In this document: piece after piece, positions 1 through 64,000 of the stretch
Layout: each line of letters opens with the position of its first letter
How positions within the stretch are numbered: position 1 is the stretch's first letter
The notes under the pieces: model-generated
Databases searched by the model: none
Told to the model about the DNA's origin: nothing
Seen by the model: the letters and a program-made list of their open reading frames with translations, nothing else
NCBI GenBank assembly: GCA_038231135.1
Contig: JBBRLX010000008.1
Span: 64,001 to 128,000 of the forward strand
Reading direction: 5' to 3'
DNA from: Candidatus Eiseniibacteriota bacterium
GTDB lineage: Bacteria > Eisenbacteria > RBG-16-71-46
Length of the DNA: 64,000 nt
Translations under genes and position numbers: made by a program

Positions 1-366
1 GCGCGTGAGCGCGCGCGTGTCGATGTTGCAGATGCCGGGCACGCCGCGCTCCGCCAGCAGATCGCCGAGCCGGCCCTCCGAGCGGTAGTTGCTCGGAAAC
101 TCGCACAGCTCACGGCAGATCATGCCCTGCGCGCGCACCTGGTCGCTCTCCCAGTCCTCGGAGTTCACGCCATAGTTGCCGAGCAGGGGATAGGTGAACG
201 CCACGATCTGGCCGCAATAGGACGGATCGGTCAGCACCTCCTGGTAACCGGTCATCGAGGTGTTGAACACCACCTCGCCGGTCGTCTCGGCCGGCGCACC
301 GACGGACTCGCCGCGGAACACGCGGCCGTCCTCGAGCGCCAGGATCGCGGGCGGGCGGCGGATCAT
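1..366 (-). CDS. carA: Carbamoyl-phosphate synthase small subunit (N-terminal part; runs off the window start)
   Basis: Manual translation from ATG 366: [72 protein letters not shown] overlap with the pyrC stop. Not in the ORF track because it is truncated. Confidence 0.95.
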
Positions 367-1742
367 CGGCCGCTGTCCGCGAACGACGGCTGCCCGGCGA
401 ACGCGCCGGACCTGGCACCGGCGGGCTCGACGCCCAGCGCCACCAGGTCGGGGTGGGCGTGCGTGACGCGTCCGGCGCACACCGTGGCGAACACCGCGCC
501 CTTCAGCCGCCAGCCGGCGAACGGGGTGTTGCGCCCCTGTGAATGAAACGTCTCAGGGTTCACGGTCCACTCCTCATCGGGCCGGATCAGTACGAGGTCG
601 GCCGGGGATCCCGCCGCCAGTTCCACGCGCGGCAGGCCAAACACGCGTCGCGGCGCGTCGGTCCACAGCTCGAGCGCGCGGACCCTCTCGATGTGCCCAG
701 GGCCGACGAGATGCGTGATCGTTTGAGCCAGCGCCGTCTCGAGCCCCACGATGCCGAACGGCGCCTGCTCGAACGGCAGGTCCTTGTCGGCCGCGCGGTG
801 CGGAGCATGGTCGGTGGCGAGGCAGTCGATCGTGCCGTCGGCGATCGCGTCGATCACCGCCCGGCGGTCGCGCTCGGTGCGCAGCGGCGGATTCATCTTG
901 GCCCGCGTGTCGGCCCGACCGTCCGAGACCACGGCCGCGTCGGTGAGCGTCCAGTAGTGCGGGCATGTCTCGCCCGACACCTTGAGCCCGCGCCGCTTGC
1001 CATCGCGCAGCGCGTCGAGCGATGGCGCGCACGACAGGTGCGCGAAGTGGACCCGGCCGCGCGTCAGCTCGGCGAGGTCGCAGTCGCGGCGCACCATCAC
1101 GCTCTCGGCGGCGTTCGGGATGCCGGCGATGCCGAGCCGCGTGGCCACGGCGCCTTCGTTCAGGTGCCCGTCGCCGCGCAGCGTCAGGTCCTCCTCGTGG
1201 ACGATCACCGGCAGCTTCGTCTGCGCCGCATACTCGAGCGCGCGGCGCATCACCGCCGCCGACATCACCGGCCGGCCATCGTCGCTGAACGCCGCCGCTC
1301 CGGCGTGCGCCAGCGCGACCATGTCGGTGAGCTGCTCGCCGTTCTGGCCCTGGGTGACGGCGGCGATCGGCAGCACCCGGCAGTGCCCCGCCGTCTCCGC
1401 GCGCCTAAGCACCCATTCGATCCACTCCGGCGTGTCGAGCACCGGCTCGGTGTTCGGCATACACAGCACGCTCGTGAATCCGCCGGCGGCGGCCGCGCGC
1501 GTGCCCGACTCGATCGTCTCGCGCGCCGACCCGCCCGGCTCCCGCAGATGCACGTGCACGTCGACCAACCCTGGCGCCAGCACGGCGCCCGCGGCGTCGA
1601 TCACCGTGGCCTCGGCGCCCGCGGGCGGCTCGATCGGCACGCCGCCGATCGCCACGATCACGCCGTCGGCGCACAGCGCCTCGACGTCGCGGCCGGTGCG
1701 CCAGTGGACCGCGTTGCGGATGCGCAGCATCGGGCCGCTCAC
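363..1742 (-). CDS. pyrC: Dihydroorotase (class I)
   Basis: [10 protein letters not shown] metal-binding motif, CMPNTEP, KMNPPLR, ATDHAPH; lies between pyrB and carA. Confidence 0.95.
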
Positions 1743-2818
1743 GACGCCTCCCCTGCGGACGCGTGCACGGCGCCCGGGGCGCCCGGCGCGCTACGGGTGC
1801 CCCGCGTCGCGCGCGCGCCGCCCGCGCCGCGGGCACGGGCGCAGCGCTCGAGCACGGCGCAGCGCACGGCGGCGCCGTTTTCGACCTGCTGCCAGATGCG
1901 CGAGTGCGGCCCGTCGACCACAGCGGACGTCACTTCGACGTCGCGGTTGAACGGCCCCGGGTGCAGTACCACGGCGCCCGGCTTCATGAGCCCGACGCGC
2001 GCGTCGTTCACGCCCCACATCCGCGCGTATTCGGCGGACGACGGCACGAGGCCCTGTCCCATGCGTTCGTGCTGGATGCGCAGCGCCATCACGCCGTCGG
2101 CGTCGCGCATTGCGTCGGCGGTGGTGGGCGCGACCCCGCAGCCCAGCGCCTCGACGTCCTGCGGCATCAGTGTGGCCGGACCCGCCACCGTGACCGACGC
2201 GCCCATCGCGCGCAGGCCGTGGATCGCGGAGCGCGCCACCCGCGAGTGCGCGATGTCGCCGACGATCGCGAGCCGCCGGCCCTCGAACCGCCCGTGCCAC
2301 GCGTCGCGCAGGGTGAGCAGATCGAGCAGGCCCTGGGTCGGGTGCTCGTGAGCGCCGTCGCCGGCATTCACCACTCCCGCATCGAGACGCGCGGCCAGCC
2401 ACGCCGCAGCCCCCGCCGAGCGATGACGCACCACCACGAGATCCACCCCCATCGACACCACGGTCCGAAGCGTGTCGTGCAGCGTCTCGCCCTTCGACAT
2501 CGACGAGCCCTGCGGAAACAACGTCACCGGCATCCCGCCCAACCGGCGGGCGGCCAACTCGAACGACACCCGCGTACGGGTCGAATCCTCGAAGAACGCC
2601 AGGCACACGGCGATGCCGCGCAACGCGTCCGACACGCTGCGCGCCCGGGCCGCGGCCCGGAATTCGACGGCGCGATCCAGCAGGCTCTCGAGGCTCGCGC
2701 GGCTCATGCCCTCGAGACCGAGCAGGTGCGGTCCGGACTCGCGAATCGACGGGATACGAAAAACCCCCGCGTCGGTGAACAAAGACGCCGGGGCGTTCCG
2801 AAGCGCAGATCGGCTCAT
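1739..2818 (-). CDS. pyrB: Aspartate carbamoyltransferase catalytic subunit
   Basis: FFEDSTRTRVSFE, NAGDGAHEHPTQGLLD, GDIAHSRVARS, HPGP motifs. Start placed at ATG 2818 after GGGGGAG; the upstream part of the 726-aa ORF is antisense to the DUF1684 gene. Confidence 0.93.
   Translation of the reverse strand: MSRSALRNAPASLFTDAGVFRIPSIRESGPHLLGLEGMSRASLESLLDRAVEFRAAARARSVSDALRGIAVCLAFFEDSTRTRVSFELAARRLGGMPVTLFPQGSSMSKGETLHDTLRTVVSMGVDLVVVRHRSAGAAAWLAARLDAGVVNAGDGAHEHPTQGLLDLLTLRDAWHGRFEGRRLAIVGDIAHSRVARSAIHGLRAMGASVTVAGPATLMPQDVEALGCGVAPTTADAMRDADGVMALRIQHERMGQGLVPSSAEYARMWGVNDARVGLMKPGAVVLHPGPFNRDVEVTSAVVDGPHSRIWQQVENGAAVRCAVLERCARARGAGGARATRGTRSAPGAPGAVHASAGEAS
2759..2793 (-). terminator. Intrinsic-terminator-like hairpin near the 5' end of pyrB
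   Basis: Minus strand CCCCGGCGTC-TTTGTTCACC-GACGCGGGGG-TTTTT (9 of 10 bp paired, then U5). Confidence 0.6.
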
Positions 2819-2827
2819 TCGACTCCC

Positions 2828-2860
2828 CCTTTTGCGGCCTCTCAGGGCCACGTTAAAAGG
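2828..2860 (-). promoter_or_regulatory. PyrR-binding RNA stem-loop
   Basis: Minus strand CCTTTTAACGTGGCCCTGAGAGGCCGCAAAAGG matches the CCUUUAA...CCNGNGAGG...AAGG PyrR-site pattern; directly upstream of pyrB, with pyrR about 2 kb away. Confidence 0.85.
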
Positions 2861-3001
2861 CACTCGCTCGGATGAAATCCACATCGAATCTATCGGACTT
2901 GGGACCCTGTTGGCAAGGAGATCGCGATCCGCGATAAAATATTGCCATCGCTGAACCTGACCCACCCCCATCCCCCACGGAAAGCCCCTATGATTCCCCA
3001 A

Positions 3002-3928
3002 ATGACCGGCATGCTCACCCTGCTCGCCCTGGCCGTCGCCGCCCCGCTCCACCCGGCCCACCCGGTCATCCTGACCGCGGTCGCCACGGACACGCTGCGC
3101 GCCGCGATCCTCAAGGATCGCGAGGACACCAGGGACTGGCTCAAGACCAAGCCCACCTCCTACCTGGCCACGGTCCAGCGGCGGGATTTCGGCGACCGGC
3201 AGACGCTCACCGTGGGCCGCGACGCCGGCAACGACGTGCGGATCGACGATCCCGTGTTCGCGGCGCGTGCGCTGCGGGTGACCGTCGTCGGGGACTCCTT
3301 CCACGTCGAGGCGGTGGACCCGGACGCCCGCTTCACGGCGAAGCGCGGCGCCACCACGGACACTCTGCGCGACGCGACGCTCCCGCCCAGCAACATCGGC
3401 GTGGACCGGTTCACGATCCGGCTGTCGCACCAGCGGTTCCCGGCGCTGATCGTGTTCGATCCCCAGAGCCCCGGATTCTCGCGCTACAAGGGCCTCGACT
3501 GGTTTCCGGTCGATTTCGCCTACCGCTACGAGCTGCCGCTCATCCCCAATGCCAGCGCCGACACCGTGATCATCATGTCGACGCGCGGCAACGCCCGCCG
3601 TGCGCTGCGCGTGGGCTGGTTCGACTTCACGGTCGCCGGCAAGCCGTGCCGGCTCGAGGCCAACCGGCTGCTCGAACCGGGCGTGGACGAGAAGAGCGTG
3701 AGCGTGTTCTTTCGCGACGCCACCACCGGCAAGCAGACCTACAGCGTCGGCCGCTACGTCGATCCCGAGCTGCTGCCGAGCGGCCTGTGGCTGCTGGATT
3801 TCAACAACGCCTACAACCCGGCGTGCGCGGTGTCGGATCATTACAATTGCCCGATTCCCCGCAAAACGAATACGCTGGCGGTGGCGGTCGAAGCTGGCGA
3901 GAAGGACATGCACTACCACGAGAAGTAG
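3002..3928 (+). CDS. DUF1684 family secreted protein
   Basis: Signal peptide; FRDATTGKQTYSVGRYVD and LDFNNAYNPACAVSDHYNCPIP motifs. Start is 3002 (7 nt after TATGAT) or 2990. Confidence 0.85.
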   Translation: MTGMLTLLALAVAAPLHPAHPVILTAVATDTLRAAILKDREDTRDWLKTKPTSYLATVQRRDFGDRQTLTVGRDAGNDVRIDDPVFAARALRVTVVGDSFHVEAVDPDARFTAKRGATTDTLRDATLPPSNIGVDRFTIRLSHQRFPALIVFDPQSPGFSRYKGLDWFPVDFAYRYELPLIPNASADTVIIMSTRGNARRALRVGWFDFTVAGKPCRLEANRLLEPGVDEKSVSVFFRDATTGKQTYSVGRYVDPELLPSGLWLLDFNNAYNPACAVSDHYNCPIPRKTNTLAVAVEAGEKDMHYHEK

Positions 3929-4000
3929 GTTCGTGCGGCCGCGGCGCCCGAAGCTCCGGTCGCGGCGCGAGTCATGTGGGAATCCGATGAGGTCGTCGAG

Positions 4001-4699
4001 ATGAGTCCAGCCAAGTCACGCACGGCGGCAGGCCGGCGGCGCACCGGAGATGTGCCGGTGGAGCCGCCCGAGACTCCCGCGACTCCGGATCCCGTGCGCC
4101 CGCGCCTGAGCATCGTTCCTCCGGCGCCCGCCGCCACCGGCGAGGAACCTGCCACCGAACGCCACGCGCGGATCGGTGACGACGCCGTGAAGGCCGCGAC
4201 CGGCCGCACGTGGAAGCAGTGGTTCAAGATCCTCGACGGCGAGGAGGCCGCCACCTGGTCGCATCGCCGGATCGCAAACTTCCTCTACCAGCAGCACGAG
4301 GTGCCGGGCTGGTGGGCGCAGATGGTGACGGTCGGGTTCGAGCAGGCGCGCGGCCTGCGTGCGCCGCACCAGACCGCGACCGGCTTCACCGCGAATCGGA
4401 GCGCCACGTTCGAGGCCCCGCTCGCCCGGCTGTACGAAGCGTGGGACGACCCCAAGGTGCGGGACCGGTGGCTCGACGAATCCGACATCGAGATCCGCAC
4501 GTCGACCCCGCAGAAATCGATGCGCATCACCTGGTCGGACGGCGCCACGCGCGTGGAGGTGAACTTCAACTCCAAGGGCGAGCAGCGCAGCATGGTGCAG
4601 GTCCAGCACCACAAGCTCGTCGACCACAACGCGCTCGAGCAGGCCAAGCGGTACTGGGAGGCGCGGCTCTCGAAGCTGAAGTCGATGCTCGAGAAGTGA
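4001..4699 (+). CDS. Hypothetical protein, DUF4287-like helical domain plus SRPBCC/START-like domain
   Basis: VKAATGRTWKQWF...GWWAQMVTV, then 'LYEAWDDPKVRDRW'. Start is 4001 or 3974. Confidence 0.65.
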   Translation: MSPAKSRTAAGRRRTGDVPVEPPETPATPDPVRPRLSIVPPAPAATGEEPATERHARIGDDAVKAATGRTWKQWFKILDGEEAATWSHRRIANFLYQQHEVPGWWAQMVTVGFEQARGLRAPHQTATGFTANRSATFEAPLARLYEAWDDPKVRDRWLDESDIEIRTSTPQKSMRITWSDGATRVEVNFNSKGEQRSMVQVQHHKLVDHNALEQAKRYWEARLSKLKSMLEK

Positions 4700-4759
4700 C
4701 CGGGCTCAATCGGATCTGCTACGCGCCCGCCGCCGGGATCGTGCTGAGCCGCGACGCCC

Positions 4760-5308
<549 letters not shown>

Positions 5309-5782
5309 CGATCCTCCCGGGATGTGTGCCGCCGCCGCGCAGGGCCATGGAACGAAGCTGCCTAAAGGGCGGGTGAGTCTCGGCTCTGACGGGGTCACGA
5401 TAAGCTGCCCGGCGCGCGTGGCGCAACAGGAGCGGCCGCGTCGGAGCGCGCGTGGCGGCTGGGCTACGCACCGCGGCACAACGGTGTCCGGAAGCGGCCG
5501 GCTAACGCACGTTGTCCGCGGACAGGACGGGACGAAAATCCGCGCGGCAACAGTGTGATACCCCGGTGTGGCGCCCCCGTCCCTGCTCTACCCCCGGCCC
5601 GCCAACTTCCCCGCGCGATCGGGGTATTGCGAATACCAGGATCAGGCTCCTGGGGGGTGCGGCGCCGGCCGGGGTGGTCACTGGCTCCGGAAGGCCCGCG
5701 CCCTTAAGCTGAATGAGACAGAGCCCCACCATCGGTCCCCGGCTCGTTCCGGGGGCCGTAGGCGCGTCGAGAGGAGATCCCC

Positions 5783-6751
5783 TTGAGGAATGTGCTTCGA
5801 GCAACGCTCGTGCTGGTCGTGCTGCTGACGGCGGCGGTCGCCGCTGCCGATCCCGTCGCGTTTGTGGTCGCGATGAAGGGCTCGGTCACCGTGACACCCG
5901 CGAAGGCCACGGTCGCGGTGAAGGCCTCACTCGGCAAGCCACTCGAGCGCGGCGACAAGGTGAAAGTCGGTCCCGGCGGCAGCGCGTCGTTGTTTTTCAG
6001 CGACGGCAACGTCGTCGAGCTCGGCGCCGGCAGCAGCATGACCGTGGGCGGCAAGCTCGCGTCCGTGGGAGCCGACGCCAAACGTGTGGGCCCCGGCTCG
6101 GACGCGTCGGCCGAGGTGTTCAGCCGCGTGTCGAAGTTCATCACCAGCAAGAACCGGCAGTCCGGCGTCGTCGCGCTGTCGCCCATGCGCGGCGGCGGAG
6201 ACGAGCCGTCGCCGATCGCAGTGTCGCCACGCCGCAGCGCGCTGCTCACCGGCAAGCCCGCGTTCGTATGGCGCACGGTGCCGCAGGCCACGCGCTATCA
6301 GGTCACCATCTCCGCCGACGAAGGTCAGGCGTGGACGCGCGAGGTATCGGATACGAGCCTCGCCTATCCCGCGGACGCAGCCGAGCTGGCCGCGGGAGCC
6401 GACTACGTGTGGCAGGTGCGGGCACTGTCGGACACCGGCCCATTGCGTGACGACGAGTCCACGTTCCATGTATTGTCCACAGGCGAAGCCGACCAGGTGC
6501 GCGAGCATCTCGGCGGCATCCAGCAGGCCGCGGGCGACTCCACGGCGGCGGGGTATTACCTCGCCGGCTCCTACCTAGTGGGACGCGGCCTCTACGTTGA
6601 CGCCGCGCACGAGTTTCAAGTGCTGACCCGGCTCGATCCCGCGTCGCCGGGCCCGCACGAAGCGCTGGGCAACGTGTATCGGACCGTGGGGCTGACAGGA
6701 CAGGCCGAGGCCGAAGAGGCTCGCGCCAAGAACCTGGGCGGCGGCAACTGA
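5783..6751 (+). CDS. Secreted protein: FecR-like N-terminal domain, DUF928/Ig-like middle, C-terminal TPR
   Basis: Signal peptide; LERGDKVKVGPGGSASLFFSDGNVVELG (FecR-like); TPR-like helices (HEALGNVYRTVG); SD GAGGAG before TTG. Confidence 0.6.
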   Translation: MRNVLRATLVLVVLLTAAVAAADPVAFVVAMKGSVTVTPAKATVAVKASLGKPLERGDKVKVGPGGSASLFFSDGNVVELGAGSSMTVGGKLASVGADAKRVGPGSDASAEVFSRVSKFITSKNRQSGVVALSPMRGGGDEPSPIAVSPRRSALLTGKPAFVWRTVPQATRYQVTISADEGQAWTREVSDTSLAYPADAAELAAGADYVWQVRALSDTGPLRDDESTFHVLSTGEADQVREHLGGIQQAAGDSTAAGYYLAGSYLVGRGLYVDAAHEFQVLTRLDPASPGPHEALGNVYRTVGLTGQAEAEEARAKNLGGGN

Positions 6752-6923
6752 CGACTGGCTGAGGGCGGCGCGGGGACTGCAACCGCGCGGCGGGCACCGA
6801 AGACGGACCGAGTGTGGCGTGGGGACAGGGCCCTGCGCTCCCGTCCATCCCCCCGGCGCTCACGCGTGTCCCGCTCGCCCCGGCCGGGCCTTCCACAGGC
6901 GGTGTGCTAGGCTCCGAACGCCG

Positions 6924-8633
6924 ATGGAGCCCACCCGCGTTTCCCATTTCGAGCTCATCCGCCGCATCGGTCGCGGCGGCATGGGCGAGGTCTACGAGGC
7001 GACGGACCTCAAGCTGCGCCGCCGGGTGGCAATCAAGTTCCTGTCCTCGGAACTCGCGCTCGACCCCGCAGCACTCACGCGCTTCGAGCGCGAGGCGCTG
7101 GCCGCCGCCGAGCTGAACCACCCGCACATCGCGACCGTGTACGCGTTCGAGCAGGACGGCGACCGGCCGTTCATCGCTATGGAGTTGCTCGCCGGCCCGA
7201 GCCTGCGCGACCACATCGCAGCGGGCACTCTGCCGGTTGCCGAGGCGCTCGCGATCGCGCGCGACGTGGCCGCGGCGCTCGCCTACGCGCACCGGCGCGG
7301 TACCAGCCATCGCGACATCAAGCCCGAAAATCTGATGTTCGACGAGCACGGCGAGATCAAGATCATGGACTTCGGCCTTGCGCGCGCGTCGATGGCGTCG
7401 AAGCTCACGGTGACCGGCACGAGCCTCGGCACACCCGCCTATATGTCGCCCGAAGCGCTGCGCGGCGAGACCGGCCCTGCGGGCGACGTGTTCGCGCTCG
7501 GCCTCGTGCTGTACGAGATGCTCGCCGGGCACCGCGCCTATCCCGGTGACAACGCCATGGCCGTGATGTTCGCGATCGCGAACGAAGCGCCGCCGCCGTT
7601 GCGCGGCGTCCGGCCGGAAGTGACGGACGAAGTCGAATCGCTGGTAACGCGGCTGCTGGCGAAGGACCCCGCGCAGCGGCTCGAAGCGGCGGCAGCCGCG
7701 AAGGAGTTGGGAGCGCTGACCGGCGTGTCGATGACGGAAGTGCGGGGGCTGGATGCGGCTTTGCGAACCGGCGCGGGCGCCGGCGCTCATTCGGGTGTCG
7801 CGGCATCGGGCCTGCAAACCGTGCCGATCCGCGTCGCCGCGTCTGGCCTGCGCACCGTGCCGATCGGCAATGCCGGGCTCGCGACGTCGAGCGGCGTGCC
7901 GGCGGCGGCGCTCACGGATGTCGCGATCCCGGTGGCAGGGCGCGCGCGGCCACGGCGCTGGATGAGGGTGGGCGTGGCGATCGCGCTGTTCATCCTGATC
8001 GGGGCGGCGGGGCTGGCGATGGTGTCGATGGCGTCCAGGCGGCGCGACCAGGCTCTGGTGATCGAGCAGCGTGGCGAGGCTGCGCGCAAGGCCGGCCATG
8101 GCACGACCGCACGGGCGCTGTTCGAACAAGCGGTCAAGCTGGACCCCGGCCAGGCCGCGGCGCTCATCTACCTCGGTCTATTTGCGATGGACGATCATCG
8201 TTTCGCGGTCGCCGAATCGCTGTTCAACGCTGTGATCGACCATCACCCCAAGGATCCGCAGGTCCTGGCGGGAGCGTTTTATAACCGCGGCGACTGCCGT
8301 CTCGAGACGGATCAGTACGCGGCCGCCGTCGAAGACTTGCGATCGGCGATTGCGCTCGATTCGTCGACCTCCAATGTGTACAACAACCTGGGCTTCGCCC
8401 TGATTCAGAACGGCCAGCCCGACGAAGCGCTCACCGTGGTGAAGCGCGGCATCGCGCGCTTCCCCGGCGAGAAGTACCTGTTCAAGACCGCGGGGCAGGC
8501 CGCGATCCAGCTCGGGGATCCCGCGCAGGCCCTCACGTACCTCGATCACGCGCTGAAGATCGACCCCCATTTCTCGCAGGCCGATTCGCTGCGCGGGCGC
8601 GCGATCGCACTCGTCGCGCCGGGCGGGCAATGA
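6924..8633 (+). CDS. Hanks-type Ser/Thr protein kinase with one TM helix and extracytoplasmic TPR repeats
   Basis: IGRGGMGEVY, VAIK, HRDIKPEN, DFGLA, GTPAYMSPE; TM VGVAIALFILIGAAGLAMV; TPRs (YNNLGFALIQNG). Confidence 0.93.
   Translation: MEPTRVSHFELIRRIGRGGMGEVYEATDLKLRRRVAIKFLSSELALDPAALTRFEREALAAAELNHPHIATVYAFEQDGDRPFIAMELLAGPSLRDHIAAGTLPVAEALAIARDVAAALAYAHRRGTSHRDIKPENLMFDEHGEIKIMDFGLARASMASKLTVTGTSLGTPAYMSPEALRGETGPAGDVFALGLVLYEMLAGHRAYPGDNAMAVMFAIANEAPPPLRGVRPEVTDEVESLVTRLLAKDPAQRLEAAAAAKELGALTGVSMTEVRGLDAALRTGAGAGAHSGVAASGLQTVPIRVAASGLRTVPIGNAGLATSSGVPAAALTDVAIPVAGRARPRRWMRVGVAIALFILIGAAGLAMVSMASRRRDQALVIEQRGEAARKAGHGTTARALFEQAVKLDPGQAAALIYLGLFAMDDHRFAVAESLFNAVIDHHPKDPQVLAGAFYNRGDCRLETDQYAAAVEDLRSAIALDSSTSNVYNNLGFALIQNGQPDEALTVVKRGIARFPGEKYLFKTAGQAAIQLGDPAQALTYLDHALKIDPHFSQADSLRGRAIALVAPGGQ
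7797..7868 (+). repeat. In-frame 2 x 36 bp tandem duplication (VAASGL[Q/R]TVPI[R/G]) in the kinase juxtamembrane linker
   Basis: VAASGLQTVPIR VAASGLRTVPIG seen in the translation. Confidence 0.85.
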
Positions 8634-9985
8634 TGCCGTTTCCCGAGGGCTTCCTGTGGGGCGCCGCGACCGCGGCGTATCAGATCGAAGGCTCGCCGCT
8701 CGCCGACGGCGCCGGTTCCAACATCTGGCACCGGTTCTCGCATACCCCCGGCCGCGTGGCGAACGGCGACACCGGCGACGTGGCGTGCGATCACTACCGC
8801 CGCTGGGCCGAGGACATCGAGTGGGTGACGCGCCTCGGGCTGCGCTCCTATCGCCTGAGCATGGCGTGGGCGCGCGTGCTGCCCGACGGCCGCGGCCGCG
8901 TGAATCCCGCCGGCATCGACTTCTACTCGCGGCTCGTCGACGCGCTGCTCGCGAGCGGCATCCAGCCGTTGATCACGCTCTATCACTGGGACCTGCCGAG
9001 TGCCGTCGACGACCGCGGCGGCTGGCTGAATCCCGACGTCGCCCACTGGTTCGCCGACTACGCCGACGTCGCGTTCCGCGCACTCGGCGACCGCGTGCCC
9101 ATGTGGGCCACGCTCAACGAGCCGTGGGTGGTCGTCGACGGCGGCTACCTCTATGGCGTCCACGCCCCCGGCCACCGCAATCTGTACGAGGCGCCGATCG
9201 CGGCGCACAACCTGATGCGCGCGCACGGCGCCGCGGTGCAGCGCTATCGCGCCGGGGGCTGGCAGCATCGCATCGGTTACGTCGTGAACCTCGAGCCCAA
9301 GGACCCGGCGAGCGAGTCGGTGGAGGATGTCGCCGCGTGCGCGCGCTCGGACGCGTACATGAACCGCCAGTATCTCGATCCCGTATTCCTCGGCCGCCCC
9401 ACCGAGAATCTGCGTGAGATCTTCGGTGACGCGTGGGTTGAGTTCCCCGCGGCCGACTACGAATTGATCCGGCAGCCGATCGACTTTCTGGGGGTGAACT
9501 ACTACACGCGCGGCGTGATGCAGCACGACGCCACAATGTGGCCCATGCACGCGAGCAAGGCGCCGCAGCCCGGACTCCACACCGAGACGAACTGGGAGGT
9601 CTACCCCGAGGGCCTCACGCGCGCGCTGTGTTTCGTGAAGGAACGGTACGGGGACATTCCGCTGTACGTCACCGAGAACGGCGCCGCGTTTCCGGACCCG
9701 CCGACCGTTGCGGGCGAGTTACTGGAGGATCCCCTGCGGGTCGCGTACTACCGCGACCACCTGAACGCCGCGCTCGAAGCGATCCGCCGCGGCGTGAACC
9801 TGCGCGGCTACTACGCGTGGTCGCTGCTCGACAATTTCGAATGGGCGAGCGGGTTTTCGAAGCGGTTCGGGTTGCTGCACGTCGACTATGCGACGCAGAA
9901 GCGGATGCTGAAGGCGAGCGGAGAGTTTTACGCGAGGGTTGTGCGCTCGAATGGCGCCGAGCTGGCGACCCTGGGGTTGTCCTGA
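8630..9985 (+). CDS. GH1 beta-glucosidase (cytoplasmic)
   Basis: FLWGAATAAYQIEG, TLNEP acid/base, YVTENG nucleophile, WSLLDNFEW; overlaps the kinase stop (ATGA). Confidence 0.95.
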   Translation: MMPFPEGFLWGAATAAYQIEGSPLADGAGSNIWHRFSHTPGRVANGDTGDVACDHYRRWAEDIEWVTRLGLRSYRLSMAWARVLPDGRGRVNPAGIDFYSRLVDALLASGIQPLITLYHWDLPSAVDDRGGWLNPDVAHWFADYADVAFRALGDRVPMWATLNEPWVVVDGGYLYGVHAPGHRNLYEAPIAAHNLMRAHGAAVQRYRAGGWQHRIGYVVNLEPKDPASESVEDVAACARSDAYMNRQYLDPVFLGRPTENLREIFGDAWVEFPAADYELIRQPIDFLGVNYYTRGVMQHDATMWPMHASKAPQPGLHTETNWEVYPEGLTRALCFVKERYGDIPLYVTENGAAFPDPPTVAGELLEDPLRVAYYRDHLNAALEAIRRGVNLRGYYAWSLLDNFEWASGFSKRFGLLHVDYATQKRMLKASGEFYARVVRSNGAELATLGLS

Positions 9986-10067
9986 CCTCATCCGGAGCAG
10001 CAAGAAAGGCTCTCGGCTAGGTTGCCAAGAGCCCATCTCCCAAGAACGACATCGCACGGCGAAGTTC

Positions 10068-11072
10068 CTACCGGTAACGATACTTGATCGTTCCCCAGCT
10101 GGACGTCTTGGCGGCAGTCGCCGCGTTACGGGCGAATTTCTGAATTCGGTGATTATTCAGGTCCGCGACAAAGATGTCGCCGGCGGCATCCACCGCGACC
10201 CCCGCGACAAAATCGAACTGGCCATCGCCGGTTCCATGGCTCCCGAACTCGTAGAGCGGGGTGCCGGCGCTCGAGAACACGTGGACCTTGTCGGTGGCGT
10301 CACCGGCAATGTAGACGTTGCCACCGGCATCCTTCGCCATCGAACCGGGATTTGAGCAACTCCATTGAGTCACCAGATCTCCGGTTGTCGTATATTCCCT
10401 TACGGCGTTGGTGTCGTAGTCTCCCACCAACAAATTCCCCGAATCGGTCATCAACAGCCCGCCCACCCTGATGTTGGGGCCGGTCCACTCTTCGCCCGGG
10501 TCGCATGTCGTCGACCAAGATCCCCACTTTGTGATGAACAGGCCGCTATCAGTGAACTTTTCGACGCGGCCGCCGTTGTTTGTGTTGTCTCCCACGTACG
10601 CGTTGCCCGAATTGTCCAAAGCAATCGCTGTCGGCGACATGAACTGACCATCGCAGGCTCCCCACGAGCCCCATAGTTGAATTAAGGATCCGCTCGGGGT
10701 GAATTTTCGAACCCGCTGATCCGTGAGGACGTAGATCGTTCCATCGCCGGCGATGGTCAATCCGAAAGGATGGGCTAAGGGGGTGTCCCCATAGACGCTC
10801 CACTCACCGAGGTACTTGCCGTCCGTGGTGAATTTTTGGACGCGGTTGTTGCCATGGTCGACCACGAGGAGATGGCCATCAGAATCGATCGCCATTTGCG
10901 CGGGCCAGTGGAATTGGCCGGGACCGGAGCCCAGGCTTCCCCATTGCGCGGCCAGGGCAACCGGCTCCACGGCGCTCGCCCGCTGCGGCGTTGACATGAC
11001 GACCCACACAGCCAGGAGAAGCCAGGACGTGCTTCGAACGCTCTTCACCACGGACACGGACAACCTCCTCAT
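10068..11072 (-). CDS. Secreted NHL-repeat beta-propeller protein ending in a SWGxIKxRYR motif
   Basis: Signal peptide; repeats GQFHWP..VVDHGNNRVQKF and GQFDFV..VADLNNHRIQKF; visibly more A/T at codon third positions than its neighbours. Confidence 0.85.
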   Translation of the reverse strand: MRRLSVSVVKSVRSTSWLLLAVWVVMSTPQRASAVEPVALAAQWGSLGSGPGQFHWPAQMAIDSDGHLLVVDHGNNRVQKFTTDGKYLGEWSVYGDTPLAHPFGLTIAGDGTIYVLTDQRVRKFTPSGSLIQLWGSWGACDGQFMSPTAIALDNSGNAYVGDNTNNGGRVEKFTDSGLFITKWGSWSTTCDPGEEWTGPNIRVGGLLMTDSGNLLVGDYDTNAVREYTTTGDLVTQWSCSNPGSMAKDAGGNVYIAGDATDKVHVFSSAGTPLYEFGSHGTGDGQFDFVAGVAVDAAGDIFVADLNNHRIQKFARNAATAAKTSSWGTIKYRYR

Positions 11073-11195
11073 GAGGGAATAAGTTGGCGGGTTGTTCTGA
11101 TTCTACCACTCTTGAAGCCGTCAACGATACCCCCCCCCGCATAACCTATTGTGCTGCATAGCACTATGCCGCCGCAAATCAGCTGGCTGGGTGAA

Positions 11196-11486
11196 TCATG
11201 AATGGCCTTTGAGTTTCGCGGCGAGTCGGTCCACAGACCCCTTGAGCGAGACCACTCCGGCATCGATCTCGGCTTTGATCTTCTCCGCCGTGGGTCCGAC
11301 CGCAGCCTGTAGCTCCTTTTGTTTTGCCTCGAGCTGCTGCTTGGTCGCCCTGAGCGTCTTGATCGCTTCGATCTCCGCCTCTGCGCTCTTCTCCCTGGCC
11401 CGCGCCTCAAATAACTCGAGCTGAGCCTTCACCTGCTGCAAATGCGAGTCGATCGCTTCGTGGTACCGCTTCAGATCCGCATCCAT
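11196..11486 (-). CDS. Small (96 aa) coiled-coil hypothetical protein, possibly stress-response type
   Basis: SD AGGAGGG before ATG 11486; amphipathic helical sequence MDADLKRYHEAIDSHLQQVKAQLELFEAR. Confidence 0.7.
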   Translation of the reverse strand: MDADLKRYHEAIDSHLQQVKAQLELFEARAREKSAEAEIEAIKTLRATKQQLEAKQKELQAAVGPTAEKIKAEIDAGVVSLKGSVDRLAAKLKGHS

Positions 11487-11521
11487 GATGTTGCCCTCCT
11501 GGATTGTGAGGCGTTCAAGTG

Positions 11522-12292
11522 TCAGTGACTCTTCCGCGCCGCCCGCTGCGGGAACACCAGCAGGCATGCCGCGACGAACACGAGCAACGCAGCCGACCCC
11601 CAGTAGCGGCTCAGTGCCAATCCTCCATGTGCGATGGGCTTGTCGATAAAGTCTCCCAGTACGGCGCCGAGTGGCCGGGTCAGAATGAACGCGGCCCAGA
11701 ACAGCGCGGTGCGGGAGATCTTCGTCCACAAGTACGCGGCGAGGATCAGGGCCAGCAGCCCGCCGAAGATGACCGCGGCGCCGGTGTAGCCCATCCCCAT
11801 GCTGTCGGCGGTCCAGTCACCCAGCGCCGTGCCCAGGGTCTGGGAGAACATGATCGTGACCCAATAGAACATCTCGGCCTTGGGCGAGCTCACGGTGTCC
11901 ACCGATACCGTGCCCATCGTTCGATACCAGATGAACAGGGACGACAGCAGCAGGGCGAGCAGGATCGAAGAGCCGCCGGCGTACCCGATGCCGAGCGAGC
12001 GGTCGGCGAAGTCGGCGAGCGTGGTGCCGACGGTGGTCGTGGCGATGATGGTCGTCCAGTACAGGAACGGATGGAAACGCTTGAATGTGATCTGTGCGCC
12101 GACAGCGGCCAGGAACACGACAGCGAAGATCGCCGTGGCGACGAGATAGCCCAGGTTCATCGACATCGAAACGGCGTCCCCGCCAATTTCGCCCAGCGTG
12201 GTGGCCGCGATCTTGAGGACCCAGAACAGCAGCGTCACCTCGGGCACCTTGCTCACTGCGTGCCGTGCCTGGCTGGCCAGATCGTTTTGCAA
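11522..12292 (-). CDS. COG4705 / DUF347 membrane protein
   Basis: SKVPEVTLLFWVLKIAATTLGE, FSQTLGTALGD, FWAAFILTRPLGA. Confidence 0.88.
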   Translation of the reverse strand: MQNDLASQARHAVSKVPEVTLLFWVLKIAATTLGEIGGDAVSMSMNLGYLVATAIFAVVFLAAVGAQITFKRFHPFLYWTTIIATTTVGTTLADFADRSLGIGYAGGSSILLALLLSSLFIWYRTMGTVSVDTVSSPKAEMFYWVTIMFSQTLGTALGDWTADSMGMGYTGAAVIFGGLLALILAAYLWTKISRTALFWAAFILTRPLGAVLGDFIDKPIAHGGLALSRYWGSAALLVFVAACLLVFPQRAARKSH

Positions 12293-12345
12293 TTCCGGAC
12301 CGATGCTCTCGGCCTGATGCAGTTTGGTATTCAGAACGCACCCCG

Positions 12346-15300
12346 CTATTTCAAGATGAGGACCGCGGGCACTCTCCGCACCGTCACCGCCCCCTGCGAC
12401 CCGACCGGAACGGTCACCACGCCGAGTACCGCCCGGCGGAACGCCTTTGCCGACGGGGCTTTCACAACGATCCCACCGCGCGGCACCCGCACTCCCTTAC
12501 CGATCCTCACCACCACGGAATCTCCCGATGCGTGCATCGAGTAGCTCAGGAGCCCGTGCGGCGTTGGCAAGTCTCGTACCGTGACGCCGGGTGATGTGTT
12601 CACCCACTCCAGCGGCACACCGGCGCCGATCACGAGCGCACTGTCCGCCTCGCGTTCGTAGGCGAACATGGTGAGCACCGAGCGCACGAAGTCCGAGCCC
12701 ACCCAGGTGTGTGGCATGTCGCCGATAAAGCGCGGGTGACGCGGATCGTGATCGACCACCTCGGCCCACTGGGCCCATCCCGCGGGGCGGCGGTACTTCA
12801 TGAACCAGTCGAGCGCCGCGTTCGCGCGATCGCGCCAGCCCAGCTCGACAAACGCGCCGATCGTCCTGACTTCATAGGGCGTGAAGGCGTCCCACGTGTC
12901 GGTCTTGCGGCGCGTTTCGAAAAACTCCCAGTACTTCTCGAACGTGCGTTGCAACGCTCCCGGGGGCAGCGCGGCCGCGGCGTCAACGGGGTCGAGCGCG
13001 ATCGTCGTCGACGTGGCGTCGAAGTCCCCGAGATCGGCGCAACCGGGGATGTAGTCGATGTGATGCTTCGCCATCGCGGCGCCGATCGACGCGCGCAGGT
13101 CACGCTGGAACTCGTCGCGGACGTTGCTCCAGCGCCTGCGCTCCGGCTCGCGGCCGGTGTACTGCGCGAGCCATGCGGCGTCCTTGAAGCCACGCAGCGC
13201 AAACAGGTCGTCCCAGTAGGAATGCATGGGCTTCGCCGAATAGCCCTCGTGGCTGATCGAGGGCGGCAGCAGGCCATGGAACTCGCGGTTCGCCGGAGTG
13301 CTCCATTCCCGCGTGAGGCGCTCGTGACGGAGAGAATCGAGGTACGTTGCCGCCCGCGCGACGACCGGCCACATCTTCACGGCGAATGCCCGGTCGCCGG
13401 TGTAGCGCACGTAGTCCGCGATCGCGAAGATCAGCTCGCCGCTGCTGTCGTGCTCGGGCACGGGATCGGCGCCGCGCGCGTCGACACAGCATGGCACCTT
13501 GCCGTTCGGGTACTGGTGCGCCGCGAACCACTCGACAAACTCGCGCACGGTCTTGGGGTCGCCGGTGCGCAGCAGCGCCGAGGACGTGAGTGCCCCGTCG
13601 CGAATCCACGACCGCTCGTAGGACCGCGAGCCGGGCTGGATCGCGGGGCCGTCGCGATTGACCTGAATCCAACCGATCTGGGCGTTCAGCGTACGCAGGA
13701 CTTCGGCGCCCGCCGGCGGCAACTCGATGTGCGGCAGGTGCAGTGCGGTATGCCAGTAGCTGGCGTCACCCAGCACGGGCTCCACCGACCGCAGGGACGA
13801 ATCCCGTGTCGCGCGGCTCCCGCCCATAGGTCTGATCGCCGCGATTCTCAGGAGGATCGTGCGGTCACCGTGCGCGGGCAACTCGAGGTCGTACGCCAGC
13901 GCACCCGACGCGTGGCCGAACGGATCGTCCACGCGCTGACTCTTCGGCAGCCTGTTTTCGCGCATGAACTCCACGATGTCGCCCTGATCGAACGTGGCCG
14001 CGCCGAATGCCGTGGGCGGCGTCAGGCTCGTGAGCACGCGATTGCCGTTCACGCGCACCATGCTGCCATTGCGCTCGAGGCTCATGATCGTCGCGACGCC
14101 GCCCGGGGTGTTGAGGAACTGGGTCGGCGGATTCACCTGGAACGGCCGCATCGCCAGATTCAGGGTCGCGCGTACGGGAACGTCGCTCAGGTTCCGCACG
14201 CGATAGCTCAGCGCGAACGCGGCTTCACCGTCGATGTGCGAACCCTCATTCAGACCGAAGGCGGTGGTCTCGAGCTCGAGACTGTCGACACGCCACGTCA
14301 CGATCGGAATCGGCAGGTCGCCATCCTCCAGCGACTGCCGCGACGTTACGTCCGCCCACGTCCTCAGCCTGCCGCCGACGCGCAGGAACGGCTCGATCGA
14401 GAACTGCGCCTTGCCCGTCTCGAACGCGCCGTCCTCGCCGAGCAGACCCTCGTCGCGATCGCCCATGAGCCCGACCACGGCCCAGTAGGATTGCTCGCCG
14501 CTCAGGCCGCGGGGGTAGCTGCCGCGCGGGGCATGCTTCGCGATCGCGGCGTAGAAGTTCTCGAGCGTCGCGCCGAACTCGAGCGGCTGGAGCGCCAACT
14601 CGGCGATACCGATGCCGCGGGCGGCCGGCGCCTCCAGGGTCCTCACGCTCAGGAAGCGGGCTTCGGACTCAGGCAGCCACAGCCAGTCGCGGCCGCCGTT
14701 GCCGTTCCTCACCGTGCGCAACTCCGTCCAGCGCCGGGCATCGGTCGAGCCCTCGACCCCGTAGTTCGAGGCCGAGAGATTCGGCCCCCAATCGATCACG
14801 AGGCCGCCGAACTCACGCCCCTCCCCCAGATCGAGCGTGAGCGCAGGCCGTGGATCGCCTGGGGCACTCCGCCACCACGTGGCGACCGCGCCGTCGGCAG
14901 CGAGCGCCGGTCTATGCGCGGGGGCGGACGACGACGCGCTGGCCCGCGGCTCGGGTGGCGTGCCACCGGCAGGGCGCAGCGTTTCGATCGACAGGTCGTC
15001 GAGCCACACGGTGCCCTTGCCGCCGGTGCCGGCGGTGACCGCGAATTCGATCGCCGCGACATGTCGCAGCTCGCCCGGGTTCGGGCCCCACGCGAACGAG
15101 ATCTGACGCTGCTTCGTGGCCAGCGTGTCCCAGTGGGCGGGGAACGCGAGCCGGCGGCGGTTGTACCACCACACGTCGTCGCCGCTCGCGTCGATCAGCT
15201 TGAATTCCAGATCGTTCGGCGTGCACGTGCCCTTCACCGTGAACCGGAACTTGTAGTTCTGGGGCACGTCGAATGACACCGCGCGATGCGCAACGGCGTA

Positions 15301-15573
15301 ACCACCGCCCCCGCCGAAGTCGAAGTCAAGCCGCAGCGCCTTGCCGTGTGCGCCGGCGTCGCTGCTCAACTTCAGCTTTACGCCATCCGCGGGGTGCGCG
15401 GACCAGGCGGAGATGTCTTCGAAGTCGTCGATCGTGGTGCGCGAGCCGATGGCCGTCGCGACGGGCGTGGTGACGGCGAAGGCGGGCGCGGCAGCGGCAC
15501 TCGCGGCGGCGGCGCTGGCGGCGGCGCACATCACCAGCGTCACGACAACTCCGCCGGTCACCGACAGCCTCAT
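12346..15573 (-). CDS. Secreted multidomain putative glycoside hydrolase: CBM11/CIA30-like + F5/8 type C (discoidin) + (alpha/alpha)6 catalytic domain
   Basis: Signal peptide from ATG 15573 (ATGA overlap with the permease); ASASS..ALAADG..TWWRS..LTLDLG discoidin pattern; QPGSRSYERSWIRDG, EHDSSGE, SISHEGY..HSYWDD, WAEVV..FIGDMPH. Confidence 0.8.
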   Translation of the reverse strand: MRLSVTGGVVVTLVMCAAASAAAASAAAAPAFAVTTPVATAIGSRTTIDDFEDISAWSAHPADGVKLKLSSDAGAHGKALRLDFDFGGGGGYAVAHRAVSFDVPQNYKFRFTVKGTCTPNDLEFKLIDASGDDVWWYNRRRLAFPAHWDTLATKQRQISFAWGPNPGELRHVAAIEFAVTAGTGGKGTVWLDDLSIETLRPAGGTPPEPRASASSSAPAHRPALAADGAVATWWRSAPGDPRPALTLDLGEGREFGGLVIDWGPNLSASNYGVEGSTDARRWTELRTVRNGNGGRDWLWLPESEARFLSVRTLEAPAARGIGIAELALQPLEFGATLENFYAAIAKHAPRGSYPRGLSGEQSYWAVVGLMGDRDEGLLGEDGAFETGKAQFSIEPFLRVGGRLRTWADVTSRQSLEDGDLPIPIVTWRVDSLELETTAFGLNEGSHIDGEAAFALSYRVRNLSDVPVRATLNLAMRPFQVNPPTQFLNTPGGVATIMSLERNGSMVRVNGNRVLTSLTPPTAFGAATFDQGDIVEFMRENRLPKSQRVDDPFGHASGALAYDLELPAHGDRTILLRIAAIRPMGGSRATRDSSLRSVEPVLGDASYWHTALHLPHIELPPAGAEVLRTLNAQIGWIQVNRDGPAIQPGSRSYERSWIRDGALTSSALLRTGDPKTVREFVEWFAAHQYPNGKVPCCVDARGADPVPEHDSSGELIFAIADYVRYTGDRAFAVKMWPVVARAATYLDSLRHERLTREWSTPANREFHGLLPPSISHEGYSAKPMHSYWDDLFALRGFKDAAWLAQYTGREPERRRWSNVRDEFQRDLRASIGAAMAKHHIDYIPGCADLGDFDATSTTIALDPVDAAAALPPGALQRTFEKYWEFFETRRKTDTWDAFTPYEVRTIGAFVELGWRDRANAALDWFMKYRRPAGWAQWAEVVDHDPRHPRFIGDMPHTWVGSDFVRSVLTMFAYEREADSALVIGAGVPLEWVNTSPGVTVRDLPTPHGLLSYSMHASGDSVVVRIGKGVRVPRGGIVVKAPSAKAFRRAVLGVVTVPVGSQGAVTVRRVPAVLILK

Positions 15574-16391
15574 CCCTTGACGCTCCCCAGCATCACGCCG
15601 CGGATGTACGCGCGCTGCAGCACCAGGAACACTGCCATGACCGGCAGCAGCGTGAGCACGCTGCCCGCCATCATGAGCTCGGTGTCCTGCACGTGCTCGC
15701 CGACGAGGTTGGCGAGCGCGACGGGCAGCGTGTACTTGCGGTCGTCGCTGAGGATGATCAGCGGCCACATGAAGTCGTTCCACATGCTGAGGAAGATGAA
15801 CGTGGCGAGCGTGACGAGGATCGGCTTGAGCAGCGGCATCACGATGGTCCAGAAGATCCGCAGCTCGCCGGCGCCGTCGATGCGCGCGGCGTCGAGCAGG
15901 TCGTCGGGGATCGACAGCGCGTACTGGCGCACCATGAAGATCGCGAAAATCGGCGCCAGCCCGGGGATCATGGCGCCCCACAGCGTGTTCACGAGTCCCA
16001 TTTTCTGCAGCATCAGGAACAGCGGCAGCATGCCGACCTGGCCGGGGATCACGAGCGCCGCGAGCAGCAGCCGGAACGTCGCCTCGCGGCCGGTGAACCG
16101 CAGCTTCGCGAACGCGTAGCCGGCCATGCTGTTCAGCAGCACGGCGATCGCCGTGGTGCCGACCGCGACGATCGTGCTGTTCAGCAAATGCCGCGCGAGG
16201 TCGAGCCGCGTGAACAGCGCAATGTAGTGGGCGAACGTGGCGTGGCTCGGCAGCAGCCGCGGCGGGAACGTGTTCGCCTCGCCCGCGGGCATGAACGACG
16301 CCGACAGCATCCACAGCAGCGGCGCCAGTGTGGCGACCACGCCGAGCGCCAGCAGCACGTGCAGTACGAACGACGGGGCGGCGCGCTTCAT
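15570..16391 (-). CDS. Carbohydrate ABC transporter permease (MalG-like)
   Basis: EAA loop SIPDDLLDAARIDGAG; WNDFMWP. Confidence 0.95.
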   Translation of the reverse strand: MKRAAPSFVLHVLLALGVVATLAPLLWMLSASFMPAGEANTFPPRLLPSHATFAHYIALFTRLDLARHLLNSTIVAVGTTAIAVLLNSMAGYAFAKLRFTGREATFRLLLAALVIPGQVGMLPLFLMLQKMGLVNTLWGAMIPGLAPIFAIFMVRQYALSIPDDLLDAARIDGAGELRIFWTIVMPLLKPILVTLATFIFLSMWNDFMWPLIILSDDRKYTLPVALANLVGEHVQDTELMMAGSVLTLLPVMAVFLVLQRAYIRGVMLGSVKG

Positions 16392-17279
16392 TCAGGCCTC
16401 GCTCCGGCGCTGGATCTGGAGCTGGATCATGGTGCCGATCAGCATGATCACGAACAGCACGAACGCGATCGCGGCGGCGACGCCCATGCGCCACCAGCGG
16501 AACCCCTCCTGGTACATCAGCAGCACGACGGTGGTGGTGCTCTTGAGCGGGCCGCCCTGAGTCATGACGTAGGGCTCGGAGAACAGCTGGAACTGGCCGA
16601 GCATCGTCAGCACGCACACGAACAGCAGCGTGGGTCCCAACCCGGGCAGCGTGATGTGGCGGAATCGCGCCCAGCCGCTGACGCCGTCGAGATCCGCGGC
16701 CTCGTACTGCTCGTCGGGAATGCTCTGCAGGCCGGCGATGAAGATCAGCATGTTGTAGCCGAAGTTCTTCCACACCGCCATCAGGATGATCGCGGGCATA
16801 GCCCAGTGCGGGTTGCCGAGCCAGTCGATCGGCTTGATGCCGAACTGCCCGAGCGCGAAGTCGATCAACCCGTACTGCGGGTGATAGAGGTAGCGCCACA
16901 CGATCGCCACGGCCACCAGCGTGGTGACGACGGGCACGAAGAACACCGAGCGGAAGAACGCCTGAAACCGTGTGAGGCGCGAGCTGACGGCCATGGCGGC
17001 GAGCAGCGACGCCAGCACCGACAGCGGCCCGCCCACCACCACGAAGTAGAACGTGTTGCCGAGCGCCTTCCAGAACTCCGGGTCCGACAGGATGCGCGCG
17101 TAGTTCCCGAGGCCCTGAAACCGCACGTTCGAGAGATCACCGATGGCGTAGAGGTCGAAGTCGGTGAGGCTCAGCACCAGCCCCGCGATCACCGGCAGGA
17201 AGAAGAATACGGTGATCAGGCCCAGCGAGGGCGCGACGAACGCCCAGCCGGCGCGGGTTTCCTGGCGCTCCCCTTTCAC
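16392..17279 (-). CDS. Carbohydrate ABC transporter permease (MalF/UgpA-like)
   Basis: LQSIPDEQYEAADLDG; FRHITLP; MTQGGP. Confidence 0.95.
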   Translation of the reverse strand: MKGERQETRAGWAFVAPSLGLITVFFFLPVIAGLVLSLTDFDLYAIGDLSNVRFQGLGNYARILSDPEFWKALGNTFYFVVVGGPLSVLASLLAAMAVSSRLTRFQAFFRSVFFVPVVTTLVAVAIVWRYLYHPQYGLIDFALGQFGIKPIDWLGNPHWAMPAIILMAVWKNFGYNMLIFIAGLQSIPDEQYEAADLDGVSGWARFRHITLPGLGPTLLFVCVLTMLGQFQLFSEPYVMTQGGPLKSTTTVVLLMYQEGFRWWRMGVAAAIAFVLFVIMLIGTMIQLQIQRRSEA

Positions 17280-18592
17280 GGCTGCCCCGCCGCCGTATGG
17301 CGCGCGCGCTCGAGCATCCAGCGGCGCTTCTCGAGCATCTGGTTCACGTCGCGATCGAGCGCCGCCAGCGCCGAATCGGGCGGCACGTGGCCCAGCACCA
17401 CCGACTCAACGCGGTCCTGCAGCTTCACCGAGATCTGCTCCCACTCGGGCACCTTGGGCGTCGACACGGTTCGGGTGAGCTGCTGCTCGAACGCACGCAG
17501 GTGCGGATCGTTGGTGAGCGCGGTGTCGCGCCACGCCTCGCGCCGCGCGGGCAGGTCGCCAGTGAGGGAACGGAACCGGAGCTGCTGCTCCGGCCGCGAC
17601 AGGAACTCCACCAGCTTCCACGCCTCAGCCTTGTGCTTCGAGGCGCGGAACAGCACGAGGCTCGAGCCGCCGGCCACCGACACGCCGGGGCCGTCGGGCC
17701 CGGGCAGGGCCGCCGTCTCCCACGACGACTGCATCGCGGGCGAGATGCGGTTGCGGAACTCGCCGACCTGCCATGGGCCGCTGATGTACATCGCGAACGT
17801 GCCCCGCTCGAATTCCTGGTAAAGGTTCGCGATCGCGGTACCCGGCACGCGCGGCGCCAGGTCACGCTGGAACAGGTCGATGTAGAACTGCATCGCGCGG
17901 CGGTACGCCGGCCCCTCGAAATCGCCGTGCGTGCCCGTCGAATCGAGCAGTGTCGATCCGGTCTGGAGGCCGAACACGATCCACGGCGTGTATTCATTGG
18001 TCGGCAGGAAGATCGCGTAATGATGCGGCCCACCCTGGCGTTTGATGACCTCCATCGCCTGGCGCCAGTCGGCCCAGTTGGAGGGCATCTCGCGATACCC
18101 GGCGCGGGCGAGCAGGTCCTTGCGATAGAACAGCAGGCGCGTGTCGACGTACCACGGAATGCCGTACGGCACGCCGTCGAGCACGTTGGTGTCCCAGATG
18201 CCGGCGAAATACGCGCTCTCGGGCACGGCGGTGGACGCGCGCAGATAGGCATCGAGCGGCTCGATCGCGTGGAGCGCGCCGAATTCCGCGATCCAGGTGT
18301 TGCCAAGCTGCGAGATGTCGGGCGTGGAGCCGCCGACGTGGGCCGTGAGCAGCTTCTCGTGTGCGGCGCCCCACGGAATCTGCTGGACGAGCACATGGAT
18401 ATTTGGATTCTCGCGCTCGAAGTCGTGCACCAGATCCTGCACCACCTCGCCCTCGCGGCCCATGGCCCAGAACCGCAGCGTGACGGGGCCGGGGCCGGAC
18501 TGCGGGTGGCAGCCGGCGAGCGCGGCGCAGGCGAGCAGCAGCATGATCGCCGCCGCGTGGGCCAGTCGCACGGTCGAATGGGGTCGCATCAT
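17276..18592 (-). CDS. Sugar ABC transporter substrate-binding lipoprotein
   Basis: Lipobox LAGC; FWAMGREG; YGIPWYVDTRLLFYRKD; AGGSSL. Confidence 0.92.
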   Translation of the reverse strand: MMRPHSTVRLAHAAAIMLLLACAALAGCHPQSGPGPVTLRFWAMGREGEVVQDLVHDFERENPNIHVLVQQIPWGAAHEKLLTAHVGGSTPDISQLGNTWIAEFGALHAIEPLDAYLRASTAVPESAYFAGIWDTNVLDGVPYGIPWYVDTRLLFYRKDLLARAGYREMPSNWADWRQAMEVIKRQGGPHHYAIFLPTNEYTPWIVFGLQTGSTLLDSTGTHGDFEGPAYRRAMQFYIDLFQRDLAPRVPGTAIANLYQEFERGTFAMYISGPWQVGEFRNRISPAMQSSWETAALPGPDGPGVSVAGGSSLVLFRASKHKAEAWKLVEFLSRPEQQLRFRSLTGDLPARREAWRDTALTNDPHLRAFEQQLTRTVSTPKVPEWEQISVKLQDRVESVVLGHVPPDSALAALDRDVNQMLEKRRWMLERARHTAAGQP

Positions 18593-18659
18593 GGGACCTG
18601 CACGCAACACCGGAGGGGCCGCATCGCCGGACCTTACCGCAACGCCGTCCGTGCCCGCA

Positions 18660-20150
18660 TCATCGCGGCGCCCGGTCCAGCCAGCCGCCCGTAAATCCCG
18701 CGGCGCGCAGGCCGCGGATGACGTGCGGGTTCTTCCGCATCGTGCGCCACACCAGGTCCGAACGATAGTTCTCGGTCATGGCGAGAATTGGACCCTCGTC
18801 GATGCCGAGGTAGTCGGTGTCGTACCAGCCGGCGCCCTGGACCACGTGGCCGGCGGAAACGCCGGCGGCGGAATCCCGCAGCGTAGGATTCACGGCGTCG
18901 ACGAACCCGTAGCGTGTGAAGCCGGCGTCGCCGAAGCGATCGCGCATCGCGACCAGCGTCGGCACCACGATCTCGGGCGCGAACGCGATCGAGCCGCCCG
19001 CGGCGCTCGGCGAGATCGTGCCGTCATCGCGCACCGTGTTGAACGTCGCGCCGCGCGGCCAGTAGGTGTGGAACTCGCGTGATCGGCCCGCGATCGTCCG
19101 GGTGCCGTCCAGCGGTCCGTCGCACGCGGTGAGTCCCCACATCCGATCCCCGTAGCCCGCCCAGTTGGCCGGGTTGTCGATCGCATAGGCATGCTGCGCC
19201 AGCGTCGCGCGCCGCGAGTTCTCGAAGTAGTCGAGCCCGCGCGCGCGCATGACGCTGTCGCGGATGCCGCGGAAGTCGACCCAGATGTGCGTGTACTGAT
19301 ATCCGAACAGCGGGGCGAACCCGAGGTAGTCCTGGCCGTGGAACGTGCCCCACTTGTAGCCCTCGGTGTAAGCCGTCCACGTCTTCGGGTGCACCCGGTG
19401 TGTCGTCGAGCCCAGCGCCAGGATCTGCACCAGCATGGTCTCGTTGTAGCCGCGCCAGTCGTACGGCAGGTGGCCGTGCTCCGGATCCCAGCCCAGCACG
19501 ATCGTGGGCGGCCGGATCTGGGTCCACGTCCAGTCGGCGCGGTCGTAGAGCGAATCGGCGATCGCGCGAATTCTCGCTTCCCGCGGATTCGCGCGATCGA
19601 AGTACGACTGGCAGAACAACGCACCCGCGAACAGCAGCGCCGAATCCATCGTCGACAACTCGACGTCCTTGAAGCGCGCGCCGGTCTCGGGCACCAGGAA
19701 GTGATAGAAGAATCCGCGGTAGCCGGTGCTGCCCGCCCGAGCGGTGTCCTCCCGCGCGGTCCAGAAGAACTCCAGCGTGCGGAGCACGCGCTCGGCGGCA
19801 GCCTCGCGCGTGACGTAGCCGCGCTCGGCACCGATCGGGTAGGCGGTGAGCGCGAACCCGACCGCGCCCACGCTGATGAACGATTGCGTCGGCCAGCGGT
19901 CGGGCGTGAGCCCGCGCAGCGAATCGCTCAGGTCCCAGAAGAATCCGAACGTGCGGCGCTCGAGCGTGTCGAGGAACGCGGTCTGGCGCGCGCTCGGAAC
20001 GAACTTGCGTGCGGGAGCCGTGGGCGTCGCGGTGGCGCCGCCGGCGTGGGCCATCGTCGCGGGCTGGCAGCCGGTGGTGATGAACAGCGCGGCCGCCATG
20101 GCGACTGCCAGCGCCCAGGCCGCGGGCGCGAGACTGGTCCGCACCGTCAT
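18660..20150 (-). CDS. Putative endo-beta-1,2-glucanase (GH144 / 'glucoamylase family' PF10091-like), probable lipoprotein
   Basis: Signal ending TTGC; GLTPDR, ELSTMDSALL, WRGYNE, PLFGYQY, YFENSRRATLAQ, WGLTACD, YLGIDEGP. Confidence 0.85.
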   Translation of the reverse strand: MTVRTSLAPAAWALAVAMAAALFITTGCQPATMAHAGGATATPTAPARKFVPSARQTAFLDTLERRTFGFFWDLSDSLRGLTPDRWPTQSFISVGAVGFALTAYPIGAERGYVTREAAAERVLRTLEFFWTAREDTARAGSTGYRGFFYHFLVPETGARFKDVELSTMDSALLFAGALFCQSYFDRANPREARIRAIADSLYDRADWTWTQIRPPTIVLGWDPEHGHLPYDWRGYNETMLVQILALGSTTHRVHPKTWTAYTEGYKWGTFHGQDYLGFAPLFGYQYTHIWVDFRGIRDSVMRARGLDYFENSRRATLAQHAYAIDNPANWAGYGDRMWGLTACDGPLDGTRTIAGRSREFHTYWPRGATFNTVRDDGTISPSAAGGSIAFAPEIVVPTLVAMRDRFGDAGFTRYGFVDAVNPTLRDSAAGVSAGHVVQGAGWYDTDYLGIDEGPILAMTENYRSDLVWRTMRKNPHVIRGLRAAGFTGGWLDRAPR

Positions 20151-23100
20151 CCGAGCACCACGTCCACGCGATGCACTTCGCCGTCGCGCAGCACGGGAAC
20201 GCTCACGCCATCCTCCGCCACGTCGAGAGCCTCGCCGTCGAGGCTCGCCGACACCACGCGCCCCGCGCGCTTGCCGCGGCGCTCCACACGCACCTCGTAG
20301 CGTCCCGCGGTTCCCGGCACGCGCCAGTCGAGCTCATAGCCCGGCCAGTCGTCGGGGATCCGCGGCGCGATCACCAGCGTGTCGCCGCCGTGCCACGTGA
20401 CCCCCAGCACTGATTCGATCGTGACGCGCAGCATCCAGCCCGCCGAGCCCGTGTACCAGGTCCAGCCGCCGCGGCCGACGTGGGGAGCGGCGCCGTACAC
20501 GTCCGCCGCGATCACGTACGGCTCCACGCGATAGTTCGCGATGCGCGCGGGAGTGCGGGTGTGGGTGACGGGGCTCAGCATCTCGAGCAGTGGTGCCGCG
20601 CGGTCGCGGCGGCCCAGCTCGGCCAGCGCGCGCACCACCCACAGCGCGGCGTGCGTATACTGCCCGCCGTTCTCGCGCACGCCGGGCACGTAGCCCTTGA
20701 TGTAGCCCGGGTCGTGCGGAGTGTGCTCGAACGGCGGCGTGAGCAGCCGGATCAGCCCTTCCGCCTCCGACACCAGCAGTTTCTCGACCGCATCCATCGC
20801 CCGCCCGGCCCGCGCCGGCGGCACCGCACCGGAGATCACCGACCATGCCTGCGCCAGCGCGTCGATGCGGCATTCGTCGCCGGTCTTGGAACCGAGCGGC
20901 GTGCCGTCGTCGTAGTAGCCCCTGCGATACCAACCACCGTCCCAGCCGCCGGACTCGAGCGCGGCCACGAGTTTCGCGCGATGCTGCGCGTAGCGTGCGG
21001 CGCGGGCGGTGTCGCCGCGGCGTTCGCACGCCGGGATGAAGCCGCCGAGCACGGCGTGGAGGAAGAACCCCATCCACACGCTCTCGCCGCGGCCCTCGCG
21101 CCCCACGCGGTTCATGCCGTCGTTCCAGTCGCCGGTGCCGAACAACGGCAGACCGTGGGCGCCGGTCGCGAGCGAGCGGTCGATCGCGCGGCAGCAGTGT
21201 TCGTACACGATCCCCGCCCGGCCGGCGTCCGTCGGTTCGAGCAGCGCCTCGTCCTCGCCCGGCTCGAGCTGGCGCGCCCTTAGGAAGGGTGCAGACTCGT
21301 CGAGCACGCTCCAGTCGCCGGTCTGGTCCACGTAGTTCATCGCCAGATACGGCAGCCATAGCAGGTCGTCCACAAAGCGCGTGCGCAGCCCGCGATCCGA
21401 CGGCGGGTGCCACCAGTGGAGCACGTCGCCCTGCGCGAACTGGTGGCCGGCGTGCAGCAGCACCTGGCCGCGCGCGAGCTCGGGCGCCCACATCGTCAGC
21501 GACATCGCGTCCTGGAGCTGGTCGCGGAACCCGTACGCGCCGCCCGACTGGTAGAACGCCGACCGCGCCCAGATCCGGCACGCCAGCGTCTGGTAGGCGA
21601 GCCAGCCGTTCGCCATGAGATCGATCGCGGGCCGCGGCGTGGAGATTCGCACCCCCGACACGAGCTCCGCCCAGAACGCCCGCACCTCGGCGAGCGCCGC
21701 GTCGATCGCGCCCGGCGCGCGGTAACGGCGCGCGAGCGCCCACGCCGCGGCTGGATCGCGCGCCTCACCCAGCAGGAATGTCACGACGCCCGTGGCGCCC
21801 GCGGCCACGTCGAGCCGCGCGCGCAGCGCGAAGCACGGCTCGCGATCGGTGCCGGTCGCTCGGTCGAGATCGCGGCCCTCGGCGACCGCCCGGGGCGCGG
21901 CCACCGTGCCGCGCGTGCCCAGGAACGACGCGCGGTCGCCGGTGAAACCCGGCCGCGGCGCGCCGGCGGGCAGCACAGCCGCGGCGAACGCGGAGCTCGC
22001 GGGCAGCGTGTCGCGCTCGCGGCGCCGCGCGAGCAGCACACCCGCGTCGGTATCCCACGTCGTGATCAGGGTACGCGCCGCGGCCCTGGGATCGTCGCCC
22101 AGGACCAGGCGCTGATACGAATACACCGCGAGCCGCCGCGGCCTGGAACCCAGGTTCGTGATCGCGACCGACACCACCTTGAGCGGATCCTCGCGCGGCA
22201 CGAACAGCGTGGTGTCGTGTTCGAGCCCGTGGCTCGCGTGGGTGCAGCGGGTGTAGCCGAAGCCGTGGCGCACCTCGTAGCCGGCGGCCGCCGGAGCCGG
22301 ACCCGGCAACGGCGACCAGTATTCGCCGGTGTCCTCGTCGCGCACGTACCACGCCTCGCCGTGCGGATCGAGCAGCGGATCGTTGCTCCACGGCGTGAGC
22401 CGGTACTCGCGGCTGTTGCCGCTCCACGTCGAGCCCGCGCCGGTCTCGCTCACCAGGGTGCCGAACGATTCGTTCGCGAGCACGTTGATCCACGGCGCCG
22501 GCGGCCGCAGCAGCCCGGCGCGGGCACGGTGCGGCAGGCGGATCACATACTCGGAACCGTCTGCCGAGAACGCGCCGTGGGCATTCCGCTCGCGCAGCTG
22601 TTCCGGGCGCGCGGCGCGCCGCGGCGGCCGCGCCGGAGCCCGCGGCGCTTCCGGAGGCGACTCGTAGTTCCGGGGCAGGCTGTCGAGCAGCGAGGCATGG
22701 CGCCCGTGCGGCTTGCCGCCGACGGGCGTGGTGCCCTGGAGCTGCGCCACCGTCGCCGCGTCGCGCCGCGCGGCCTCGGCGGCGCTCACGCCCTCGAGCG
22801 CGTGCGCCTCACGCGCGTGGGCGGCGGCGCGCTCGAACGCGGCGTTCGCCGTGGCGACGGGCCGCCGCACCAGCGCCAGCGCCTCGTCGCGCCCGGCGGC
22901 GGCACCGAGCAGCAGCAGCACCCGCGCCGTACCGCCGGGCGCGAGCCGTACGACGCGGCGCAGACTCACCACCGGATCGAGCACGTTGCCCACGGTGCCC
23001 GACAACCGGCCGCTGCCGGTCAGCGCCCGCGGCGACTCGAGACTCCCACCGCGGCCCACGAACCGCTCGCGGTCGGTCTCGTGCTGAACGGCCCCCGGCC

Positions 23101-23698
23101 CCGGCATGGCGTGCACGAGCCAGGGATGCGTCTCATCGGGGCTGCGCGGGCGGCGGCGCACCAGCAGTGCGCGCTCGGCGGCGGCCCATTCGGTCTGTAG
23201 AAACAGCTTGGAGTACGCGGGGTGCGCGGCATCGGCCGCGGCGTCGTGCAGCACCACCTCGGCGTAGCTCGTGACTTCGATGCGGCGCGCGCGGCGCGAA
23301 CGGTTGTGCAACGTGACGCGGCGCACCTCGAGCGGCAGTCCCGGATCGACGCAGACTTCGAGTCGCGACTCGATGCCGTGATCGCGGCGCGCGATTTCGA
23401 ACACCCCCGGCCGCCAGATCGCGTCGTACGCCTCGGGCGCCGACCGCACGGGCTCGTGGCCCGCCGACCACACCTGGGCGCCGTCGAGATCCCGCAGATA
23501 CACGAGTGTGCCCTCGCGATCCTCGATCGGATCGCCGGCCCAGCGCGTGAGCGTGGTCGCCCCGCACGTCGTCACGCCGGTGCCGTAGGCGGTGATCACC
23601 GCCTGGAACGCGGCGTCGCCGAGCACCGCCGCGGGCGTCAGCGGCGTCCGGGGTCCGGTCACGCCCGGGCTAGGCGGCGCGACTTCGATCGTGGACAT
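20147..23698 (-). CDS. GH94 glycoside phosphorylase of the Cgs/NdvB C-terminal type (stand-alone, cytoplasmic)
   Basis: Two tandem GH94 N-terminal beta-sandwiches (AHPAYSKLFLQTE...GNVLDP; PAPWINVLAN...NSREYRLTPWSND); YQSGGAYGFRDQLQD; catalytic GTGDWNDGMN; GVRENGGQYTH; WYTGSAGW. Confidence 0.9.
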   Translation of the reverse strand: MSTIEVAPPSPGVTGPRTPLTPAAVLGDAAFQAVITAYGTGVTTCGATTLTRWAGDPIEDREGTLVYLRDLDGAQVWSAGHEPVRSAPEAYDAIWRPGVFEIARRDHGIESRLEVCVDPGLPLEVRRVTLHNRSRRARRIEVTSYAEVVLHDAAADAAHPAYSKLFLQTEWAAAERALLVRRRPRSPDETHPWLVHAMPGPGAVQHETDRERFVGRGGSLESPRALTGSGRLSGTVGNVLDPVVSLRRVVRLAPGGTARVLLLLGAAAGRDEALALVRRPVATANAAFERAAAHAREAHALEGVSAAEAARRDAATVAQLQGTTPVGGKPHGRHASLLDSLPRNYESPPEAPRAPARPPRRAARPEQLRERNAHGAFSADGSEYVIRLPHRARAGLLRPPAPWINVLANESFGTLVSETGAGSTWSGNSREYRLTPWSNDPLLDPHGEAWYVRDEDTGEYWSPLPGPAPAAAGYEVRHGFGYTRCTHASHGLEHDTTLFVPREDPLKVVSVAITNLGSRPRRLAVYSYQRLVLGDDPRAAARTLITTWDTDAGVLLARRRERDTLPASSAFAAAVLPAGAPRPGFTGDRASFLGTRGTVAAPRAVAEGRDLDRATGTDREPCFALRARLDVAAGATGVVTFLLGEARDPAAAWALARRYRAPGAIDAALAEVRAFWAELVSGVRISTPRPAIDLMANGWLAYQTLACRIWARSAFYQSGGAYGFRDQLQDAMSLTMWAPELARGQVLLHAGHQFAQGDVLHWWHPPSDRGLRTRFVDDLLWLPYLAMNYVDQTGDWSVLDESAPFLRARQLEPGEDEALLEPTDAGRAGIVYEHCCRAIDRSLATGAHGLPLFGTGDWNDGMNRVGREGRGESVWMGFFLHAVLGGFIPACERRGDTARAARYAQHRAKLVAALESGGWDGGWYRRGYYDDGTPLGSKTGDECRIDALAQAWSVISGAVPPARAGRAMDAVEKLLVSEAEGLIRLLTPPFEHTPHDPGYIKGYVPGVRENGGQYTHAALWVVRALAELGRRDRAAPLLEMLSPVTHTRTPARIANYRVEPYVIAADVYGAAPHVGRGGWTWYTGSAGWMLRVTIESVLGVTWHGGDTLVIAPRIPDDWPGYELDWRVPGTAGRYEVRVERRGKRAGRVVSASLDGEALDVAEDGVSVPVLRDGEVHRVDVVLG

Positions 23699-23780
23699 GA
23701 GGGGTGGACTCCGTCCCGCGGACCGCAACGGACCGTGGGACCGGCGAAATGGAACGGGCGGGCGTACGGCGCAACCGCGG

Positions 23781-25364
23781 TCAGCGCAGCAGCACGCACT
23801 TCTGGAGCTGGGAACGATTGCCGGCATCGAGCCGGTAGTAGTACACGCCACTCCCGAGCCCGCGGCCCCGGAGCGTCACCACCTGATTGCCTGCCGGCCG
23901 CACCCCGTCGACGAGCCGCGCGACTTCGCGTCCGGTCACGTCGTAGACGCGCAGCGTGACGTGCTCCGTAACCGGCAGCCGGAACCGGATCGAGGTCTCG
24001 TCGCGGAACGGATTCGGCTCGCTGCGCAGCAGCAGCAAGTCGCCCGCCACGGCGGGCCCCGGCACGTCCGTGGTGGTGCGCAGGAAGCCCGCCTTCGCGA
24101 GGCCAACCTGCACGTAGGAGTTCTGCATGAAGCGGTCCCAGATCGAGCTGTTGAGGTAGTTCTCGATCATCAGCACCATCGGGCCCTGATCGATGCCGAG
24201 GAAGTCGGAATCGTACCAGGGCGTGCCGGTGAGGTTGAACGCGTCGCGGAACCCGTACGTGCCCCATAGTTGGGGATACGCGTTCCGCATGTTGCGAATC
24301 GCGGGGATCGAGATCTCGGGCGCGAACGGCAGCGAGCTGGTCGCCGCGGTCGGAGAGATCGTGCCGTTGTCGGTCTGCGCCGGCGGCGCGCCGTGCGCGT
24401 TATAGCCGCCCGGGTCATCGCTGGCCGTGAGACCCCACAGGCTGTCGCTGTAGCCCGTGAAGTGGCCGGGGTTCGCGATGCAGTAAGCCCGCTGCGCGAG
24501 TGTGGCGCGGCGCGAGTTCTCGAAGTAGGTGATGCCCTTGCCGCGCATGTACGTGTCGGCAATGTAGCGGAAGTCCACCCAGCAGTGCGAATACTGATGA
24601 CCAAATAGCGGCGGGAAGATCACGTAGGTCTGGCCATACTGGGTTTGATAGTTATAGTTGCTGGTCCAGGTGTTCCACGGATTGCCGGAGCCTGCGGTTG
24701 CGGGATGGGTCGGGGAACCGAGCGCCAGGATGTAGATGATCATGCCCTCGTTGTAGCCAACCCATTGTCCGTAGCCGGCGAAGCCGGGGCCGCCCGGCTG
24801 AAAACCCATCAGGATGCCGGGGTTGAGGTTCTGCATGAACCGCCAGTCGGCCCGGCGGTAGATCGAATCCGCCCGCGCGCGAATCAGCGTCTCCAGCGAG
24901 TCGGTGCTCGAGAAGTACTGGCGCGCGTGCAGCATGCCCGCGAACAGTAGCGCGGTGTCGATCGTCGACAACTCCGAGTCGTAGGTGCGCCCACCCGTAT
25001 TCATGTCGAGGAAGTGCCAGAACAGGCCTTTGTACCCGATCGTCCCGCTCACGCTGTTGCCCTGCGGAAAGTTCCAGAACGTATTGAGCGTGGTGAGCAC
25101 GCGGTCGCGGCCCTGATCGCGCGTGATCCAGCCGTGATCGATGCCGACCGTGATCGCCGACAGGCCGAATCCGACCGCGGCGATGCTCGCCGGCGAGCCC
25201 GACGTGCTGCGGTCGCGGACCAGCCCGTTGCTGGGGTTGGCCTCGTTCCAGAAATACGAAAACGCCCGGTGCTGGACGCTGTCGAGCAGTGCTTCGGTGG
25301 TCTGGGCGCTCGCGGCCGTCGTGAACGTGAGCAAGGCTGCGAGTGCGAGGAGCGTGCGTATCAT
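23781..25364 (-). CDS. Secreted GH144-like beta-1,2-glucanase with T9SS/FlgD-Ig-like C-terminal domain
   Basis: Signal peptide MIRTLLALAALLTFTTAASA; ELSTIDTALL, WVGYNE, PLFGHQY, YFENSRRATLAQ, GIDQGP; CTD EPNPF..VYDVTGREV..GVYYYRL. Confidence 0.87.
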   Translation of the reverse strand: MIRTLLALAALLTFTTAASAQTTEALLDSVQHRAFSYFWNEANPSNGLVRDRSTSGSPASIAAVGFGLSAITVGIDHGWITRDQGRDRVLTTLNTFWNFPQGNSVSGTIGYKGLFWHFLDMNTGGRTYDSELSTIDTALLFAGMLHARQYFSSTDSLETLIRARADSIYRRADWRFMQNLNPGILMGFQPGGPGFAGYGQWVGYNEGMIIYILALGSPTHPATAGSGNPWNTWTSNYNYQTQYGQTYVIFPPLFGHQYSHCWVDFRYIADTYMRGKGITYFENSRRATLAQRAYCIANPGHFTGYSDSLWGLTASDDPGGYNAHGAPPAQTDNGTISPTAATSSLPFAPEISIPAIRNMRNAYPQLWGTYGFRDAFNLTGTPWYDSDFLGIDQGPMVLMIENYLNSSIWDRFMQNSYVQVGLAKAGFLRTTTDVPGPAVAGDLLLLRSEPNPFRDETSIRFRLPVTEHVTLRVYDVTGREVARLVDGVRPAGNQVVTLRGRGLGSGVYYYRLDAGNRSQLQKCVLLR

Positions 25365-25417
25365 GAGTACCCCTGATGCGGCAGACCGGCGGGAACATTC
25401 CCAGCCGGCGAATTGGT

Positions 25418-26437
25418 TCAGAACGTCAAACCCACCGACACTCGATGGGTGCTGCCCAGCCGTCCCTGGTCGGCCCACGCGTAGTCGAGCCGGTATGCGT
25501 ACACGTCAATCTTACCCTGAACGCCGCCGCCAGCTGTCAGGCCGACCTCGGATTCGGGTAGAAACGCATTCTGATAGCCCAAACGCAGGGCAAACTGGTT
25601 GCGATAGGTCAATTCGGCGCCCGCGCTCATGCTCTCGGCGTTGTCGTTGGGGTGGAATGCGTCGACCGCAAGATTGAGCCGTGTCGCGGGATTGATCCGC
25701 ACCGGCAGGCCGAGCCCGACCCGGAACAGCAGCGGCACCGAGAACGGGTCGGTGAACTCCTCCGCCGGCAGCTGTCCGTTGTCGCCGAACACCGAGGGGT
25801 CCTGGTCGTACGTCACACGCAGGTCGCGCCCGCCGTAGCGTCCCTGGGTGCCGAAGTTCGACAGGCTGGCGCCCAGATGGAGGCCGTTCTCCGAGGTGCG
25901 GAACAGCGTCCCGATGTTGATCACCGAGGTCGTCAGCGAGGTGTGCCAGATCGTCTCCTGGACGTACGAGAACTGGATGCCGGCCGAGAACCTGTCGGTG
26001 ATCTCCTTGCCGTAACCCAGGCCGATCGCGACATCCGACACGCGGTACAGTTCGCCGGTGCCGAGCGGAGCGCTCACCGTCCGCACCTCGATGTCGCCCG
26101 AGTTGAGCGACGTCACCGAGGCGTAGCCGTTGCCCCACTTGCCGAGCGGCAGCGCCCCCGTGATGTGGTCGTAGGTGATGCCGGCGATCCACGCGCTGTG
26201 CGAGACCAGCAGCGCCGCGCCGCCCTCGCGTCCGATCGCCGCCGGGTTGTAGTACACGGCGTCGAGTCCGTAATCGAGCGACACGCCGGCGTTGCCCATC
26301 CCGGCGATGCGCGCGCTCGGCTCGATCAGCAGGAAGTCACCGACCGTCGTGCCCGACTTGCTCTGGGCCTCCGCCGTCCGGGCGGACAGCAGCGACGTCA
26401 GGATGGCCGCGATCCACAGGTGCCGGGTCGGCGTCAT
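25418..26437 (-). CDS. PorV/PorQ family (FadL-like) outer-membrane beta-barrel
   Basis: Signal peptide; GTTVGDFLLIEPSARIAGMGNA..YYNPAA N-terminal motif; terminal Phe (SVGLTF). Confidence 0.85.
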   Translation of the reverse strand: MTPTRHLWIAAILTSLLSARTAEAQSKSGTTVGDFLLIEPSARIAGMGNAGVSLDYGLDAVYYNPAAIGREGGAALLVSHSAWIAGITYDHITGALPLGKWGNGYASVTSLNSGDIEVRTVSAPLGTGELYRVSDVAIGLGYGKEITDRFSAGIQFSYVQETIWHTSLTTSVINIGTLFRTSENGLHLGASLSNFGTQGRYGGRDLRVTYDQDPSVFGDNGQLPAEEFTDPFSVPLLFRVGLGLPVRINPATRLNLAVDAFHPNDNAESMSAGAELTYRNQFALRLGYQNAFLPESEVGLTAGGGVQGKIDVYAYRLDYAWADQGRLGSTHRVSVGLTF

Positions 26438-29400
26438 TTGATCACCGCGAACTTGCCCACATAGTCGCCGATGCCCGGCGCCGCCACATGATAGACGAAC
26501 AGCCCCGGTGCCACGTCCAGGTTGTCGCGTGTCCTCAGGTCCCACGCCACGAACCCGTTGTTCGAGCCGTCCTGGCGCAGCGTCTGCACCAGATCGCCGC
26601 GCACGGTGTAGATGCGGATCACCGAACCCTGCGGGATCGCGCGGAACTCCAGGCGCCGGTCGCCGCGGCCCGAGGTCGCGAACCGGGCCGGCTCGAACGA
26701 CGCCGCACCCGTGTACGGGTTCGGCACCACGTACGGCTTGTCCGCCCACGCCACCTTCGCCGCGGCGGGATCCACGTGCTGCGCCTGCGTCGAGAACGTG
26801 AACACGTCGTCCGAGCTGAGCGGACGCCTCAGCCTCAGGTCGAAGACGTCGCCGGCATGCGGCGCCACGATCGGCCCGCGGAGGCCCTGCCCCAGCGTGT
26901 CGAGCTGGACACGCCACGTCACCTGCGAGTCCCGCGTCGCCACGTTCGCGAACGTCATGATGTCGATCAGTTCGTCGGCCCGGCTGAGCGTGCCGTTGTT
27001 GTCGAAGTCACGGAACCGGAAGTCGAGCTGCCGGTCGCCCTGCGGCGTGTGCGCGACGATCAGGAACTTGGCGGGCTTGGCCTGGAACCCGATGCCGGCC
27101 ACGATCGCCGTGTCCTTCACCACGTCGTAGAACGTGATCGTGATGTCGTCGGGGTAGCCGGGCCGCCGGAAATTGCTCCCCAGCGTCTTGGAGTAGATCA
27201 CCGACAATCGCGTGTTCGTCCGCCCGACGTTGCTGTCCGGCTCGAACCCGGTGCGCGTCGGATCGACGGTGGTCTCGGGCGCGTTCACGATCACCGGCAG
27301 CAAGCCGTCTCCCACCGGGCCGATGCCCTCGCCGTTCAGGTCGGTCCCGGACCCGAACAGCCTGGTCCCCGCGGTGCTGTCGAACATCGCGTACGACGTG
27401 GCGCGGATGCTGTCGGAATCGGGCGTCGCGAATGTGATCTTGAATACGTGGTCCTGCGGAATCAGGTTCGAGTCCACGATCCGGAGCGCGACCTGCCCGC
27501 TGCCGCGGCCTGCGACGTGCGCGGCGGTGTCCACTGTGGCACCGACGAAGCCGGGCACCATGGGATTCGGCCGCACCGCGACCGCGTTCGGCGGCAGGAT
27601 CAAGCCGCCGCGCGGCGTGCGCGACACCGAGATCGAGTTCTCGGACGGGTAGAACGCCAGCGAATCGGGCACGCCGTCGGGCGAGCCGTAGTCGTAGGAG
27701 GTCACGGCGTAGTAGTACTGCTGCCCGTTCACGGCCGAGGTGTCGGTCCAGGTGTGCGTGATGCCGGTCTCGTTGCCGAGGAAGTACGCGACGCCATCCA
27801 CGGTCTTCTTCGAATAGCCCTGGCGCCCGTCCTTGAGGTCGAACTGGATGATCGGTTTGCCATTCACCGGCAGCGGATTGCCGCGGCCGCTGGTGAGCAC
27901 GTGCGCGTCGAGGAAATCGGGGTCGGTCGCGCGGTAGATGCGGTACCCCTCGAAGTCGTTGACGAACGACACCGGGTCGATCGAGCGCTCGGCGACGTCG
28001 TCCCACGACAACCGCACCTTCCCGTCGCCGGCCTCGGCGCGCAGCGTCGGCTGCTGCGGCGGCACCGCGAACTGGTAGTTCGCGGTGTAGATCTGCTGCA
28101 CGGTATGGATCGTCTCGCGCAGCTCCGACAGGTCCGCGGCATAGGACAGCGCGAGGCTGAACCGCTCGCGCTTGCCGGCCTCGAGCCGGAACGGGCCCGA
28201 CGCGAACAGGAATCCGATGTTGTAGTTCGCCGCGACCGCGGAATCGAATCGCGCCGCCGGGTTCAGGTCGGTGAAGTGCTCGTACAACCGCTGCGGCCAG
28301 TTGTTGTTGTCGGTGAAGAACAGGATGTCGTCGGTGCGCGTATCGGGATTGCCGACACCGGCCTTGATCCGGTTCATCTTGAAGCCGGTGAGGCCGATCT
28401 GGTCGGACTCGTTGAGGTCGGTGCGATCGAAGTTCGGCTCGCCCTCGGTGGGGATGCCGTCGCCCTCACCGGTGTCGTGCGTGTCGGGGATGCCGTCGGC
28501 GCCGACGTCGTTGAGGTCGGCGGTCCAGTCCAGGTCCTCGTCCCCCGTCCACCAGCGCCCGGCACGAAACGCCGGCCGGTTGTCGAGCAGCCCGTAGTAC
28601 GCCTCGAATTTCGCGAGATCGTAGTGCGCCTCGACGTAGGCGCGGATCGCCGGCTTGCCCTCGATCAGCGTGCCCGGACCGCCGTCGCGCTTCTCGTCGG
28701 TGATGCCGTCGCCGTCGTTGTCCACCCCGTCGAACGGATTGCCGGGGGTCTCGAGGTACGAGTAGCCCATGTAGCCGGTCGGCGAGCAGCGGCCCGCGAG
28801 ATCGACGCCGTGCCCGTAGGTGTCCCACGTGTACACCAGGTTCAACCCCAGCGACTTGTCGAAGAACGCATTGTCGTCGTCGGATTCGTAGACGCCGTCG
28901 CACGACAACGCCGAGCCGCCGACGCCCGAGTCCATGTAGAGCCCGAACACGACGTTGTCGTCGTAGGTCGTGGTGCCTTCGTTCGTGATGTCGTAGTGCC
29001 AGAAGATCACGTTGCCGGCCTGCGGATTCGACCACTGGAATCCACGCACCTCGACGCGCAGCCCGAGCCCGTGGCGACTGAGATCGGTGCTGTCGGGATT
29101 GAAGTCGAACGCGTCGTAGAAATCATCGTCCATCACCGTGAACGATTCCTGGTCCGCCGCCGGGCGTTTGCCGAAGTAGCCGTCCCACGAGCCGCTCCAG
29201 CCCGGATCGTCGGGGTCGATGAGCTTGTCGGGCCAGCGGTTCGGCCACGTGCGCGGGTCGTTGCTGATCGCGGGCGACCGGCCGCGGTTGATCGTGGGGT
29301 CGGCCTGGGAAAATCCGGGCCGCGGCTCGAAGCGCATCACGCGGTTGAAGTACGGGCTGATGCCCTGCCGCTCGCGGAAACCGGTCTCCATGATGTACGC

Positions 29401-29754
29401 GTCGAGGCCGCTGTTCTGCCGGACCTTGGCGAGCACGAACGGCGTGACGCCGTCCGAGTAGTTCATCCCGCTGCCCTTCGGCGCCTCGGCGGAGTGGAAC
29501 ACCGACAGGTCCACGTTGCCGGGATCCGCCGGGTAGTCGCCGACCATGCCGAAGTTCCAGAACACCGTGCGCAGGTTGTTCGCGTCGTGGGTGCCCGACC
29601 GCTCGGCATCGATGCGGCCACGCTCGGCGGGCGGCTGCGAGGTGGCGCCGGCGGGCCGCGGTGGCGCGGAGTGCTTCGCGGCGGCGGCCGGACCCGCCGC
29701 GGCGCACAGCGCCAGCGCCGCGGTGATCGCCGCCGCCCACCGCGCGCGCATCAC
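26434..29754 (-). CDS. Large secreted hypothetical protein (1106 aa) with Asp-rich Ca-binding-like motifs, an FN3-like domain and a variant T9SS-like CTD
   Basis: Signal peptide; DNDGDGITDE and DVGADGIPD motifs; VRLSWD..FEGYRIYR..YYYAVTSYD (FN3-like); C-terminus YVVPNPY..IRIYTVRGDLV..WDL..KFAVIK. Confidence 0.85.
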   Translation of the reverse strand: MMRARWAAAITAALALCAAAGPAAAAKHSAPPRPAGATSQPPAERGRIDAERSGTHDANNLRTVFWNFGMVGDYPADPGNVDLSVFHSAEAPKGSGMNYSDGVTPFVLAKVRQNSGLDAYIMETGFRERQGISPYFNRVMRFEPRPGFSQADPTINRGRSPAISNDPRTWPNRWPDKLIDPDDPGWSGSWDGYFGKRPAADQESFTVMDDDFYDAFDFNPDSTDLSRHGLGLRVEVRGFQWSNPQAGNVIFWHYDITNEGTTTYDDNVVFGLYMDSGVGGSALSCDGVYESDDDNAFFDKSLGLNLVYTWDTYGHGVDLAGRCSPTGYMGYSYLETPGNPFDGVDNDGDGITDEKRDGGPGTLIEGKPAIRAYVEAHYDLAKFEAYYGLLDNRPAFRAGRWWTGDEDLDWTADLNDVGADGIPDTHDTGEGDGIPTEGEPNFDRTDLNESDQIGLTGFKMNRIKAGVGNPDTRTDDILFFTDNNNWPQRLYEHFTDLNPAARFDSAVAANYNIGFLFASGPFRLEAGKRERFSLALSYAADLSELRETIHTVQQIYTANYQFAVPPQQPTLRAEAGDGKVRLSWDDVAERSIDPVSFVNDFEGYRIYRATDPDFLDAHVLTSGRGNPLPVNGKPIIQFDLKDGRQGYSKKTVDGVAYFLGNETGITHTWTDTSAVNGQQYYYAVTSYDYGSPDGVPDSLAFYPSENSISVSRTPRGGLILPPNAVAVRPNPMVPGFVGATVDTAAHVAGRGSGQVALRIVDSNLIPQDHVFKITFATPDSDSIRATSYAMFDSTAGTRLFGSGTDLNGEGIGPVGDGLLPVIVNAPETTVDPTRTGFEPDSNVGRTNTRLSVIYSKTLGSNFRRPGYPDDITITFYDVVKDTAIVAGIGFQAKPAKFLIVAHTPQGDRQLDFRFRDFDNNGTLSRADELIDIMTFANVATRDSQVTWRVQLDTLGQGLRGPIVAPHAGDVFDLRLRRPLSSDDVFTFSTQAQHVDPAAAKVAWADKPYVVPNPYTGAASFEPARFATSGRGDRRLEFRAIPQGSVIRIYTVRGDLVQTLRQDGSNNGFVAWDLRTRDNLDVAPGLFVYHVAAPGIGDYVGKFAVIK

Positions 29755-32492
29755 TGCCCCACCTGCATGCTGACGCCGAGCTGGACCTTCCGCGGCGCGA
29801 AGAACCGGGTCGGATTCGCGAGCTGATCCGCGTCACGGACCAGGTCCGCCGTGGGCGCGTAGTACGGGCTGCCGGTGGTGTCGAACACGTAGCCGTTGAA
29901 GTACCGGGTGTCGAACACGTTGAACACGCGCGCGAACGCGCGGACGGCCCCCGGGCCGCGGCCGAACGTCTTCTCGCCCCGCAGGTCCACGGCCATCGAA
30001 GCCGGGTGGCGTCCGGAGTTGTCCTCGAGCCCGAAGCCGAACCCGACAGCACGCACCGGAGTGTAGGGCTGGCCGCTCGCCACGCGTACGACGGCGCTCA
30101 AAGAGAACCCGCTGTCGCGCGACGCCTCGACCGTCGCGTTGAGCGTATGACGCTGGTCCCAGTTGAACGGCACCTGCCGCGGCCGCGGATCCTCGCCCGC
30201 CGACGCGCGGGTCGCGGTCTCGCGCGGGTCGCTGGAGTTGCCCTGCGCGAGCTGCCAGGTGTAGTCGATCGAGCTGCTGAACAGGCCACGGCGGCGCTGC
30301 GACAGCGCGATCGTCACTCCGGTCACGCCCCCGAAGTCCACGTTCGTGAGCCGCGCGTACTCGGCGCCGTTGTAGGTGGTGACGAACTGGACGCCCAGCA
30401 GGTCACGGATGTCCTTGTAGAAGATGCCGGTGTCGAGCCCGAGCCAGTCCGTGAGCCGCTGTTTGTAGCCGAACTGATACTGCACGGTCTTCTCGGGCTT
30501 GATGTCGGGATTGCCCATCACGCTGAAGTTCGGGACATCCGCCTGCAGATCGCTCAGCACCCCGTAGTTGGAATTGGTGAACACGTCGCCGATCGACGGC
30601 ATCTGGTAGAAGTGGCCATAGGCGAAGAACAGCGACGCGTCGCTCGTGACGGGGTACGACACGCCGACGCGCGGCGAGATCGAGTACTTGGCGGACGTGC
30701 GGACCGGATGCGACAGCGGCGCGCCCTGGATCGAGTTCGCGGGATTTTCGAGGTCGCTCGGCAGGCTGGACCGGGCGTCGAAGAAGTCGAACCGGAATCC
30801 CGCGCGCACGCGCAGGTCGTTCCACTCGCCATCCTCCTGCGCGAACGCGGCGCCGATCAGCGGCGAGTTGAGCTGAACGCCCGGAAATTTCGGCGGGTCA
30901 TGGTCGTAACGCGCGAGGAACTGCCGCCCGGTGAGGGAATCCGTCACGTACGACAGCACTCCGGGACTGCCGAATTTCACCTGCGGCCACTGCATCTCGG
31001 CGCCGAGCTTGAGCGTCTGGTCGCGGTTCACCTGGTGCGTGAACGACGACTTCGCCACGATCGCGTCGGTGTTCTGCTTGAACCGGTTGAGGTCCACGCC
31101 CTGGACGAACGCGTCGTACAGGAACCCGGGCACGTTCTTCGGCGGACCCGCGAGGTCGTAGCGCGGGTCGTACAGGTTGTCGAACGCGAGGTCCTTGTAG
31201 TCGAAGTAGTTCTGCCGCAGGCTCACGTTGTAGAACGTGGCCTTGCTGACCGTGTGCGTGACGTCGACGCCGTGCGCGACCGAGAACGTGTGCTGCCGGG
31301 TGAGACCCTCGGGGTCGAACCGGTAGTTCCAGTCGGCGCGGCGCGAGTCGATGTAGTTGACGATGGCCTGATAGCCGATCTCGACGTTCGGGATCGACCG
31401 ATTGGTGACTTTGCCGATGCCCGACCACTCGCGCGAGAAGCCGAGCGGCTCCTGGCCCAGGTCGCCGTCCGGGTTGGTGGCCTTGGCGACCGGATTCCCG
31501 GTCGGGGTCAGCCACGGCGTGTAGACCCGCGTGCCGCGCACGTAGTCGTCGAACAGGTGGTAGCTGCCGCTCGTCAGATACGTGGTCTTCGGCACGAACA
31601 GCGGGCCGCTGGCGCTGAGCTGGTAGTTCTGCTCGCCCGCCGGCCAGAACGCGTAGCGCGGCTGCGGGATGAATGACCGGAAGAACACCGGAGTCGAGGA
31701 CGGATCCCGGCGCGCCACGTCGTACAGGAACCCGCCGCTCAGCACCTCGCCGTCCCAGCGGAACTTCTCCGAGCCCCGCCGCAGCACCGCGTTCACGACG
31801 CCGCTCATCGCCTGGCCGTACTCGGCGTCGAACGTGCCGCTGATGACCTGTACCTCCTCGAGCAGCGAGCGGTCGATGCGCAGGCTCGACTTGTTGTCGT
31901 AGGCGTTGTTCACCGACACGCCGTCGACCTGGAACTGCACCTCGCCGCCGCGGCCGCCGCGGAAGTGCAGATCACCGCCCTGCGACACCACGCCCGCCTG
32001 GAGATTGACGATCTCCTGCAGCTCCTGCACCGGCAGGGCGTGGATCTGGGAGCGCGTGATCGTGGCGGTGCTTGACGTCTGCTTCAGGTCGACCACCGGG
32101 CGCTGCGCGCTGACGACGACCTCGGTCATCGCGATCGGCGCCTCGTCGAGCGTCACGTCGAGGGTCGCGGTGTTGTCGGCCGACACCTCGACGCCGGTGA
32201 CGGTCGTCGCGCGATAGCCGAGCAGCCCGACCTTCACGTCATAGGCGCCGGCGGGGATGTTGAGGATGACGTAGCGGCCGTCGGCATCGGTCAGGGCTCC
32301 CAACCGGGCGAGCGGCACTGCGATATTGACCCCGGCGAGCGGCTGCTTCTTCTTGTCGACCACGCGTCCCGACAGCTTGCCCGTGGTGCCGGCCAGCGCG
32401 GATGTGGAAATGGCCAGCCACCCCATGGCAAGCAGCACCCCCGCCATGGAGGACGCGCTGCGCAGCACAATCGACCGGTGCCCGGCGTTCAC
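29751..32492 (-). CDS. TonB-dependent receptor with N-terminal carboxypeptidase-regulatory-like domain
   Basis: GTTGKLSGRVVD N-domain; plug HFRGGRGGEVQFQVDGVSV and ISGTFDAEYGQAMSGVVN; GNPDIKPEKT; SD AGGGGAG before GTG 32492. Confidence 0.92.
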   Translation of the reverse strand: MNAGHRSIVLRSASSMAGVLLAMGWLAISTSALAGTTGKLSGRVVDKKKQPLAGVNIAVPLARLGALTDADGRYVILNIPAGAYDVKVGLLGYRATTVTGVEVSADNTATLDVTLDEAPIAMTEVVVSAQRPVVDLKQTSSTATITRSQIHALPVQELQEIVNLQAGVVSQGGDLHFRGGRGGEVQFQVDGVSVNNAYDNKSSLRIDRSLLEEVQVISGTFDAEYGQAMSGVVNAVLRRGSEKFRWDGEVLSGGFLYDVARRDPSSTPVFFRSFIPQPRYAFWPAGEQNYQLSASGPLFVPKTTYLTSGSYHLFDDYVRGTRVYTPWLTPTGNPVAKATNPDGDLGQEPLGFSREWSGIGKVTNRSIPNVEIGYQAIVNYIDSRRADWNYRFDPEGLTRQHTFSVAHGVDVTHTVSKATFYNVSLRQNYFDYKDLAFDNLYDPRYDLAGPPKNVPGFLYDAFVQGVDLNRFKQNTDAIVAKSSFTHQVNRDQTLKLGAEMQWPQVKFGSPGVLSYVTDSLTGRQFLARYDHDPPKFPGVQLNSPLIGAAFAQEDGEWNDLRVRAGFRFDFFDARSSLPSDLENPANSIQGAPLSHPVRTSAKYSISPRVGVSYPVTSDASLFFAYGHFYQMPSIGDVFTNSNYGVLSDLQADVPNFSVMGNPDIKPEKTVQYQFGYKQRLTDWLGLDTGIFYKDIRDLLGVQFVTTYNGAEYARLTNVDFGGVTGVTIALSQRRRGLFSSSIDYTWQLAQGNSSDPRETATRASAGEDPRPRQVPFNWDQRHTLNATVEASRDSGFSLSAVVRVASGQPYTPVRAVGFGFGLEDNSGRHPASMAVDLRGEKTFGRGPGAVRAFARVFNVFDTRYFNGYVFDTTGSPYYAPTADLVRDADQLANPTRFFAPRKVQLGVSMQVGQ

Positions 32493-32577
32493 GGGGCTCC
32501 CCTGCTTCATGCGTTCATGCGCGGCCGTGTCGATGGGAACGGGACGGGCACGCATGCCCGTCCCTCACCCGAAACTC

Positions 32578-34485
32578 TCACTTGAGAACCAGCATCTTGC
32601 CGGCCAGTGAACCCCCCGCGGCTCCGGTCACGGGATCCGTGATCCGCAGCCGGTACAGATAGATCCCGGCGCCGAGGCCATTGCGGGCGAACGACGACTT
32701 GCGGTCACCCGCCAGCTGGAGCCCGAAGTCGCGGTGCGTGACGATGCGGCCCTGCAGGTCGAACACCTCGAGCCGCACCTTGGACGCACGCGGCAGAGAG
32801 TACTGCATCACCGTAAGCTGGCGGAACGGATTGGGATAGTTGCCGATCAGCGCCAGTCTCGCCGGCAGCGCACCCGGATCCCCAACCCCGCTGATGAACG
32901 AGTTCACGTCGAAGTAGGCGGTGGCCGGACAACATTCGTCCTCGTATTCACGCCCCCACCACGTGCGCGTGCCATAGCTGTCGGTGATGGGACTGAACGA
33001 GTCGCCGTCGAGCATGTCGATGCCGATGTAGAGCGGCAACGCGCTCAGGCCGTGCGGGAAACCGAGTGCCGTCATGTTGATCGCGAGCTCGGCGGTATAG
33101 CCCTGATCGGGCGTCGTGCCCGTGGTGTCGACCGTGGTGCCGGGCTTGAGCTTGAGCGCGATGCGCGCCGCGTGCGCGGTGTCGCGCAGGAACGGCAGGT
33201 AGTCGTCGAGCAGCAGTGAACCGCCGGGTCCGACATGGAAGCCCAGCCGCCGCGAGATGCGCGTGCGGTCCTTGCTGCGGGCAACGGCGGTGTCCTGGAT
33301 CGTGACGATGAACCCGTCCCAGCGGTCGAACAGCGGGTGCGTCTGCACCACCTGATCGCGCACGTCGAAGCCGATGTAGAACGTGTCGGCCTTGAATGCC
33401 CAGTGAATCGTGGCATCACCGGGATCGACGACCGGCGCCAGGCCACCGTTCACCGGGGGCTGGTAGAAACCCGCGCGCCACTTCATCACGCCGGGATAGG
33501 TGTTGCGCACGTCGAAGTCGCCGTAACGCATGTCGAAGTGCTGGGAGGTCTGCCACGCGGCATCGGTGAGGAAGCCGTCGATCACCGGCGGCGGGTAGTT
33601 GCCGAGGTTGGGAATCCGCACCTCGGGACCGATGGTGGGCACCGCGCCGGACGCGACGTTCACGTCGGGGCGCGCCATGATGCGCACTTCGTCGTAGTTC
33701 ATCTGGTTGCCCCACGGCCCCTGCCACCATGCGCGGTTCACGCTGAACCGCGCGCCGTTGAGCGGCCACAACCAGTCGGTGTCGTAGATCGACAGGTTCC
33801 ACTCGATGATGTCGCCGTTGGCGGCCGATGGCGTGTACCCCATGCGTCCGACGTCGATGCGCATCTCGATCGTGTAACCCGAATCGGGCGAGGCGTCGGT
33901 GTTCGACTGGCCGCCGCGCACCTTCGTCACCGCGTCCCAGGCCTGGATCTCGTCGGCGGTGCGAGCGGTGGAATCGTTGTTGGAGCTCCAATAACCGCGG
34001 AACGAGGGGACCGCACCCGGGGCGTTCAGCGCCGGGATGTCCGGATGCCACCACGAATAGAAGTATTCGACCGGGCCATGGATCGAGGCGTTGGGATCAC
34101 GATGATCCTTGAGCGCCATCAGGATGCCGTCGAACCGGTTGAAGTCCACCGAGCCGCCGACCGAGCTGTCCCGGCACGTGATGCCAAGGTACAGCTGGTC
34201 GCCGCTCACGAGGAACTTGACGGTGGCGGACGTGCTGTCTTTCGCGATCTTGCCGGCTTCCTCCTTGAAGCCGCTGCCGGGGTCGCCGTTGTCGACGCCG
34301 TAGCGGATCGTCCAGCTCTGGGCGGTCGCCCACGCCGGCTCGCCCAGCACGCCGTCCAGTGTGATCGGCTGGCCGTTCGTGTTGCGCGCCCAGATCGCAT
34401 CCTGGCGCGGCGCCTGCGCGAAGGATGGCATCGCCAGCGCCGTACAGGCGCCCGCGAGCAAAAATACCGACAGGATCCGCTTCAT
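32578..34485 (-). CDS. Secreted protein with two CBM9/DOMON-like domains and a T9SS-like CTD
   Basis: Signal peptide and SD AGGAGGAG; ITLDGVLGEPAW...GYTIEMRI and VIDGFLTDAAW...GYTAELAI; CTD GNYPNPF..VFDLQGR..GIYLYRL. Confidence 0.8.
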   Translation of the reverse strand: MKRILSVFLLAGACTALAMPSFAQAPRQDAIWARNTNGQPITLDGVLGEPAWATAQSWTIRYGVDNGDPGSGFKEEAGKIAKDSTSATVKFLVSGDQLYLGITCRDSSVGGSVDFNRFDGILMALKDHRDPNASIHGPVEYFYSWWHPDIPALNAPGAVPSFRGYWSSNNDSTARTADEIQAWDAVTKVRGGQSNTDASPDSGYTIEMRIDVGRMGYTPSAANGDIIEWNLSIYDTDWLWPLNGARFSVNRAWWQGPWGNQMNYDEVRIMARPDVNVASGAVPTIGPEVRIPNLGNYPPPVIDGFLTDAAWQTSQHFDMRYGDFDVRNTYPGVMKWRAGFYQPPVNGGLAPVVDPGDATIHWAFKADTFYIGFDVRDQVVQTHPLFDRWDGFIVTIQDTAVARSKDRTRISRRLGFHVGPGGSLLLDDYLPFLRDTAHAARIALKLKPGTTVDTTGTTPDQGYTAELAINMTALGFPHGLSALPLYIGIDMLDGDSFSPITDSYGTRTWWGREYEDECCPATAYFDVNSFISGVGDPGALPARLALIGNYPNPFRQLTVMQYSLPRASKVRLEVFDLQGRIVTHRDFGLQLAGDRKSSFARNGLGAGIYLYRLRITDPVTGAAGGSLAGKMLVLK

Positions 34486-34610
34486 AGACTCCTCCTGAAA
34501 GCGACGGCGCACCGTACGGACCTCTGCCACGAACGCAACGGCGGTTCGCGGCTGCCTGGCCCGGACGGAGCCGGTGACAACGCGGCTCGATGGAAACGGT
34601 GGAATGATCA

Positions 34611-35708
34611 TCAGCGAAACTCTTCGGTGCGCCGCTCGCGCGTCGCGGTGGTCATGCTCCCGCCGGCGGCGAACGGCTCGCCGGCGCGTGATTGCGGGGT
34701 GATCGCCCGGGCGGATCCGCAGGATTGCCGGATCACGAGACTGGTGGGCAGCACCTCATGGCGGTGCGCCTCGGCCGGCGCGCCCGCGCGCGTGCGGTGC
34801 AGCAGCCGCTGCAGCGCTCGCGCACCTAGCTGAAACCGGTCCACGCGCACGGTCGAGAGCGGCGGCGACAGATAGCGCGCGGTCTCGATGTCGTCGAATC
34901 CGGCGACGGCCATGTCGTCCGGCACGCGCACGCCGGCCTCCGCCAGTGCGCGCAGCACGCCCACGGCCATGTGATCGTTCGCCACGAACACCGCGGTCGG
35001 CCGCGGATCGAGAGCGAGCAGCGCCGCCACCGCCTGATAGCCCGACGGTTCCGTGAAGTCGCCGGCGAGCTCGAGTCGGCGCGACCGCTCCGCCCCCACC
35101 TCGCGCAGGCCGGCGCGGTAGCCGGCGAGGCGCTGGCGCGCGTCGACGTTGCGCACGGGACCGGACACCGTGGCGATCGAGCGATGGCCGAGCGAGAGCA
35201 GGTGCTGGACCATCGCCTGGGCGCCCTCGACGTTCGCGATCGCCACGCTGTCGTGTTCGGTGAATTCGGTGCGCGGGTCGATCAGCACGATCGGCACGTC
35301 GCCGGCCCAGCCGCGGATCGAGCCCATGGATTCGACGTCCGGAGCCATCACGACCAGGCCGTCGATGCGGCCGCGCATCGAACGCAGCGCCGACGCCAGC
35401 TCGTCGATGCCCGAGTGCGAGCTCGACACCAGCAGGTGGAAGCCCTCGCGGCGGGCCGTGACGTCGAGGCCGCGGATGACGCCCGAGAAGAACTCGCCAT
35501 GGAGGTCGGGCAGCAGCACCCCGAGCGTATGGGTGCGGTTCGTGATCAGACTGCGCGCCATGGCGTTGGGCCAGTAGTTGAGGCGCGACGCGACGGCGCG
35601 GACCTGGCTCTCGGTCGTGGTGCTGACGAGACCCTTGTCATTGAAAACGCGCGAAACCGTGGCAATCGAGACGCCTGCCTCGCGAGCCACGTCCTTGATG
35701 GTTGCCAC
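34611..35708 (-). CDS. LacI family transcriptional regulator
   Basis: ATIKDVAREAGVSIATVSRVFN HTH; YWPNAMARSL; AGFDD; GTG start with SD GGAG. Confidence 0.96.
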   Translation of the reverse strand: MATIKDVAREAGVSIATVSRVFNDKGLVSTTTESQVRAVASRLNYWPNAMARSLITNRTHTLGVLLPDLHGEFFSGVIRGLDVTARREGFHLLVSSSHSGIDELASALRSMRGRIDGLVVMAPDVESMGSIRGWAGDVPIVLIDPRTEFTEHDSVAIANVEGAQAMVQHLLSLGHRSIATVSGPVRNVDARQRLAGYRAGLREVGAERSRRLELAGDFTEPSGYQAVAALLALDPRPTAVFVANDHMAVGVLRALAEAGVRVPDDMAVAGFDDIETARYLSPPLSTVRVDRFQLGARALQRLLHRTRAGAPAEAHRHEVLPTSLVIRQSCGSARAITPQSRAGEPFAAGGSMTTATRERRTEEFR

Positions 35709-35788
35709 TTGGATCTCCGCCGTTACGCTGCCGGCGAGCCACCCTGCGCGTTCGTCGCGAACACGAACGGGACGACTCCCGGCGTGTG

Positions 35789-35824
35789 GATGTAAACGAT
35801 TACACCGAGACCGAATCATGTCAA
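35789..35824 (-). promoter_or_regulatory. LacI-type operator 1 (TGTAAACGATTACA, 35791-35804) beside a TTGACA -35 element upstream of the lacI-family gene
   Basis: Near-palindrome TGTAA-A-CG-A-TTACA; TTGACA on the minus strand at 35824-35819; identical copy at 38487. Confidence 0.85.
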
Positions 35825-35847
35825 CCGAAGCGTGTCCCGGGGGGAGG

Positions 35848-35934
35848 TGAACAACGGCCCGCCCGACTGGGGCGGGCCGCTGCGTCACCCGATTCCCGCC
35901 TCCGGGATCCGGCGGTTGCCCGCCGGATCCGGAG
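35848..35934 (-). terminator. Two hairpins downstream of the 35946-38285 gene; the distal one is followed by TTGTT
   Basis: GGATCCGGCG..CGCCGGATCC (35905-35930) and CGGCCCGCCC..GGGCGGGCCG (35855-35879). Confidence 0.6.
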
Positions 35935-35945
35935 CGGAAGCGGAA

Positions 35946-38285
35946 TTACTCGATCACCACCGCGCGGGTGGTGAGGCTCTTCGCACCCTGCGTCAGGCGC
36001 ACCATGTAGACACCCGGACGGAGCGCAGCACGCGCGCCGAACGAGATCGAATGGTTGCCCGCACCCAGCGTACCGACCTCGCGGAACGCCACCTGGCGGC
36101 CCGTCACGTCGTACAGCCCGAGCGTCGCGCGCTCGCGGGTGGGAAGGCTGAAGTTCACGTTCATCGGACCGCGCGCCGGATTCGGCATGATGCCGCGGAG
36201 CGCGAACGACACCGCGACGTCACCCACACCGGTCGTCGAGTGGATCGTGAACGGATCGCTCACGGCGTACTCGGATTCCGTCACCGGACCGAGATCGTCC
36301 ATCGAGATTGCGTCGATCGACAGCCGCGCCGTACCCGTCTGCGTCTGCGGCACCGTCCACGCGTAGTGACCGGTGTTGGGCAGGCCCTGGGCTTCGATCT
36401 GCCACGTCTGACCATCGTCGAACGACGACATCAGCGTGACCGACTGCACCTGCATGTCGGCCGGCGTCTGCCAGTCCACCGATGCCGTGGCACCGGCGGT
36501 GAGCACCGCTCCCGCCACCGGCGAGATCAGCTGCGGCGCGCTCACGTTCACGTTCTCGATCGCCTCGAAGCAGCCACCACCGAGATCACCCGTCACCAGA
36601 ATCGGTGAGCTACCGGAGTGCAGAGTAGCCTTGACGTCCGAGCGCAGGAAGCGGATGCGCAGCGTCGCGCCGCCGTTCTCGAGCTTCGGTCCCGGCGACG
36701 TCACCGGTGACACGCCGTTCAGCGTAATGGTCGAAGGGTTGATCTGGGCCGCCGTCGCGGGAGCCGTCGGCGTGAGCAGCACGGTGATGAAGTGGCTGTT
36801 TGAGCGGAGGTTCAGGTCGTGGGGCTTGAAGTCGAGCGCCACTTCCGCCGGCGTGAGGCAGGTGCTGGTGAACCGGATGTTGCTCCAGGTCGCCTTCACC
36901 GCGACGTCCAGGCCGTTGCCCAGGCGCGGCTGGAAGTACCCGCCGACGCGCGCGTCGTTCAGGATGCCCCACACGCCGTGCTGTGCTTCCTCGGCCAGGT
37001 TGCCCTTGTCGAACGACAGCGGCCCGCTGGTGTAGTTGGTTCCCTGATAGCCGACACCGTACGTGACCGTCCCGCCGTCACCGTCGGTGAGGGAGTGCGG
37101 ATCGTAGCTGACTTCGAGATGGATCACCTGTCCCGCCGCGTAGTGAATTCCGAACGCGGCCGTGAACGAGTAGAACGGCAGCCGTCCGCCGAACACGGCA
37201 ACTTCGCCGTCCGGGGTGCGCACGTTGAACCGTCCGTCCACGTCCTGCGAGAACCACGGCGCGATCCGGAGCCCGGCCTCACCGTTGCCGGTGCCGGAGA
37301 TCACGAGATCGGTCGAGTAACGGAACTCCGAGTTGTTGTTGAAGATCGCGCCGTCGGCGCCGTTCTCGGAGAAGCTCCAGTTGTGCAGGTTCGCGAATCC
37401 GAAGCAGTCGAGATGCGCGTCCTCGATCGAGATCAGGCTCGGATAGTTGTTCGTGACCGTGACCGTGGAGGTCGGGCAGTCGTTGAAGATACGGGTACGG
37501 GTGACCGCGCTGTTCGGCACCGGAGTGGTCGAATACGCGATGTTGTTCCATGACGCGGCGGTCGTGACATCGACGCCGTTCGCGAGCCGCGGCTGGAAGT
37601 AACCGCCGACCTGCGCCGTGTTCAGGATGCCGTACAGGCCGTGCGGCGGATCCTCGGCCGGGTTGGCCTGGTCGAACGGCAACGGGCCGCTCGTGTACGA
37701 CGTGCCCTGGTAGTCCACCGTATAGATGATGGTGCCCGGAGCGCCGGCGTTGAGCGAATGCGGATCGTATTCCATGCCGAGGCGGATCGTCTGGCCCTTG
37801 GCGTAGTGCAGGCCGAACGCGGCCGTGAACGAATAGAACGGCAGCCGGCCGCCGAAGCAGGCGATTTCGCCGTCGGGCGTGCGGATGTTGAAGCGGCCGT
37901 CGACGTCGGGGGAGAACCACGGCGAAATCTGGAGCCCGGCTTCGCCGTCACCGCTGCCGTTGATCGCGACGTCCGCGGAGAACCGGAACGACGAGTTGTT
38001 GTCGAACTGTGCCGACGTTGCGCCACCGTCCGCGGAGAAGTGCCAGTTGTGAAGATTCGCGAACCCGAAGCAGTCGAGGTGCGCGTCTTCGATCTTGACC
38101 GAACTGGGGTAGTTGTTCGTGACCGTGATCGTAGAGGTGGGACAGTCGTTGAAGATTCGCGTCTTGACGATCGCGCTGTTCGGCACCGGGTTCGGAGCGG
38201 CAACCGCGCTCACGACGAGTCCCACGGCCGCGACCAGCGCCAGCGTGGCACCGGTTACGAAGCTCCTGGGTGTGATCCGCTTCAT
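35946..38285 (-). CDS. Secreted protein with a tandemly duplicated 222-aa unknown domain, Ig-like domains and a T9SS/FlgD-Ig-like CTD
   Basis: Signal peptide and SD GGAGG; two copies of PVPNSA..TRIFNDCPTST..HLDCFGFANLHNW..FGGRLPFYSFT..VGGYFQPRL; CTD MPNPAR..LYDVTGRQV..GVYMVRL. Confidence 0.88.
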   Translation of the reverse strand: MKRITPRSFVTGATLALVAAVGLVVSAVAAPNPVPNSAIVKTRIFNDCPTSTITVTNNYPSSVKIEDAHLDCFGFANLHNWHFSADGGATSAQFDNNSSFRFSADVAINGSGDGEAGLQISPWFSPDVDGRFNIRTPDGEIACFGGRLPFYSFTAAFGLHYAKGQTIRLGMEYDPHSLNAGAPGTIIYTVDYQGTSYTSGPLPFDQANPAEDPPHGLYGILNTAQVGGYFQPRLANGVDVTTAASWNNIAYSTTPVPNSAVTRTRIFNDCPTSTVTVTNNYPSLISIEDAHLDCFGFANLHNWSFSENGADGAIFNNNSEFRYSTDLVISGTGNGEAGLRIAPWFSQDVDGRFNVRTPDGEVAVFGGRLPFYSFTAAFGIHYAAGQVIHLEVSYDPHSLTDGDGGTVTYGVGYQGTNYTSGPLSFDKGNLAEEAQHGVWGILNDARVGGYFQPRLGNGLDVAVKATWSNIRFTSTCLTPAEVALDFKPHDLNLRSNSHFITVLLTPTAPATAAQINPSTITLNGVSPVTSPGPKLENGGATLRIRFLRSDVKATLHSGSSPILVTGDLGGGCFEAIENVNVSAPQLISPVAGAVLTAGATASVDWQTPADMQVQSVTLMSSFDDGQTWQIEAQGLPNTGHYAWTVPQTQTGTARLSIDAISMDDLGPVTESEYAVSDPFTIHSTTGVGDVAVSFALRGIMPNPARGPMNVNFSLPTRERATLGLYDVTGRQVAFREVGTLGAGNHSISFGARAALRPGVYMVRLTQGAKSLTTRAVVIE

Positions 38286-38484
38286 GATTCCTCCAGTGAA
38301 GAGGTGTGGGGTGATGCGCAACGCGGATCCAGCAATCGGATCCTTCGGATCCGTTTCCGACGCGCGACTCGCAGGGACGTGTCGGGAGCGAGGGGGCCTG
38401 CATTCCTCGCACTCAACACGTCGCGAACATATCTGCCTGTCGCCTTCGGGAATCTAGGCGTCGGCGCAGCGCGCCCCGGCCTTC

Positions 38485-38523
38485 GATGTAAACGATTACA
38501 CAACCGTGTTGTGGGAGCGTCAA
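38485..38523 (-). promoter_or_regulatory. Sigma70-type promoter TTGACG-N17-TGTAAT with LacI-type operator 2 (38487-38500) covering the -10 element
   Basis: Minus strand TTGACG CTCCCACAACACGGTTG TGTAAT CGTTTACA; 17-bp exact match to operator 1. Confidence 0.85.
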
Positions 38524-38772
38524 GACAAACGTGCTGCGGACACACAAGAATCGGAGGAACGTCGGCGGGTCCGTGAGATGCGGGCAGGCTGAACGACAGT
38601 TCGAGTGAACATTGTTCGACAGCGGAGCAATGTAGCGGCGTTCGCACCCTGCGGTACTCGGAACGCTGTCGTCACGGACGCATGGGCCGGGCGACCCAGC
38701 CTCTTTAACACGTTCGCCGTGACGCGGCGGCGATTCATGGTCTCGCCGTGACGCGGTAGCGATCGGCGACGC

Positions 38773-40953
38773 TCAGGCTTCGATGCCGCTCGGTTCCATC
38801 GTGCCGGCCGGGACCTTCTCGCCGGCGCCCACGACCCGCGACACATCCCAGCCGCGCAGGAACAGCGCGCGCACCTCGCTCAGCAGCTTCAGCCGGTTCG
38901 CGCGCACCGCCGCATCCTCGGCGTTGACGAGGACCTGATCGAAGAACGCGTGGATCGCGGGGCCCATGCCGAGCAGCACCGGCAGGATCTCGGCATACGC
39001 GCGGCGCTCCCACAGCGGATCGGTCGCGACGCGCGCACGGTCGAGGCTCGCGGTCAACTCGTGCTCCGCGGGCTCGCGCAACGCGTCGCGGTCCAGCGCC
39101 GGCGGCAGCGGCTCGGTGACGGCCTTGAGGATGTTCCCCACGCGCTTGAACAGGATCGCGAACGGCTCGAATCGCGCGTCGGCGCGGAACGCCGCCAGCA
39201 CTTCGGCACGCTCCCAGGCATCGGCGGGATCGATCCAGCCCGGCCGGGTGCGCGCACCGTCGCCCACCGCCGGCCGGGCCTCGAGCGCCGCGTCGCGCAG
39301 GTCGTAGCTCACGCCGCGCTCGTCCAGCGCCGTCTCGATGCGGCCGCGCCAGAATTCGCCCAGCTTCTTCATGATCTCGGCGTGCGGCAGGTCGTGATCG
39401 GCGGCGAACAGGCTGCGCGTGCTCTCCATGGACGCGGCCTGCATGTCGAGGTGCAGCCGCGGTTCGAGCAGCATGCGGATGACCCCGTTGCCGGCGCGCC
39501 GGACGCCGTAGGGATCCTCGCTGCCGCGCGGCACCTTGCCCGCGACGAACGCGCCCGCGACGTGGTCGAGCTTGTCGGCGATCGACAGCAGCGTGCCCGC
39601 CGGCGTCGACGGCAGCGCGTCGCCCGCCCCCGCCGGCCGGTAATGCTCGGCAATCGCGCGGCACACTGGCTCGGGCTCGCCCGCCTGGCGCGCGTAGTAG
39701 CTGCCGATCACGCCCTGCAGCGCCGCGTATTCCTTGCCGGAACCAATCATCTCGGACGTGAGGTCGGTCTTGCACAGCAGCGCCGCGCGCTCGATGGGCG
39801 CGGCGTCACCGGGCGCCAGCCGCGCCGCAAGCCACACTCCCAGCGACTGCAGGCGCTCCGCCTTGTCGCGCAGCGAGCCGAGCCCCTCCATCCACACGAC
39901 GCCCGCCAGCGACTCGACCTGCTGGTCGAGCGTGCGCTTGAGATCGGTGCGCCAGTAGAACTCGGCATCCTCGAGGCGCGCCGCGAGCACCGCCTCGTTG
40001 CCGCGCCGCACCACGTCGAGACCGCGGTCGTCGCCGTCACGGATCGCGAGGAACCGCGGCAGCAGCCCCGCGGCGCCGTCGCGCCGCGCCACGGCGAAGA
40101 ACCGTTGATGCTCGCGCAGCGCGGATACGATCACCTCGTTCGGCAGCTCCACGAACCGGGCGTCGAACGCGCCCTCGAATACCGTCGGCCACTCGGCGAG
40201 GAATGTGTTGATGTCGACGAGCTCGGGATCGCGCACCACCTCGCCCCCCGCACCCGCCGTGAGTCCCGCGAGCTGGCCCTCGATGCGTTCACGGCGCCGC
40301 ACGGGGTCCGCGAGCACGAATGCCCGTTCCAGGTCCGCGGCGTAGTCGCGCGCGTGGCCGATCGACACCCGGCTCCGCGCCAGGAACCGGTGGCCGAACG
40401 ACTCGCGGCCGGCCTCGATGCCGAACGCGCGCACCGGCAGCACGTCCTGGTCGAGCAGCGCCACCAGCCACCGCACCGGCCGGGCGAATCGCGTGTCGTC
40501 CTCCAGCCAGCGCATCGACTTCGGGAACTGGAGCTTGGTCGCGAGCGTGGCGAGGAACGCGGGCAGCACCTCGGCCGCGGCGCGGCCGGCGTGGTGCACG
40601 CTCACGCCCACGTACTCGCCCTTGGGCGTCGTCACCTTGCGGACCGCCGACGGCTCGACGCCGCGCCCCTGGCAGAACCCGAGCAGCGCCCGCGTCGGCT
40701 GCCCCGCGGCATCGAACGCCGCCTTCCAGTTGGGCCCGGTGACCTCCTCGTCGCGATCCGGCTGGCGCTCCGCGAGCCCGGTCACGGCGAGCGCGAGCCG
40801 CCGCGCGGCGCCGTAGGTGCGCAGCGACTCGAACTCGAGGCGCAGCTCCGCGAGGCCCGTGCGCGCGCCGCGTTCGAGCTGCTCGAGCGCCGGGGCGACA
40901 TAGGTGGGCGGAATCTCCTCCGCGCCGATCTCGAACACCAGCTCGCGGCTCAT
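38773..40953 (-). CDS. glyS: Glycine--tRNA ligase beta subunit
   Basis: [42 protein letters not shown]. Confidence 0.95.
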
Positions 40954-41981
40954 GTCCGTGCTCCCGCGGTCGCCGTCGATGCGGAGGCGGCACCCGCCGC
41001 CGCGGCCTCGGCGGCCGCGTCGGCGGCGAGCCGGCGGCTGCGCTGCGTCTCGTCCTTGAGCAACGGATAGCCGAGCGCCCGGCGCTGGCGCACGAACGCA
41101 TCGGCGGCCCTGCGCGCGAGCTTGCGCACGCGGGCGATGTAGCCGACGCGCTCGCTCACCGAGATCGCGCCGCGCGCGTCGAGCACGTTGAACAGGTGGG
41201 AGGTCTTGATCACCGCGTCGTAGCCCGGGTTCACGAGCGGCGGATCCATGCCGAGGAAACGGCTCGCCTCCTGCTCCCAGAATCGGAACATCTCGAAGTG
41301 CCCGGCGACGTCGGCCTCCTCGAAGTTGTAGCGCGAGAACTCGCGCTCGTTCTGCAGCCACAGATCGGCCCAGGTGATCGGCGGCGCCGATTGCGCGGGA
41401 TCGGTCGCGTGCTCGCCGCAGCACCACACCAGGTCGTGCACGCGCTCCTTGGACTGAAGCATCATGCCGATGCGATCGAGCCCGTAGGTCATCTCGGCCG
41501 ACACCACGTCCACCTCGATGCCGCCCGCCTGCTGGAAATAGGTGAACTGGGAGATCTCGGTGCCGTCCATCCACACCTGCCAGCCGAGCCCGGCGGCACC
41601 CAGCGTGGGCGACTCCCAGTCGTCCTCGACCAGCCGCACGTCGTGCTCGCCGAGATCGAACCCGATCGCGCGCAGCGAATCGAGGTACTGGTCCACGACG
41701 TCGGGCGGCGACGGCTTGAGCAGCACCTGGTACTGGTAGAACTGCTGGAACCGCTGCGGGTTCTCGCCATAACGTCCGTCCTTGGGACGCCGCGACGGCT
41801 CGACGTATGCCACGCGCCACGGCTCGGGCCCCAGCGACCTCAGGAATGTCGCCGGATTGAACGTGCCCGCGCCGACTTCGGACGGATACGGCTGCTGGAT
41901 CACACACCCGCGCTCGGACCAGTAGGTCTCGAGCACGAGCATCATCTCCTGCAGCGATCGGCGGGGGTTCAGACCGGACAC
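40950..41981 (-). CDS. glyQ: Glycine--tRNA ligase alpha subunit
   Basis: [46 protein letters not shown] start with SD AAGGAG. Confidence 0.95.
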
Positions 41982-42760
41982 GGCGGTTTCTCCTTGGCCG
42001 GCAGCGCCGGCAGCGAACGCAGCATCTCGAGCGAGCGCAAACCCTGGAAGCGTTGGAAGTGGTGGCGGAAGAACGCCTCGACCACCCGCTGGATCTCGCC
42101 CGCGCGCTGGATCTCGAGATACGTCCCGGCATCGGCCACGGGCCGCGACAGCAGCAGCGCGAGCCCCGCCAGGGCATCGGCCGACAGTGTGATCGCGCCC
42201 GCCTCGCTCGCGGCGCAACGGTCGCACACCAGTCCGCCGCGCGCCGGCGAGAACAGGCGGCGCGCCGAGATGTCCCGACCGCAGCCCGCGCAGGCATCGA
42301 GGCGCGGACGATACCCCAGAAGGCTCGCGACCTGAAGCTCGAACGCCAGCGTGACGGCGGGCAGCGCCGCGACCGGCGCCCGGCTGGCGGCATCGACGGT
42401 GGCGACCAGCAGATCGAACAGTTCGGGGTGCGGATCCGGCCCCCACACCACGCGGTCGATCAACTCGAGCGCCGCCTGGGCGTGCGCGAGTCGCGTGAGG
42501 TCCGCGAGCCGGCTGCCGATCGGATCGAGCATGTCGGCCTGCGACACCAGGTGCAGATCACGGTCGGTCTTGAAGTAGTAGGTGTAGTGTGCGCGCGACA
42601 GCGGCTCGAGCGCGAATCCGAACCGGCTCGGCGACTTGCGCGCGCCCTTCGCGACCAGCCGCACCAGCCCGCGGTCGCGCGTGAACACCACGACGATGCG
42701 GCTGGTATCGCCGAGCGCGTGGGTCTTGATCACGATGCCTTCGCTGCGGGTGAGCGCCAT
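41969..42760 (-). CDS. recO: DNA repair protein RecO
   Basis: [28 protein letters not shown] fold; CAGC...CDRC zinc motif; directly upstream of glyQ. Confidence 0.93.
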
Positions 42761-42795
42761 GGAGGCCGCGAGTGTACCGCAGCGCGCCGGGCCCG

Positions 42796-43407
42796 TCAGA
42801 CCGAAGCGGGCACCGGGGTCTCCCGCGGCTGCACGACGCCGCCCGACACGATGACCTTGAGCCCCTCCTCGACCGGCCAGTCGAGGTAGATCACGTCCGC
42901 CTTGGGGATGTAGTGGACGAATCCCGACGCCGGGTTCGGCGTATGCGGCACGAACACCACCTCCATCTCGGTGCCGAACCGCGCGCGCAACTCGGCTCCC
43001 GCGCGCCCGGTGACGAACCCGAGCCGCCACATGCCGGTGTGGGGCCACGGCACCAGCACCACGCGCTTGAACGCCTGCTCCTTCTGGCTGAGCAGCGCCT
43101 CGCCGAGCGACTTGGTGGAGCCGTAGACGATGCCGATCCCCGGAATGCGCGTGAGCAGCCGGTCCCACAGCCGCGCGAGCGGGCCCGCGCCGAGCCAGGT
43201 GGCGAACGAGCCCACGATCACGAGCAGCAGCAGCGTGGCGAGCAGCCCGAGGCCGGGGATGCGGTGGTAGTCGACGAACGAGAACCGCAGGTAGCGGCCG
43301 AGCAGGTTGTCCATCCAGTTCAGCAGCCGGTACAGGATCCAGATGGTGATCACGGACGGGGCCAGCACCAGCAGGCCCGCGAGCAGCCGGGCGCGAATCC
43401 AGTTCAT
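42796..43407 (-). CDS. DUF502 family membrane protein
   Basis: LAGLLVLAP, IPGIGIVY, VFVPHTPNPASG, IVSGG. Confidence 0.9.
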   Translation of the reverse strand: MNWIRARLLAGLLVLAPSVITIWILYRLLNWMDNLLGRYLRFSFVDYHRIPGLGLLATLLLLVIVGSFATWLGAGPLARLWDRLLTRIPGIGIVYGSTKSLGEALLSQKEQAFKRVVLVPWPHTGMWRLGFVTGRAGAELRARFGTEMEVVFVPHTPNPASGFVHYIPKADVIYLDWPVEEGLKVIVSGGVVQPRETPVPASV

Positions 43408-43628
43408 CGTGACTCACCGCCTGGGGTCGTGCGATCGCGCATCATGCCGTCACCTCCACCGTGGGAACGAGGATGGACGCGGCGGACTGTAGCGCGAAGG
43501 GTGGCGAGCGTCACGCGGCGGGCACGGCGTGCGGCGCGTGCACCCGCGACGCGCGGAGCGTTGCGTGGGGCGCGGGGGTGCCCGCACGGCGCGCGAATCG
43601 ATGCGCGCCGCGCGCCGCACCCGTGGAG

Positions 43629-46334
43629 TTACTCGATGCGCACCACGCGCCGCACCGTGGCGCCGGTCGCGGTCTCGAGCCTCGCGAAATAGATCGACGG
43701 CGGCACCCGGCGCCCGGACGCGTCGCGGCCGTCCCACACCAGCAGATGCGACCCCGGCGCGAGCCCGGCGAGGTCCCGCTGCCACACGCGGCGGCCGGCC
43801 GCGGAGAAGATCGCGAGCGATCGCGCCGAGGCGCCGGGCGCCACGCGAACCTCGAACACCTGCGCCTCGCGGGCCGGGTTGGGCCGGACCATTGCGAGGA
43901 TGCTGCCGCGCACCGGCTCCGGAACGCCCGGCACATCGGTGGTCGTGGCGCAGTGCACGACCTCGACCGCGTCGATGTCGGCGCCGGCCATGCCCGGCGC
44001 CGCGGCCTCCGCCGGAGCGAGATCGCTGATGCGGAGGTAGCGGGCCGTCGCCAGACCCGCGGCCGCCAGATCGAAGCCATGCGCTCCGCCGGCGGCATCA
44101 CCCACGAGCGTATACACGGCCCCGTCGGGGCTGCCCTCGACGCGATAGTTCTCGTCGACGTCACCCACCAGCCGGCCGTTCTCCAGCACGTAGAAGTCGA
44201 TGCCCGCGCCATCCGCGACCGGATGATCGAGCCGCAACGTGACGCTGCCGCCAGTGCCCAGCGTGAGCGGGTAGTAGTCGGCCGCGCCGAGCGCGTCGTC
44301 GGGGTAGGGCCACGAGGTGCCCGTGCCCTGCGTGAACGCTGCGACCTGCACCGCGGTCGCGCAGTTCACTTCGGGTGCACCGAATTCGAGGAAGAAGTCG
44401 CCGCCCACCCGCGTCTCGAACGTGAAGCCGTCCGTGGTGACGCCGCCCGTGATGAACATCCGGTCGCGGCGCAGATCGTAGATCGCGGTGCAGCCCTGCC
44501 GCCCCTGCGGAATCGGACCCGACGGCGCCAATTGATTCCAGCCCGACGAGTCGGCGAGCCCGAACGCCCACACCTGCAGCCCGGCGAGGGTCCCAACCGG
44601 GTCGTCGTTGACCGCCAGCACGCGATCACGCGTGGGATCCAGGGCGATCGACAGACCCGGAGCGGGCGAATTCGAGAGGTGGGTCCATGCGGGGGTATCG
44701 CCGAGCGTCATCGCCCATTCGCCGCCGGCGCCCACGACCACCATGCGATCACGAGCGGCATCGTAGACCGCGTTGCACCCGCCGCCGGGCGGCGGCGTGC
44801 CGGTCGGCGACAGCAGCGTCCAGGTGGCGTCGCCGAGCGAGAATCCCCACGTATCCGCGGCGATCCCCGTGTGGGTGATCCCGCCGGTCACGACGAGACG
44901 GTCGCGGATCGGATCGTAGATCACTCCCGCGCGATAGCGCCCGACCGGTGCTCCGCCGACCGGATCGATCCGCTGCCACGCGAACGGGCCACCGATCGGG
45001 AACGACCACACATCGTTGAATACGACGTTCGGGTCATCCAGGTAATGCCCACCGAACACGAGCATGCGATCGCGCGGGGCATCGAGCACCATCCGCTGGT
45101 CCTTGCGGATTCCCGGCGGGTGGCCGGCGAACGTCACGTAGTTCCAGGCAGCAACGCCCGACATGTCGAAGTCCCAGACGTGCAGGTTCTGATCGGCGCG
45201 GTCCCACATCAGCATCAGGCCGCGCACCGGATCGTAGCAGCCCGCGCCGCCGTACATGGGCGACGACGTGTAGCCCGGACGGGGGATGGGGAATGGAATC
45301 CACCGCAAGGGCTGGGACAGGGGCAGCAACCACGTCGTCGTGCCGTCTCCGCCGCCGTATCCGATCGCGGTGTCGGATTGGGGGTCGTAGACCATCGAGG
45401 TCGTCAGCACCCCACCGCCGACCGGAATCGTGCTCCACGTGTCCGAAGCGAGATCGAACGCGCGCGTCTGCTCTTCGATCGACATCATTCGATCGCGGGT
45501 CGAATCCAGCGCCACCGGAGTGGTGGTCGCGACGTTGGTGCCCGCGGAGTCGAGCATCGTCCACGATGAACTGGCGAAGTCGAGTGCCCAGGTTTCGATG
45601 GAGACACCCGCGCCTTTGATGCCGCCGTATACGACCATCCGGTCGCGCGCCGCGTCGTAAACGGCCCCCTGACCGGACCCGGCAGGCGGCGACCCTCCCA
45701 CTGGAAGGATCTTCGACCACGTGGGAGGTCCGGAGAAGTTCAGCGACCAGACCTCGGCGCTCAGCGTTCCCGCACGGCCTCCAAACACCACCATGCGATC
45801 CCGGGCGGAGTCGTAGATGGCACAGTGACCCGAACGCTTCGACGGCAGCGTGCCCGCCGGCGTGATCTCGCTCCATGCCGGAGTGCCCGCGAGGGACAGC
45901 GCCCAGACGTCGTTGAAGGATCCGGCCGCGCCGATGCCACCGAAGATCACGACCCGATCCCGCGACGCATCGTAGATCGCACTGTGCTTGTTGCGCGCGG
46001 CAGGAGGAGTTCCGCCCGGCGCGATCTGCTGCCATGAGGGGTGATGCGCGGGCGTCAGCGCCCACACGTCCGCGTAGAACGTCATCCCGTTGCTGCCGCC
46101 CTGGACCAGCATGAAATCGTGACCGGGGCACCACACCGCCCCTTCAAAGCTTCGCGCCGGCGGAAGGATCGGCAGCGGAACGGTCGGTGGAGTACTGGAG
46201 ACTCTCCAGACGCCGTTCGCATCCTGAATCATCGGCGCGGGGTTGCCGGCGTTCGCCACGCGGGTGACAGCACCGAGCGAACCACAAACGAGGACAAGCG
46301 ACAGCCATGCTGCGATCGCGGGGCGTGCGATCAT
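43629..46334 (-). CDS. Secreted Kelch-like repeat protein with a beta-sandwich domain and FlgD-Ig/T9SS-like CTD
   Basis: Repeated YD..RDRMVVFGG..DVW units; LTLGTGGSVTL..DGAGIDFYVLEN domain; CTD RPNPAR..WDGRDASGRRVPPSIYFARL. Confidence 0.85.
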   Translation of the reverse strand: MIARPAIAAWLSLVLVCGSLGAVTRVANAGNPAPMIQDANGVWRVSSTPPTVPLPILPPARSFEGAVWCPGHDFMLVQGGSNGMTFYADVWALTPAHHPSWQQIAPGGTPPAARNKHSAIYDASRDRVVIFGGIGAAGSFNDVWALSLAGTPAWSEITPAGTLPSKRSGHCAIYDSARDRMVVFGGRAGTLSAEVWSLNFSGPPTWSKILPVGGSPPAGSGQGAVYDAARDRMVVYGGIKGAGVSIETWALDFASSSWTMLDSAGTNVATTTPVALDSTRDRMMSIEEQTRAFDLASDTWSTIPVGGGVLTTSMVYDPQSDTAIGYGGGDGTTTWLLPLSQPLRWIPFPIPRPGYTSSPMYGGAGCYDPVRGLMLMWDRADQNLHVWDFDMSGVAAWNYVTFAGHPPGIRKDQRMVLDAPRDRMLVFGGHYLDDPNVVFNDVWSFPIGGPFAWQRIDPVGGAPVGRYRAGVIYDPIRDRLVVTGGITHTGIAADTWGFSLGDATWTLLSPTGTPPPGGGCNAVYDAARDRMVVVGAGGEWAMTLGDTPAWTHLSNSPAPGLSIALDPTRDRVLAVNDDPVGTLAGLQVWAFGLADSSGWNQLAPSGPIPQGRQGCTAIYDLRRDRMFITGGVTTDGFTFETRVGGDFFLEFGAPEVNCATAVQVAAFTQGTGTSWPYPDDALGAADYYPLTLGTGGSVTLRLDHPVADGAGIDFYVLENGRLVGDVDENYRVEGSPDGAVYTLVGDAAGGAHGFDLAAAGLATARYLRISDLAPAEAAAPGMAGADIDAVEVVHCATTTDVPGVPEPVRGSILAMVRPNPAREAQVFEVRVAPGASARSLAIFSAAGRRVWQRDLAGLAPGSHLLVWDGRDASGRRVPPSIYFARLETATGATVRRVVRIE

Positions 46335-46408
46335 GGGACGGCCTTTCAGGGGAAGGTATCCGGAGATTTTACACCTGTTTGCGAACCGGCGCAGCGAAAT
46401 TTTGGTAG

Positions 46409-46963
46409 TCACGGCGAGCCAGGATCGATGGCTCGCACCGCCGCGCCGCACGCCCGCAGCACCGCGTCCTCCCGCGCCCGCATGTCCCGGCGCTGGGCGG
46501 CGCGCTGGTGGTCCCGGCCGGCAAGGTGCAGCACGCCGTGGATCACGAGCCGCGCCAGCTCCGCGCCCTCGGTGACGCCAAAGCGCCTGGCCTGTTCACG
46601 CACCCGGTCAAGGGAGATCACCAGGTCGCCGTTCACCGCGGCGGGGGCCGGCGCTGTCACGCTCGCGCGTCGCGTCCGCGCTCCGATACCGCGACGCCGG
46701 GCGCCTGTATCCGCGTCCAGCGCGCGTCCCGTATACCGCGGGCGTACCGTCTCTCCCGGGCCCTGCTCGTCGTAGGCGAAGCTGATCACGTCGGTCGCGC
46801 GGTCGATGCCGCGCCATTCGCGATTGAGCACCCGCAGCGCCGCGTCGTCGGTGAGCACGATCGAGATCTCGCCGGGCGTCGAGCCCTCGGCCGCGAGCGT
46901 GGCGCGAACGATGGAACGCAACGGGCCCGAGAGCCGGCCCAAGCCGCGGGCACCCGATACCAC
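46409..46963 (-). CDS. ybeY: rRNA maturation RNase YbeY
   Basis: LNREWRGIDRATDVISF, GDLVIS, HGVLHLAGRDH; start uncertain. Confidence 0.9.
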   Translation of the reverse strand: MVSGARGLGRLSGPLRSIVRATLAAEGSTPGEISIVLTDDAALRVLNREWRGIDRATDVISFAYDEQGPGETVRPRYTGRALDADTGARRRGIGARTRRASVTAPAPAAVNGDLVISLDRVREQARRFGVTEGAELARLVIHGVLHLAGRDHQRAAQRRDMRAREDAVLRACGAAVRAIDPGSP

Positions 46964-46988
46964 GACGGGCGTCAGGACGCCGCCCGCG

Positions 46989-49208
46989 TCATCCGTCCCG
47001 CCGCGCCTCGGCTTCGGTGCGCCCCTTCCGCGGATCGACGGGATACGGTGCGCGCACGTGGAAGATCGCCGTGAGCACGGGGATGAACGCCTCGCGGATG
47101 CGCGCCAGATCCTGCATGGTTAGGCCGCACTCGTCGAGCTGCCCGTCGGACACGCGCTCCGAGATGATGCGCGTGACGAGGCCGCGGATGCGGCTCGGCG
47201 TCGGCTCCTGCAGCGCGCGCGACGCGCCCTCGACGCCGTCCGCCAGCATCAGGATCGCCGTCTCGCGCGACCGCGGCCTGGGGCCGGGATAGCTGTAGTC
47301 CTCGCGCCGGGTCATCGGGTCCTGCTCCAGCGCCTTGTGATAGAAGAACGCCATCACCATCGTGCCGTGATGCTCGGGGATCGCGCACTGCACGGCCTTC
47401 GGCAGCCGCATCTTCTTCGCCAGCTCGAGGCCCTCGGTGATGTGCGACTTCACGACCAGCGTGCTCATGCTCGGCGTGAGCTTGTCGTGGCGGCTGCGCG
47501 TCGAAGCCGGCTCGTTCTCGGCGTAGTACTCGGGCTTCGACAGCTTGCCCATGTCGTGGTAGTAGGCCGACACCCGCGCCAGCAGCGAGTTCGCGGCGAT
47601 CGCCTCGGCGCCGGATTCGGCGAGGCTGCCGACGACCATGCTGTGATGGTAGGTGCCGGGCGCCTCGAGTTGCAGGCGCTTGAGGATCGGCCGGTTGAGG
47701 TCCGACAACTCGAGCAGCGTGATGTCCGAGGTGAGGCCGAACGCGTGCTCCACCCACGGCAGCACGAGGAACGCGAGCGTCACGGCCGCGAACGCGCCGG
47801 CGCCGCCCCACATCACATCCTTGGCGACCGACGTGAACGAATCCGAGCGCGCCAGGTCCCACGCCAGGATCGCCGCGGTGTTCGCGAGCGCGATCGTGAA
47901 GAACGCGCGGCCGAAGTGCCACCGATGGCGCAGGCGCGTCACCGAGTACACCGCAGTCACGCAGCCCATCACCGCCACCGGCACGAACAGCGCCGGCAGC
48001 TCGCCCACGGCCGTCACGAGCACCACCAGCACCAGCGCGTAGACCAGCGCCGGGCGCTTGTCGAGCAGCGACGCCACCACCAGCGGCGCGAGCGCGATCG
48101 GCACGGTGTAGGGATTGAGGCCGAAGATCTCGACCTGCGTCACGGCAGCGCCGAGCACCAGCGCGGTCAACAGCGCGAACATCGCGAGCATCGAGTTGTC
48201 GCGGAACACGACCGGCAGCTCGACGCGCAGGTACACCATGAACACCGCGATGAACAGCAGCATCAGCAGCATGCGCGCGACGGGCGGATAGATGTATTCG
48301 GTGTTGCCGCGGCGCGCGAGCTCGAGATTGCGCAGCGACCGCAGCCGCAGCAGCTGGTCGTGGGTCACGCGCTGGTTGGCGTCCACGATCATCTCGTCCT
48401 TCTGCACGAACCCGATCGTCGACGGCACCACGCCCTGGGCCTGGATGCGCCGCCATTCGGTCTCGGCGCGGTCGTACACCACGTTGGGCTGCACGAACGC
48501 CGCCGCGATCGCGGCGGTGAGCCGCACGGCCGCGGGATCGCCCGCGAACGCCGCACGCGCGCGGCGGTCGACGAGATCGAGCGCGGCGCGCCGGTCGTAC
48601 ACCAGCGACGCGGCGCGCGGCGACTCGGTGCCGCCGTCGCGCAGCGTGATCACCGAATAGCCCTGCACCAGGTCGTTGTGCTTCTCGCCCACCACCCCGG
48701 CGTCGTAGATCTCGTGGAACCACGCGCCGAGTTCGCTCAGCACGCGGCGGGCGCGTTGTGGCCCCGCGAGCGCCGTGGCGCCCTCGGCATCGAGCGGCAC
48801 GCCCAGTCCGCGCAGCTGGGTGACGCGCTCGGCCGGGTCCATGCCGGTGTTCAGCACGACCGCCAGCACCTGCTCCTGGAACTTCGCGAACCGGCCGAGC
48901 ATGTCCGATGGCACGCGTGAATCGACCGCGAACACCGGCGCGACCGCGGCGCCGGCCAGCTCCTGCTCGTGGCGCAGCCGCGCCTCGTCCTTCTCCACGC
49001 GGAAGTCGTAGGGCGCGACCACGCGCTCACGCGCGATCTCGCCCTCGCGGAACCGGTACTTGTCGGGAATGCCGCGGCCGGTCGGCAGCACCGCCGCCAC
49101 GCCGAGCAGCAACAGCAGCAGCAGCGCACGCACGGCGTAGTAGCCCCAGCGCACCGGGCGGGCGCGGTCGGGCAGGGCCGGCAGTTGTATGGACTCGGGA
49201 TCGGTCAT
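46989..49208 (-). CDS. 7TM-HD phosphohydrolase (PgpH/YqfF-like, putative c-di-AMP phosphodiesterase)
   Basis: Extracytoplasmic domain plus multiple TMs; APGTYHHS, YYHDMGK, EHHGT, YPGPRP, MLADGVE; phoH-HD-ybeY synteny. Confidence 0.88.
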   Translation of the reverse strand: MTDPESIQLPALPDRARPVRWGYYAVRALLLLLLLGVAAVLPTGRGIPDKYRFREGEIARERVVAPYDFRVEKDEARLRHEQELAGAAVAPVFAVDSRVPSDMLGRFAKFQEQVLAVVLNTGMDPAERVTQLRGLGVPLDAEGATALAGPQRARRVLSELGAWFHEIYDAGVVGEKHNDLVQGYSVITLRDGGTESPRAASLVYDRRAALDLVDRRARAAFAGDPAAVRLTAAIAAAFVQPNVVYDRAETEWRRIQAQGVVPSTIGFVQKDEMIVDANQRVTHDQLLRLRSLRNLELARRGNTEYIYPPVARMLLMLLFIAVFMVYLRVELPVVFRDNSMLAMFALLTALVLGAAVTQVEIFGLNPYTVPIALAPLVVASLLDKRPALVYALVLVVLVTAVGELPALFVPVAVMGCVTAVYSVTRLRHRWHFGRAFFTIALANTAAILAWDLARSDSFTSVAKDVMWGGAGAFAAVTLAFLVLPWVEHAFGLTSDITLLELSDLNRPILKRLQLEAPGTYHHSMVVGSLAESGAEAIAANSLLARVSAYYHDMGKLSKPEYYAENEPASTRSRHDKLTPSMSTLVVKSHITEGLELAKKMRLPKAVQCAIPEHHGTMVMAFFYHKALEQDPMTRREDYSYPGPRPRSRETAILMLADGVEGASRALQEPTPSRIRGLVTRIISERVSDGQLDECGLTMQDLARIREAFIPVLTAIFHVRAPYPVDPRKGRTEAEARRDG

Positions 49209-49302
49209 CGCACGCGAATCCTAACCGAAATCACGGGTGATTGCGGACGCCCGGGCGGCCCGTCGCGGCGCCGGCGGGCCGCCGCACGACGCCCCGCCGG
49301 CA

Positions 49303-50424
49303 CTAATGCGACGGCCGCCGCAGGTCGGAGCCGGAATCCTCGCGAGTGTCGTCCGCGCCCAGGTCGGCACGCGTGGCGTGACCCTCGGGGCCGCCCCCGC
49401 TCTCGAACGCGTCGGCGACGTGCACCCCGGGCTCCAGCGACTCGCCGACGCCGTCCTCCGCTTTGCCGTTCGCGCGGGTGTGGTACTGGTCGAACGCACG
49501 GATGATGTCGCGCACCAGCCGGTGCCGCACCACGTCCTCGGGATGGAAGTAGATGAACTTCACGTCCGGCAGGTGGCTCAGGATCGCCTGGATGCGCACC
49601 AGCCCCGACGACGCCGGATCCTTGAGATCGATCTGCGTGACGTCGCCCGTGACCACCACCTTGGTGTTCGAGCCCATGCGGGTGAGGAACATCTTCATCT
49701 GGCGCACGGTGGTGTTCTGCGCCTCGTCGAGGATCACGTACGAGCTGTGGAGCGTGCGCCCGCGCATGAACGCGAGCGGCGCGATCTCGATGACGCCGAG
49801 TTCCATGAACCGCCGCATCTTGTCGTACGACATGAGATCCGCGAGCGCGTCGTACATCGGGCGCAGATACGGATCCACCTTCTCCTGCATGTCGCCCGGC
49901 AGGAAGCCCAGGCTCTCGCCCGCTTCGACGGCCGGACGCACCAGGATGATGCGGTCCACCTTCTTCGCCCGCAGCGCGTGCACCGCGGCCGCGACGGCAA
50001 GGTACGTCTTGCCGGTGCCGGCGGGCCCGATCGCGAACACGACGTCGTGATCCTGCAGCGCCTTCAGATACTCGGCCTGCATCGGCGTGCGCGCCTTGAC
50101 GCTCTTGCGCTCGAACGACCAGCCGGGCGCGCCTTCGTACGACTCGGCGAGCGGCTTGCCGTTGCCGTTCCTGTGACCGAGCCCGAGCGCCACCGACACA
50201 TCGGCTTCCTCGACGACCTTGCCGCGTTCGGCGAGCTCGACCAGTTCCTTGAGCGCCTTCGACGCGGTTTCCACCGCGTCCTCCTCGCCGGCCACCGTCA
50301 CGGTGCCGTCGCGGAGCGTGATGCGCACGGCGACGCTGCGCTCGATCTGGCGCAGGTTGGAATCGTTCTGACCCAGCAGAGTGATCGGGTCGAGATGTTC
50401 GATCGGAAATTTACGAACGATCAC
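49303..50424 (-). CDS. phoH: PhoH family ATPase with N-terminal KH-like domain
   Basis: GPAGTGKT, RPAVEAGESLGFLPG, LAFMRGRT, LDEAQN, GDVTQIDL. Confidence 0.93.
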   Translation of the reverse strand: MIVRKFPIEHLDPITLLGQNDSNLRQIERSVAVRITLRDGTVTVAGEEDAVETASKALKELVELAERGKVVEEADVSVALGLGHRNGNGKPLAESYEGAPGWSFERKSVKARTPMQAEYLKALQDHDVVFAIGPAGTGKTYLAVAAAVHALRAKKVDRIILVRPAVEAGESLGFLPGDMQEKVDPYLRPMYDALADLMSYDKMRRFMELGVIEIAPLAFMRGRTLHSSYVILDEAQNTTVRQMKMFLTRMGSNTKVVVTGDVTQIDLKDPASSGLVRIQAILSHLPDVKFIYFHPEDVVRHRLVRDIIRAFDQYHTRANGKAEDGVGESLEPGVHVADAFESGGGPEGHATRADLGADDTREDSGSDLRRPSH

Positions 50425-50726
50425 GTCGGATCCTCGATGGGGCTTCGTCTGCAGCCGGAGTCACGGACTGCGAATGGCGGAGTTCCGGTGCCACGGCGTC
50501 GCGTCGGGGATCAGCCCCATCCCCTCGGCATGCGGCCGGGCCGAACTCACGGTCTCCGAAAAGCGCAAAGCTCTTGACCGGAACGACCCACGGGTGGGTC
50601 AGGCCAAGAGCGAGGTCATCGATATGGAAGCTGCGTTTGCGAAGCAACCGCTGATTATCCAGTGACTTACCTCGTCTCGTGAGCTCGGCAACGCGGGTCG
50701 CGATTCGTGTCCGAGACGGCAATGTC

Positions 50727-50755
50727 ACGGTACCACGCAGCCCCCAGCCGGTCAA
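50727..50755 (-). promoter_or_regulatory. Putative sigma70 promoter TTGACC-N17-TACCGT about 300 nt upstream of phoH
   Basis: Minus strand TTGACC GGCTGGGGGCTGCGTGG TACCGT. Confidence 0.55.
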
Positions 50756-50825
50756 TTTGATGCAGACGAACGGTGTGCGTCGCGGAAAGTATCGGCGGGC
50801 CCATGGCGGGGATTTACGGGTAGTT

Positions 50826-51656
50826 TTATCTCGCGAACGTCAGTGACGCCCAGTACGAGTCCCAGTCGGCGACGCCGCGGGCAGCGGACGGCACCATGTG
50901 GACGGCATTCACCAGCCATTCGCCGTGGCGCGGCACGGGCACTCGGGCACTGCCGTCGGCGGCGGTACGCACCGAGACGATGGCGCCCACCGAATCGCGA
51001 GACCCCACGCCCACCGGGACCTCGCCCGCATCCAGTCGTTGCACCCAGGCGCGCACGAGGGCCCCCGCCAGCGGGCGGCCGCACCACAGGAGACGCACTC
51101 GCAGATCGGGACGGGTGCCGGGGACGTCGAGTGGGATCAACTCCAGCGGCATGCCCGCGGGACGCGTGGCGCGCTGCGCGTCCATCCCGGCGATCCACAG
51201 CTTCGCGCAGCGGGCGAATCGTTCGCGGCCGGGCCCGGCCCAGCTGCCGAACCGGGCACGCGCGGTGACGACGGAGTCCAGGCCCTCGAGTTTCAGGTAG
51301 GCGTCGAACGCCTTCGCCTCGAGCTGAATGGGCTTGAACGTGGATTGGTATGTGACGAGCGCGCCGCCGCCGTCGGCGGCGACCCAGCGCGCCCATTGAA
51401 ATGCCCCGTTGACGCCCGCCCGTTTCAGGTCCTGCGCACCCGCACCATGCAGCAGCAACTGCTCGGTATGTGTCGGCGCGAAGGGTGACGACTCACCGCG
51501 AAATCCGGTGCCGACGCGTGCGTCGATCGCCAGCGTGTCGCCGGCTACGCAGCGATAGCGGGACGGGGACAGCCAGAACTCGTGTGCGCCGGCGACTGCC
51601 GCGAACAGCGACAGCGCCGACGCCGCAATGAGTACCGCCCTTGCGAACCGGTTCAA
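50826..51656 (-). CDS. DUF4198 family secreted protein
   Basis: Signal peptide then AHEFWL; FDAYLKLEGL; PLELIP; HM..DWDSYWASLTF. Confidence 0.85.
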   Translation of the reverse strand: MNRFARAVLIAASALSLFAAVAGAHEFWLSPSRYRCVAGDTLAIDARVGTGFRGESSPFAPTHTEQLLLHGAGAQDLKRAGVNGAFQWARWVAADGGGALVTYQSTFKPIQLEAKAFDAYLKLEGLDSVVTARARFGSWAGPGRERFARCAKLWIAGMDAQRATRPAGMPLELIPLDVPGTRPDLRVRLLWCGRPLAGALVRAWVQRLDAGEVPVGVGSRDSVGAIVSVRTAADGSARVPVPRHGEWLVNAVHMVPSAARGVADWDSYWASLTFAR

Positions 51657-52175
51657 CTAGTGAGCGGTCGCGAGATACGGGAACGTGCCCGAGAATCCGA
51701 CGTCGTTGGCGTCGATCCCATCCGAAACGCCGGGACCACCGCCGAGAATATTGCCGCGATTGAGCACCAGGCTGAGCGCCGCATCAATGACGTCGTCCTG
51801 CAGTCTGCGGCCGTTCGGGAACTGGACCGGCTGCGAGAAATCGATCGTCACGATATCCGGAATCACGACCGACGCCACGGTCGCAGGCGTCAGACCGGGG
51901 CTGTCTTCGGGGCCGAGACTGTCCAGCACCGCCGCGCGCAACGCGACTATGGTCGCCTGGGCCGTAGGGCGCCAGTTCACGATGTCGGTCGAGGGTCTGC
52001 CGGCATTGAATGCGTTCTTCGACGCCGGCGGAATGAGCGCGGTGTTGATCGCCGGAATTCCCACACGATCGGCCTGCGTGTAGGTAACGCCGGGCGTGAG
52101 CACCTTGTCGTTCTTCGAGCACCCCGCCGCCGCGACCAGCGCGAGCAGGGCGAAACCCACGAAATATCGGTTCAT
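51657..52175 (-). CDS. DUF4331-like lipoprotein (C-terminal half)
   Basis: Lipobox AAGC; QADRVGIPAINTAL; FPNGRRLQDDVID; FPYLATAH; SD AGGAGG. Confidence 0.82.
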   Translation of the reverse strand: MNRYFVGFALLALVAAAGCSKNDKVLTPGVTYTQADRVGIPAINTALIPPASKNAFNAGRPSTDIVNWRPTAQATIVALRAAVLDSLGPEDSPGLTPATVASVVIPDIVTIDFSQPVQFPNGRRLQDDVIDAALSLVLNRGNILGGGPGVSDGIDANDVGFSGTFPYLATAH

Positions 52176-52203
52176 GGAATCAATTCCTCCTGAAGTCACG
52201 TGG

Positions 52204-52872
52204 TCAATTGCGGGATTCGGTGGACGCCCAGGCCTTGATGGTGCCCGTGTTCGCGTTCGCGGCGCCGGTGAGTGCGGTGATCGGCAACTCCAGCACGATC
52301 GCGGCGACATTGGCGCCGCCGAAGGTGTCGGCAGGAACCTCGTTGGCGTGACGCAGGCCATGGCCCGCCGTCAGCTTGTAGGGACCGGCGAGGAACTGGT
52401 GGAACCCGTCGAGGTCGAAGAAAAACGGATCGTCGCGCGGGCCGCAGAAGATCTTGATGCCGCCGGTGTCGTAGACGATCGGCGCCTGCCCGACCGGCGT
52501 CACCTGGCCCGTGATCGCGTTCGCCCCCAGGCCTTCGGCGCGCCATGCGAGCGGGCTGCCCGAGAACGTGAATACGACCGTGGCGTCGTCATTCAGATCG
52601 CCATTGTTGTCGACGTGGATCAGATACCGCGCGTTCGTCGAGAACATCGGCGACGGCGCGGCGCCCGGAAGGTACGGATTCACCCCTAGGACCACGACCA
52701 GGTTGTTGGCATCGGTCGGGCTGCGGAACGCGTAGAGGTCGGTGATGTCCGTCGCATGGTCGATGAGCGTGGAGGGCGAGTCACGGTGGTCCGAGGCGCG
52801 CACGTGCCGTGCGCCGAGCCCCGCGAGGACAATGCCCGCCACCGCCAATCCAATCCGAAGCTGAGTTCGCAT
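52204..52872 (-). CDS. DUF4331 family secreted protein (N-terminal half)
   Basis: ASDHRDSP, DITDLYAF, FCGPRDDPFFFD, DTFGGANVAAIVLELP. Confidence 0.87.
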   Translation of the reverse strand: MRTQLRIGLAVAGIVLAGLGARHVRASDHRDSPSTLIDHATDITDLYAFRSPTDANNLVVVLGVNPYLPGAAPSPMFSTNARYLIHVDNNGDLNDDATVVFTFSGSPLAWRAEGLGANAITGQVTPVGQAPIVYDTGGIKIFCGPRDDPFFFDLDGFHQFLAGPYKLTAGHGLRHANEVPADTFGGANVAAIVLELPITALTGAANANTGTIKAWASTESRN

Positions 52873-52943
52873 CGCGTGTTCTCCTGCGATCTAGAGATCC
52901 CAAGTGCGCGGAGAACGCGGTTCGCCCCCGCCCGTGTACCTGC

Positions 52944-52968
52944 TACGAGGCCCGGCGGATATTGGATG
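52944..52968 (-). promoter_or_regulatory. Putative ECF-sigma promoter CATCC-N16-CGTA
   Basis: Minus strand CATCC AATATCCGCCGGGCCT CGTA, about 70 nt upstream of the DUF4331 gene. Confidence 0.5.
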
Positions 52969-53023
52969 TCGGGACACCACGCCGGAGCGGAAGTCCGTTG
53001 CGGGGTGGGTCCGGTTGCGAACG

Positions 53024-53521
53024 CTAGCGGCCCGGCTCCTCGACGAGCTCGACGAGCGCCGAGCCCGGGGTCACCATTTCACCTGCCGTCACGCGCACCT
53101 GGCCGACGACTCCGTCGCGCGGCGCTCGGATCAGGTGCTCCATCTTCATGGCCTCGACGGCCACGAGCGGCTGGCCTTTTACGACCGCGTCGCCGGCTTT
53201 GACCAGCACGCGCGACACGGCTCCGGGCATCGGCGCCTCGAGGCCGCCCGCCAGCGCCGCGCCGCTCCGCGGCTCGCCGCCCGCGTCGCGGTCGACGACG
53301 AAGTCGAGCGCTCCCAACCGCACGAACCTGCGCGACCCGGCGGCGGTCACGAGCGCCACCGTCGTCCCGGCATCCGTCGTGAGCCGCAACCGTCCGTCGG
53401 GCAGCCGCTCGGCGCCCAGCTCGAACTCGGACGCGCCGACCCGCACACGCCAGCGGCCCGCGTCGAGTCGCGTGAGTTCGACCTCGCGGCGGTTGTCGCC
53501 GTCGCGCCAGAGGCTCTTCAC
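53024..53521 (-). CDS. Biotin carboxyl carrier protein (with BT-like N-terminal domain)
   Basis: APMPG, VEAMKME biotinylation motif; GTG start overlaps the biotin carboxylase stop. Confidence 0.9.
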   Translation of the reverse strand: MKSLWRDGDNRREVELTRLDAGRWRVRVGASEFELGAERLPDGRLRLTTDAGTTVALVTAAGSRRFVRLGALDFVVDRDAGGEPRSGAALAGGLEAPMPGAVSRVLVKAGDAVVKGQPLVAVEAMKMEHLIRAPRDGVVGQVRVTAGEMVTPGSALVELVEEPGR

Positions 53522-55026
53522 GCGCGGAGTCCCGCCAGCCGCCAGTCGCCGGCCGATTCGTACGGGCTGATCGGGCGGCGTGCGCCGCCGGCCGCTTCCG
53601 TGCCGTCGCGACCGGGAGCCAGCGTTTCCGCGAGCGCCGCGGCCGCGAGCGCCAGCTCGGGAGCCGGCGCCATCATCAACGTGGCGAAGCCGCCGAGGAA
53701 CTCGCGCTCGATCCATTCGGTGTCTAACGCGGCGGACCGCATCGCCGCTGAGCGCGCGAGCGCGCGCAGGAACGGCAGGTTCGTCACCACGCCGTGCACC
53801 AGCGCCGCGTCGAGCGCACCGATCAACCGTTCGAGCGCCGTGTCGCGCGTGGGCCCGAACGCCACGATCTTCGCGAGCAGCGGATCGTAGTGCACGGTGA
53901 CGGCGTCGCCGGCCTCGATCCCGGCATCGACGCGCACGAACGGCCCGCGCGGCCAGTGCACGCGCAGCGCCGTGCCCGCCTGCGGCAGGAAACTCCGCGC
54001 CCCGTCCTCCGCGTAGACGCGCGCTTCGATCGCATGACCACGGCGTGTGACGTCCTGCTGGTGGATCGGCAGCGAGCCCAACGCCGCCACCATCACCTGG
54101 GCGCGCACCAGGTCGTGCCCGGTGATCAACTCGGTGACCGGATGCTCGACCTGGAGGCGCGTGTTCATCTCGAGGAAGTAGAACGTGCCCTCGGGACTCA
54201 CCAGCATCTCGATCGTGCCGGCGCCGCGATACTTCACCGCCTGCGCGAGCCGCACCGCCGCCGCGGTGATGCGGCCGCGCAGCGCGTCGTCGAGCGTCGG
54301 AGCGCCGGCCTCCTCGACCACCTTCTGGTGGCGCCGCTGGAGCGAGCACTCGCGCTCGAACAGATGAATCGCGCCGCCCGCGCCGTCACCCAGCACCTGC
54401 ACCTCGACGTGGCGCGCGCGCTCGAGCCGCTGCTCGACGTACACCGCCGCATCGCCGAACGCCGACGCCGCGATGCGCATCGCGCTGTCCACCGCCTCGC
54501 GCAGCCCGGCCTCGTCCGTGACGGCGCTCATACCCTTGCCACCACCGCCGAGCGCCGCCTTCACCATCACCGGATAGCCGAGTTTGCGCGCCTGCGCCAC
54601 CAGCGCATCCGCATCGCGCCCCTCCGCCCCCGGCACGATCGGCACGTCCGCCTGTTGCGCCACACGCCGCGCGGCGCGCTTGTCCCCCATTATTTCGATC
54701 TGCTCGGGGGTCGGGCCGATGAACACCAGCCCCGCCGATTCGACCGCCCGCGCAAACGCGGCATTTTCGGCCAGGAACCCATACCCCGGATGAATCGCTT
54801 CCGCCCCACCGCGCCGTGCGGCATCGAGGATCGCTTCGATGTTCAGATAGGAAGCCCGCGGCTCCGCAGGACCGATGAACTCGGCTTCATCGCAGGCCCG
54901 AACGTGCAGAGCACCACGGTCCGCCTCGGAGAACACCGCCACCGCACGAATGTCCATCTCGTGCAGTGTCGAAGCGATTCGACAGGCGATCTCGCCACGG
55001 TTGGCAATCAGGACTTTGCGGAACAT
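53518..55026 (-). CDS. Biotin carboxylase (methylcrotonyl-/acyl-CoA carboxylase alpha, BC domain only)
   Basis: KVLIANRGEIA, IHPGYGFLAEN, GGGGKGM, ERECSLQRRHQK, EMNTRLQVEH. Confidence 0.93.
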   Translation of the reverse strand: MFRKVLIANRGEIACRIASTLHEMDIRAVAVFSEADRGALHVRACDEAEFIGPAEPRASYLNIEAILDAARRGGAEAIHPGYGFLAENAAFARAVESAGLVFIGPTPEQIEIMGDKRAARRVAQQADVPIVPGAEGRDADALVAQARKLGYPVMVKAALGGGGKGMSAVTDEAGLREAVDSAMRIAASAFGDAAVYVEQRLERARHVEVQVLGDGAGGAIHLFERECSLQRRHQKVVEEAGAPTLDDALRGRITAAAVRLAQAVKYRGAGTIEMLVSPEGTFYFLEMNTRLQVEHPVTELITGHDLVRAQVMVAALGSLPIHQQDVTRRGHAIEARVYAEDGARSFLPQAGTALRVHWPRGPFVRVDAGIEAGDAVTVHYDPLLAKIVAFGPTRDTALERLIGALDAALVHGVVTNLPFLRALARSAAMRSAALDTEWIEREFLGGFATLMMAPAPELALAAAALAETLAPGRDGTEAAGGARRPISPYESAGDWRLAGLRA

Positions 55027-55097
55027 CCGCCGATACTAGCCGACGATCTCAGCGGACGCATGCCCGCCCGACTCCTCGTCCCGCTCGAGAGCGAGGT

Positions 55098-55877
55098 TCA
55101 CGGAACCCAGCTGGGCTTGCGCTTGTCGAAGAAGGAACCCAGGCCCTCCCGGGCTTCATCGCCGGACCGGACTTCGGCGAGTGTCTGGGGCAGGCTCGCG
55201 CGATATTCGTCGAGGCCCAGGTTCCCCCAACGTGAGAACAATTCCTTGATGCGACGCTGGGCCATGGGGCCGCCCTTCAAGAGCTCCCCAACACGCTCGT
55301 CGACCTTGGCGTCGAGATCGGCCGCGGGCACCACATGATTCACCACGCCCCAGCGCAAGGCGTCGGCGGCCCCGAAGCGTTCGCCGGTCAGCATCCATTC
55401 GCGGGCATTGCGTTCGCCGAGCCTGCGGATGACGTAGGGACTGATCAACCCGGGGATGATTCCCAGCCGCACTTCGGTAAGCCCGAAGCGCGCGTCGTCG
55501 GACGCCACCGCGATGTCGCAGGCGCAGCACAACCCGACGCCGCCGCCGTAGACGCCACCGTGGATGCGGCCCACGACGGGCATGGGCAGGTCGGCGAGCG
55601 CCGCGAACATCGCGCCGAGCTGCCGGGCTTCCGTGAGGTTGTCGTCGAACGACGCGTTCGCAGACCGCTTCATCATGTTGATGTCGGCGCCCGCGCAGAA
55701 CGAGGGGCCGCGGCCACCGAGCACCACTATTCGCACACCGTCGTCGTGCGCGAGCTGGCGCAGCGCGTCGGTGAGCGCGCGGCCCAGGTCGGGCGACAGC
55801 GCGTTGTGCGCCTCCGGCCGGTTGAACCACACCCGGGCGACGCCGGCGGCGCGGTCCACCTCGATCGGCGCGGTCAT
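55098..55877 (-). CDS. Enoyl-CoA hydratase, probably methylglutaconyl-CoA hydratase (LiuC-like)
   Basis: NRPEAHNA, FCAGAD, GGGVGL, TEVRLGIIP..ISPYV; methylcrotonyl-CoA carboxylase context. Confidence 0.85.
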   Translation of the reverse strand: MTAPIEVDRAAGVARVWFNRPEAHNALSPDLGRALTDALRQLAHDDGVRIVVLGGRGPSFCAGADINMMKRSANASFDDNLTEARQLGAMFAALADLPMPVVGRIHGGVYGGGVGLCCACDIAVASDDARFGLTEVRLGIIPGLISPYVIRRLGERNAREWMLTGERFGAADALRWGVVNHVVPAADLDAKVDERVGELLKGGPMAQRRIKELFSRWGNLGLDEYRASLPQTLAEVRSGDEAREGLGSFFDKRKPSWVP

Positions 55878-56012
55878 CGTCACTTCCTCTCCGTCACTTC
55901 CATCATCATTACCGTTCTGAGGGGGGAACACGATCGTGTCGCGATTCGCGGGCACGGGGTGCGCCCGCGCGCATAGCGATACCGCAATCCGCCCGCGGGT
56001 GGAAGCCGACCC

Positions 56013-56882
56013 TCAGGCCAGCGCCAGAGCGATCACGCCGGCGGCGAATGCGGCCGCCGCAAACCGGCGCCGGGTCCGCTCGCCCTCGCCCAGCACCCGG
56101 CCGCCGAGCCACGCGCCGATCAGGATGCTCAACTCGCGGGCGGGGGCGATGTGGCTCAGGGCGCCGTGGCGGAACGCGATCAGGATCAGGATGTACGACA
56201 GCGGGCTCAGCAGCGCGATCCCGAATACCCGCGCGCGGTGAGCGGCCCACACCGCCCGAACGCCGGCCCGATCCCGCAACGCCGCGGGCGAGAACAGCAG
56301 CATCCGAATCACCTCGCCGCCCCAATAGAATATGAGGGGCGGCACTGCGGCCCGCTTCACCGTGCCGCCGTCCCACAGCGTATACATGGCGATCGTGACG
56401 CCGGTGGCGAGCCCGTAACCGAGTCCGGCCGCGAGCTTGCGGTTGGTCGCGAACTCAGCGCGTGCCGTGAGGATCACGACACCGGACGCCACCAGCAGCA
56501 CGCCCGCGATCGCGAGCACGCTCGGCGGCTCTCCAAACAGCACGATCGCGCCCAGCGACGCGAGCAGCGGACCGGTGCCGCGAGCGACGGGATAGACGAG
56601 CGACAGGTCGCCCACGCGATAGCCACGCAACAGGATCAGGAAGTAGCCCACGTGGATCACGGCGCTGCCGAACAACAGGCCGAGCACGGGCAGCGTCGGG
56701 CGCCAGCCGTCATGCACGATCGCCGCGCAGGCGAACGGCGAGTAGGCCACGGCCGAGATCGCGGTGAGCAGCCACATCAACGGCGCGCTGCGAACTCCGG
56801 GACCGAGCTGCTTGGTCCAGAGGTTCCAGGTGGCGTGGAGGATCGCCGAGGCCAGCACGAGGGCCAGCGTGAATGGAGTCAC
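56013..56882 (-). CDS. DMT/EamA family transporter
   Basis: SAILHATWN, GDLSLVYPVARG, APARELS; many TM segments. Confidence 0.9.
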   Translation of the reverse strand: MTPFTLALVLASAILHATWNLWTKQLGPGVRSAPLMWLLTAISAVAYSPFACAAIVHDGWRPTLPVLGLLFGSAVIHVGYFLILLRGYRVGDLSLVYPVARGTGPLLASLGAIVLFGEPPSVLAIAGVLLVASGVVILTARAEFATNRKLAAGLGYGLATGVTIAMYTLWDGGTVKRAAVPPLIFYWGGEVIRMLLFSPAALRDRAGVRAVWAAHRARVFGIALLSPLSYILILIAFRHGALSHIAPARELSILIGAWLGGRVLGEGERTRRRFAAAAFAAGVIALALA

Positions 56883-56948
56883 GCTTGCCCGACCGCGGAC
56901 CCGTGCCTCACGGCATGCCCAGCCCTCGTGCCATCGCCACCGGCCCTC

Positions 56949-58562
56949 CTACATGCGGAACACGCCGAACTTCATCTCGGGGATCGGGGCGTTGAGCGCG
57001 GCCGCGAGCGACAGCGCCAGCACGGTGCGGGTCTCGGCGGGGTCGATGATCCCGTCGTCCCACAGGCGCGCGGTGGAATAGTAGGGACTGCCCTCGGCCT
57101 CGTACTTGTCGAGCGTCGGCTGCTTGAACGCGCGGACTTCGGCGTCGGTCATCGGCTTGCCCGTGGCCTCGAGCTGCGTCTGCTTCACGGACGCGAGCAC
57201 GGACGCGGCCTGCTCGCCACCCATCACGCTGATGCGGCTGTTCGGCCACATGAACAGGAATCGCGGCTGGTAGGCGCGCCCGCACATCCCGTAGTTGCCG
57301 GCGCCGAAGCTGCCGCCGACGATCACCGTGACCTTGGGCACCGTCGCGTTCGCGACGGCATGGACCATCTTGGCGCCGTCCTTCGCGATGCCGCCGTGCT
57401 CGTACTGGCGGCCGACCATGAACCCGCTGATGTTCTGCAGGAAGATCAACGGCGTGCCGCGCTGGCTCGCGAGCTCGATGAAATGCGTCGCCTTGAGCGC
57501 GCTCTCGCTGAACAGCACGCCGTTGTTCGCGAGGATGCCGACCGGAATGCCGTGCAGGTGGGCGAAGCCGGTCACGAGCGTGGCGCCGTAGCGCGCCTTG
57601 AACTCGTGGAACCGCGAGCCGTCGACGAGCCGCGCGATGATCTCGCGCGCGTCGTACGGCGTGCGCAGGTCGCGCGGCAGCAATCCGTAGATCTCGTCGG
57701 GATCGTAGCGCGGCGCCTCCGGCTCGCGCAGGTCGAGCGCCGGCCGCGTCGAGGTGACGCCGCCGAGGTGCGCCACGATGTCGCGCGCGATCTCGAGCGC
57801 GTGCCCGTCGTCGTCGGCCAGATGATCGGCCACGCCCGAGATGCGCGTGTGCACGTCGCCCCCGCCCAGCTCTTCGGCCGTCACCTCCTCGCCGGTCGCC
57901 GCCTTCACGAGCGGCGGGCCGGCGAGGAAGATCGTGCCCTCGTTCTTCACGATGATCGCCTCGTCGCTCATCGCCGGCACATACGCGCCGCCCGCGGTGC
58001 ACGAGCCCATCACCGCCGCGATCTGCGGGATCCCGAGCGCCGACATGCGCGCCTGGTTGTAGAAGATCCGGCCGAAATGGTCGCGGTCGGGGAACACCTC
58101 GGCCTGGAGCGGCAGGAACGCGCCTCCCGAATCCACGAGATAGACGCACGGCAGCCGGTTCTCGAGCGCGATCTCCTGCGCGCGCACGTGCTTCTTCACC
58201 GTCATCGGGTAGTAGGTGCCGCCCTTCACCGTCGCGTCGTTCGCCACGACCAGCACGTTGCGCCCGTGCACGGTGCCGATGCCGGTGATGATCCCGGCCG
58301 CCGGCGCGCCGCCGTCGTACATGCCGTGCGCCGCCAGCGGCGACAGTTCGAGGAACGCGGTGCCGGGGTCGAGCAGGCGCTCGATGCGGTCCCGCACGAA
58401 CAGCTTGCCGCGCGCGGCATGACGCTTCACCAGCTCCGCGCCACCACCCGCCCGCACGGCCGCGTGGCGGTCGCGCAGCTCCGCGGCCAGCGCCCGGTGA
58501 TGCGCGGCGTTGGCCTGGAATTCGGCGCTCGCGGTGTCGAGATGCGACTCGAGCTGATCCAT
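56949..58562 (-). CDS. Methylcrotonyl-CoA carboxylase beta (carboxyltransferase) subunit (LiuB-like)
   Basis: [54 protein letters not shown]. Confidence 0.9.
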
Positions 58563-58692
58563 GGGACCTCGGGCGGAGGCGGGCGGCCGCTCCGCGGTGA
58601 ATCCGCGCGCTGCCTGCATCCTGGCGCGGAGGGCTTATCACAGGCGACGCATCGCCGTCCAAAAGCCGCCCCACCTGTGCTAACCTCCCTGC

Positions 58693-60174
58693 ATGGCCGC
58701 CGAACGGATTCGCCCGCCAGCCCCGGTTCACTGTGATCGTTCCGCGACGTTCGCGGCGTTCGTACTATTCGCCGGCGCGCTCGCCGCCGCGCCGCTGCAC
58801 GCCGGCGTCTACGACGTGCCCAGCGTGTCGTTCCCCACGCTGCAGTCCGCGATCGACGACGCGGCCGTCAAACAGAACCCCAGCAACGTCATCCGGATCA
58901 ACGCCGAGCTGTCGATCACGAACACCATCGACATCGGCAGCGGCTTCGGCCCCGCCGTGCAGCTCGTGATCAGGCCGGGACCGGCTCTGGCGCGGGCGCG
59001 GATCCTGTCGACGAACGACGGCGCCGATTCGCTCGCCAGCATCGTCCGCATCCACGGCGCGCAATGGGTGATGCTCCAGAGTCTCGACGTGCTGCGCAAC
59101 GCGGTGAACGGCCAGCATCTGGTGATCGTCGAGAACAGTCGCAACATCACGATCGAGCGCTGCCGCATCGGGTCGCTGGGCGGCGCCGCGGACCAACTAC
59201 ACCCCAAGAACGCGATCGACGTCCTGAATCCCTCGCGGGTGATCGTGCGCAACACCGTGTGCTTCTCGCGGCAGGCGGGCGGCGTCGCGATCGGCATCCA
59301 CGCGGTCGCGAGCGGCGACCCCACGCATTCGCTGCTGCTCTACAACGACGTGGTGTCGGACTACTCGGCGGCGGGCATCGACTTGGCGTTTGCGACCGCG
59401 GGTTCGTACGTCGTGCTGCGGAACAACATCGCCTGCAATTTCCCCGACTTCCCCCCTCCCAACGAGCCGTTCGCCTGGCGCAGCGCGATCGCGACCGGCG
59501 TGACGGTCGTGACCAGCCACAACACGTCGCTGGCTGATGCCGGCTTCGAGGAGAACATGACGGGCGTCAAAGCCATCGCGCGCTCGAGCCCGGGCGACGC
59601 CACTTACGTACTGCGGCCGACGTCAGAGATCGATACCGCGTTCTTGAACCGCAGCTGGAACCTGACCCCGGGCTTCACGAACCCCGATTTCTTCCGGCTG
59701 CAGAATCTCGGCACCCTGCACACGCCGAGCACGCGCTGGGGCATCACGGTGGGCAACGGCGCTCCCGACACCCACGACGCCATCGTGCGCGACGATGGCG
59801 AAAAGGATCCGCGGCCGGGCGGGACGACGCTCCACACCGATCGCGGCATCGACCAGATCGAGCCGGGAGCGCCGATCGTGGCCGTTGGCAACGGGCCGGC
59901 AATGCTTCAGGCGCTCGAGCTGGCACCGCAGGGCAACCCGGCGCGCACGGCGAGCCTGCAGTACGTGGCCCAGCGATCCGGCTCGCTCGAGCTGACGCTG
60001 GTCGATGCGAGCGGGCGTGTCGTGCAGCGCGAGCACCTCAGCGTAGCCACCGGCGAGCGCGGCACGTGGCGGATTGGCCGCCTGGCTCCCGGGGTCTACC
60101 TCTACCGGGGAACGCTGGTGTCCGGGCAGGGCGAGCGCTCGACCGTGACGGGAAGGCTCGCCGTCTTCGACTGA
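58693..60174 (+). CDS. Secreted right-handed beta-helix (pectin-lyase-like fold) protein with T9SS-like CTD
   Basis: Signal peptide; FPTLQSAIDDA cap; repeated NITIERC / VIVRNT / VVLRNN strands; CTD QGNPAR..LVDASGRVV..GVYLYR. Confidence 0.7.
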   Translation: MAAERIRPPAPVHCDRSATFAAFVLFAGALAAAPLHAGVYDVPSVSFPTLQSAIDDAAVKQNPSNVIRINAELSITNTIDIGSGFGPAVQLVIRPGPALARARILSTNDGADSLASIVRIHGAQWVMLQSLDVLRNAVNGQHLVIVENSRNITIERCRIGSLGGAADQLHPKNAIDVLNPSRVIVRNTVCFSRQAGGVAIGIHAVASGDPTHSLLLYNDVVSDYSAAGIDLAFATAGSYVVLRNNIACNFPDFPPPNEPFAWRSAIATGVTVVTSHNTSLADAGFEENMTGVKAIARSSPGDATYVLRPTSEIDTAFLNRSWNLTPGFTNPDFFRLQNLGTLHTPSTRWGITVGNGAPDTHDAIVRDDGEKDPRPGGTTLHTDRGIDQIEPGAPIVAVGNGPAMLQALELAPQGNPARTASLQYVAQRSGSLELTLVDASGRVVQREHLSVATGERGTWRIGRLAPGVYLYRGTLVSGQGERSTVTGRLAVFD

Positions 60175-60199
60175 CGCTGAAACCCGGCGCAGGAACGAA

Positions 60200-60237
60200 C
60201 GGGCCGGAGCCGCTCATCCAGAGCACGCTCCGGCCCG
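60200..60237. terminator. Hairpin between convergent genes (possible bidirectional terminator)
   Basis: CGGGCCGGAGC...GCTCCGGCCCG 11-bp inverted repeat. Confidence 0.55.
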
Positions 60238-60257
60238 CAATCGCGTCCTGAAGAATC

Positions 60258-60776
60258 TCAGGCCTTCGCCTTCATCGCCTCCCGCATCTTCAGCATCTCT
60301 TCGCGGTTCGGACCGTACATCCCGGGCGGCACGCCGCCGGCCATGCGCGCCATCATCGCGAGCTGGCCGCGGTGATGAATCAGGTGGAACAGCAGCCCCT
60401 CCCACAGGATCGTGCTCAACGGCAGCGGGCGGCCGTCGTAGAACGACATCGTCTTGTTCATGTCGGAGAAGTCCCCCTTCTCGAGCCACGTCACGGCGTC
60501 GCGGTGCACGCGCTCGTAGCCGGTCGCCAGCTCGGCGATCGTCTTCGGCCGCTCGAGACCGGGCGGCTTCTCCTCGAATGTGAACTTGCCCTGCGCCACA
60601 CCGAACGCGGTATAGCCGTCGTTCTCGGCGAGATGCCACGCCATTTCGCCCAGGGATCGCGATTCCGGATACGGCCGGAAGTCGTACTTGCCCTCGGGCA
60701 GGGCGCGCAGCAACTGCGTCGTCTTCTTGGCTTCGTTGTTCCAGGTGTCGAGGAAGACCTTGAGCTCGTGATTCAT
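60258..60776 (-). CDS. DinB family protein
   Basis: RSLGEMAWHL, HLIHHRGQL, PPGMYGP; SD GGAGG. Confidence 0.9.
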   Translation of the reverse strand: MNHELKVFLDTWNNEAKKTTQLLRALPEGKYDFRPYPESRSLGEMAWHLAENDGYTAFGVAQGKFTFEEKPPGLERPKTIAELATGYERVHRDAVTWLEKGDFSDMNKTMSFYDGRPLPLSTILWEGLLFHLIHHRGQLAMMARMAGGVPPGMYGPNREEMLKMREAMKAKA

Positions 60777-60844
60777 TGACCGCCTCCGGATTGGGTGGCA
60801 CCCATGCAGATGCATGGCAGCGTACCCCCGCCCCGGGTGCGGTG

Positions 60845-62254
60845 TCAGGCCGACTCCAGGCCCGGCACCAGCGGCAGGCGCAGGCGCGCGATGCAGCCGC
60901 GGACATCGTCGCGGTTCGCCAGCACCAGGCTGCCGCCGTGAGCCTCGGCGATCTGGCGGCTGAGCGCCAGACCGACGCCCGAGCCGGCGGGTTTGGTTGT
61001 GAAGAACGGCACGAACAGGTTGTCGGTGTCGGACAACCCCGGGCCCTCGTCCTTGACCCACACGTCGAGCTCGCCACCGTGCACCGCCCAGCCGATCCGC
61101 ACCGGAGCGTCGCCGGTTGCCCGCGCCGTGGCGGATCCCGCGGCCTCCAGCACCGCGTCGGCGGCGTTGCGCACGAGATTGATGAGCAGCTGGTCGAGTT
61201 GATCACCATCGGCCACGACCGAGCATGCCGGCCCCCGGTCGACGCTCACCGGCACCCGGGTCTCGAGTCCCGCGACGTGCCGGATCCAGCGTTCCACCTC
61301 GACGGACCCCAGCCGCGGCCGCGGCAATCGCGCGAGCCGCGCATAGGCGGACATGAACCGGGTAAGGGATTCCGCGCGCGCGGACACGACCTGCAGGCCG
61401 GTCGCGAGATCGTGCTCGAGGTCCGGCGGCCGCGGCGTCTTCGCCAGCATCGAGCTGAGGCTGCCGGCGATCGACTTGATCGGCGTCAGCGAGTTGTTGA
61501 TCTCGTGGCTCAGCACCCGCACGAGCCGCTGCCACGCCTGGCGCTCCTCCTCGCGCAGCGTGCGGCTCACGTCCGACAGCACGAGCAGCCGGTGCGGCTG
61601 CCCGGCCTGGCGGAATCCGCTGCGCCGGACGACGAACCGTCCCGCGCCGCCCGCGAACTTGAGATCGGTCACCTGCGTGGGCTCGACGCCGGTGTCCTCG
61701 CCCTCGCCGAGCGCGTCGTCGAGCCCCAGCGCACCCGCCGGGCGGCCCAGCAGGTGCTCGACCGGGCGGCCGAGCAGCTTCTCGCCCGCATGATTCACGA
61801 GGCGCAGCCGCCGCGCGCCGTCGAACGCGAACACCGCGGTGTCGATCTCCTCCATCACCCGCCGCAGCAGCGCCGACGCCTCGAGCGCGCCGAGCCGCTG
61901 CTGGCGCAGCGTCTCGCTCAGCGTGTTCACCTCCCAGAACGCGAGGCCCAGCGGCTCGGTGCGCGACGTGGAGCGGCCGCGGATCGAGAAGTCGCCCTCG
62001 CGCAGCGCCGCGAGCATGTTCGACAGCGTCTGGATCGGATGCACCACCCGCTCGCGCACCGCGAGCGCGAACCCGAGCCACGCGCCGATCACCAGCGTGG
62101 TGAGCGTCCATTGCACCTTGGGTGAATGATCGCCGAACCACAGCAGCGCCATCGCCACCACGATCGCCGGCAATCCCGACGCGAGCGCCAGCAGCAGCAC
62201 CCGCACGTCGTGGGCGAGCGCCGGCCGCCGCCGCGGCCGGCCGCTAGAGGCCAT
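60845..62254 (-). CDS. Sensor histidine kinase (NtrY-like, HAMP/PAS)
   Basis: Two TMs; VLSHEINNSLTPI H-box; NLVRNA; DEGPG; PFFTTK..GSGVGL. Confidence 0.92.
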   Translation of the reverse strand: MASSGRPRRRPALAHDVRVLLLALASGLPAIVVAMALLWFGDHSPKVQWTLTTLVIGAWLGFALAVRERVVHPIQTLSNMLAALREGDFSIRGRSTSRTEPLGLAFWEVNTLSETLRQQRLGALEASALLRRVMEEIDTAVFAFDGARRLRLVNHAGEKLLGRPVEHLLGRPAGALGLDDALGEGEDTGVEPTQVTDLKFAGGAGRFVVRRSGFRQAGQPHRLLVLSDVSRTLREEERQAWQRLVRVLSHEINNSLTPIKSIAGSLSSMLAKTPRPPDLEHDLATGLQVVSARAESLTRFMSAYARLARLPRPRLGSVEVERWIRHVAGLETRVPVSVDRGPACSVVADGDQLDQLLINLVRNAADAVLEAAGSATARATGDAPVRIGWAVHGGELDVWVKDEGPGLSDTDNLFVPFFTTKPAGSGVGLALSRQIAEAHGGSLVLANRDDVRGCIARLRLPLVPGLESA

Positions 62255-63611
62255 GCTGCGCGAGGCGCCGATAGAGCGCGCTGCGCGACAGGCCGAGCGC
62301 CTTCGCCGCCTCGCTCACGTTGCCGTCGTAGCGCTTGAGCGCCTTCTGGATCAGCACGCGCTCGACTTGTTCGAGCGTCAGGTCCTCGAGTCGCGCGGCG
62401 CCGTCGGCAGTGGCCAGCAGGCCCAGATCGACGGCGCGCACCAGCGGCGGCGCAGCCAGCAGCACGGCGCGCTCGATCGCATGGTCCAGCTCACGCACGT
62501 TGCCGGGCCAGGCGTGCGACAGCATGGCCTGCATGCCGCCGGGGTCGAAGCCCGCGAGTTCCTTGCCGTAGCGCGCGGCGTGGCGGCGCAGGAAGTGCTC
62601 GGCGAGCAGCGGGATGTCCTCGCGGCGCTCGCGCAGCGCGGGCAGCCGGATCTCGACGGTGTTGAGCCGGAACAGCAGGTCCTCGCGGAACCGCCCCGCG
62701 GCGACCTCGTCGGCGAGCCGGGCGTTGGTTGCCGACACCACGCGCACGTTCACGCGCCGCGTGCGCGACGCCCCGACGCGCTCGAGCTCGCCGGTCTGCA
62801 GCACCCGCAGCAGCTTGGCCTGCAGCGCGAGCGGCAGGTTCGCGATCTCGTCGAGGAATAGCGTGCCCGTGTCCGCGAGTTCGAACCGGCCGGCGCGATC
62901 GGCGCGCGCCCCGGTATAGGCGCCCTTCACGTGCCCGAACAGCTCGCTCTCGAACACGCCCTCCGGCAGCCCGCCCGCGTTCACCGTGATCAGCGGGCGC
63001 GCCGCGCGCGCGGACGCGAAGTGCAGCCAGCGCGCCACCAGCTCCTTGCCGGTGCCGTGCTCGCCGGTCACGAGCACGTTGGCGTCCGACGGGCCGACGC
63101 GCTCCATGAGCTGCAGCACTGGCCGCATCGACGCCGAGTGCGCGATCATCTCGACTTCGCCCTCGCGGCGCAGCAGCCGGTTTTCGGCGGCGAGCCGCGC
63201 GCCCGCGCGCAGCGCGCGGCCGAGGTCCACCTGGGTGCGCAGCGTCGTGATCAGCCGGGCGTTGTCCCACGGTTTCTCGACGTAGTCGCGGGCGCCGCGG
63301 CGCATCGCCTCGACGGCGCCCTCGACGCTGCCGTACGCGGTCATCACCACCACCGGCAGCGACGCGTCGAGCGCCTGCACGCGCTGCAGCAGATCGAGCC
63401 CTTCGTGGCCCGACGTGGTGTCGCGGGTGTAGTTGAGATCGAGCAGCACGAGATCGAAATCGCCGGCCTCGAGCGCGCGCATGGCGCCGGCGGGCGAGGT
63501 GGCGGTTTCGATCTCCCACGACTCGCCGCGCAGCAGCAGGCGGAGCGCCTGCAGCACGTCCGGTTGATCGTCGGCGACGAGGATGCGGGGCGCGGTCTCG
63601 CTGGGCACCAT
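62244..63611 (-). CDS. Sigma54-type (NtrC family) response regulator
   Basis: Receiver [47 protein letters not shown]; Fis-type HTH. Confidence 0.93.
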
Positions 63612-63622
63612 GGGGCGAGGGT

Positions 63623-63660
63623 AACAGAAGCGCCGGAGCCCGACGGACGGGCTCCGGCGC
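63623..63660 (-). terminator. Intrinsic terminator after the VOC gene
   Basis: Perfect 13-bp stem GCGCCGGAGCCCG/CGGGCTCCGGCGC followed by TTCTGTT on the minus strand. Confidence 0.7.
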
Positions 63661-63673
63661 CGCGCCACGACTC

Positions 63674-64000
63674 CTAGTTGGGGCCCTGCAGCACCCCGAA
63701 CATGCCGCCCTGCGGATCGGATAGCACCGCGAACGTGCCGGTGCCGGGGATCGGCGTGGGCTCCACGAACACCTTGCCCCCGAGCTGCGGCACTCGGGCG
63801 GCGGTGGCCTTGATGTCTTTGACCTGGAAGTACGTGAGCCAGTTCGGCGGCACGCCCTGCAGCTTGCCCGTCGCCTTCATCATGCCGCCGGCGTTCGTGC
63901 CGTTGAGCCGCTGGAACAGCGTGTACGGACCGTTCGGTCCCGGCATCTCCTGGGTCTTCCAGCCGAGCAGCGCGGTGTAGAACGCCGCCGCCTTCGCCGT
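63674..64000 (-). CDS. VOC/glyoxalase family protein (C-terminal part; start lies beyond the window)
   Basis: AAAFYTALLGW, WLTYFQVKDI, GGKVFVEPTPIPGTGTFAVLSDPQG. Confidence 0.88.
   Translation of the reverse strand, partial: TAKAAAFYTALLGWKTQEMPGPNGPYTLFQRLNGTNAGGMMKATGKLQGVPPNWLTYFQVKDIKATAARVPQLGGKVFVEPTPIPGTGTFAVLSDPQGGMFGVLQGPN

Follow-up and report, generated by a model that had tools for sequence, protein, structure and literature searches.

A cluster of 13 genes in a genome of Candidatus Eisenbacteria probably serves (probability about 0.8) to scavenge beta-1,2-glucans made by other bacteria, by way of an exported GH144 enzyme, a TonB-dependent receptor with a large surface protein (g05), a second GH144 of lipoprotein type, ABC import, phosphorolysis in the cytoplasm and a GH1 enzyme, under a LacI-family regulator. 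An earlier note on this DNA had proposed the same substrate and route, which at the level of sequence are well supported by homology, clan residues, synteny and operators, whereas its description of the system as complete and undescribed fails. We infer the substrate as well as the cell locations of the proteins. In the proposed route, the exported GH144 would cut beta-1,2-glucan outside the cell and the receptor would import the pieces, helped by g05 on its own PorV-like barrel; the lipoprotein GH144, then the ABC importer and the cytoplasmic phosphorylase would process the imported pieces, and GH1 likely hydrolyses the final sophorose. LacI would control the locus, with sophoro-oligosaccharides as the presumed releasing ligands.

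Organisation of the locus

Gene calls and profile searches in the window (the whole stretch of 64,000 nucleotides analysed) place the 13 genes on the minus strand, running from 38285 to 12346, with the following features:

38485..38501, no strand: operator 1, lying about 200 nt upstream of g01; imperfect palindrome TGTAAnCGnTTACA
35946..38285, minus: g01, 779 aa; signal peptide, an unnamed domain of about 230 aa present twice, Ig-like domain, T9SS type A tail
35789..35805, no strand: operator 2, lying about 80 nt upstream of lacI; same sequence as operator 1
34611..35708, minus: LacI-family regulator, 365 aa (profile)
32578..34485, minus: g03, 635 aa; signal peptide, CBM9-like region, T9SS type A tail
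29751..32555, minus: TonB-dependent receptor, up to 934 aa (profiles); true start probably somewhat downstream
26434..29751, minus: g05, 1105 aa; signal peptide, beta-supersandwich, FN3/Ig-like domains, PorZ-like C-terminal tail
25418..26437, minus: PorV/PorQ-family barrel, 339 aa (NF033709, 180.8 bits against a cut-off of 90)
23781..25364, minus: g07, GH144, 527 aa; likely exported endo-beta-1,2-glucanase with signal peptide and type A tail (T9SS)
20147..23698, minus: g08, 1183 aa, GH94 of the Cgs type standing alone; lacks a signal peptide and is probably a 1,2-beta-oligoglucan phosphorylase of the cytoplasm
18660..20150, minus: g09, GH144, 496 aa; lipoprotein-type signal (lipobox read by eye), likely periplasm-facing
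17276..18592, minus: ABC solute-binding lipoprotein, 438 aa (profile, PDB sequence search)
16392..17279, minus: ABC permease 1 (Pfam/NCBIfam profiles)
15570..16391, minus: ABC permease 2 (Pfam/NCBIfam profiles)
12346..15573, minus: g13, 1075 aa, with a signal peptide but without a T9SS tail; CBM11-like domain, CBM32-like domain, beta-supersandwich and (alpha/alpha)6 barrel
8630..9985, plus: GH1 beta-glucosidase (Pfam/NCBIfam profile), linked but outside the operon

As the earlier note had it, the 13 genes are co-oriented and many overlap at stop and start: five of the 12 junctions do so (by 4 nt in four cases and by 1 nt in the fifth), one is abutting, and the remaining six leave gaps of 22-237 nt. 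A longer version of the last gene starting at 16899 (1517 aa) was dropped because its additional part runs across the permease genes in another frame and homologues have their start at 15573, the position adopted for g13. A repeat search of the window recovered the duplication in g01 and the paralogy of the GH144 genes and did not pick up the operators; a sigma-70 scan of 34300-38800 returned no promoters.

Among the cluster genes no ABC ATPase and no TonB/ExbB gene is annotated, and to call the system complete was an overstatement, since ATPase, ExbB and T9SS genes sit elsewhere in the genome: SprA, PorU and ExbB-type genes are present away from the locus, and the UgpC/MalK ATPase, found in a single copy, presumably serves the permeases in trans. 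In relatives searched for ugpC, it lies inside the locus in 3 of 40. The GH1 gene that had been counted as part of the system is indeed linked, but it lies outside the operon and the span of the cluster, on the plus strand, with three genes in between; it overlaps a Ser/Thr kinase gene at the stop of the latter, and no operator-like site was found in its upstream region. Among relatives, 18 of 24 loci showed a GH1 gene in the DNA retrieved.

Regulation and conservation

The claim of two identical operators holds, with 17-bp copies (GATGTAAACGATTACAC on the plus strand) at 35789-35805 and 38485-38501. Their 14-bp core occurs at exactly two sites in the 4.09-Mb assembly, the chance expectation from base composition being about 0.0009 per genome, and a search of the assembly to two mismatches gave no further site; in this genome no operator precedes GH1, ugpC, the inner genes or the cyclic glucan synthase gene. 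The regulator is the sole match of its query in the assembly. The motif is also present upstream of module starts in the reshuffled loci of relatives and three times in Xanthomonas sacchari, one copy there preceding ugpC; in 12 of 12 loci checked, no operator was found upstream of ugpC.

The earlier note had named two outcomes that would speak against it, a lack of co-occurrence in relatives and a preference for other linkages. The cluster genes do co-occur across Ca. Eisenbacteria, and nothing in the sequences pointed to another linkage. Counting assessable loci only, adjacency in relatives was kept for g03 and the receptor (11/11), the receptor and g05 (12/12), g05 and the barrel (13/13), the barrel and GH144 (14/14), and the permease and g13 (23/23). 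For GH144 and the binding protein adjacency was scored in 21 of 24 loci, and the three misses are cross-hits: in two the genes are truly adjacent, and the third locus has the other GH144 only. Of 51 relatives common to both searches, which are kin and not independent, 36 carry full g05 and g13, 14 neither, one g13 only and none g05 only.

Enzymes, importer and the source of the glucan

Both g07 and g09 contain the PF10091 domain and have their closest solved relatives in GH144, the best being XcSGL (PDB 8xul; E 3e-155 and 2.9e-108), whose clan residues E239, F286 and Y367 align to E, F and Y in both proteins (alignments, counted by hand). XcSGL from Xanthomonas is beta-1,2-glucan-specific, and the clan residues were defined in the same work (PMC12102758). 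Likely, then, g07 and g09 are beta-1,2-glucanases. In g08, two supersandwich domains are combined with a catalytic barrel carrying GDWND; the protein is closest to the C-terminus of Cgs, the linker between its sandwiches measures about 80 aa as against about 215 in Cgs, and it corresponds to the free C-terminal phosphorylase part of a cyclic glucan synthase. The L. phytofermentans phosphorylase structure was absent among its best 20 PDB sequence matches. As for the binding protein, PDB matches are led by 3uor from Xanthomonas (E 1.5e-137) and Lin1841 (E 5.7e-66), the next following at 4e-38, and Lin1841, the sophoro-oligosaccharide binder of Listeria, is its closest characterised relative. Assuming the numbering offset, the third-glucose contacts D193 and Q197 of Lin1841 seem to be replaced by P and Y, and the chain-length preference may therefore differ.

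That the genome encodes its own full cyclic glucan synthase (2841 aa, contig C16) makes recycling possible in this genome, and the synthase is likewise present in 24 of 45 relatives with g13. Nevertheless, recycling of endogenous cyclic beta-1,2-glucan leaked from the periplasm, as opposed to use of that of neighbours, seems unlikely as the main task of the locus: the N-terminal half of the synthase has no match in 21 of these 45 relatives, several with a completeness of 98-99%, and this speaks for scavenging rather than self-recycling. Moreover, four relatives have the synthase and lack g13, the synthase gene is without an operator, and an outer-membrane receptor together with exported enzymes points to a glucan source outside the cell; the two uses are compatible with each other. 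Slightly less probable still is a different or mixed glucan, e.g., one with beta-1,3 linkages or a periplasmic glucan with branches, for which g13 would be the central enzyme: g13, g01, g03 and g05 are uncharacterised and the closest folds of g13 are alpha-glucan enzymes, yet GH144, Cgs-type GH94 and the Lin1841-like binder each independently indicate beta-1,2. The scavenging of foreign beta-1,2-glucan remains the preferred reading.

Export and accessory proteins

The T9SS type A tail (TIGR04183) scores above its cut-off in g01, g03 and g07, and the SprA translocon, the PorU sortase and eight PorV-family barrels are all found in the genome; the secretion genes for the T9SS-like export proposed earlier lie outside the locus. 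For the GldLM/PorLM motor (TIGR03517) the genome gave no match, and neither did control genomes. Of the accessory proteins, g01 is likely an exported accessory binder and g03 likely an exported binder. In most relatives g01 is single-domain; its domain of about 230 aa has no Pfam match, and the Atlas gave weak-information leads only. PF06452 was detected at E<=0.1 in 12 of 16 g03 orthologues (best 2.9e-6) and not in g03 itself, for which PDB sequence searches yielded nothing useful.

The receptor, g05 and g13

The earlier description of the locus as SusD-less is borne out. PF07980 (SusD_RagB), the only SusD model searched genome-wide, was found in none of 61 genomes, with the control positive, and the locus has no tandem susD, g05 matching no Pfam or NCBIfam family and having a beta-rich fold; the receptor reaches 61.8 bits against the SusC-family model TIGR04056 (cut-off 368), over its N-terminal part only, and thus falls outside SusC. 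The g05 gene is translationally coupled to both the receptor gene and the barrel gene. In the g05 model, which is of moderate confidence (pLDDT 75), the tail resembles that of PorZ (Z 11.0, rmsd 2.3, 88 residues), and a Foldseek search with the whole protein returned FN3 chains only. Complex prediction gave 0.90 for the g05 tail with the barrel and 0.00 for the best of three controls, although the score may stem from a resemblance to PorV-cargo complexes of known structure; at least 89% of contacts are shared between runs, the partner pLDDT is at least 76, and the mark applied to such scores is reached by 116 of the 157 pairs with a solved structure and by 2 of the 215 mismatched ones. The tail of g05 is thus predicted to bind the PorV-like barrel. 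At the receptor, g05 would probably take the part of SusD.

With respect to the last gene, g13 is likely an unclassified, periplasmic, GH15-like six-hairpin glycoside hydrolase. Its fold matches those of dextran dextrinase (9ju0), glucoamylase (1lf6), glucodextranase (1ulv) and MmpH (7qsj) with Z 27-31.6, and it shares with GH15/six-hairpin enzymes the supersandwich and (alpha/alpha)6 barrel and has a WIRD motif, but it is only 12-18% identical to them and carries extra CBM-like domains. No family reaches its cut-off in the barrel (TIGR01577, 32.8 bits vs 820), no GH15 Pfam match places g13 in that family by sequence, its profile scored a probability of 1.3% against one annotated GH15, and the Atlas assigned the core to unnamed clusters with GH78/GH63-like leads. 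No variation was seen at E776 and E938 (72 of 72), which lie in loops after helices 5 and 11; GH15 enzymes have their acid and base glutamates in loops after these helices, and the two residues may be candidates for that role. With 2772 relatives among 7991 candidates scored, g13 is a common partner of GH144 and occurs in Xanthomonas as well; it may remove a linkage or substituent beyond the reach of GH144.

With a little less than even odds, we propose that receptor, g05 and barrel form a three-part capture machine replacing SusD in SusD-lacking phyla and that g13 founds a new family of inverting glycosidases, opening odd linkages (alpha-1,6 ring closure, side branch) of natural periplasmic glucans for GH144 and GH94 to finish. 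The alternative of g05 being an enzyme of the cell surface or an adhesin of general use on its barrel, with no lid-like role at the receptor and with SusD-free uptake as in Xanthomonas, is plausible enough to be weighed, albeit not the favoured one. Its N-terminal fold resembles the supersandwiches of GH15/GH65/GH94 proteins (Z 13-15.6) and a GH174 endo-fucanase (Z 12.0), many acidic residues are invariant, and the Xanthomonas and Croceibacterium loci have a receptor and lack g05. However, the model has no catalytic barrel behind the supersandwich, and the coupling to receptor and barrel as well as the constant position after the receptor argue for a role of g05 there. Elsewhere in the genome, two further receptors are followed by a different protein of 1000-1080 aa with a similar tail and then by a PorV-family gene, an arrangement which suggests a general receptor partner. 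Neither the trio nor g13 had been singled out in the earlier note.

Comparison with known systems

The overall route has already been proposed for a related bacterium, and g01, g03, g05 and g13 are unstudied. For the SGL cluster IALB_1177-1187 of Ignavibacterium album, Kobayashi et al. (2022, PMC8861115) speculated on the same path from the outside to the cytoplasm, in the order secreted GH144, TonB receptor, GH144, ABC, Cgs-type GH94, so that the architecture was not new, all the more as Xanthomonas has a SusD-less locus with receptor, GH144 and ABC genes. Like the I. album cluster, the present locus combines two GH144s, a TonB-dependent transporter, a Lin1841-like ABC binder and a stand-alone Cgs C-terminal GH94. 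I. album has in addition a GH35 transglycosylase (IALB_1185), matched by none of the present 13 genes, whereas the linked GH1 is a difference from its description; the available portion of that text makes no mention of T9SS tails, a PorV-like barrel, operators or a g13-like enzyme, and unassigned I. album genes could still be g05 or g13. In the literature searched, with incomplete coverage of subscription papers, figures and supplements, no description was found of the trio, of g13 or of the tailed g01 and g03. For the pathway, it is a modest advance that a phylum without cultured members joins the known users of beta-1,2-glucans from bacteria; with a trio whose substrate can be guessed at good odds, a SusD-independent capture machine becomes directly testable, and an activity of g13 would fill a gap in the breakdown of natural cyclic and branched glucans.

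The Xanthomonas locus (XCC2207, coding for XcSGL, and its X. sacchari counterpart) shares LacI, a TonB receptor, GH144, the binder, two permeases, a g13 homologue (43%), the absence of SusD, the separate ATPase and the operator motif. However, a 25-kb region of X. sacchari is without g01, g03, g05, PorV-like barrel, tailed GH144 and GH94, and the Xanthomonas receptor gave no tblastn match to the present one at E 1e-8. The clusters lin1839-1843 of Listeria innocua and sgr_2423-2427 of Streptomyces griseus have a Lin1841-type binder with permeases and a phosphorylase or beta-glucosidase for sophoro-oligosaccharides but, being Gram-positive, no outer-membrane step (PMC13731917, PMC12369401).

In SusC/SusD loci, too, the receptor gene is directly followed by that of a large exported partner within a glycan locus. 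However, g05 is no TPR lipoprotein and has a secretion tail and its own barrel, and the receptor lies far below the SusC cut-off; in the available text of a SusC/SusD review, T9SS or PorV occurs nowhere (PMC13543919). The T9SS is known to pair cargo with barrels, e.g., PorP with PG1035 and SprF with SprB (PMC9143113), the cargo being kept on the surface by a dedicated barrel encoded alongside. This likeness to g05 goes with the difference that the present barrel belongs to the PorV/PorQ family and is encoded after a TonB receptor, within an operon for nutrient use. PorZ-PorQ and PorU-PorV are further pairs of this kind.

The locus is, at a probability that we put at about 0.8, a real beta-1,2-glucan utilisation locus of a published type, ordinary in outline, and it carries components that remain unstudied.

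Layout, operators and accessory proteins

In the assembly, which has a size of 4.09 Mb and is 93% complete, the window belongs to contig C8, and the thirteen co-oriented genes and two identical operators reported in the earlier note are both present according to gene and operator coordinates:

38285 to 12346, minus strand: 13-gene cluster; of its 12 junctions, 5 are overlapping and 1 is abutting
38485 to 38501: operator copy upstream of the first gene, g01
35789 to 35805: identical operator copy upstream of lacI

The operator is an imperfect palindrome of 17 bp, and an assembly-wide search for its 14-bp core with up to 2 mismatches allowed found no further copy. By matrix score, a third strong operator-like site (25.9 vs 28.4 for both cluster sites; next best 16.6) is located at C19:25367 of the same genome. 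It lies about 40 nt upstream of the minus-strand gene C19:25325-15315, possibly a distant regulon member, which codes for a 3336-aa protein with FG-GAP, FN3, LamG and Ig domains and a weak match to a T9SS tail.

Among 16 orthologues of the accessory protein g03, 12 are CBM9-like. The domain repeated in g01 (35946-38285) has no name; its family counts 424 members at E <= 0.001, which exchange their C-terminal tags. A pattern script assigned the 58 top members to short TWG tails (16), PEP-CTERM (6), T9SS-like tags (8) and others (28), several of the latter resembling missed cases. The TWG tail also terminates 19 ORFs in this genome, including the one at window positions 10068-11072.

Enzymes, binder and substrate

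In a PDB sequence comparison, the best solved relative of both cluster GH144s is XcSGL of Xanthomonas campestris, described in the available text of PMC12102758 as a beta-1,2-specific enzyme from a clan defined by three residues. Counted by hand on alignments, all three are kept in both GH144s, of which one carries a T9SS type A tail and the other a lipoprotein-type signal, the signals being judged by eye. The closest relatives of the ABC binding protein are 3uor, from Xanthomonas, and Lin1841, from Listeria; two known contact residues of the latter are apparently replaced. Taken together with GH94, three independent families thus point, at the level of sequence relationships, to beta-1,2-glucan as the substrate. 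Two further GH144-family genes are found at C44:13144-11657, flanked by a patatin-like gene and a phosphoglucomutase, and at C19:72799-74076.

The genome also encodes a full cyclic glucan synthase. As the cluster GH94, of the stand-alone Cgs type, is only 47% identical to it, descent of the former as a recent fragment of this synthase is ruled out by the sequence comparison. Over recycling of the cell's own glucans, scavenging is favoured as the more general role of the locus, since no synthase match was obtained in 21 of the 45 relatives that have g13, although this genome has one.

Conservation across relatives

The last cluster gene, g13 (1075 aa), has matches in 47 of 61 genomes searched, one of them weak, and its closest relatives with named records are mostly Ca. 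Eisenbacteria. DNA around g13 was fetched from 24 relatives selected for long contigs. In a same-genus genome the order of the 13 genes is identical, both operators are present and GH1 is directly convergent. In the present genome GH1 lies on the opposite strand and outside the operon. Three minus-strand genes of lower G + C content (0.60) between GH1 and g13 (10068-12292; NHL propeller, small coiled-coil protein, DUF347) are therefore likely an insertion. A Ser/Thr kinase-TPR gene and GH1 overlap at the stop codon of the former (window positions 6819-9985), and in the same-genus genome GH1 again comes after a kinase-TPR gene.

The other relatives show a rearranged locus in which two blocks stay fixed, g03-receptor-g05-barrel-GH144 and GH144-binder-permeases-g13, while LacI, GH94, GH1 and g01 change place around them. 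Adjacency inside the blocks was kept in 11/11, 12/12, 13/13, 14/14, 22/22, 23/23 and 23/23 cases and at one junction in 21/24, where the misses are cross-hits, and the operator accompanies block starts. Both searches covered 51 relatives: g05 and g13 occur together at full length in 36, neither occurs in 14 and only g13 in 1, counts that do not amount to a statistical test because the genomes are kin. In the loci of five relatives (L027, L035, L039, L043, L062), g13 is followed by a convergent GH94 of another kind, with 37-40% identity and a match to one sandwich.

Functions encoded elsewhere

The 13-gene cluster contains no ABC ATPase, and the single UgpC/MalK-type gene of the assembly lies on C3 with no operator before it. 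Its service to the cluster permeases in trans is supported by the presence of ugpC inside the locus in 3 of the 40 relatives searched for it. Outside the cluster, the genome encodes SprA and PorU and has eight PorV-family loci as well as three ExbB-type genes; a GldM motor profile matched neither this genome nor the control genomes. None of the 61 genomes gave a match to SusD_RagB, the control being positive.

The receptor trio and g13

The putative surface protein g05 has no Pfam or NCBIfam family, and its orthologues are better conserved than those of the receptor (mean 67% vs 58%). Its model (pLDDT 75) contains a beta-supersandwich, whose best match has Z 15.6 with rmsd 3.7 over 243 residues, followed by FN3/Ig-like domains and a tail like that of PorZ (Z 11.0 with rmsd 2.3 over 88 residues). 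A complex between this tail and the neighbouring barrel is predicted, scoring 0.90 vs 0.00 for the best control, with contacts agreeing between runs to at least 89% and a partner pLDDT of at least 76. Among solved pairs, 116 of 157 attained the mark applied, against 2 of 215 among mismatched ones; a passing score may stem from likeness to solved complexes. A precedent for cargo retained by a dedicated barrel is given in the available text of PMC9143113. The gene coupling and two additional trios of this kind in the same genome lead us to infer that g05 may act at the receptor as SusD does. Sets of a receptor, a large tailed protein and a PorV-family protein are located at C3:98206-105768 and C35:13247-6011, ordered as in the cluster, and at C2:96265-89211, with the barrel ahead of the large protein.

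In the g13 model, which is confident (pLDDT 90.7), two CBM-like domains are accompanied by a supersandwich and a six-hairpin barrel. Its nearest fold relatives are enzymes of the GH15 type (Z 31.6 with rmsd 3.7 over 560 residues, 12% identity), shortly followed by GH116, GH65 and GH78. E776 and E938, invariant in 72 of 72 sequences, occupy what we take to be the positions of the GH15 acid and base. The preferred reading of g13, at somewhat below even odds, is an inverting hydrolase acting on an alpha-linkage or branch, and Xanthomonas-type natural cyclic glucans have one alpha-1,6 bond according to the available text of PMC13731917. That receptor, g05 and barrel form a three-part capture machine replacing SusD and, jointly, that g13 represents a new inverting family opening odd glucan linkages comes close to an even chance.

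Comparison with known systems

No paper was found on either the trio or g13 within an incomplete literature coverage, and term counts in the available text of a 2026 review of glycoside transporters (PMC13543919) gave no mention of T9SS or PorV. The novelty claimed for the architecture as a whole fails, because Kobayashi et al. 2022 (PMC8861115) describe in the available text a cluster of Ignavibacterium album that encodes a pair of GH144s together with a TonB-dependent transporter, a Lin1841-like binder and a Cgs C-terminal GH94; the route on which they speculate is the same. Xanthomonas sacchari, in turn, resembles the present locus in LacI, a receptor and the block GH144-binder-permeases-g13, and has the same operator motif three times, one of them before ugpC.

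Follow-up and report, generated by a model that had tools for sequence, protein, structure and literature searches.

Glycan utilisation loci are predicted, according to excerpts of the published accounts, with SusC/SusD pairs as the marker; lineages that lack SusD are missed by this rule. For the Porphyromonas gingivalis attachment complex, the excerpted reports describe tails of PorZ and PorU that stay uncleaved and bound to PorQ and PorV. The passages on two further loci describe the IALB_1177-1187 cluster of Ignavibacterium album, with two GH144 genes, GH94, an ABC binding protein and a TonB-dependent transporter that has no close homologue of characterised function, and the xylan locus Rmar_1070-1072 of Rhodothermus marinus, in which a receptor, a hypothetical protein with a C-terminal domain (CTD) and a hypothetical protein follow in a row.

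We analysed a 64,000-nucleotide stretch from a Candidatus Eiseniibacteriota bacterium (GCA_038231135.1, JBBRLX010000008.1:64001-128000; hereafter the window), in which a first-pass annotation had picked out three adjacent genes encoding a TonB-dependent receptor, a large partner protein and a PorV-like barrel. This triad is a real, widespread and apparently undescribed variant of uptake by a receptor and a surface partner.

Organization and conservation of the triad

All three genes lie on the minus strand, and neighbors overlap by 4 nt:

29751-32492, minus strand: TonB-dependent receptor, 913 aa, with a GTG start behind a GGGGAG site
26434-29754, minus strand: partner protein, 1106 aa from GTG or 1105 aa from the next ATG
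25418-26437, minus strand: PorV/PorQ-family barrel, 339 aa, dedicated to the beta-1,2-glucan locus

The gene calls show both overlaps that had been claimed from the raw sequence: the receptor stop and the partner start share GTGA, and the partner and the barrel, which starts at 26437, share ATGA. A 499-aa open reading frame from a mechanical listing was rejected as the barrel gene, because its start is too early. The receptor contains an N-terminal CarboxypepD_reg domain (PF13620), a plug (PF07715) and a barrel (PF00593). It is not a SusC/RagA protein, since it reaches only 61.8 bits on TIGR04056 (cut-off 368.25), with its N-terminal part only, and no close relative was found among solved structures.

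A gene-neighborhood survey of 80 related loci placed the receptor upstream of the partner in 75/75 testable cases and the barrel downstream in 71/71, so that the reading of the three genes as one module holds. Such linkage greatly exceeds what chance would give. All 68 loci testable on both sides (42 close, 26 distant) have a single partner and a single barrel for each receptor, and the same receptor clade stands beside 18/18 further partner-barrel pairs; in two loci (L089 and L100), the partner gene lies 4 kb from the receptor and barrel genes. By record title, triad loci extend over several phyla related to Bacteroidota, with Eisenbacteria, Krumholzibacteriia, Ignavibacteria, Calditrichia, Rhodothermales, Kryptoniota and Marinimicrobia among the names; the window genome has four triads. 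At 50% identity, the partner family, for which Pfam has no model, falls into 541 clusters (E up to 1e-30), and by estimate some 6600 of the stretches stored from the GTDB collection match partner patterns.

The partner subfamily tracks the substrate: among loci of at least 14 kb, GH144/GH94 genes are present in 36/37 close versus 1/20 distant ones. Distant clades have GH9/GH16/GH2/GH3, GH130, amidases or glycerol-phosphate genes nearby, and some triads sit in loci without glycosidases. The first-pass annotation had described the module as standing in for SusC/SusD. Within the lineage this fits, as SusD (PF07980) was found in none of 61 genomes, 45 of which carry a long close match to the partner; it does not extend to all carriers, since SusD and triads coexist in four of five other genomes.

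The annotation had also proposed co-phylogeny as a check. Trees of the three genes, built for 58 of 81 loci (the rest being truncated, frameshifted or rearranged), do agree, sharing 27-35 of 55 splits against a random mean of 0.2. However, congruence was rejected as proof of interaction: of 21 splits, the LacI and CBM9-like genes of the locus share 12-16 versus 16-20 for the triad genes. Because these two agree almost as well, the triad does not stand out by the agreement of its trees.

The partner, its tail and the barrel

The partner carries a Sec-type signal peptide without a lipobox, as had been noted; lipobox-like strings occur in 7/204 full-length homologues, at unaligned positions. A Pfam search at E 0.01 returned no match to any family, SusD included, its sequence gave nothing but urease-beta noise against the PDB, and its nearest clusters in the Protein Atlas are all unnamed. 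The predicted model (pLDDT 88, pTM 0.76) is mostly beta with few short helices and suggests four parts:

28063-29628, minus strand: head, a beta-supersandwich (predicted model, fold comparison)
27553-28062, minus strand: FN3-like domain with an insert (model strands; 3MPC, E 0.024)
26773-27552, minus strand: spacer of two nested beta subdomains (model pLDDT 95)
26437-26772, minus strand: variant T9SS C-terminal domain, PorZ/PorU-like, ending KFAVIK (profile and PDB matches)

In model-based comparison, the head folds like aldose 1-epimerases and like the N-terminal domains of GH15/GH94/GH65 enzymes, with VIA matches to 9JU0 (Z 19.9, rmsd 3.1, 262 aligned), 1LF6 (Z 19.2), 5H3Z (Z 15.7) and 3NRE (Z 13.1). 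An acidic insert at about 28393-28737 probably binds calcium. Both the DxDxDG-type motifs and the FN3-like domain of the earlier description were recovered: two motifs lie at residues 345 and 916, and the domain appears in the predicted model and in the weak 3MPC match, and is kept in nearly all distant family members. Foldseek with the full model gave diffuse FN3/Ig matches of low TM, with PorZ second. With the spacer it gave no match at E 0.001; the outer spacer subdomain resembles D2 of FlgK/FlgL (Z 9.1, rmsd 2.2, 85 aligned), and for the inner one no similar fold turned up, a negative that is no proof of a novel fold. Within the close subfamily, identity of head residues 1-300 equals that of the receptor plug (74% each), compared with 49% for the barrel and 44% for the spacer, the least conserved part of the partner and missing from short family members. 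Outside the close subfamily, head identity falls to 40%.

The window holds five other CTD proteins (at 23781, 32578, 35946, 43629 and 58693), from which the partner's tail had been said to differ. For three of them this holds by profile: those at 23781, 32578 and 35946 pass TIGR04183, whereas the partner fails. Neither TIGR04183 nor PF18962 matches it at E 0.1, and assignment as a type A CTD was therefore rejected. The tail instead matches the PorZ profile NF052228 (E 0.00024), the PorU profile NF033707 (E 0.044) and the structures of PorU (6ZA2, E 0.016) and PorZ (5M11, E 0.03). Such matches are weak but repeated, as 9/10 proteins tested hit NF052228 and/or NF033707 (E 6.5e-8 to 0.08), and the end motif is kept in 191/204 homologues. 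Because a partner paralogue on contig C3 passes TIGR04183, the type A and variant tail classes are related.

On NF033709 (PorV/PorQ family), the barrel scores 179 bits against a cut-off of 90, but it is neither PorV nor PorQ proper (NF033710, 59 versus 250 bits; NF033711, 80.5 versus 220 bits). Its nearest solved relative is PorV (6H3I, E 3.8e-21). Identity amounts to 25% with the genome's PorU-linked PorV and to 46-61% with barrels of orthologous loci. In five other genomes, a barrel gene lies directly downstream of 52/60 variant tails versus 3/44 ordinary tails, the three exceptions being long open reading frames beside top-scoring PorV genes. Five of the 60 have no barrel gene within 10 kb, and in the window genome 3/7 variant-tail proteins lack a barrel or receptor gene nearby. 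PorV-family matches number 8 in the window genome and 12 to 35 in the five others.

Surface anchoring of the partner by its own barrel, as the first-pass annotation proposed, is well supported, but its precedent of a type B CTD with PorP/SprF did not stand. The tail has no match to TIGR04131 or PF13585 and the barrel none to PF11751; among homologues, PF13585 scores in 1/40, below the cut-off. PorZ-PorQ/PorU-PorV is the better precedent, because the tail matches PorZ/PorU and not type B, and the barrel belongs to the PorV/PorQ family. The window genome contains SprA, PorU-PorV, TonB and 128 type A CTD matches. The triad was rejected as the housekeeping porU-porV locus, which lies on contig C30. 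Searches for PF11751, GldM and GldN gave no match, but neither did their controls, so that these negatives carry no information.

A putative beta-1,2-glucan locus

Judging from its gene set, the triad would belong to a LacI-controlled beta-1,2-glucan utilisation locus, in which homologues of GH144, of phosphorylase-type GH94 and of a sophoro-oligosaccharide binding protein occur together:

38487-38500, no strand: second operator, identical to TGTAAACGATTACA, upstream of the 35946-38285 gene
35946-38285, minus strand: unannotated secreted protein, a beta-rich domain repeated twice plus a type A CTD, with homologues in 12 related loci
35791-35804, no strand: LacI-type operator TGTAAACGATTACA, upstream of the operon
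34611-35708, minus strand: LacI-family repressor (Pfam)
32578-34485, minus strand: CBM9-like protein with a type A CTD, the fourth conserved gene (TIGR04183 over cut-off)
23781-25364, minus strand: GH144 beta-1,2-glucanase homologue with a type A CTD (PF10091; 8XUL, E 2.9e-108)
20147-23851, minus strand: phosphorylase-type GH94 homologue (8RF9, E 1.1e-258, versus cellobiose phosphorylase, 5.6e-80)
18660-20150, minus strand: second GH144 homologue (PF10091, E 1.9e-73)
15570-18610, minus strand: ABC solute-binding protein and two permeases (3UOR, E 1.6e-137; Lin1841, 5YSB, E 6e-66)
12346-15573, minus strand: CBM11/discoidin-domain glycosidase-like protein, last in the operon (profile matches)

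The GH144 homologue at 23781-25364 also matches the endo-beta-1,2-glucanase 5GZH (E 7.4e-58). The operator pattern has three matches in the 4.09-Mb genome, two of them at the window locus, and was found in 29/37 close loci; the 35946-38285 gene is likely part of the LacI regulon of the triad operon. The CBM9 assignment comes from Atlas look-alikes (CBM9_1 at 0.84-0.87) and is a lead only. Its gene adjoins the receptor gene in all 39 testable close loci, and the encoded protein is, from its sequence, likely a surface glycan binder. Neither the beta-1,2-glucan locus nor this fourth gene, coding for a CBM9-like protein with a type A CTD and travelling with the subfamily, had been pointed out in the first-pass annotation.

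Proposed mechanism and comparison with known systems

We lean slightly towards the view that the triad is a barrel-anchored surface partner capturing beta-1,2-glucan for a TonB-dependent receptor. By analogy to PorZ-PorQ, the type IX route would export the partner through SprA, and its uncleaved PorZ-like tail would stay docked in its own PorV/PorQ-family barrel, placing the partner beside the receptor. The small barrel might lean on the receptor barrel, like BamG on BamA and PorV on SprA, as a weak complex prediction hints. The supersandwich head would putatively capture beta-1,2-glucan fragments and close over the receptor. Later steps would be those of the known pathway: the surface GH144 would cut the glucan and the receptor import the oligomers; the second GH144, the ABC transporter and GH94 would complete the breakdown, with the LacI repressor controlling all. 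More tentatively, and at somewhat less than even chances, we propose a general three-subunit importer, in which a PorV-like barrel on the receptor's side clamps the tail of a lid exported by the T9SS over the receptor. Eisenbacteria, Ignavibacteria, Calditrichia and related lineages would capture nutrients mainly with this machine; the type IX system would build transporters, and SusC/SusD would be the Bacteroidia alternative.

The partner could instead be a free-standing surface glycan binder (SusE/F/SGBP-like), anchored by the barrel but forming no lid and no stable receptor complex, which we regard as unlikely while taking it seriously. The tail and barrel evidence would fit it equally, orphan partners exist, the partner genes of L089 and L100 stand apart, and inheritance of the locus explains the co-phylogeny. 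It is opposed by the one-to-one arrangement in 68/68 loci, which is stricter than that of the accessory genes in these loci, whose presence varies, and by the complex prediction for the receptor barrel and the small barrel. This pair scored 0.34, against 0.00 for the best of three controls (whether these are membrane barrels is not stated); at least 82% of contacts recur between runs, and partner pLDDT is at least 74. The pass mark was reached by 116/157 solved complexes and 2/215 mismatches in a benchmark, where the passes at 0.60 or under comprised 18 of the 157 solved complexes and both mismatches. Unless the pairing is likely beforehand, a pass such as ours is wrong more often than it is right. 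The score may echo solved barrel-barrel complexes. As to the predicted contacts on which the first-pass annotation had staked its proposal, one pair, receptor and barrel, did pass, but weakly and without giving an interface. Receptor barrel and head domain together measure 1120-1207 residues in 58/58 pairs.

We think it improbable that the partner is a surface enzyme, an epimerase, lyase or hydrolase with a catalytic supersandwich head tethered by the barrel beside the importer. Conservation of the head reaches 74% across phyla, and H17, H48, D43, D216, E251, D253 and several Arg are invariant in the subfamily; the head fold also occurs in a GH174 fucanase (Z 13.9, rmsd 3.9, 241 aligned) and in aldose 1-epimerases (Z 13). 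However, the best fold matches are N-terminal domains of enzymes whose catalytic domain is an (alpha/alpha)6 barrel. This barrel is missing from the model and no Pfam GH match was obtained, so that a GH94, GH15 or GH65 enzyme was rejected. Aldose 1-epimerases have conserved catalytic His and Glu residues in the sandwich, the Glu on its second-last strand. In the partner, compared at the level of the overall fold, the invariance of H17 and H48 is confined to the subfamily, no His is invariant across the family, and the second-last head strand carries no acidic residue. Catalytic Pfam domains are absent from 40/40 close and 15/15 distant partners; the partner matches no enzyme family, in keeping with its first description as a capture protein. 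Moreover, the same head occurs in loci for unrelated substrates, and two GH144 and one GH94 are already encoded in the window locus.

Slightly less probable again is a structural cap or folding aid for the receptor clade, a BAM-like canopy without substrate contact. It has a precedent, in the excerpted reports, in a FadL-family barrel that holds an extracellular calcium-rich canopy above a larger barrel, and many Gly, Pro, Trp and Asp residues of the partner are invariant across the family; the polar conservation of the head is nevertheless subfamily-specific and follows the substrate context, and the fold is of a carbohydrate-enzyme type. A FadL-like channel as the barrel, with a periplasmic partner whose tail is just Ig-like and three genes that are only co-regulated, is very improbable: the matches of the tail are weak, at E 2e-4 to 0.04, and surface placement is a prediction, but tail-barrel adjacency (52/60 versus 3/44), PorV as nearest solved relative of the barrel and the terminal motif kept in 191/204 homologues all speak against it.

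A barrel-anchored partner for a nutrient receptor would, if true, explain the many PorV-family paralogues in these genomes and link the assembly of transporters with the type IX secretion system. The triad could serve as a second marker for glycan loci, with partner subfamilies predicting the substrate; cultured carriers would be Ignavibacterium and, from the table layout, Rhodothermus. We found no description of it in the open-access literature, and the terms PorV, T9SS, Ignavibacter and Rhodotherm have 0 occurrences in the available part of a 2026 review of glycoside transporters.

The I. album cluster shares with our locus two GH144 genes, GH94, the ABC binding protein and the TonB-dependent transporter, and receptor and partner are present in locus L021, from an I. 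album MAG. By analogy, the order of Rmar_1070-1072 would be the layout expected of a triad, family membership of Rmar_1071 and Rmar_1072 being read from the table alone. The passages on both loci do not name partner or barrel as a system. For the Bacteroidota BAM, excerpts describe a FadL-family barrel of 14 strands that docks on a larger one and carries an extracellular protein above it, the architecture proposed for the triad. BamA-BamG-BamH/M, however, serves protein folding, with BamA as the large barrel and a lipoprotein as the protein carried; the likeness drawn is one of architecture. Type B CTD cargoes of Flavobacterium johnsoniae likewise adjoin a dedicated PorP/SprF barrel gene and include orphans that perhaps share a barrel (PMC12618676, in part), as orphans occur in the window genome, but by profile the triad tail is not type B and its barrel not PorP/SprF. 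The available text of that study does not mention receptor linkage ("TonB", 0 occurrences).

Compared with PorZ-PorQ/PorU-PorV, the triad cargo is unrelated outside the tail (14.4 bits versus a cut-off of 260), and a genome has many paralogous partner-barrel pairs, every one of them tied to a receptor for nutrients; the window genome carries its PorU-PorV locus separately. Like SusC/SusD (RagA/RagB) pairs, the triad has at the core of a glycan locus a TonB-dependent receptor that is always next to its predicted surface partner, and the partner subfamily follows the substrate. It differs in a receptor that fails the SusC model, in an all-beta partner of twice SusD's size without lipobox or SusD match, and in its need for a third gene, the barrel.

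A gene triad in a probable beta-1,2-glucan operon

The genes encoding a TonB-dependent receptor, a 1106-aa protein (the partner) and a PorV/PorQ-family barrel, together the triad, are part of the following operon, shown with its operators:

Operon of the triad and LacI-type operators
minus strand: LacI repressor, first gene of the operon as listed
minus strand, after the LacI repressor gene: CBM9-like protein with type A CTD
29751-32492, minus strand: TonB-dependent receptor
26434-29754, minus strand: partner, 1106 aa
25418-26437, minus strand: PorV/PorQ-family barrel
minus strand, downstream of the barrel gene: GH144 with type A CTD, then GH94, then a second GH144
minus strand, end of the operon: ABC binding protein, two permeases, discoidin-domain glycosidase-like protein
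35791 and 38487: two identical LacI-type operators

The GTGA and ATGA overlaps noted between the three genes are both present. At least two operator matches at one mismatch arose in 5 of 100 shuffles; the genome (93% complete) contains the exact pattern three times, and 29 of 37 close loci, those whose partner is near to that encoded in the window, carry it as well.

Because this gene set matches the one defining beta-1,2-glucan clusters in PMC8861115, we propose with good confidence, from gene content, that beta-1,2-glucan is the substrate. Of the related loci spanning at least 14 kb, 36 of the 37 whose partner is 52% or more identical encode GH144 or GH94, versus 1 of the 20 whose partner is distant. 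Neighbours of the partner in 16 distant loci (105 proteins searched with Pfam, 12 others left aside) include GH9/GH16/GH2/GH3 sets, GH130 sets, amidases and products of glycerol-phosphate genes; none of those searched matches SusD.

A further gene (35946-38285, minus strand), preceded by its own operator copy, encodes a secreted protein in which an unannotated beta-rich domain of ~270 aa occurs twice, together with a type A CTD. Homologues of this domain occur in 12 related beta-1,2-glucan loci, with three copies in locus L013; it may represent a new family that binds or cleaves beta-1,2-glucan. A GH1 beta-glucosidase on the other strand (8630-9985, plus), 2.4 kb beyond the operon end, could perform the last step of glucoside breakdown. 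Ordinary CTD-like tails are found on a Kelch-repeat protein (43629-46451, minus) and a right-handed beta-helix protein (58693-60174, plus).

Conservation and copies of the triad

A GTDB scan with a 129-row alignment drew 600 stretches from 6 of the collection's 64 parts and confirmed 570 of them as relatives. In the best 80 of these, a sample leaning to close relatives, the expected conservation was borne out: all 75 loci that extend far enough upstream of the partner have the receptor there (5 do not extend that far), and the barrel follows downstream in all 71 that extend far enough on that side (9 do not). Loci L064 and L078 have one extra gene between partner and barrel; L064 (6717-13126) carries one receptor, two tandem partner genes, another gene and one barrel, and L086 (3-4583) two tandem triad-clade receptors before one partner and one barrel. 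The CBM9-like gene lies directly beside the receptor gene in all 39 testable close loci (the script counted 38; an ORF boundary hid L049, which the gene map shows) versus 0 of 17 distant loci at that score, though CBM9 or CBM4 proteins of other kinds sit at this position in several of the latter. Receptor or partner genes split over several frames (L017, L046, L047, L061 and, in a relative genome, G020:C1:18043-21103) probably reflect sequencing errors of long-read bins.

The genome itself holds four triads, on contigs C8, C3, C35 and C2, the last ordered receptor-barrel-partner. Four of its eight PorV-family genes belong to triads and a fifth follows a PorU-like gene. Four of seven variant tails lie in triads; the three orphans can be likened to orphan type B cargoes, which may share a shuttle according to PMC12618676. 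Two orphan partner-family genes (C24:49823-52402 and C16:30411-32849) and two triad-clade receptors without a partner gene (C14:87466-90093 and C4:199492-202014) may represent dispersed partners sharing one barrel, since in both pairs the C-terminal sequences are like those of the C35 triad. Large secreted or lipoprotein genes form a run at C2:176563-187039, with no barrel or receptor nearby; its last member is a 437-aa ORF with an FN3 trace and a variant tail but no head domain.

Partner matches at E 1e-200 or better occur in 45 of 61 genomes of the lineage. The first-pass annotation placed the triad in the role of SusC/SusD. Within the lineage this agrees with the distribution of SusD (PF07980 in 0 of 61 genomes; PF14322 and PF12771 without a match in this genome), but four of five genomes from outside it have SusD, and the two systems are therefore not mutually exclusive.

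The tail, its barrel and the receptor

The type B analogy drawn for the partner tail (a variant T9SS CTD ending in KFAVIK) does not extend to membership: type B and type A models both miss it, while PorZ and PorU models score weakly. According to 10.1101/2020.05.13.094771 and PMC10202324, the PorZ and PorU tails are uncleaved and remain bound to PorQ and PorV, and the PorZ tail belongs to neither type. In five other genomes, with rows short of the tail dropped and a 40-bit cut-off chosen post hoc from the list, 52 of 60 tail hits of at least 40 bits have a PorV-family gene starting at most 400 bases downstream, three have one within 10 kb and five none. Below 40 bits, only 3 of 44 have one, all long ORFs beside top-scoring PorV genes. 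Among 20 of these sites, all 18 with a barrel have a same-clade receptor (in two of them a gap follows the partner gene, with receptor and then barrel beyond it); the two orphans lack both.

The barrel encoded in the window shares 25% identity with the PorV linked to PorU in the same genome, and 46-61% with barrels from orthologous loci of other phyla. The genome also encodes SprA and TonB. SprA, PorU and PorV, along with 128 matches to the type A CTD, occur across this genome and 15 relatives; GldM/GldN models gave no match, nor did their positive controls.

The trees of the three genes agree, but so do those of LacI and the CBM9-like protein. Of 21 splits (24 loci), receptor and barrel share 20, receptor-partner and partner-barrel 16 each, receptor-CBM9 16 and receptor-LacI 14. 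We folded receptor and barrel together because their trees are closest and their adjacency survives in rearranged loci. The receptor barrel (671 residues, plug removed for reasons of size) with the small barrel scored 0.34 (best of three controls 0.00), with contact agreement of at least 82% and partner-chain pLDDT of at least 74. Of 157 solved complexes 116 reach the pass mark, as do 2 of 215 mismatches; passes at 0.60 or under comprise only 18 of the solved complexes and both mismatches. The model thus hints weakly at a barrel-barrel contact, and may owe its score to a resemblance to solved pairs, among them SprA-PorV and BamA-BamG (PMC12611786 and PMC12578637). It raises the odds of a physical triad complex only slightly. 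A partner acting as a free-standing surface binder would suit the nearly as congruent LacI and CBM9-like trees and sits less easily with the constant receptor and barrel neighbours; we consider it unlikely, though a serious alternative.

The partner and its proposed role

The partner has a signal peptide and, as the first-pass annotation stated, no lipobox; its FN3-like domain, also noted there, is supported by the predicted model. In the model (pLDDT 88), a beta-supersandwich head with an acidic insert is followed by the FN3-like domain, a spacer of two subdomains and the tail. The window partner matches no Pfam family, and its own family comprises 541 clusters at E up to 1e-30. In fold, the head matches the domain at the N-terminus of dextran dextrinase, glucoamylase and GH94 enzymes (Z 19.9 to 15.7); it also matches aldose 1-epimerases (Z 13). 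In the first three, a helical catalytic barrel follows this domain; it is missing from the partner model. No catalytic Pfam domain was found in 40 close or 15 distant partners (a sixteenth, an orphan subtilase, lies outside this set), in line with a protein that is not a known enzyme. Head residues 1-300 are 74% identical inside the subfamily, falling to 40% outside; within the subfamily the receptor plug likewise reaches 74%, the receptor barrel 49% and the spacer 44%. Such conservation fits a ligand site or partner interface and is also compatible with catalysis, yet a so-far-undescribed enzyme seems improbable to us. Short family members (600-800 aa) keep head, FN3 and tail without the spacer, head scores being weak or absent in about half. 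A purely structural canopy, to be weighed against the conserved head, appears a little less probable still. A periplasmic protein beside a FadL-like channel, set against the T9SS-like tail, is very improbable.

Six family members of 1358-1592 aa (P0157, P0193, P0206, P0217, P0229, P0239) carry Reg_prop beta-propeller repeats, a type also occurring in PorZ, in their C-terminal third.

Gene linkage, protein families and locus context are observed directly; we lean, with reservations, towards a barrel-held partner as oligomer catcher. By analogy to PorZ-PorQ, the partner would be exported by Sec and pass through SprA, and its uncleaved tail would be caught by the dedicated barrel as an anchor. 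Displayed beside the receptor, which it might cap, with the weakly predicted barrel-barrel contact, its putative glycan-binding head would catch beta-1,2-gluco-oligomers for TonB-driven import.

We found no description of the triad in searches of the open-access literature. In Table 1 of PMC6987092, three consecutive R. marinus entries are a receptor, a hypothetical protein with a CTD and another hypothetical protein; from the annotations we read them as a putative unrecognised triad. Compared with known systems, the triad resembles SusC/SusD by context and would work similarly without being a member, and it would use an anchor similar to that of PorZ-PorQ while being distinct from the attachment complex.
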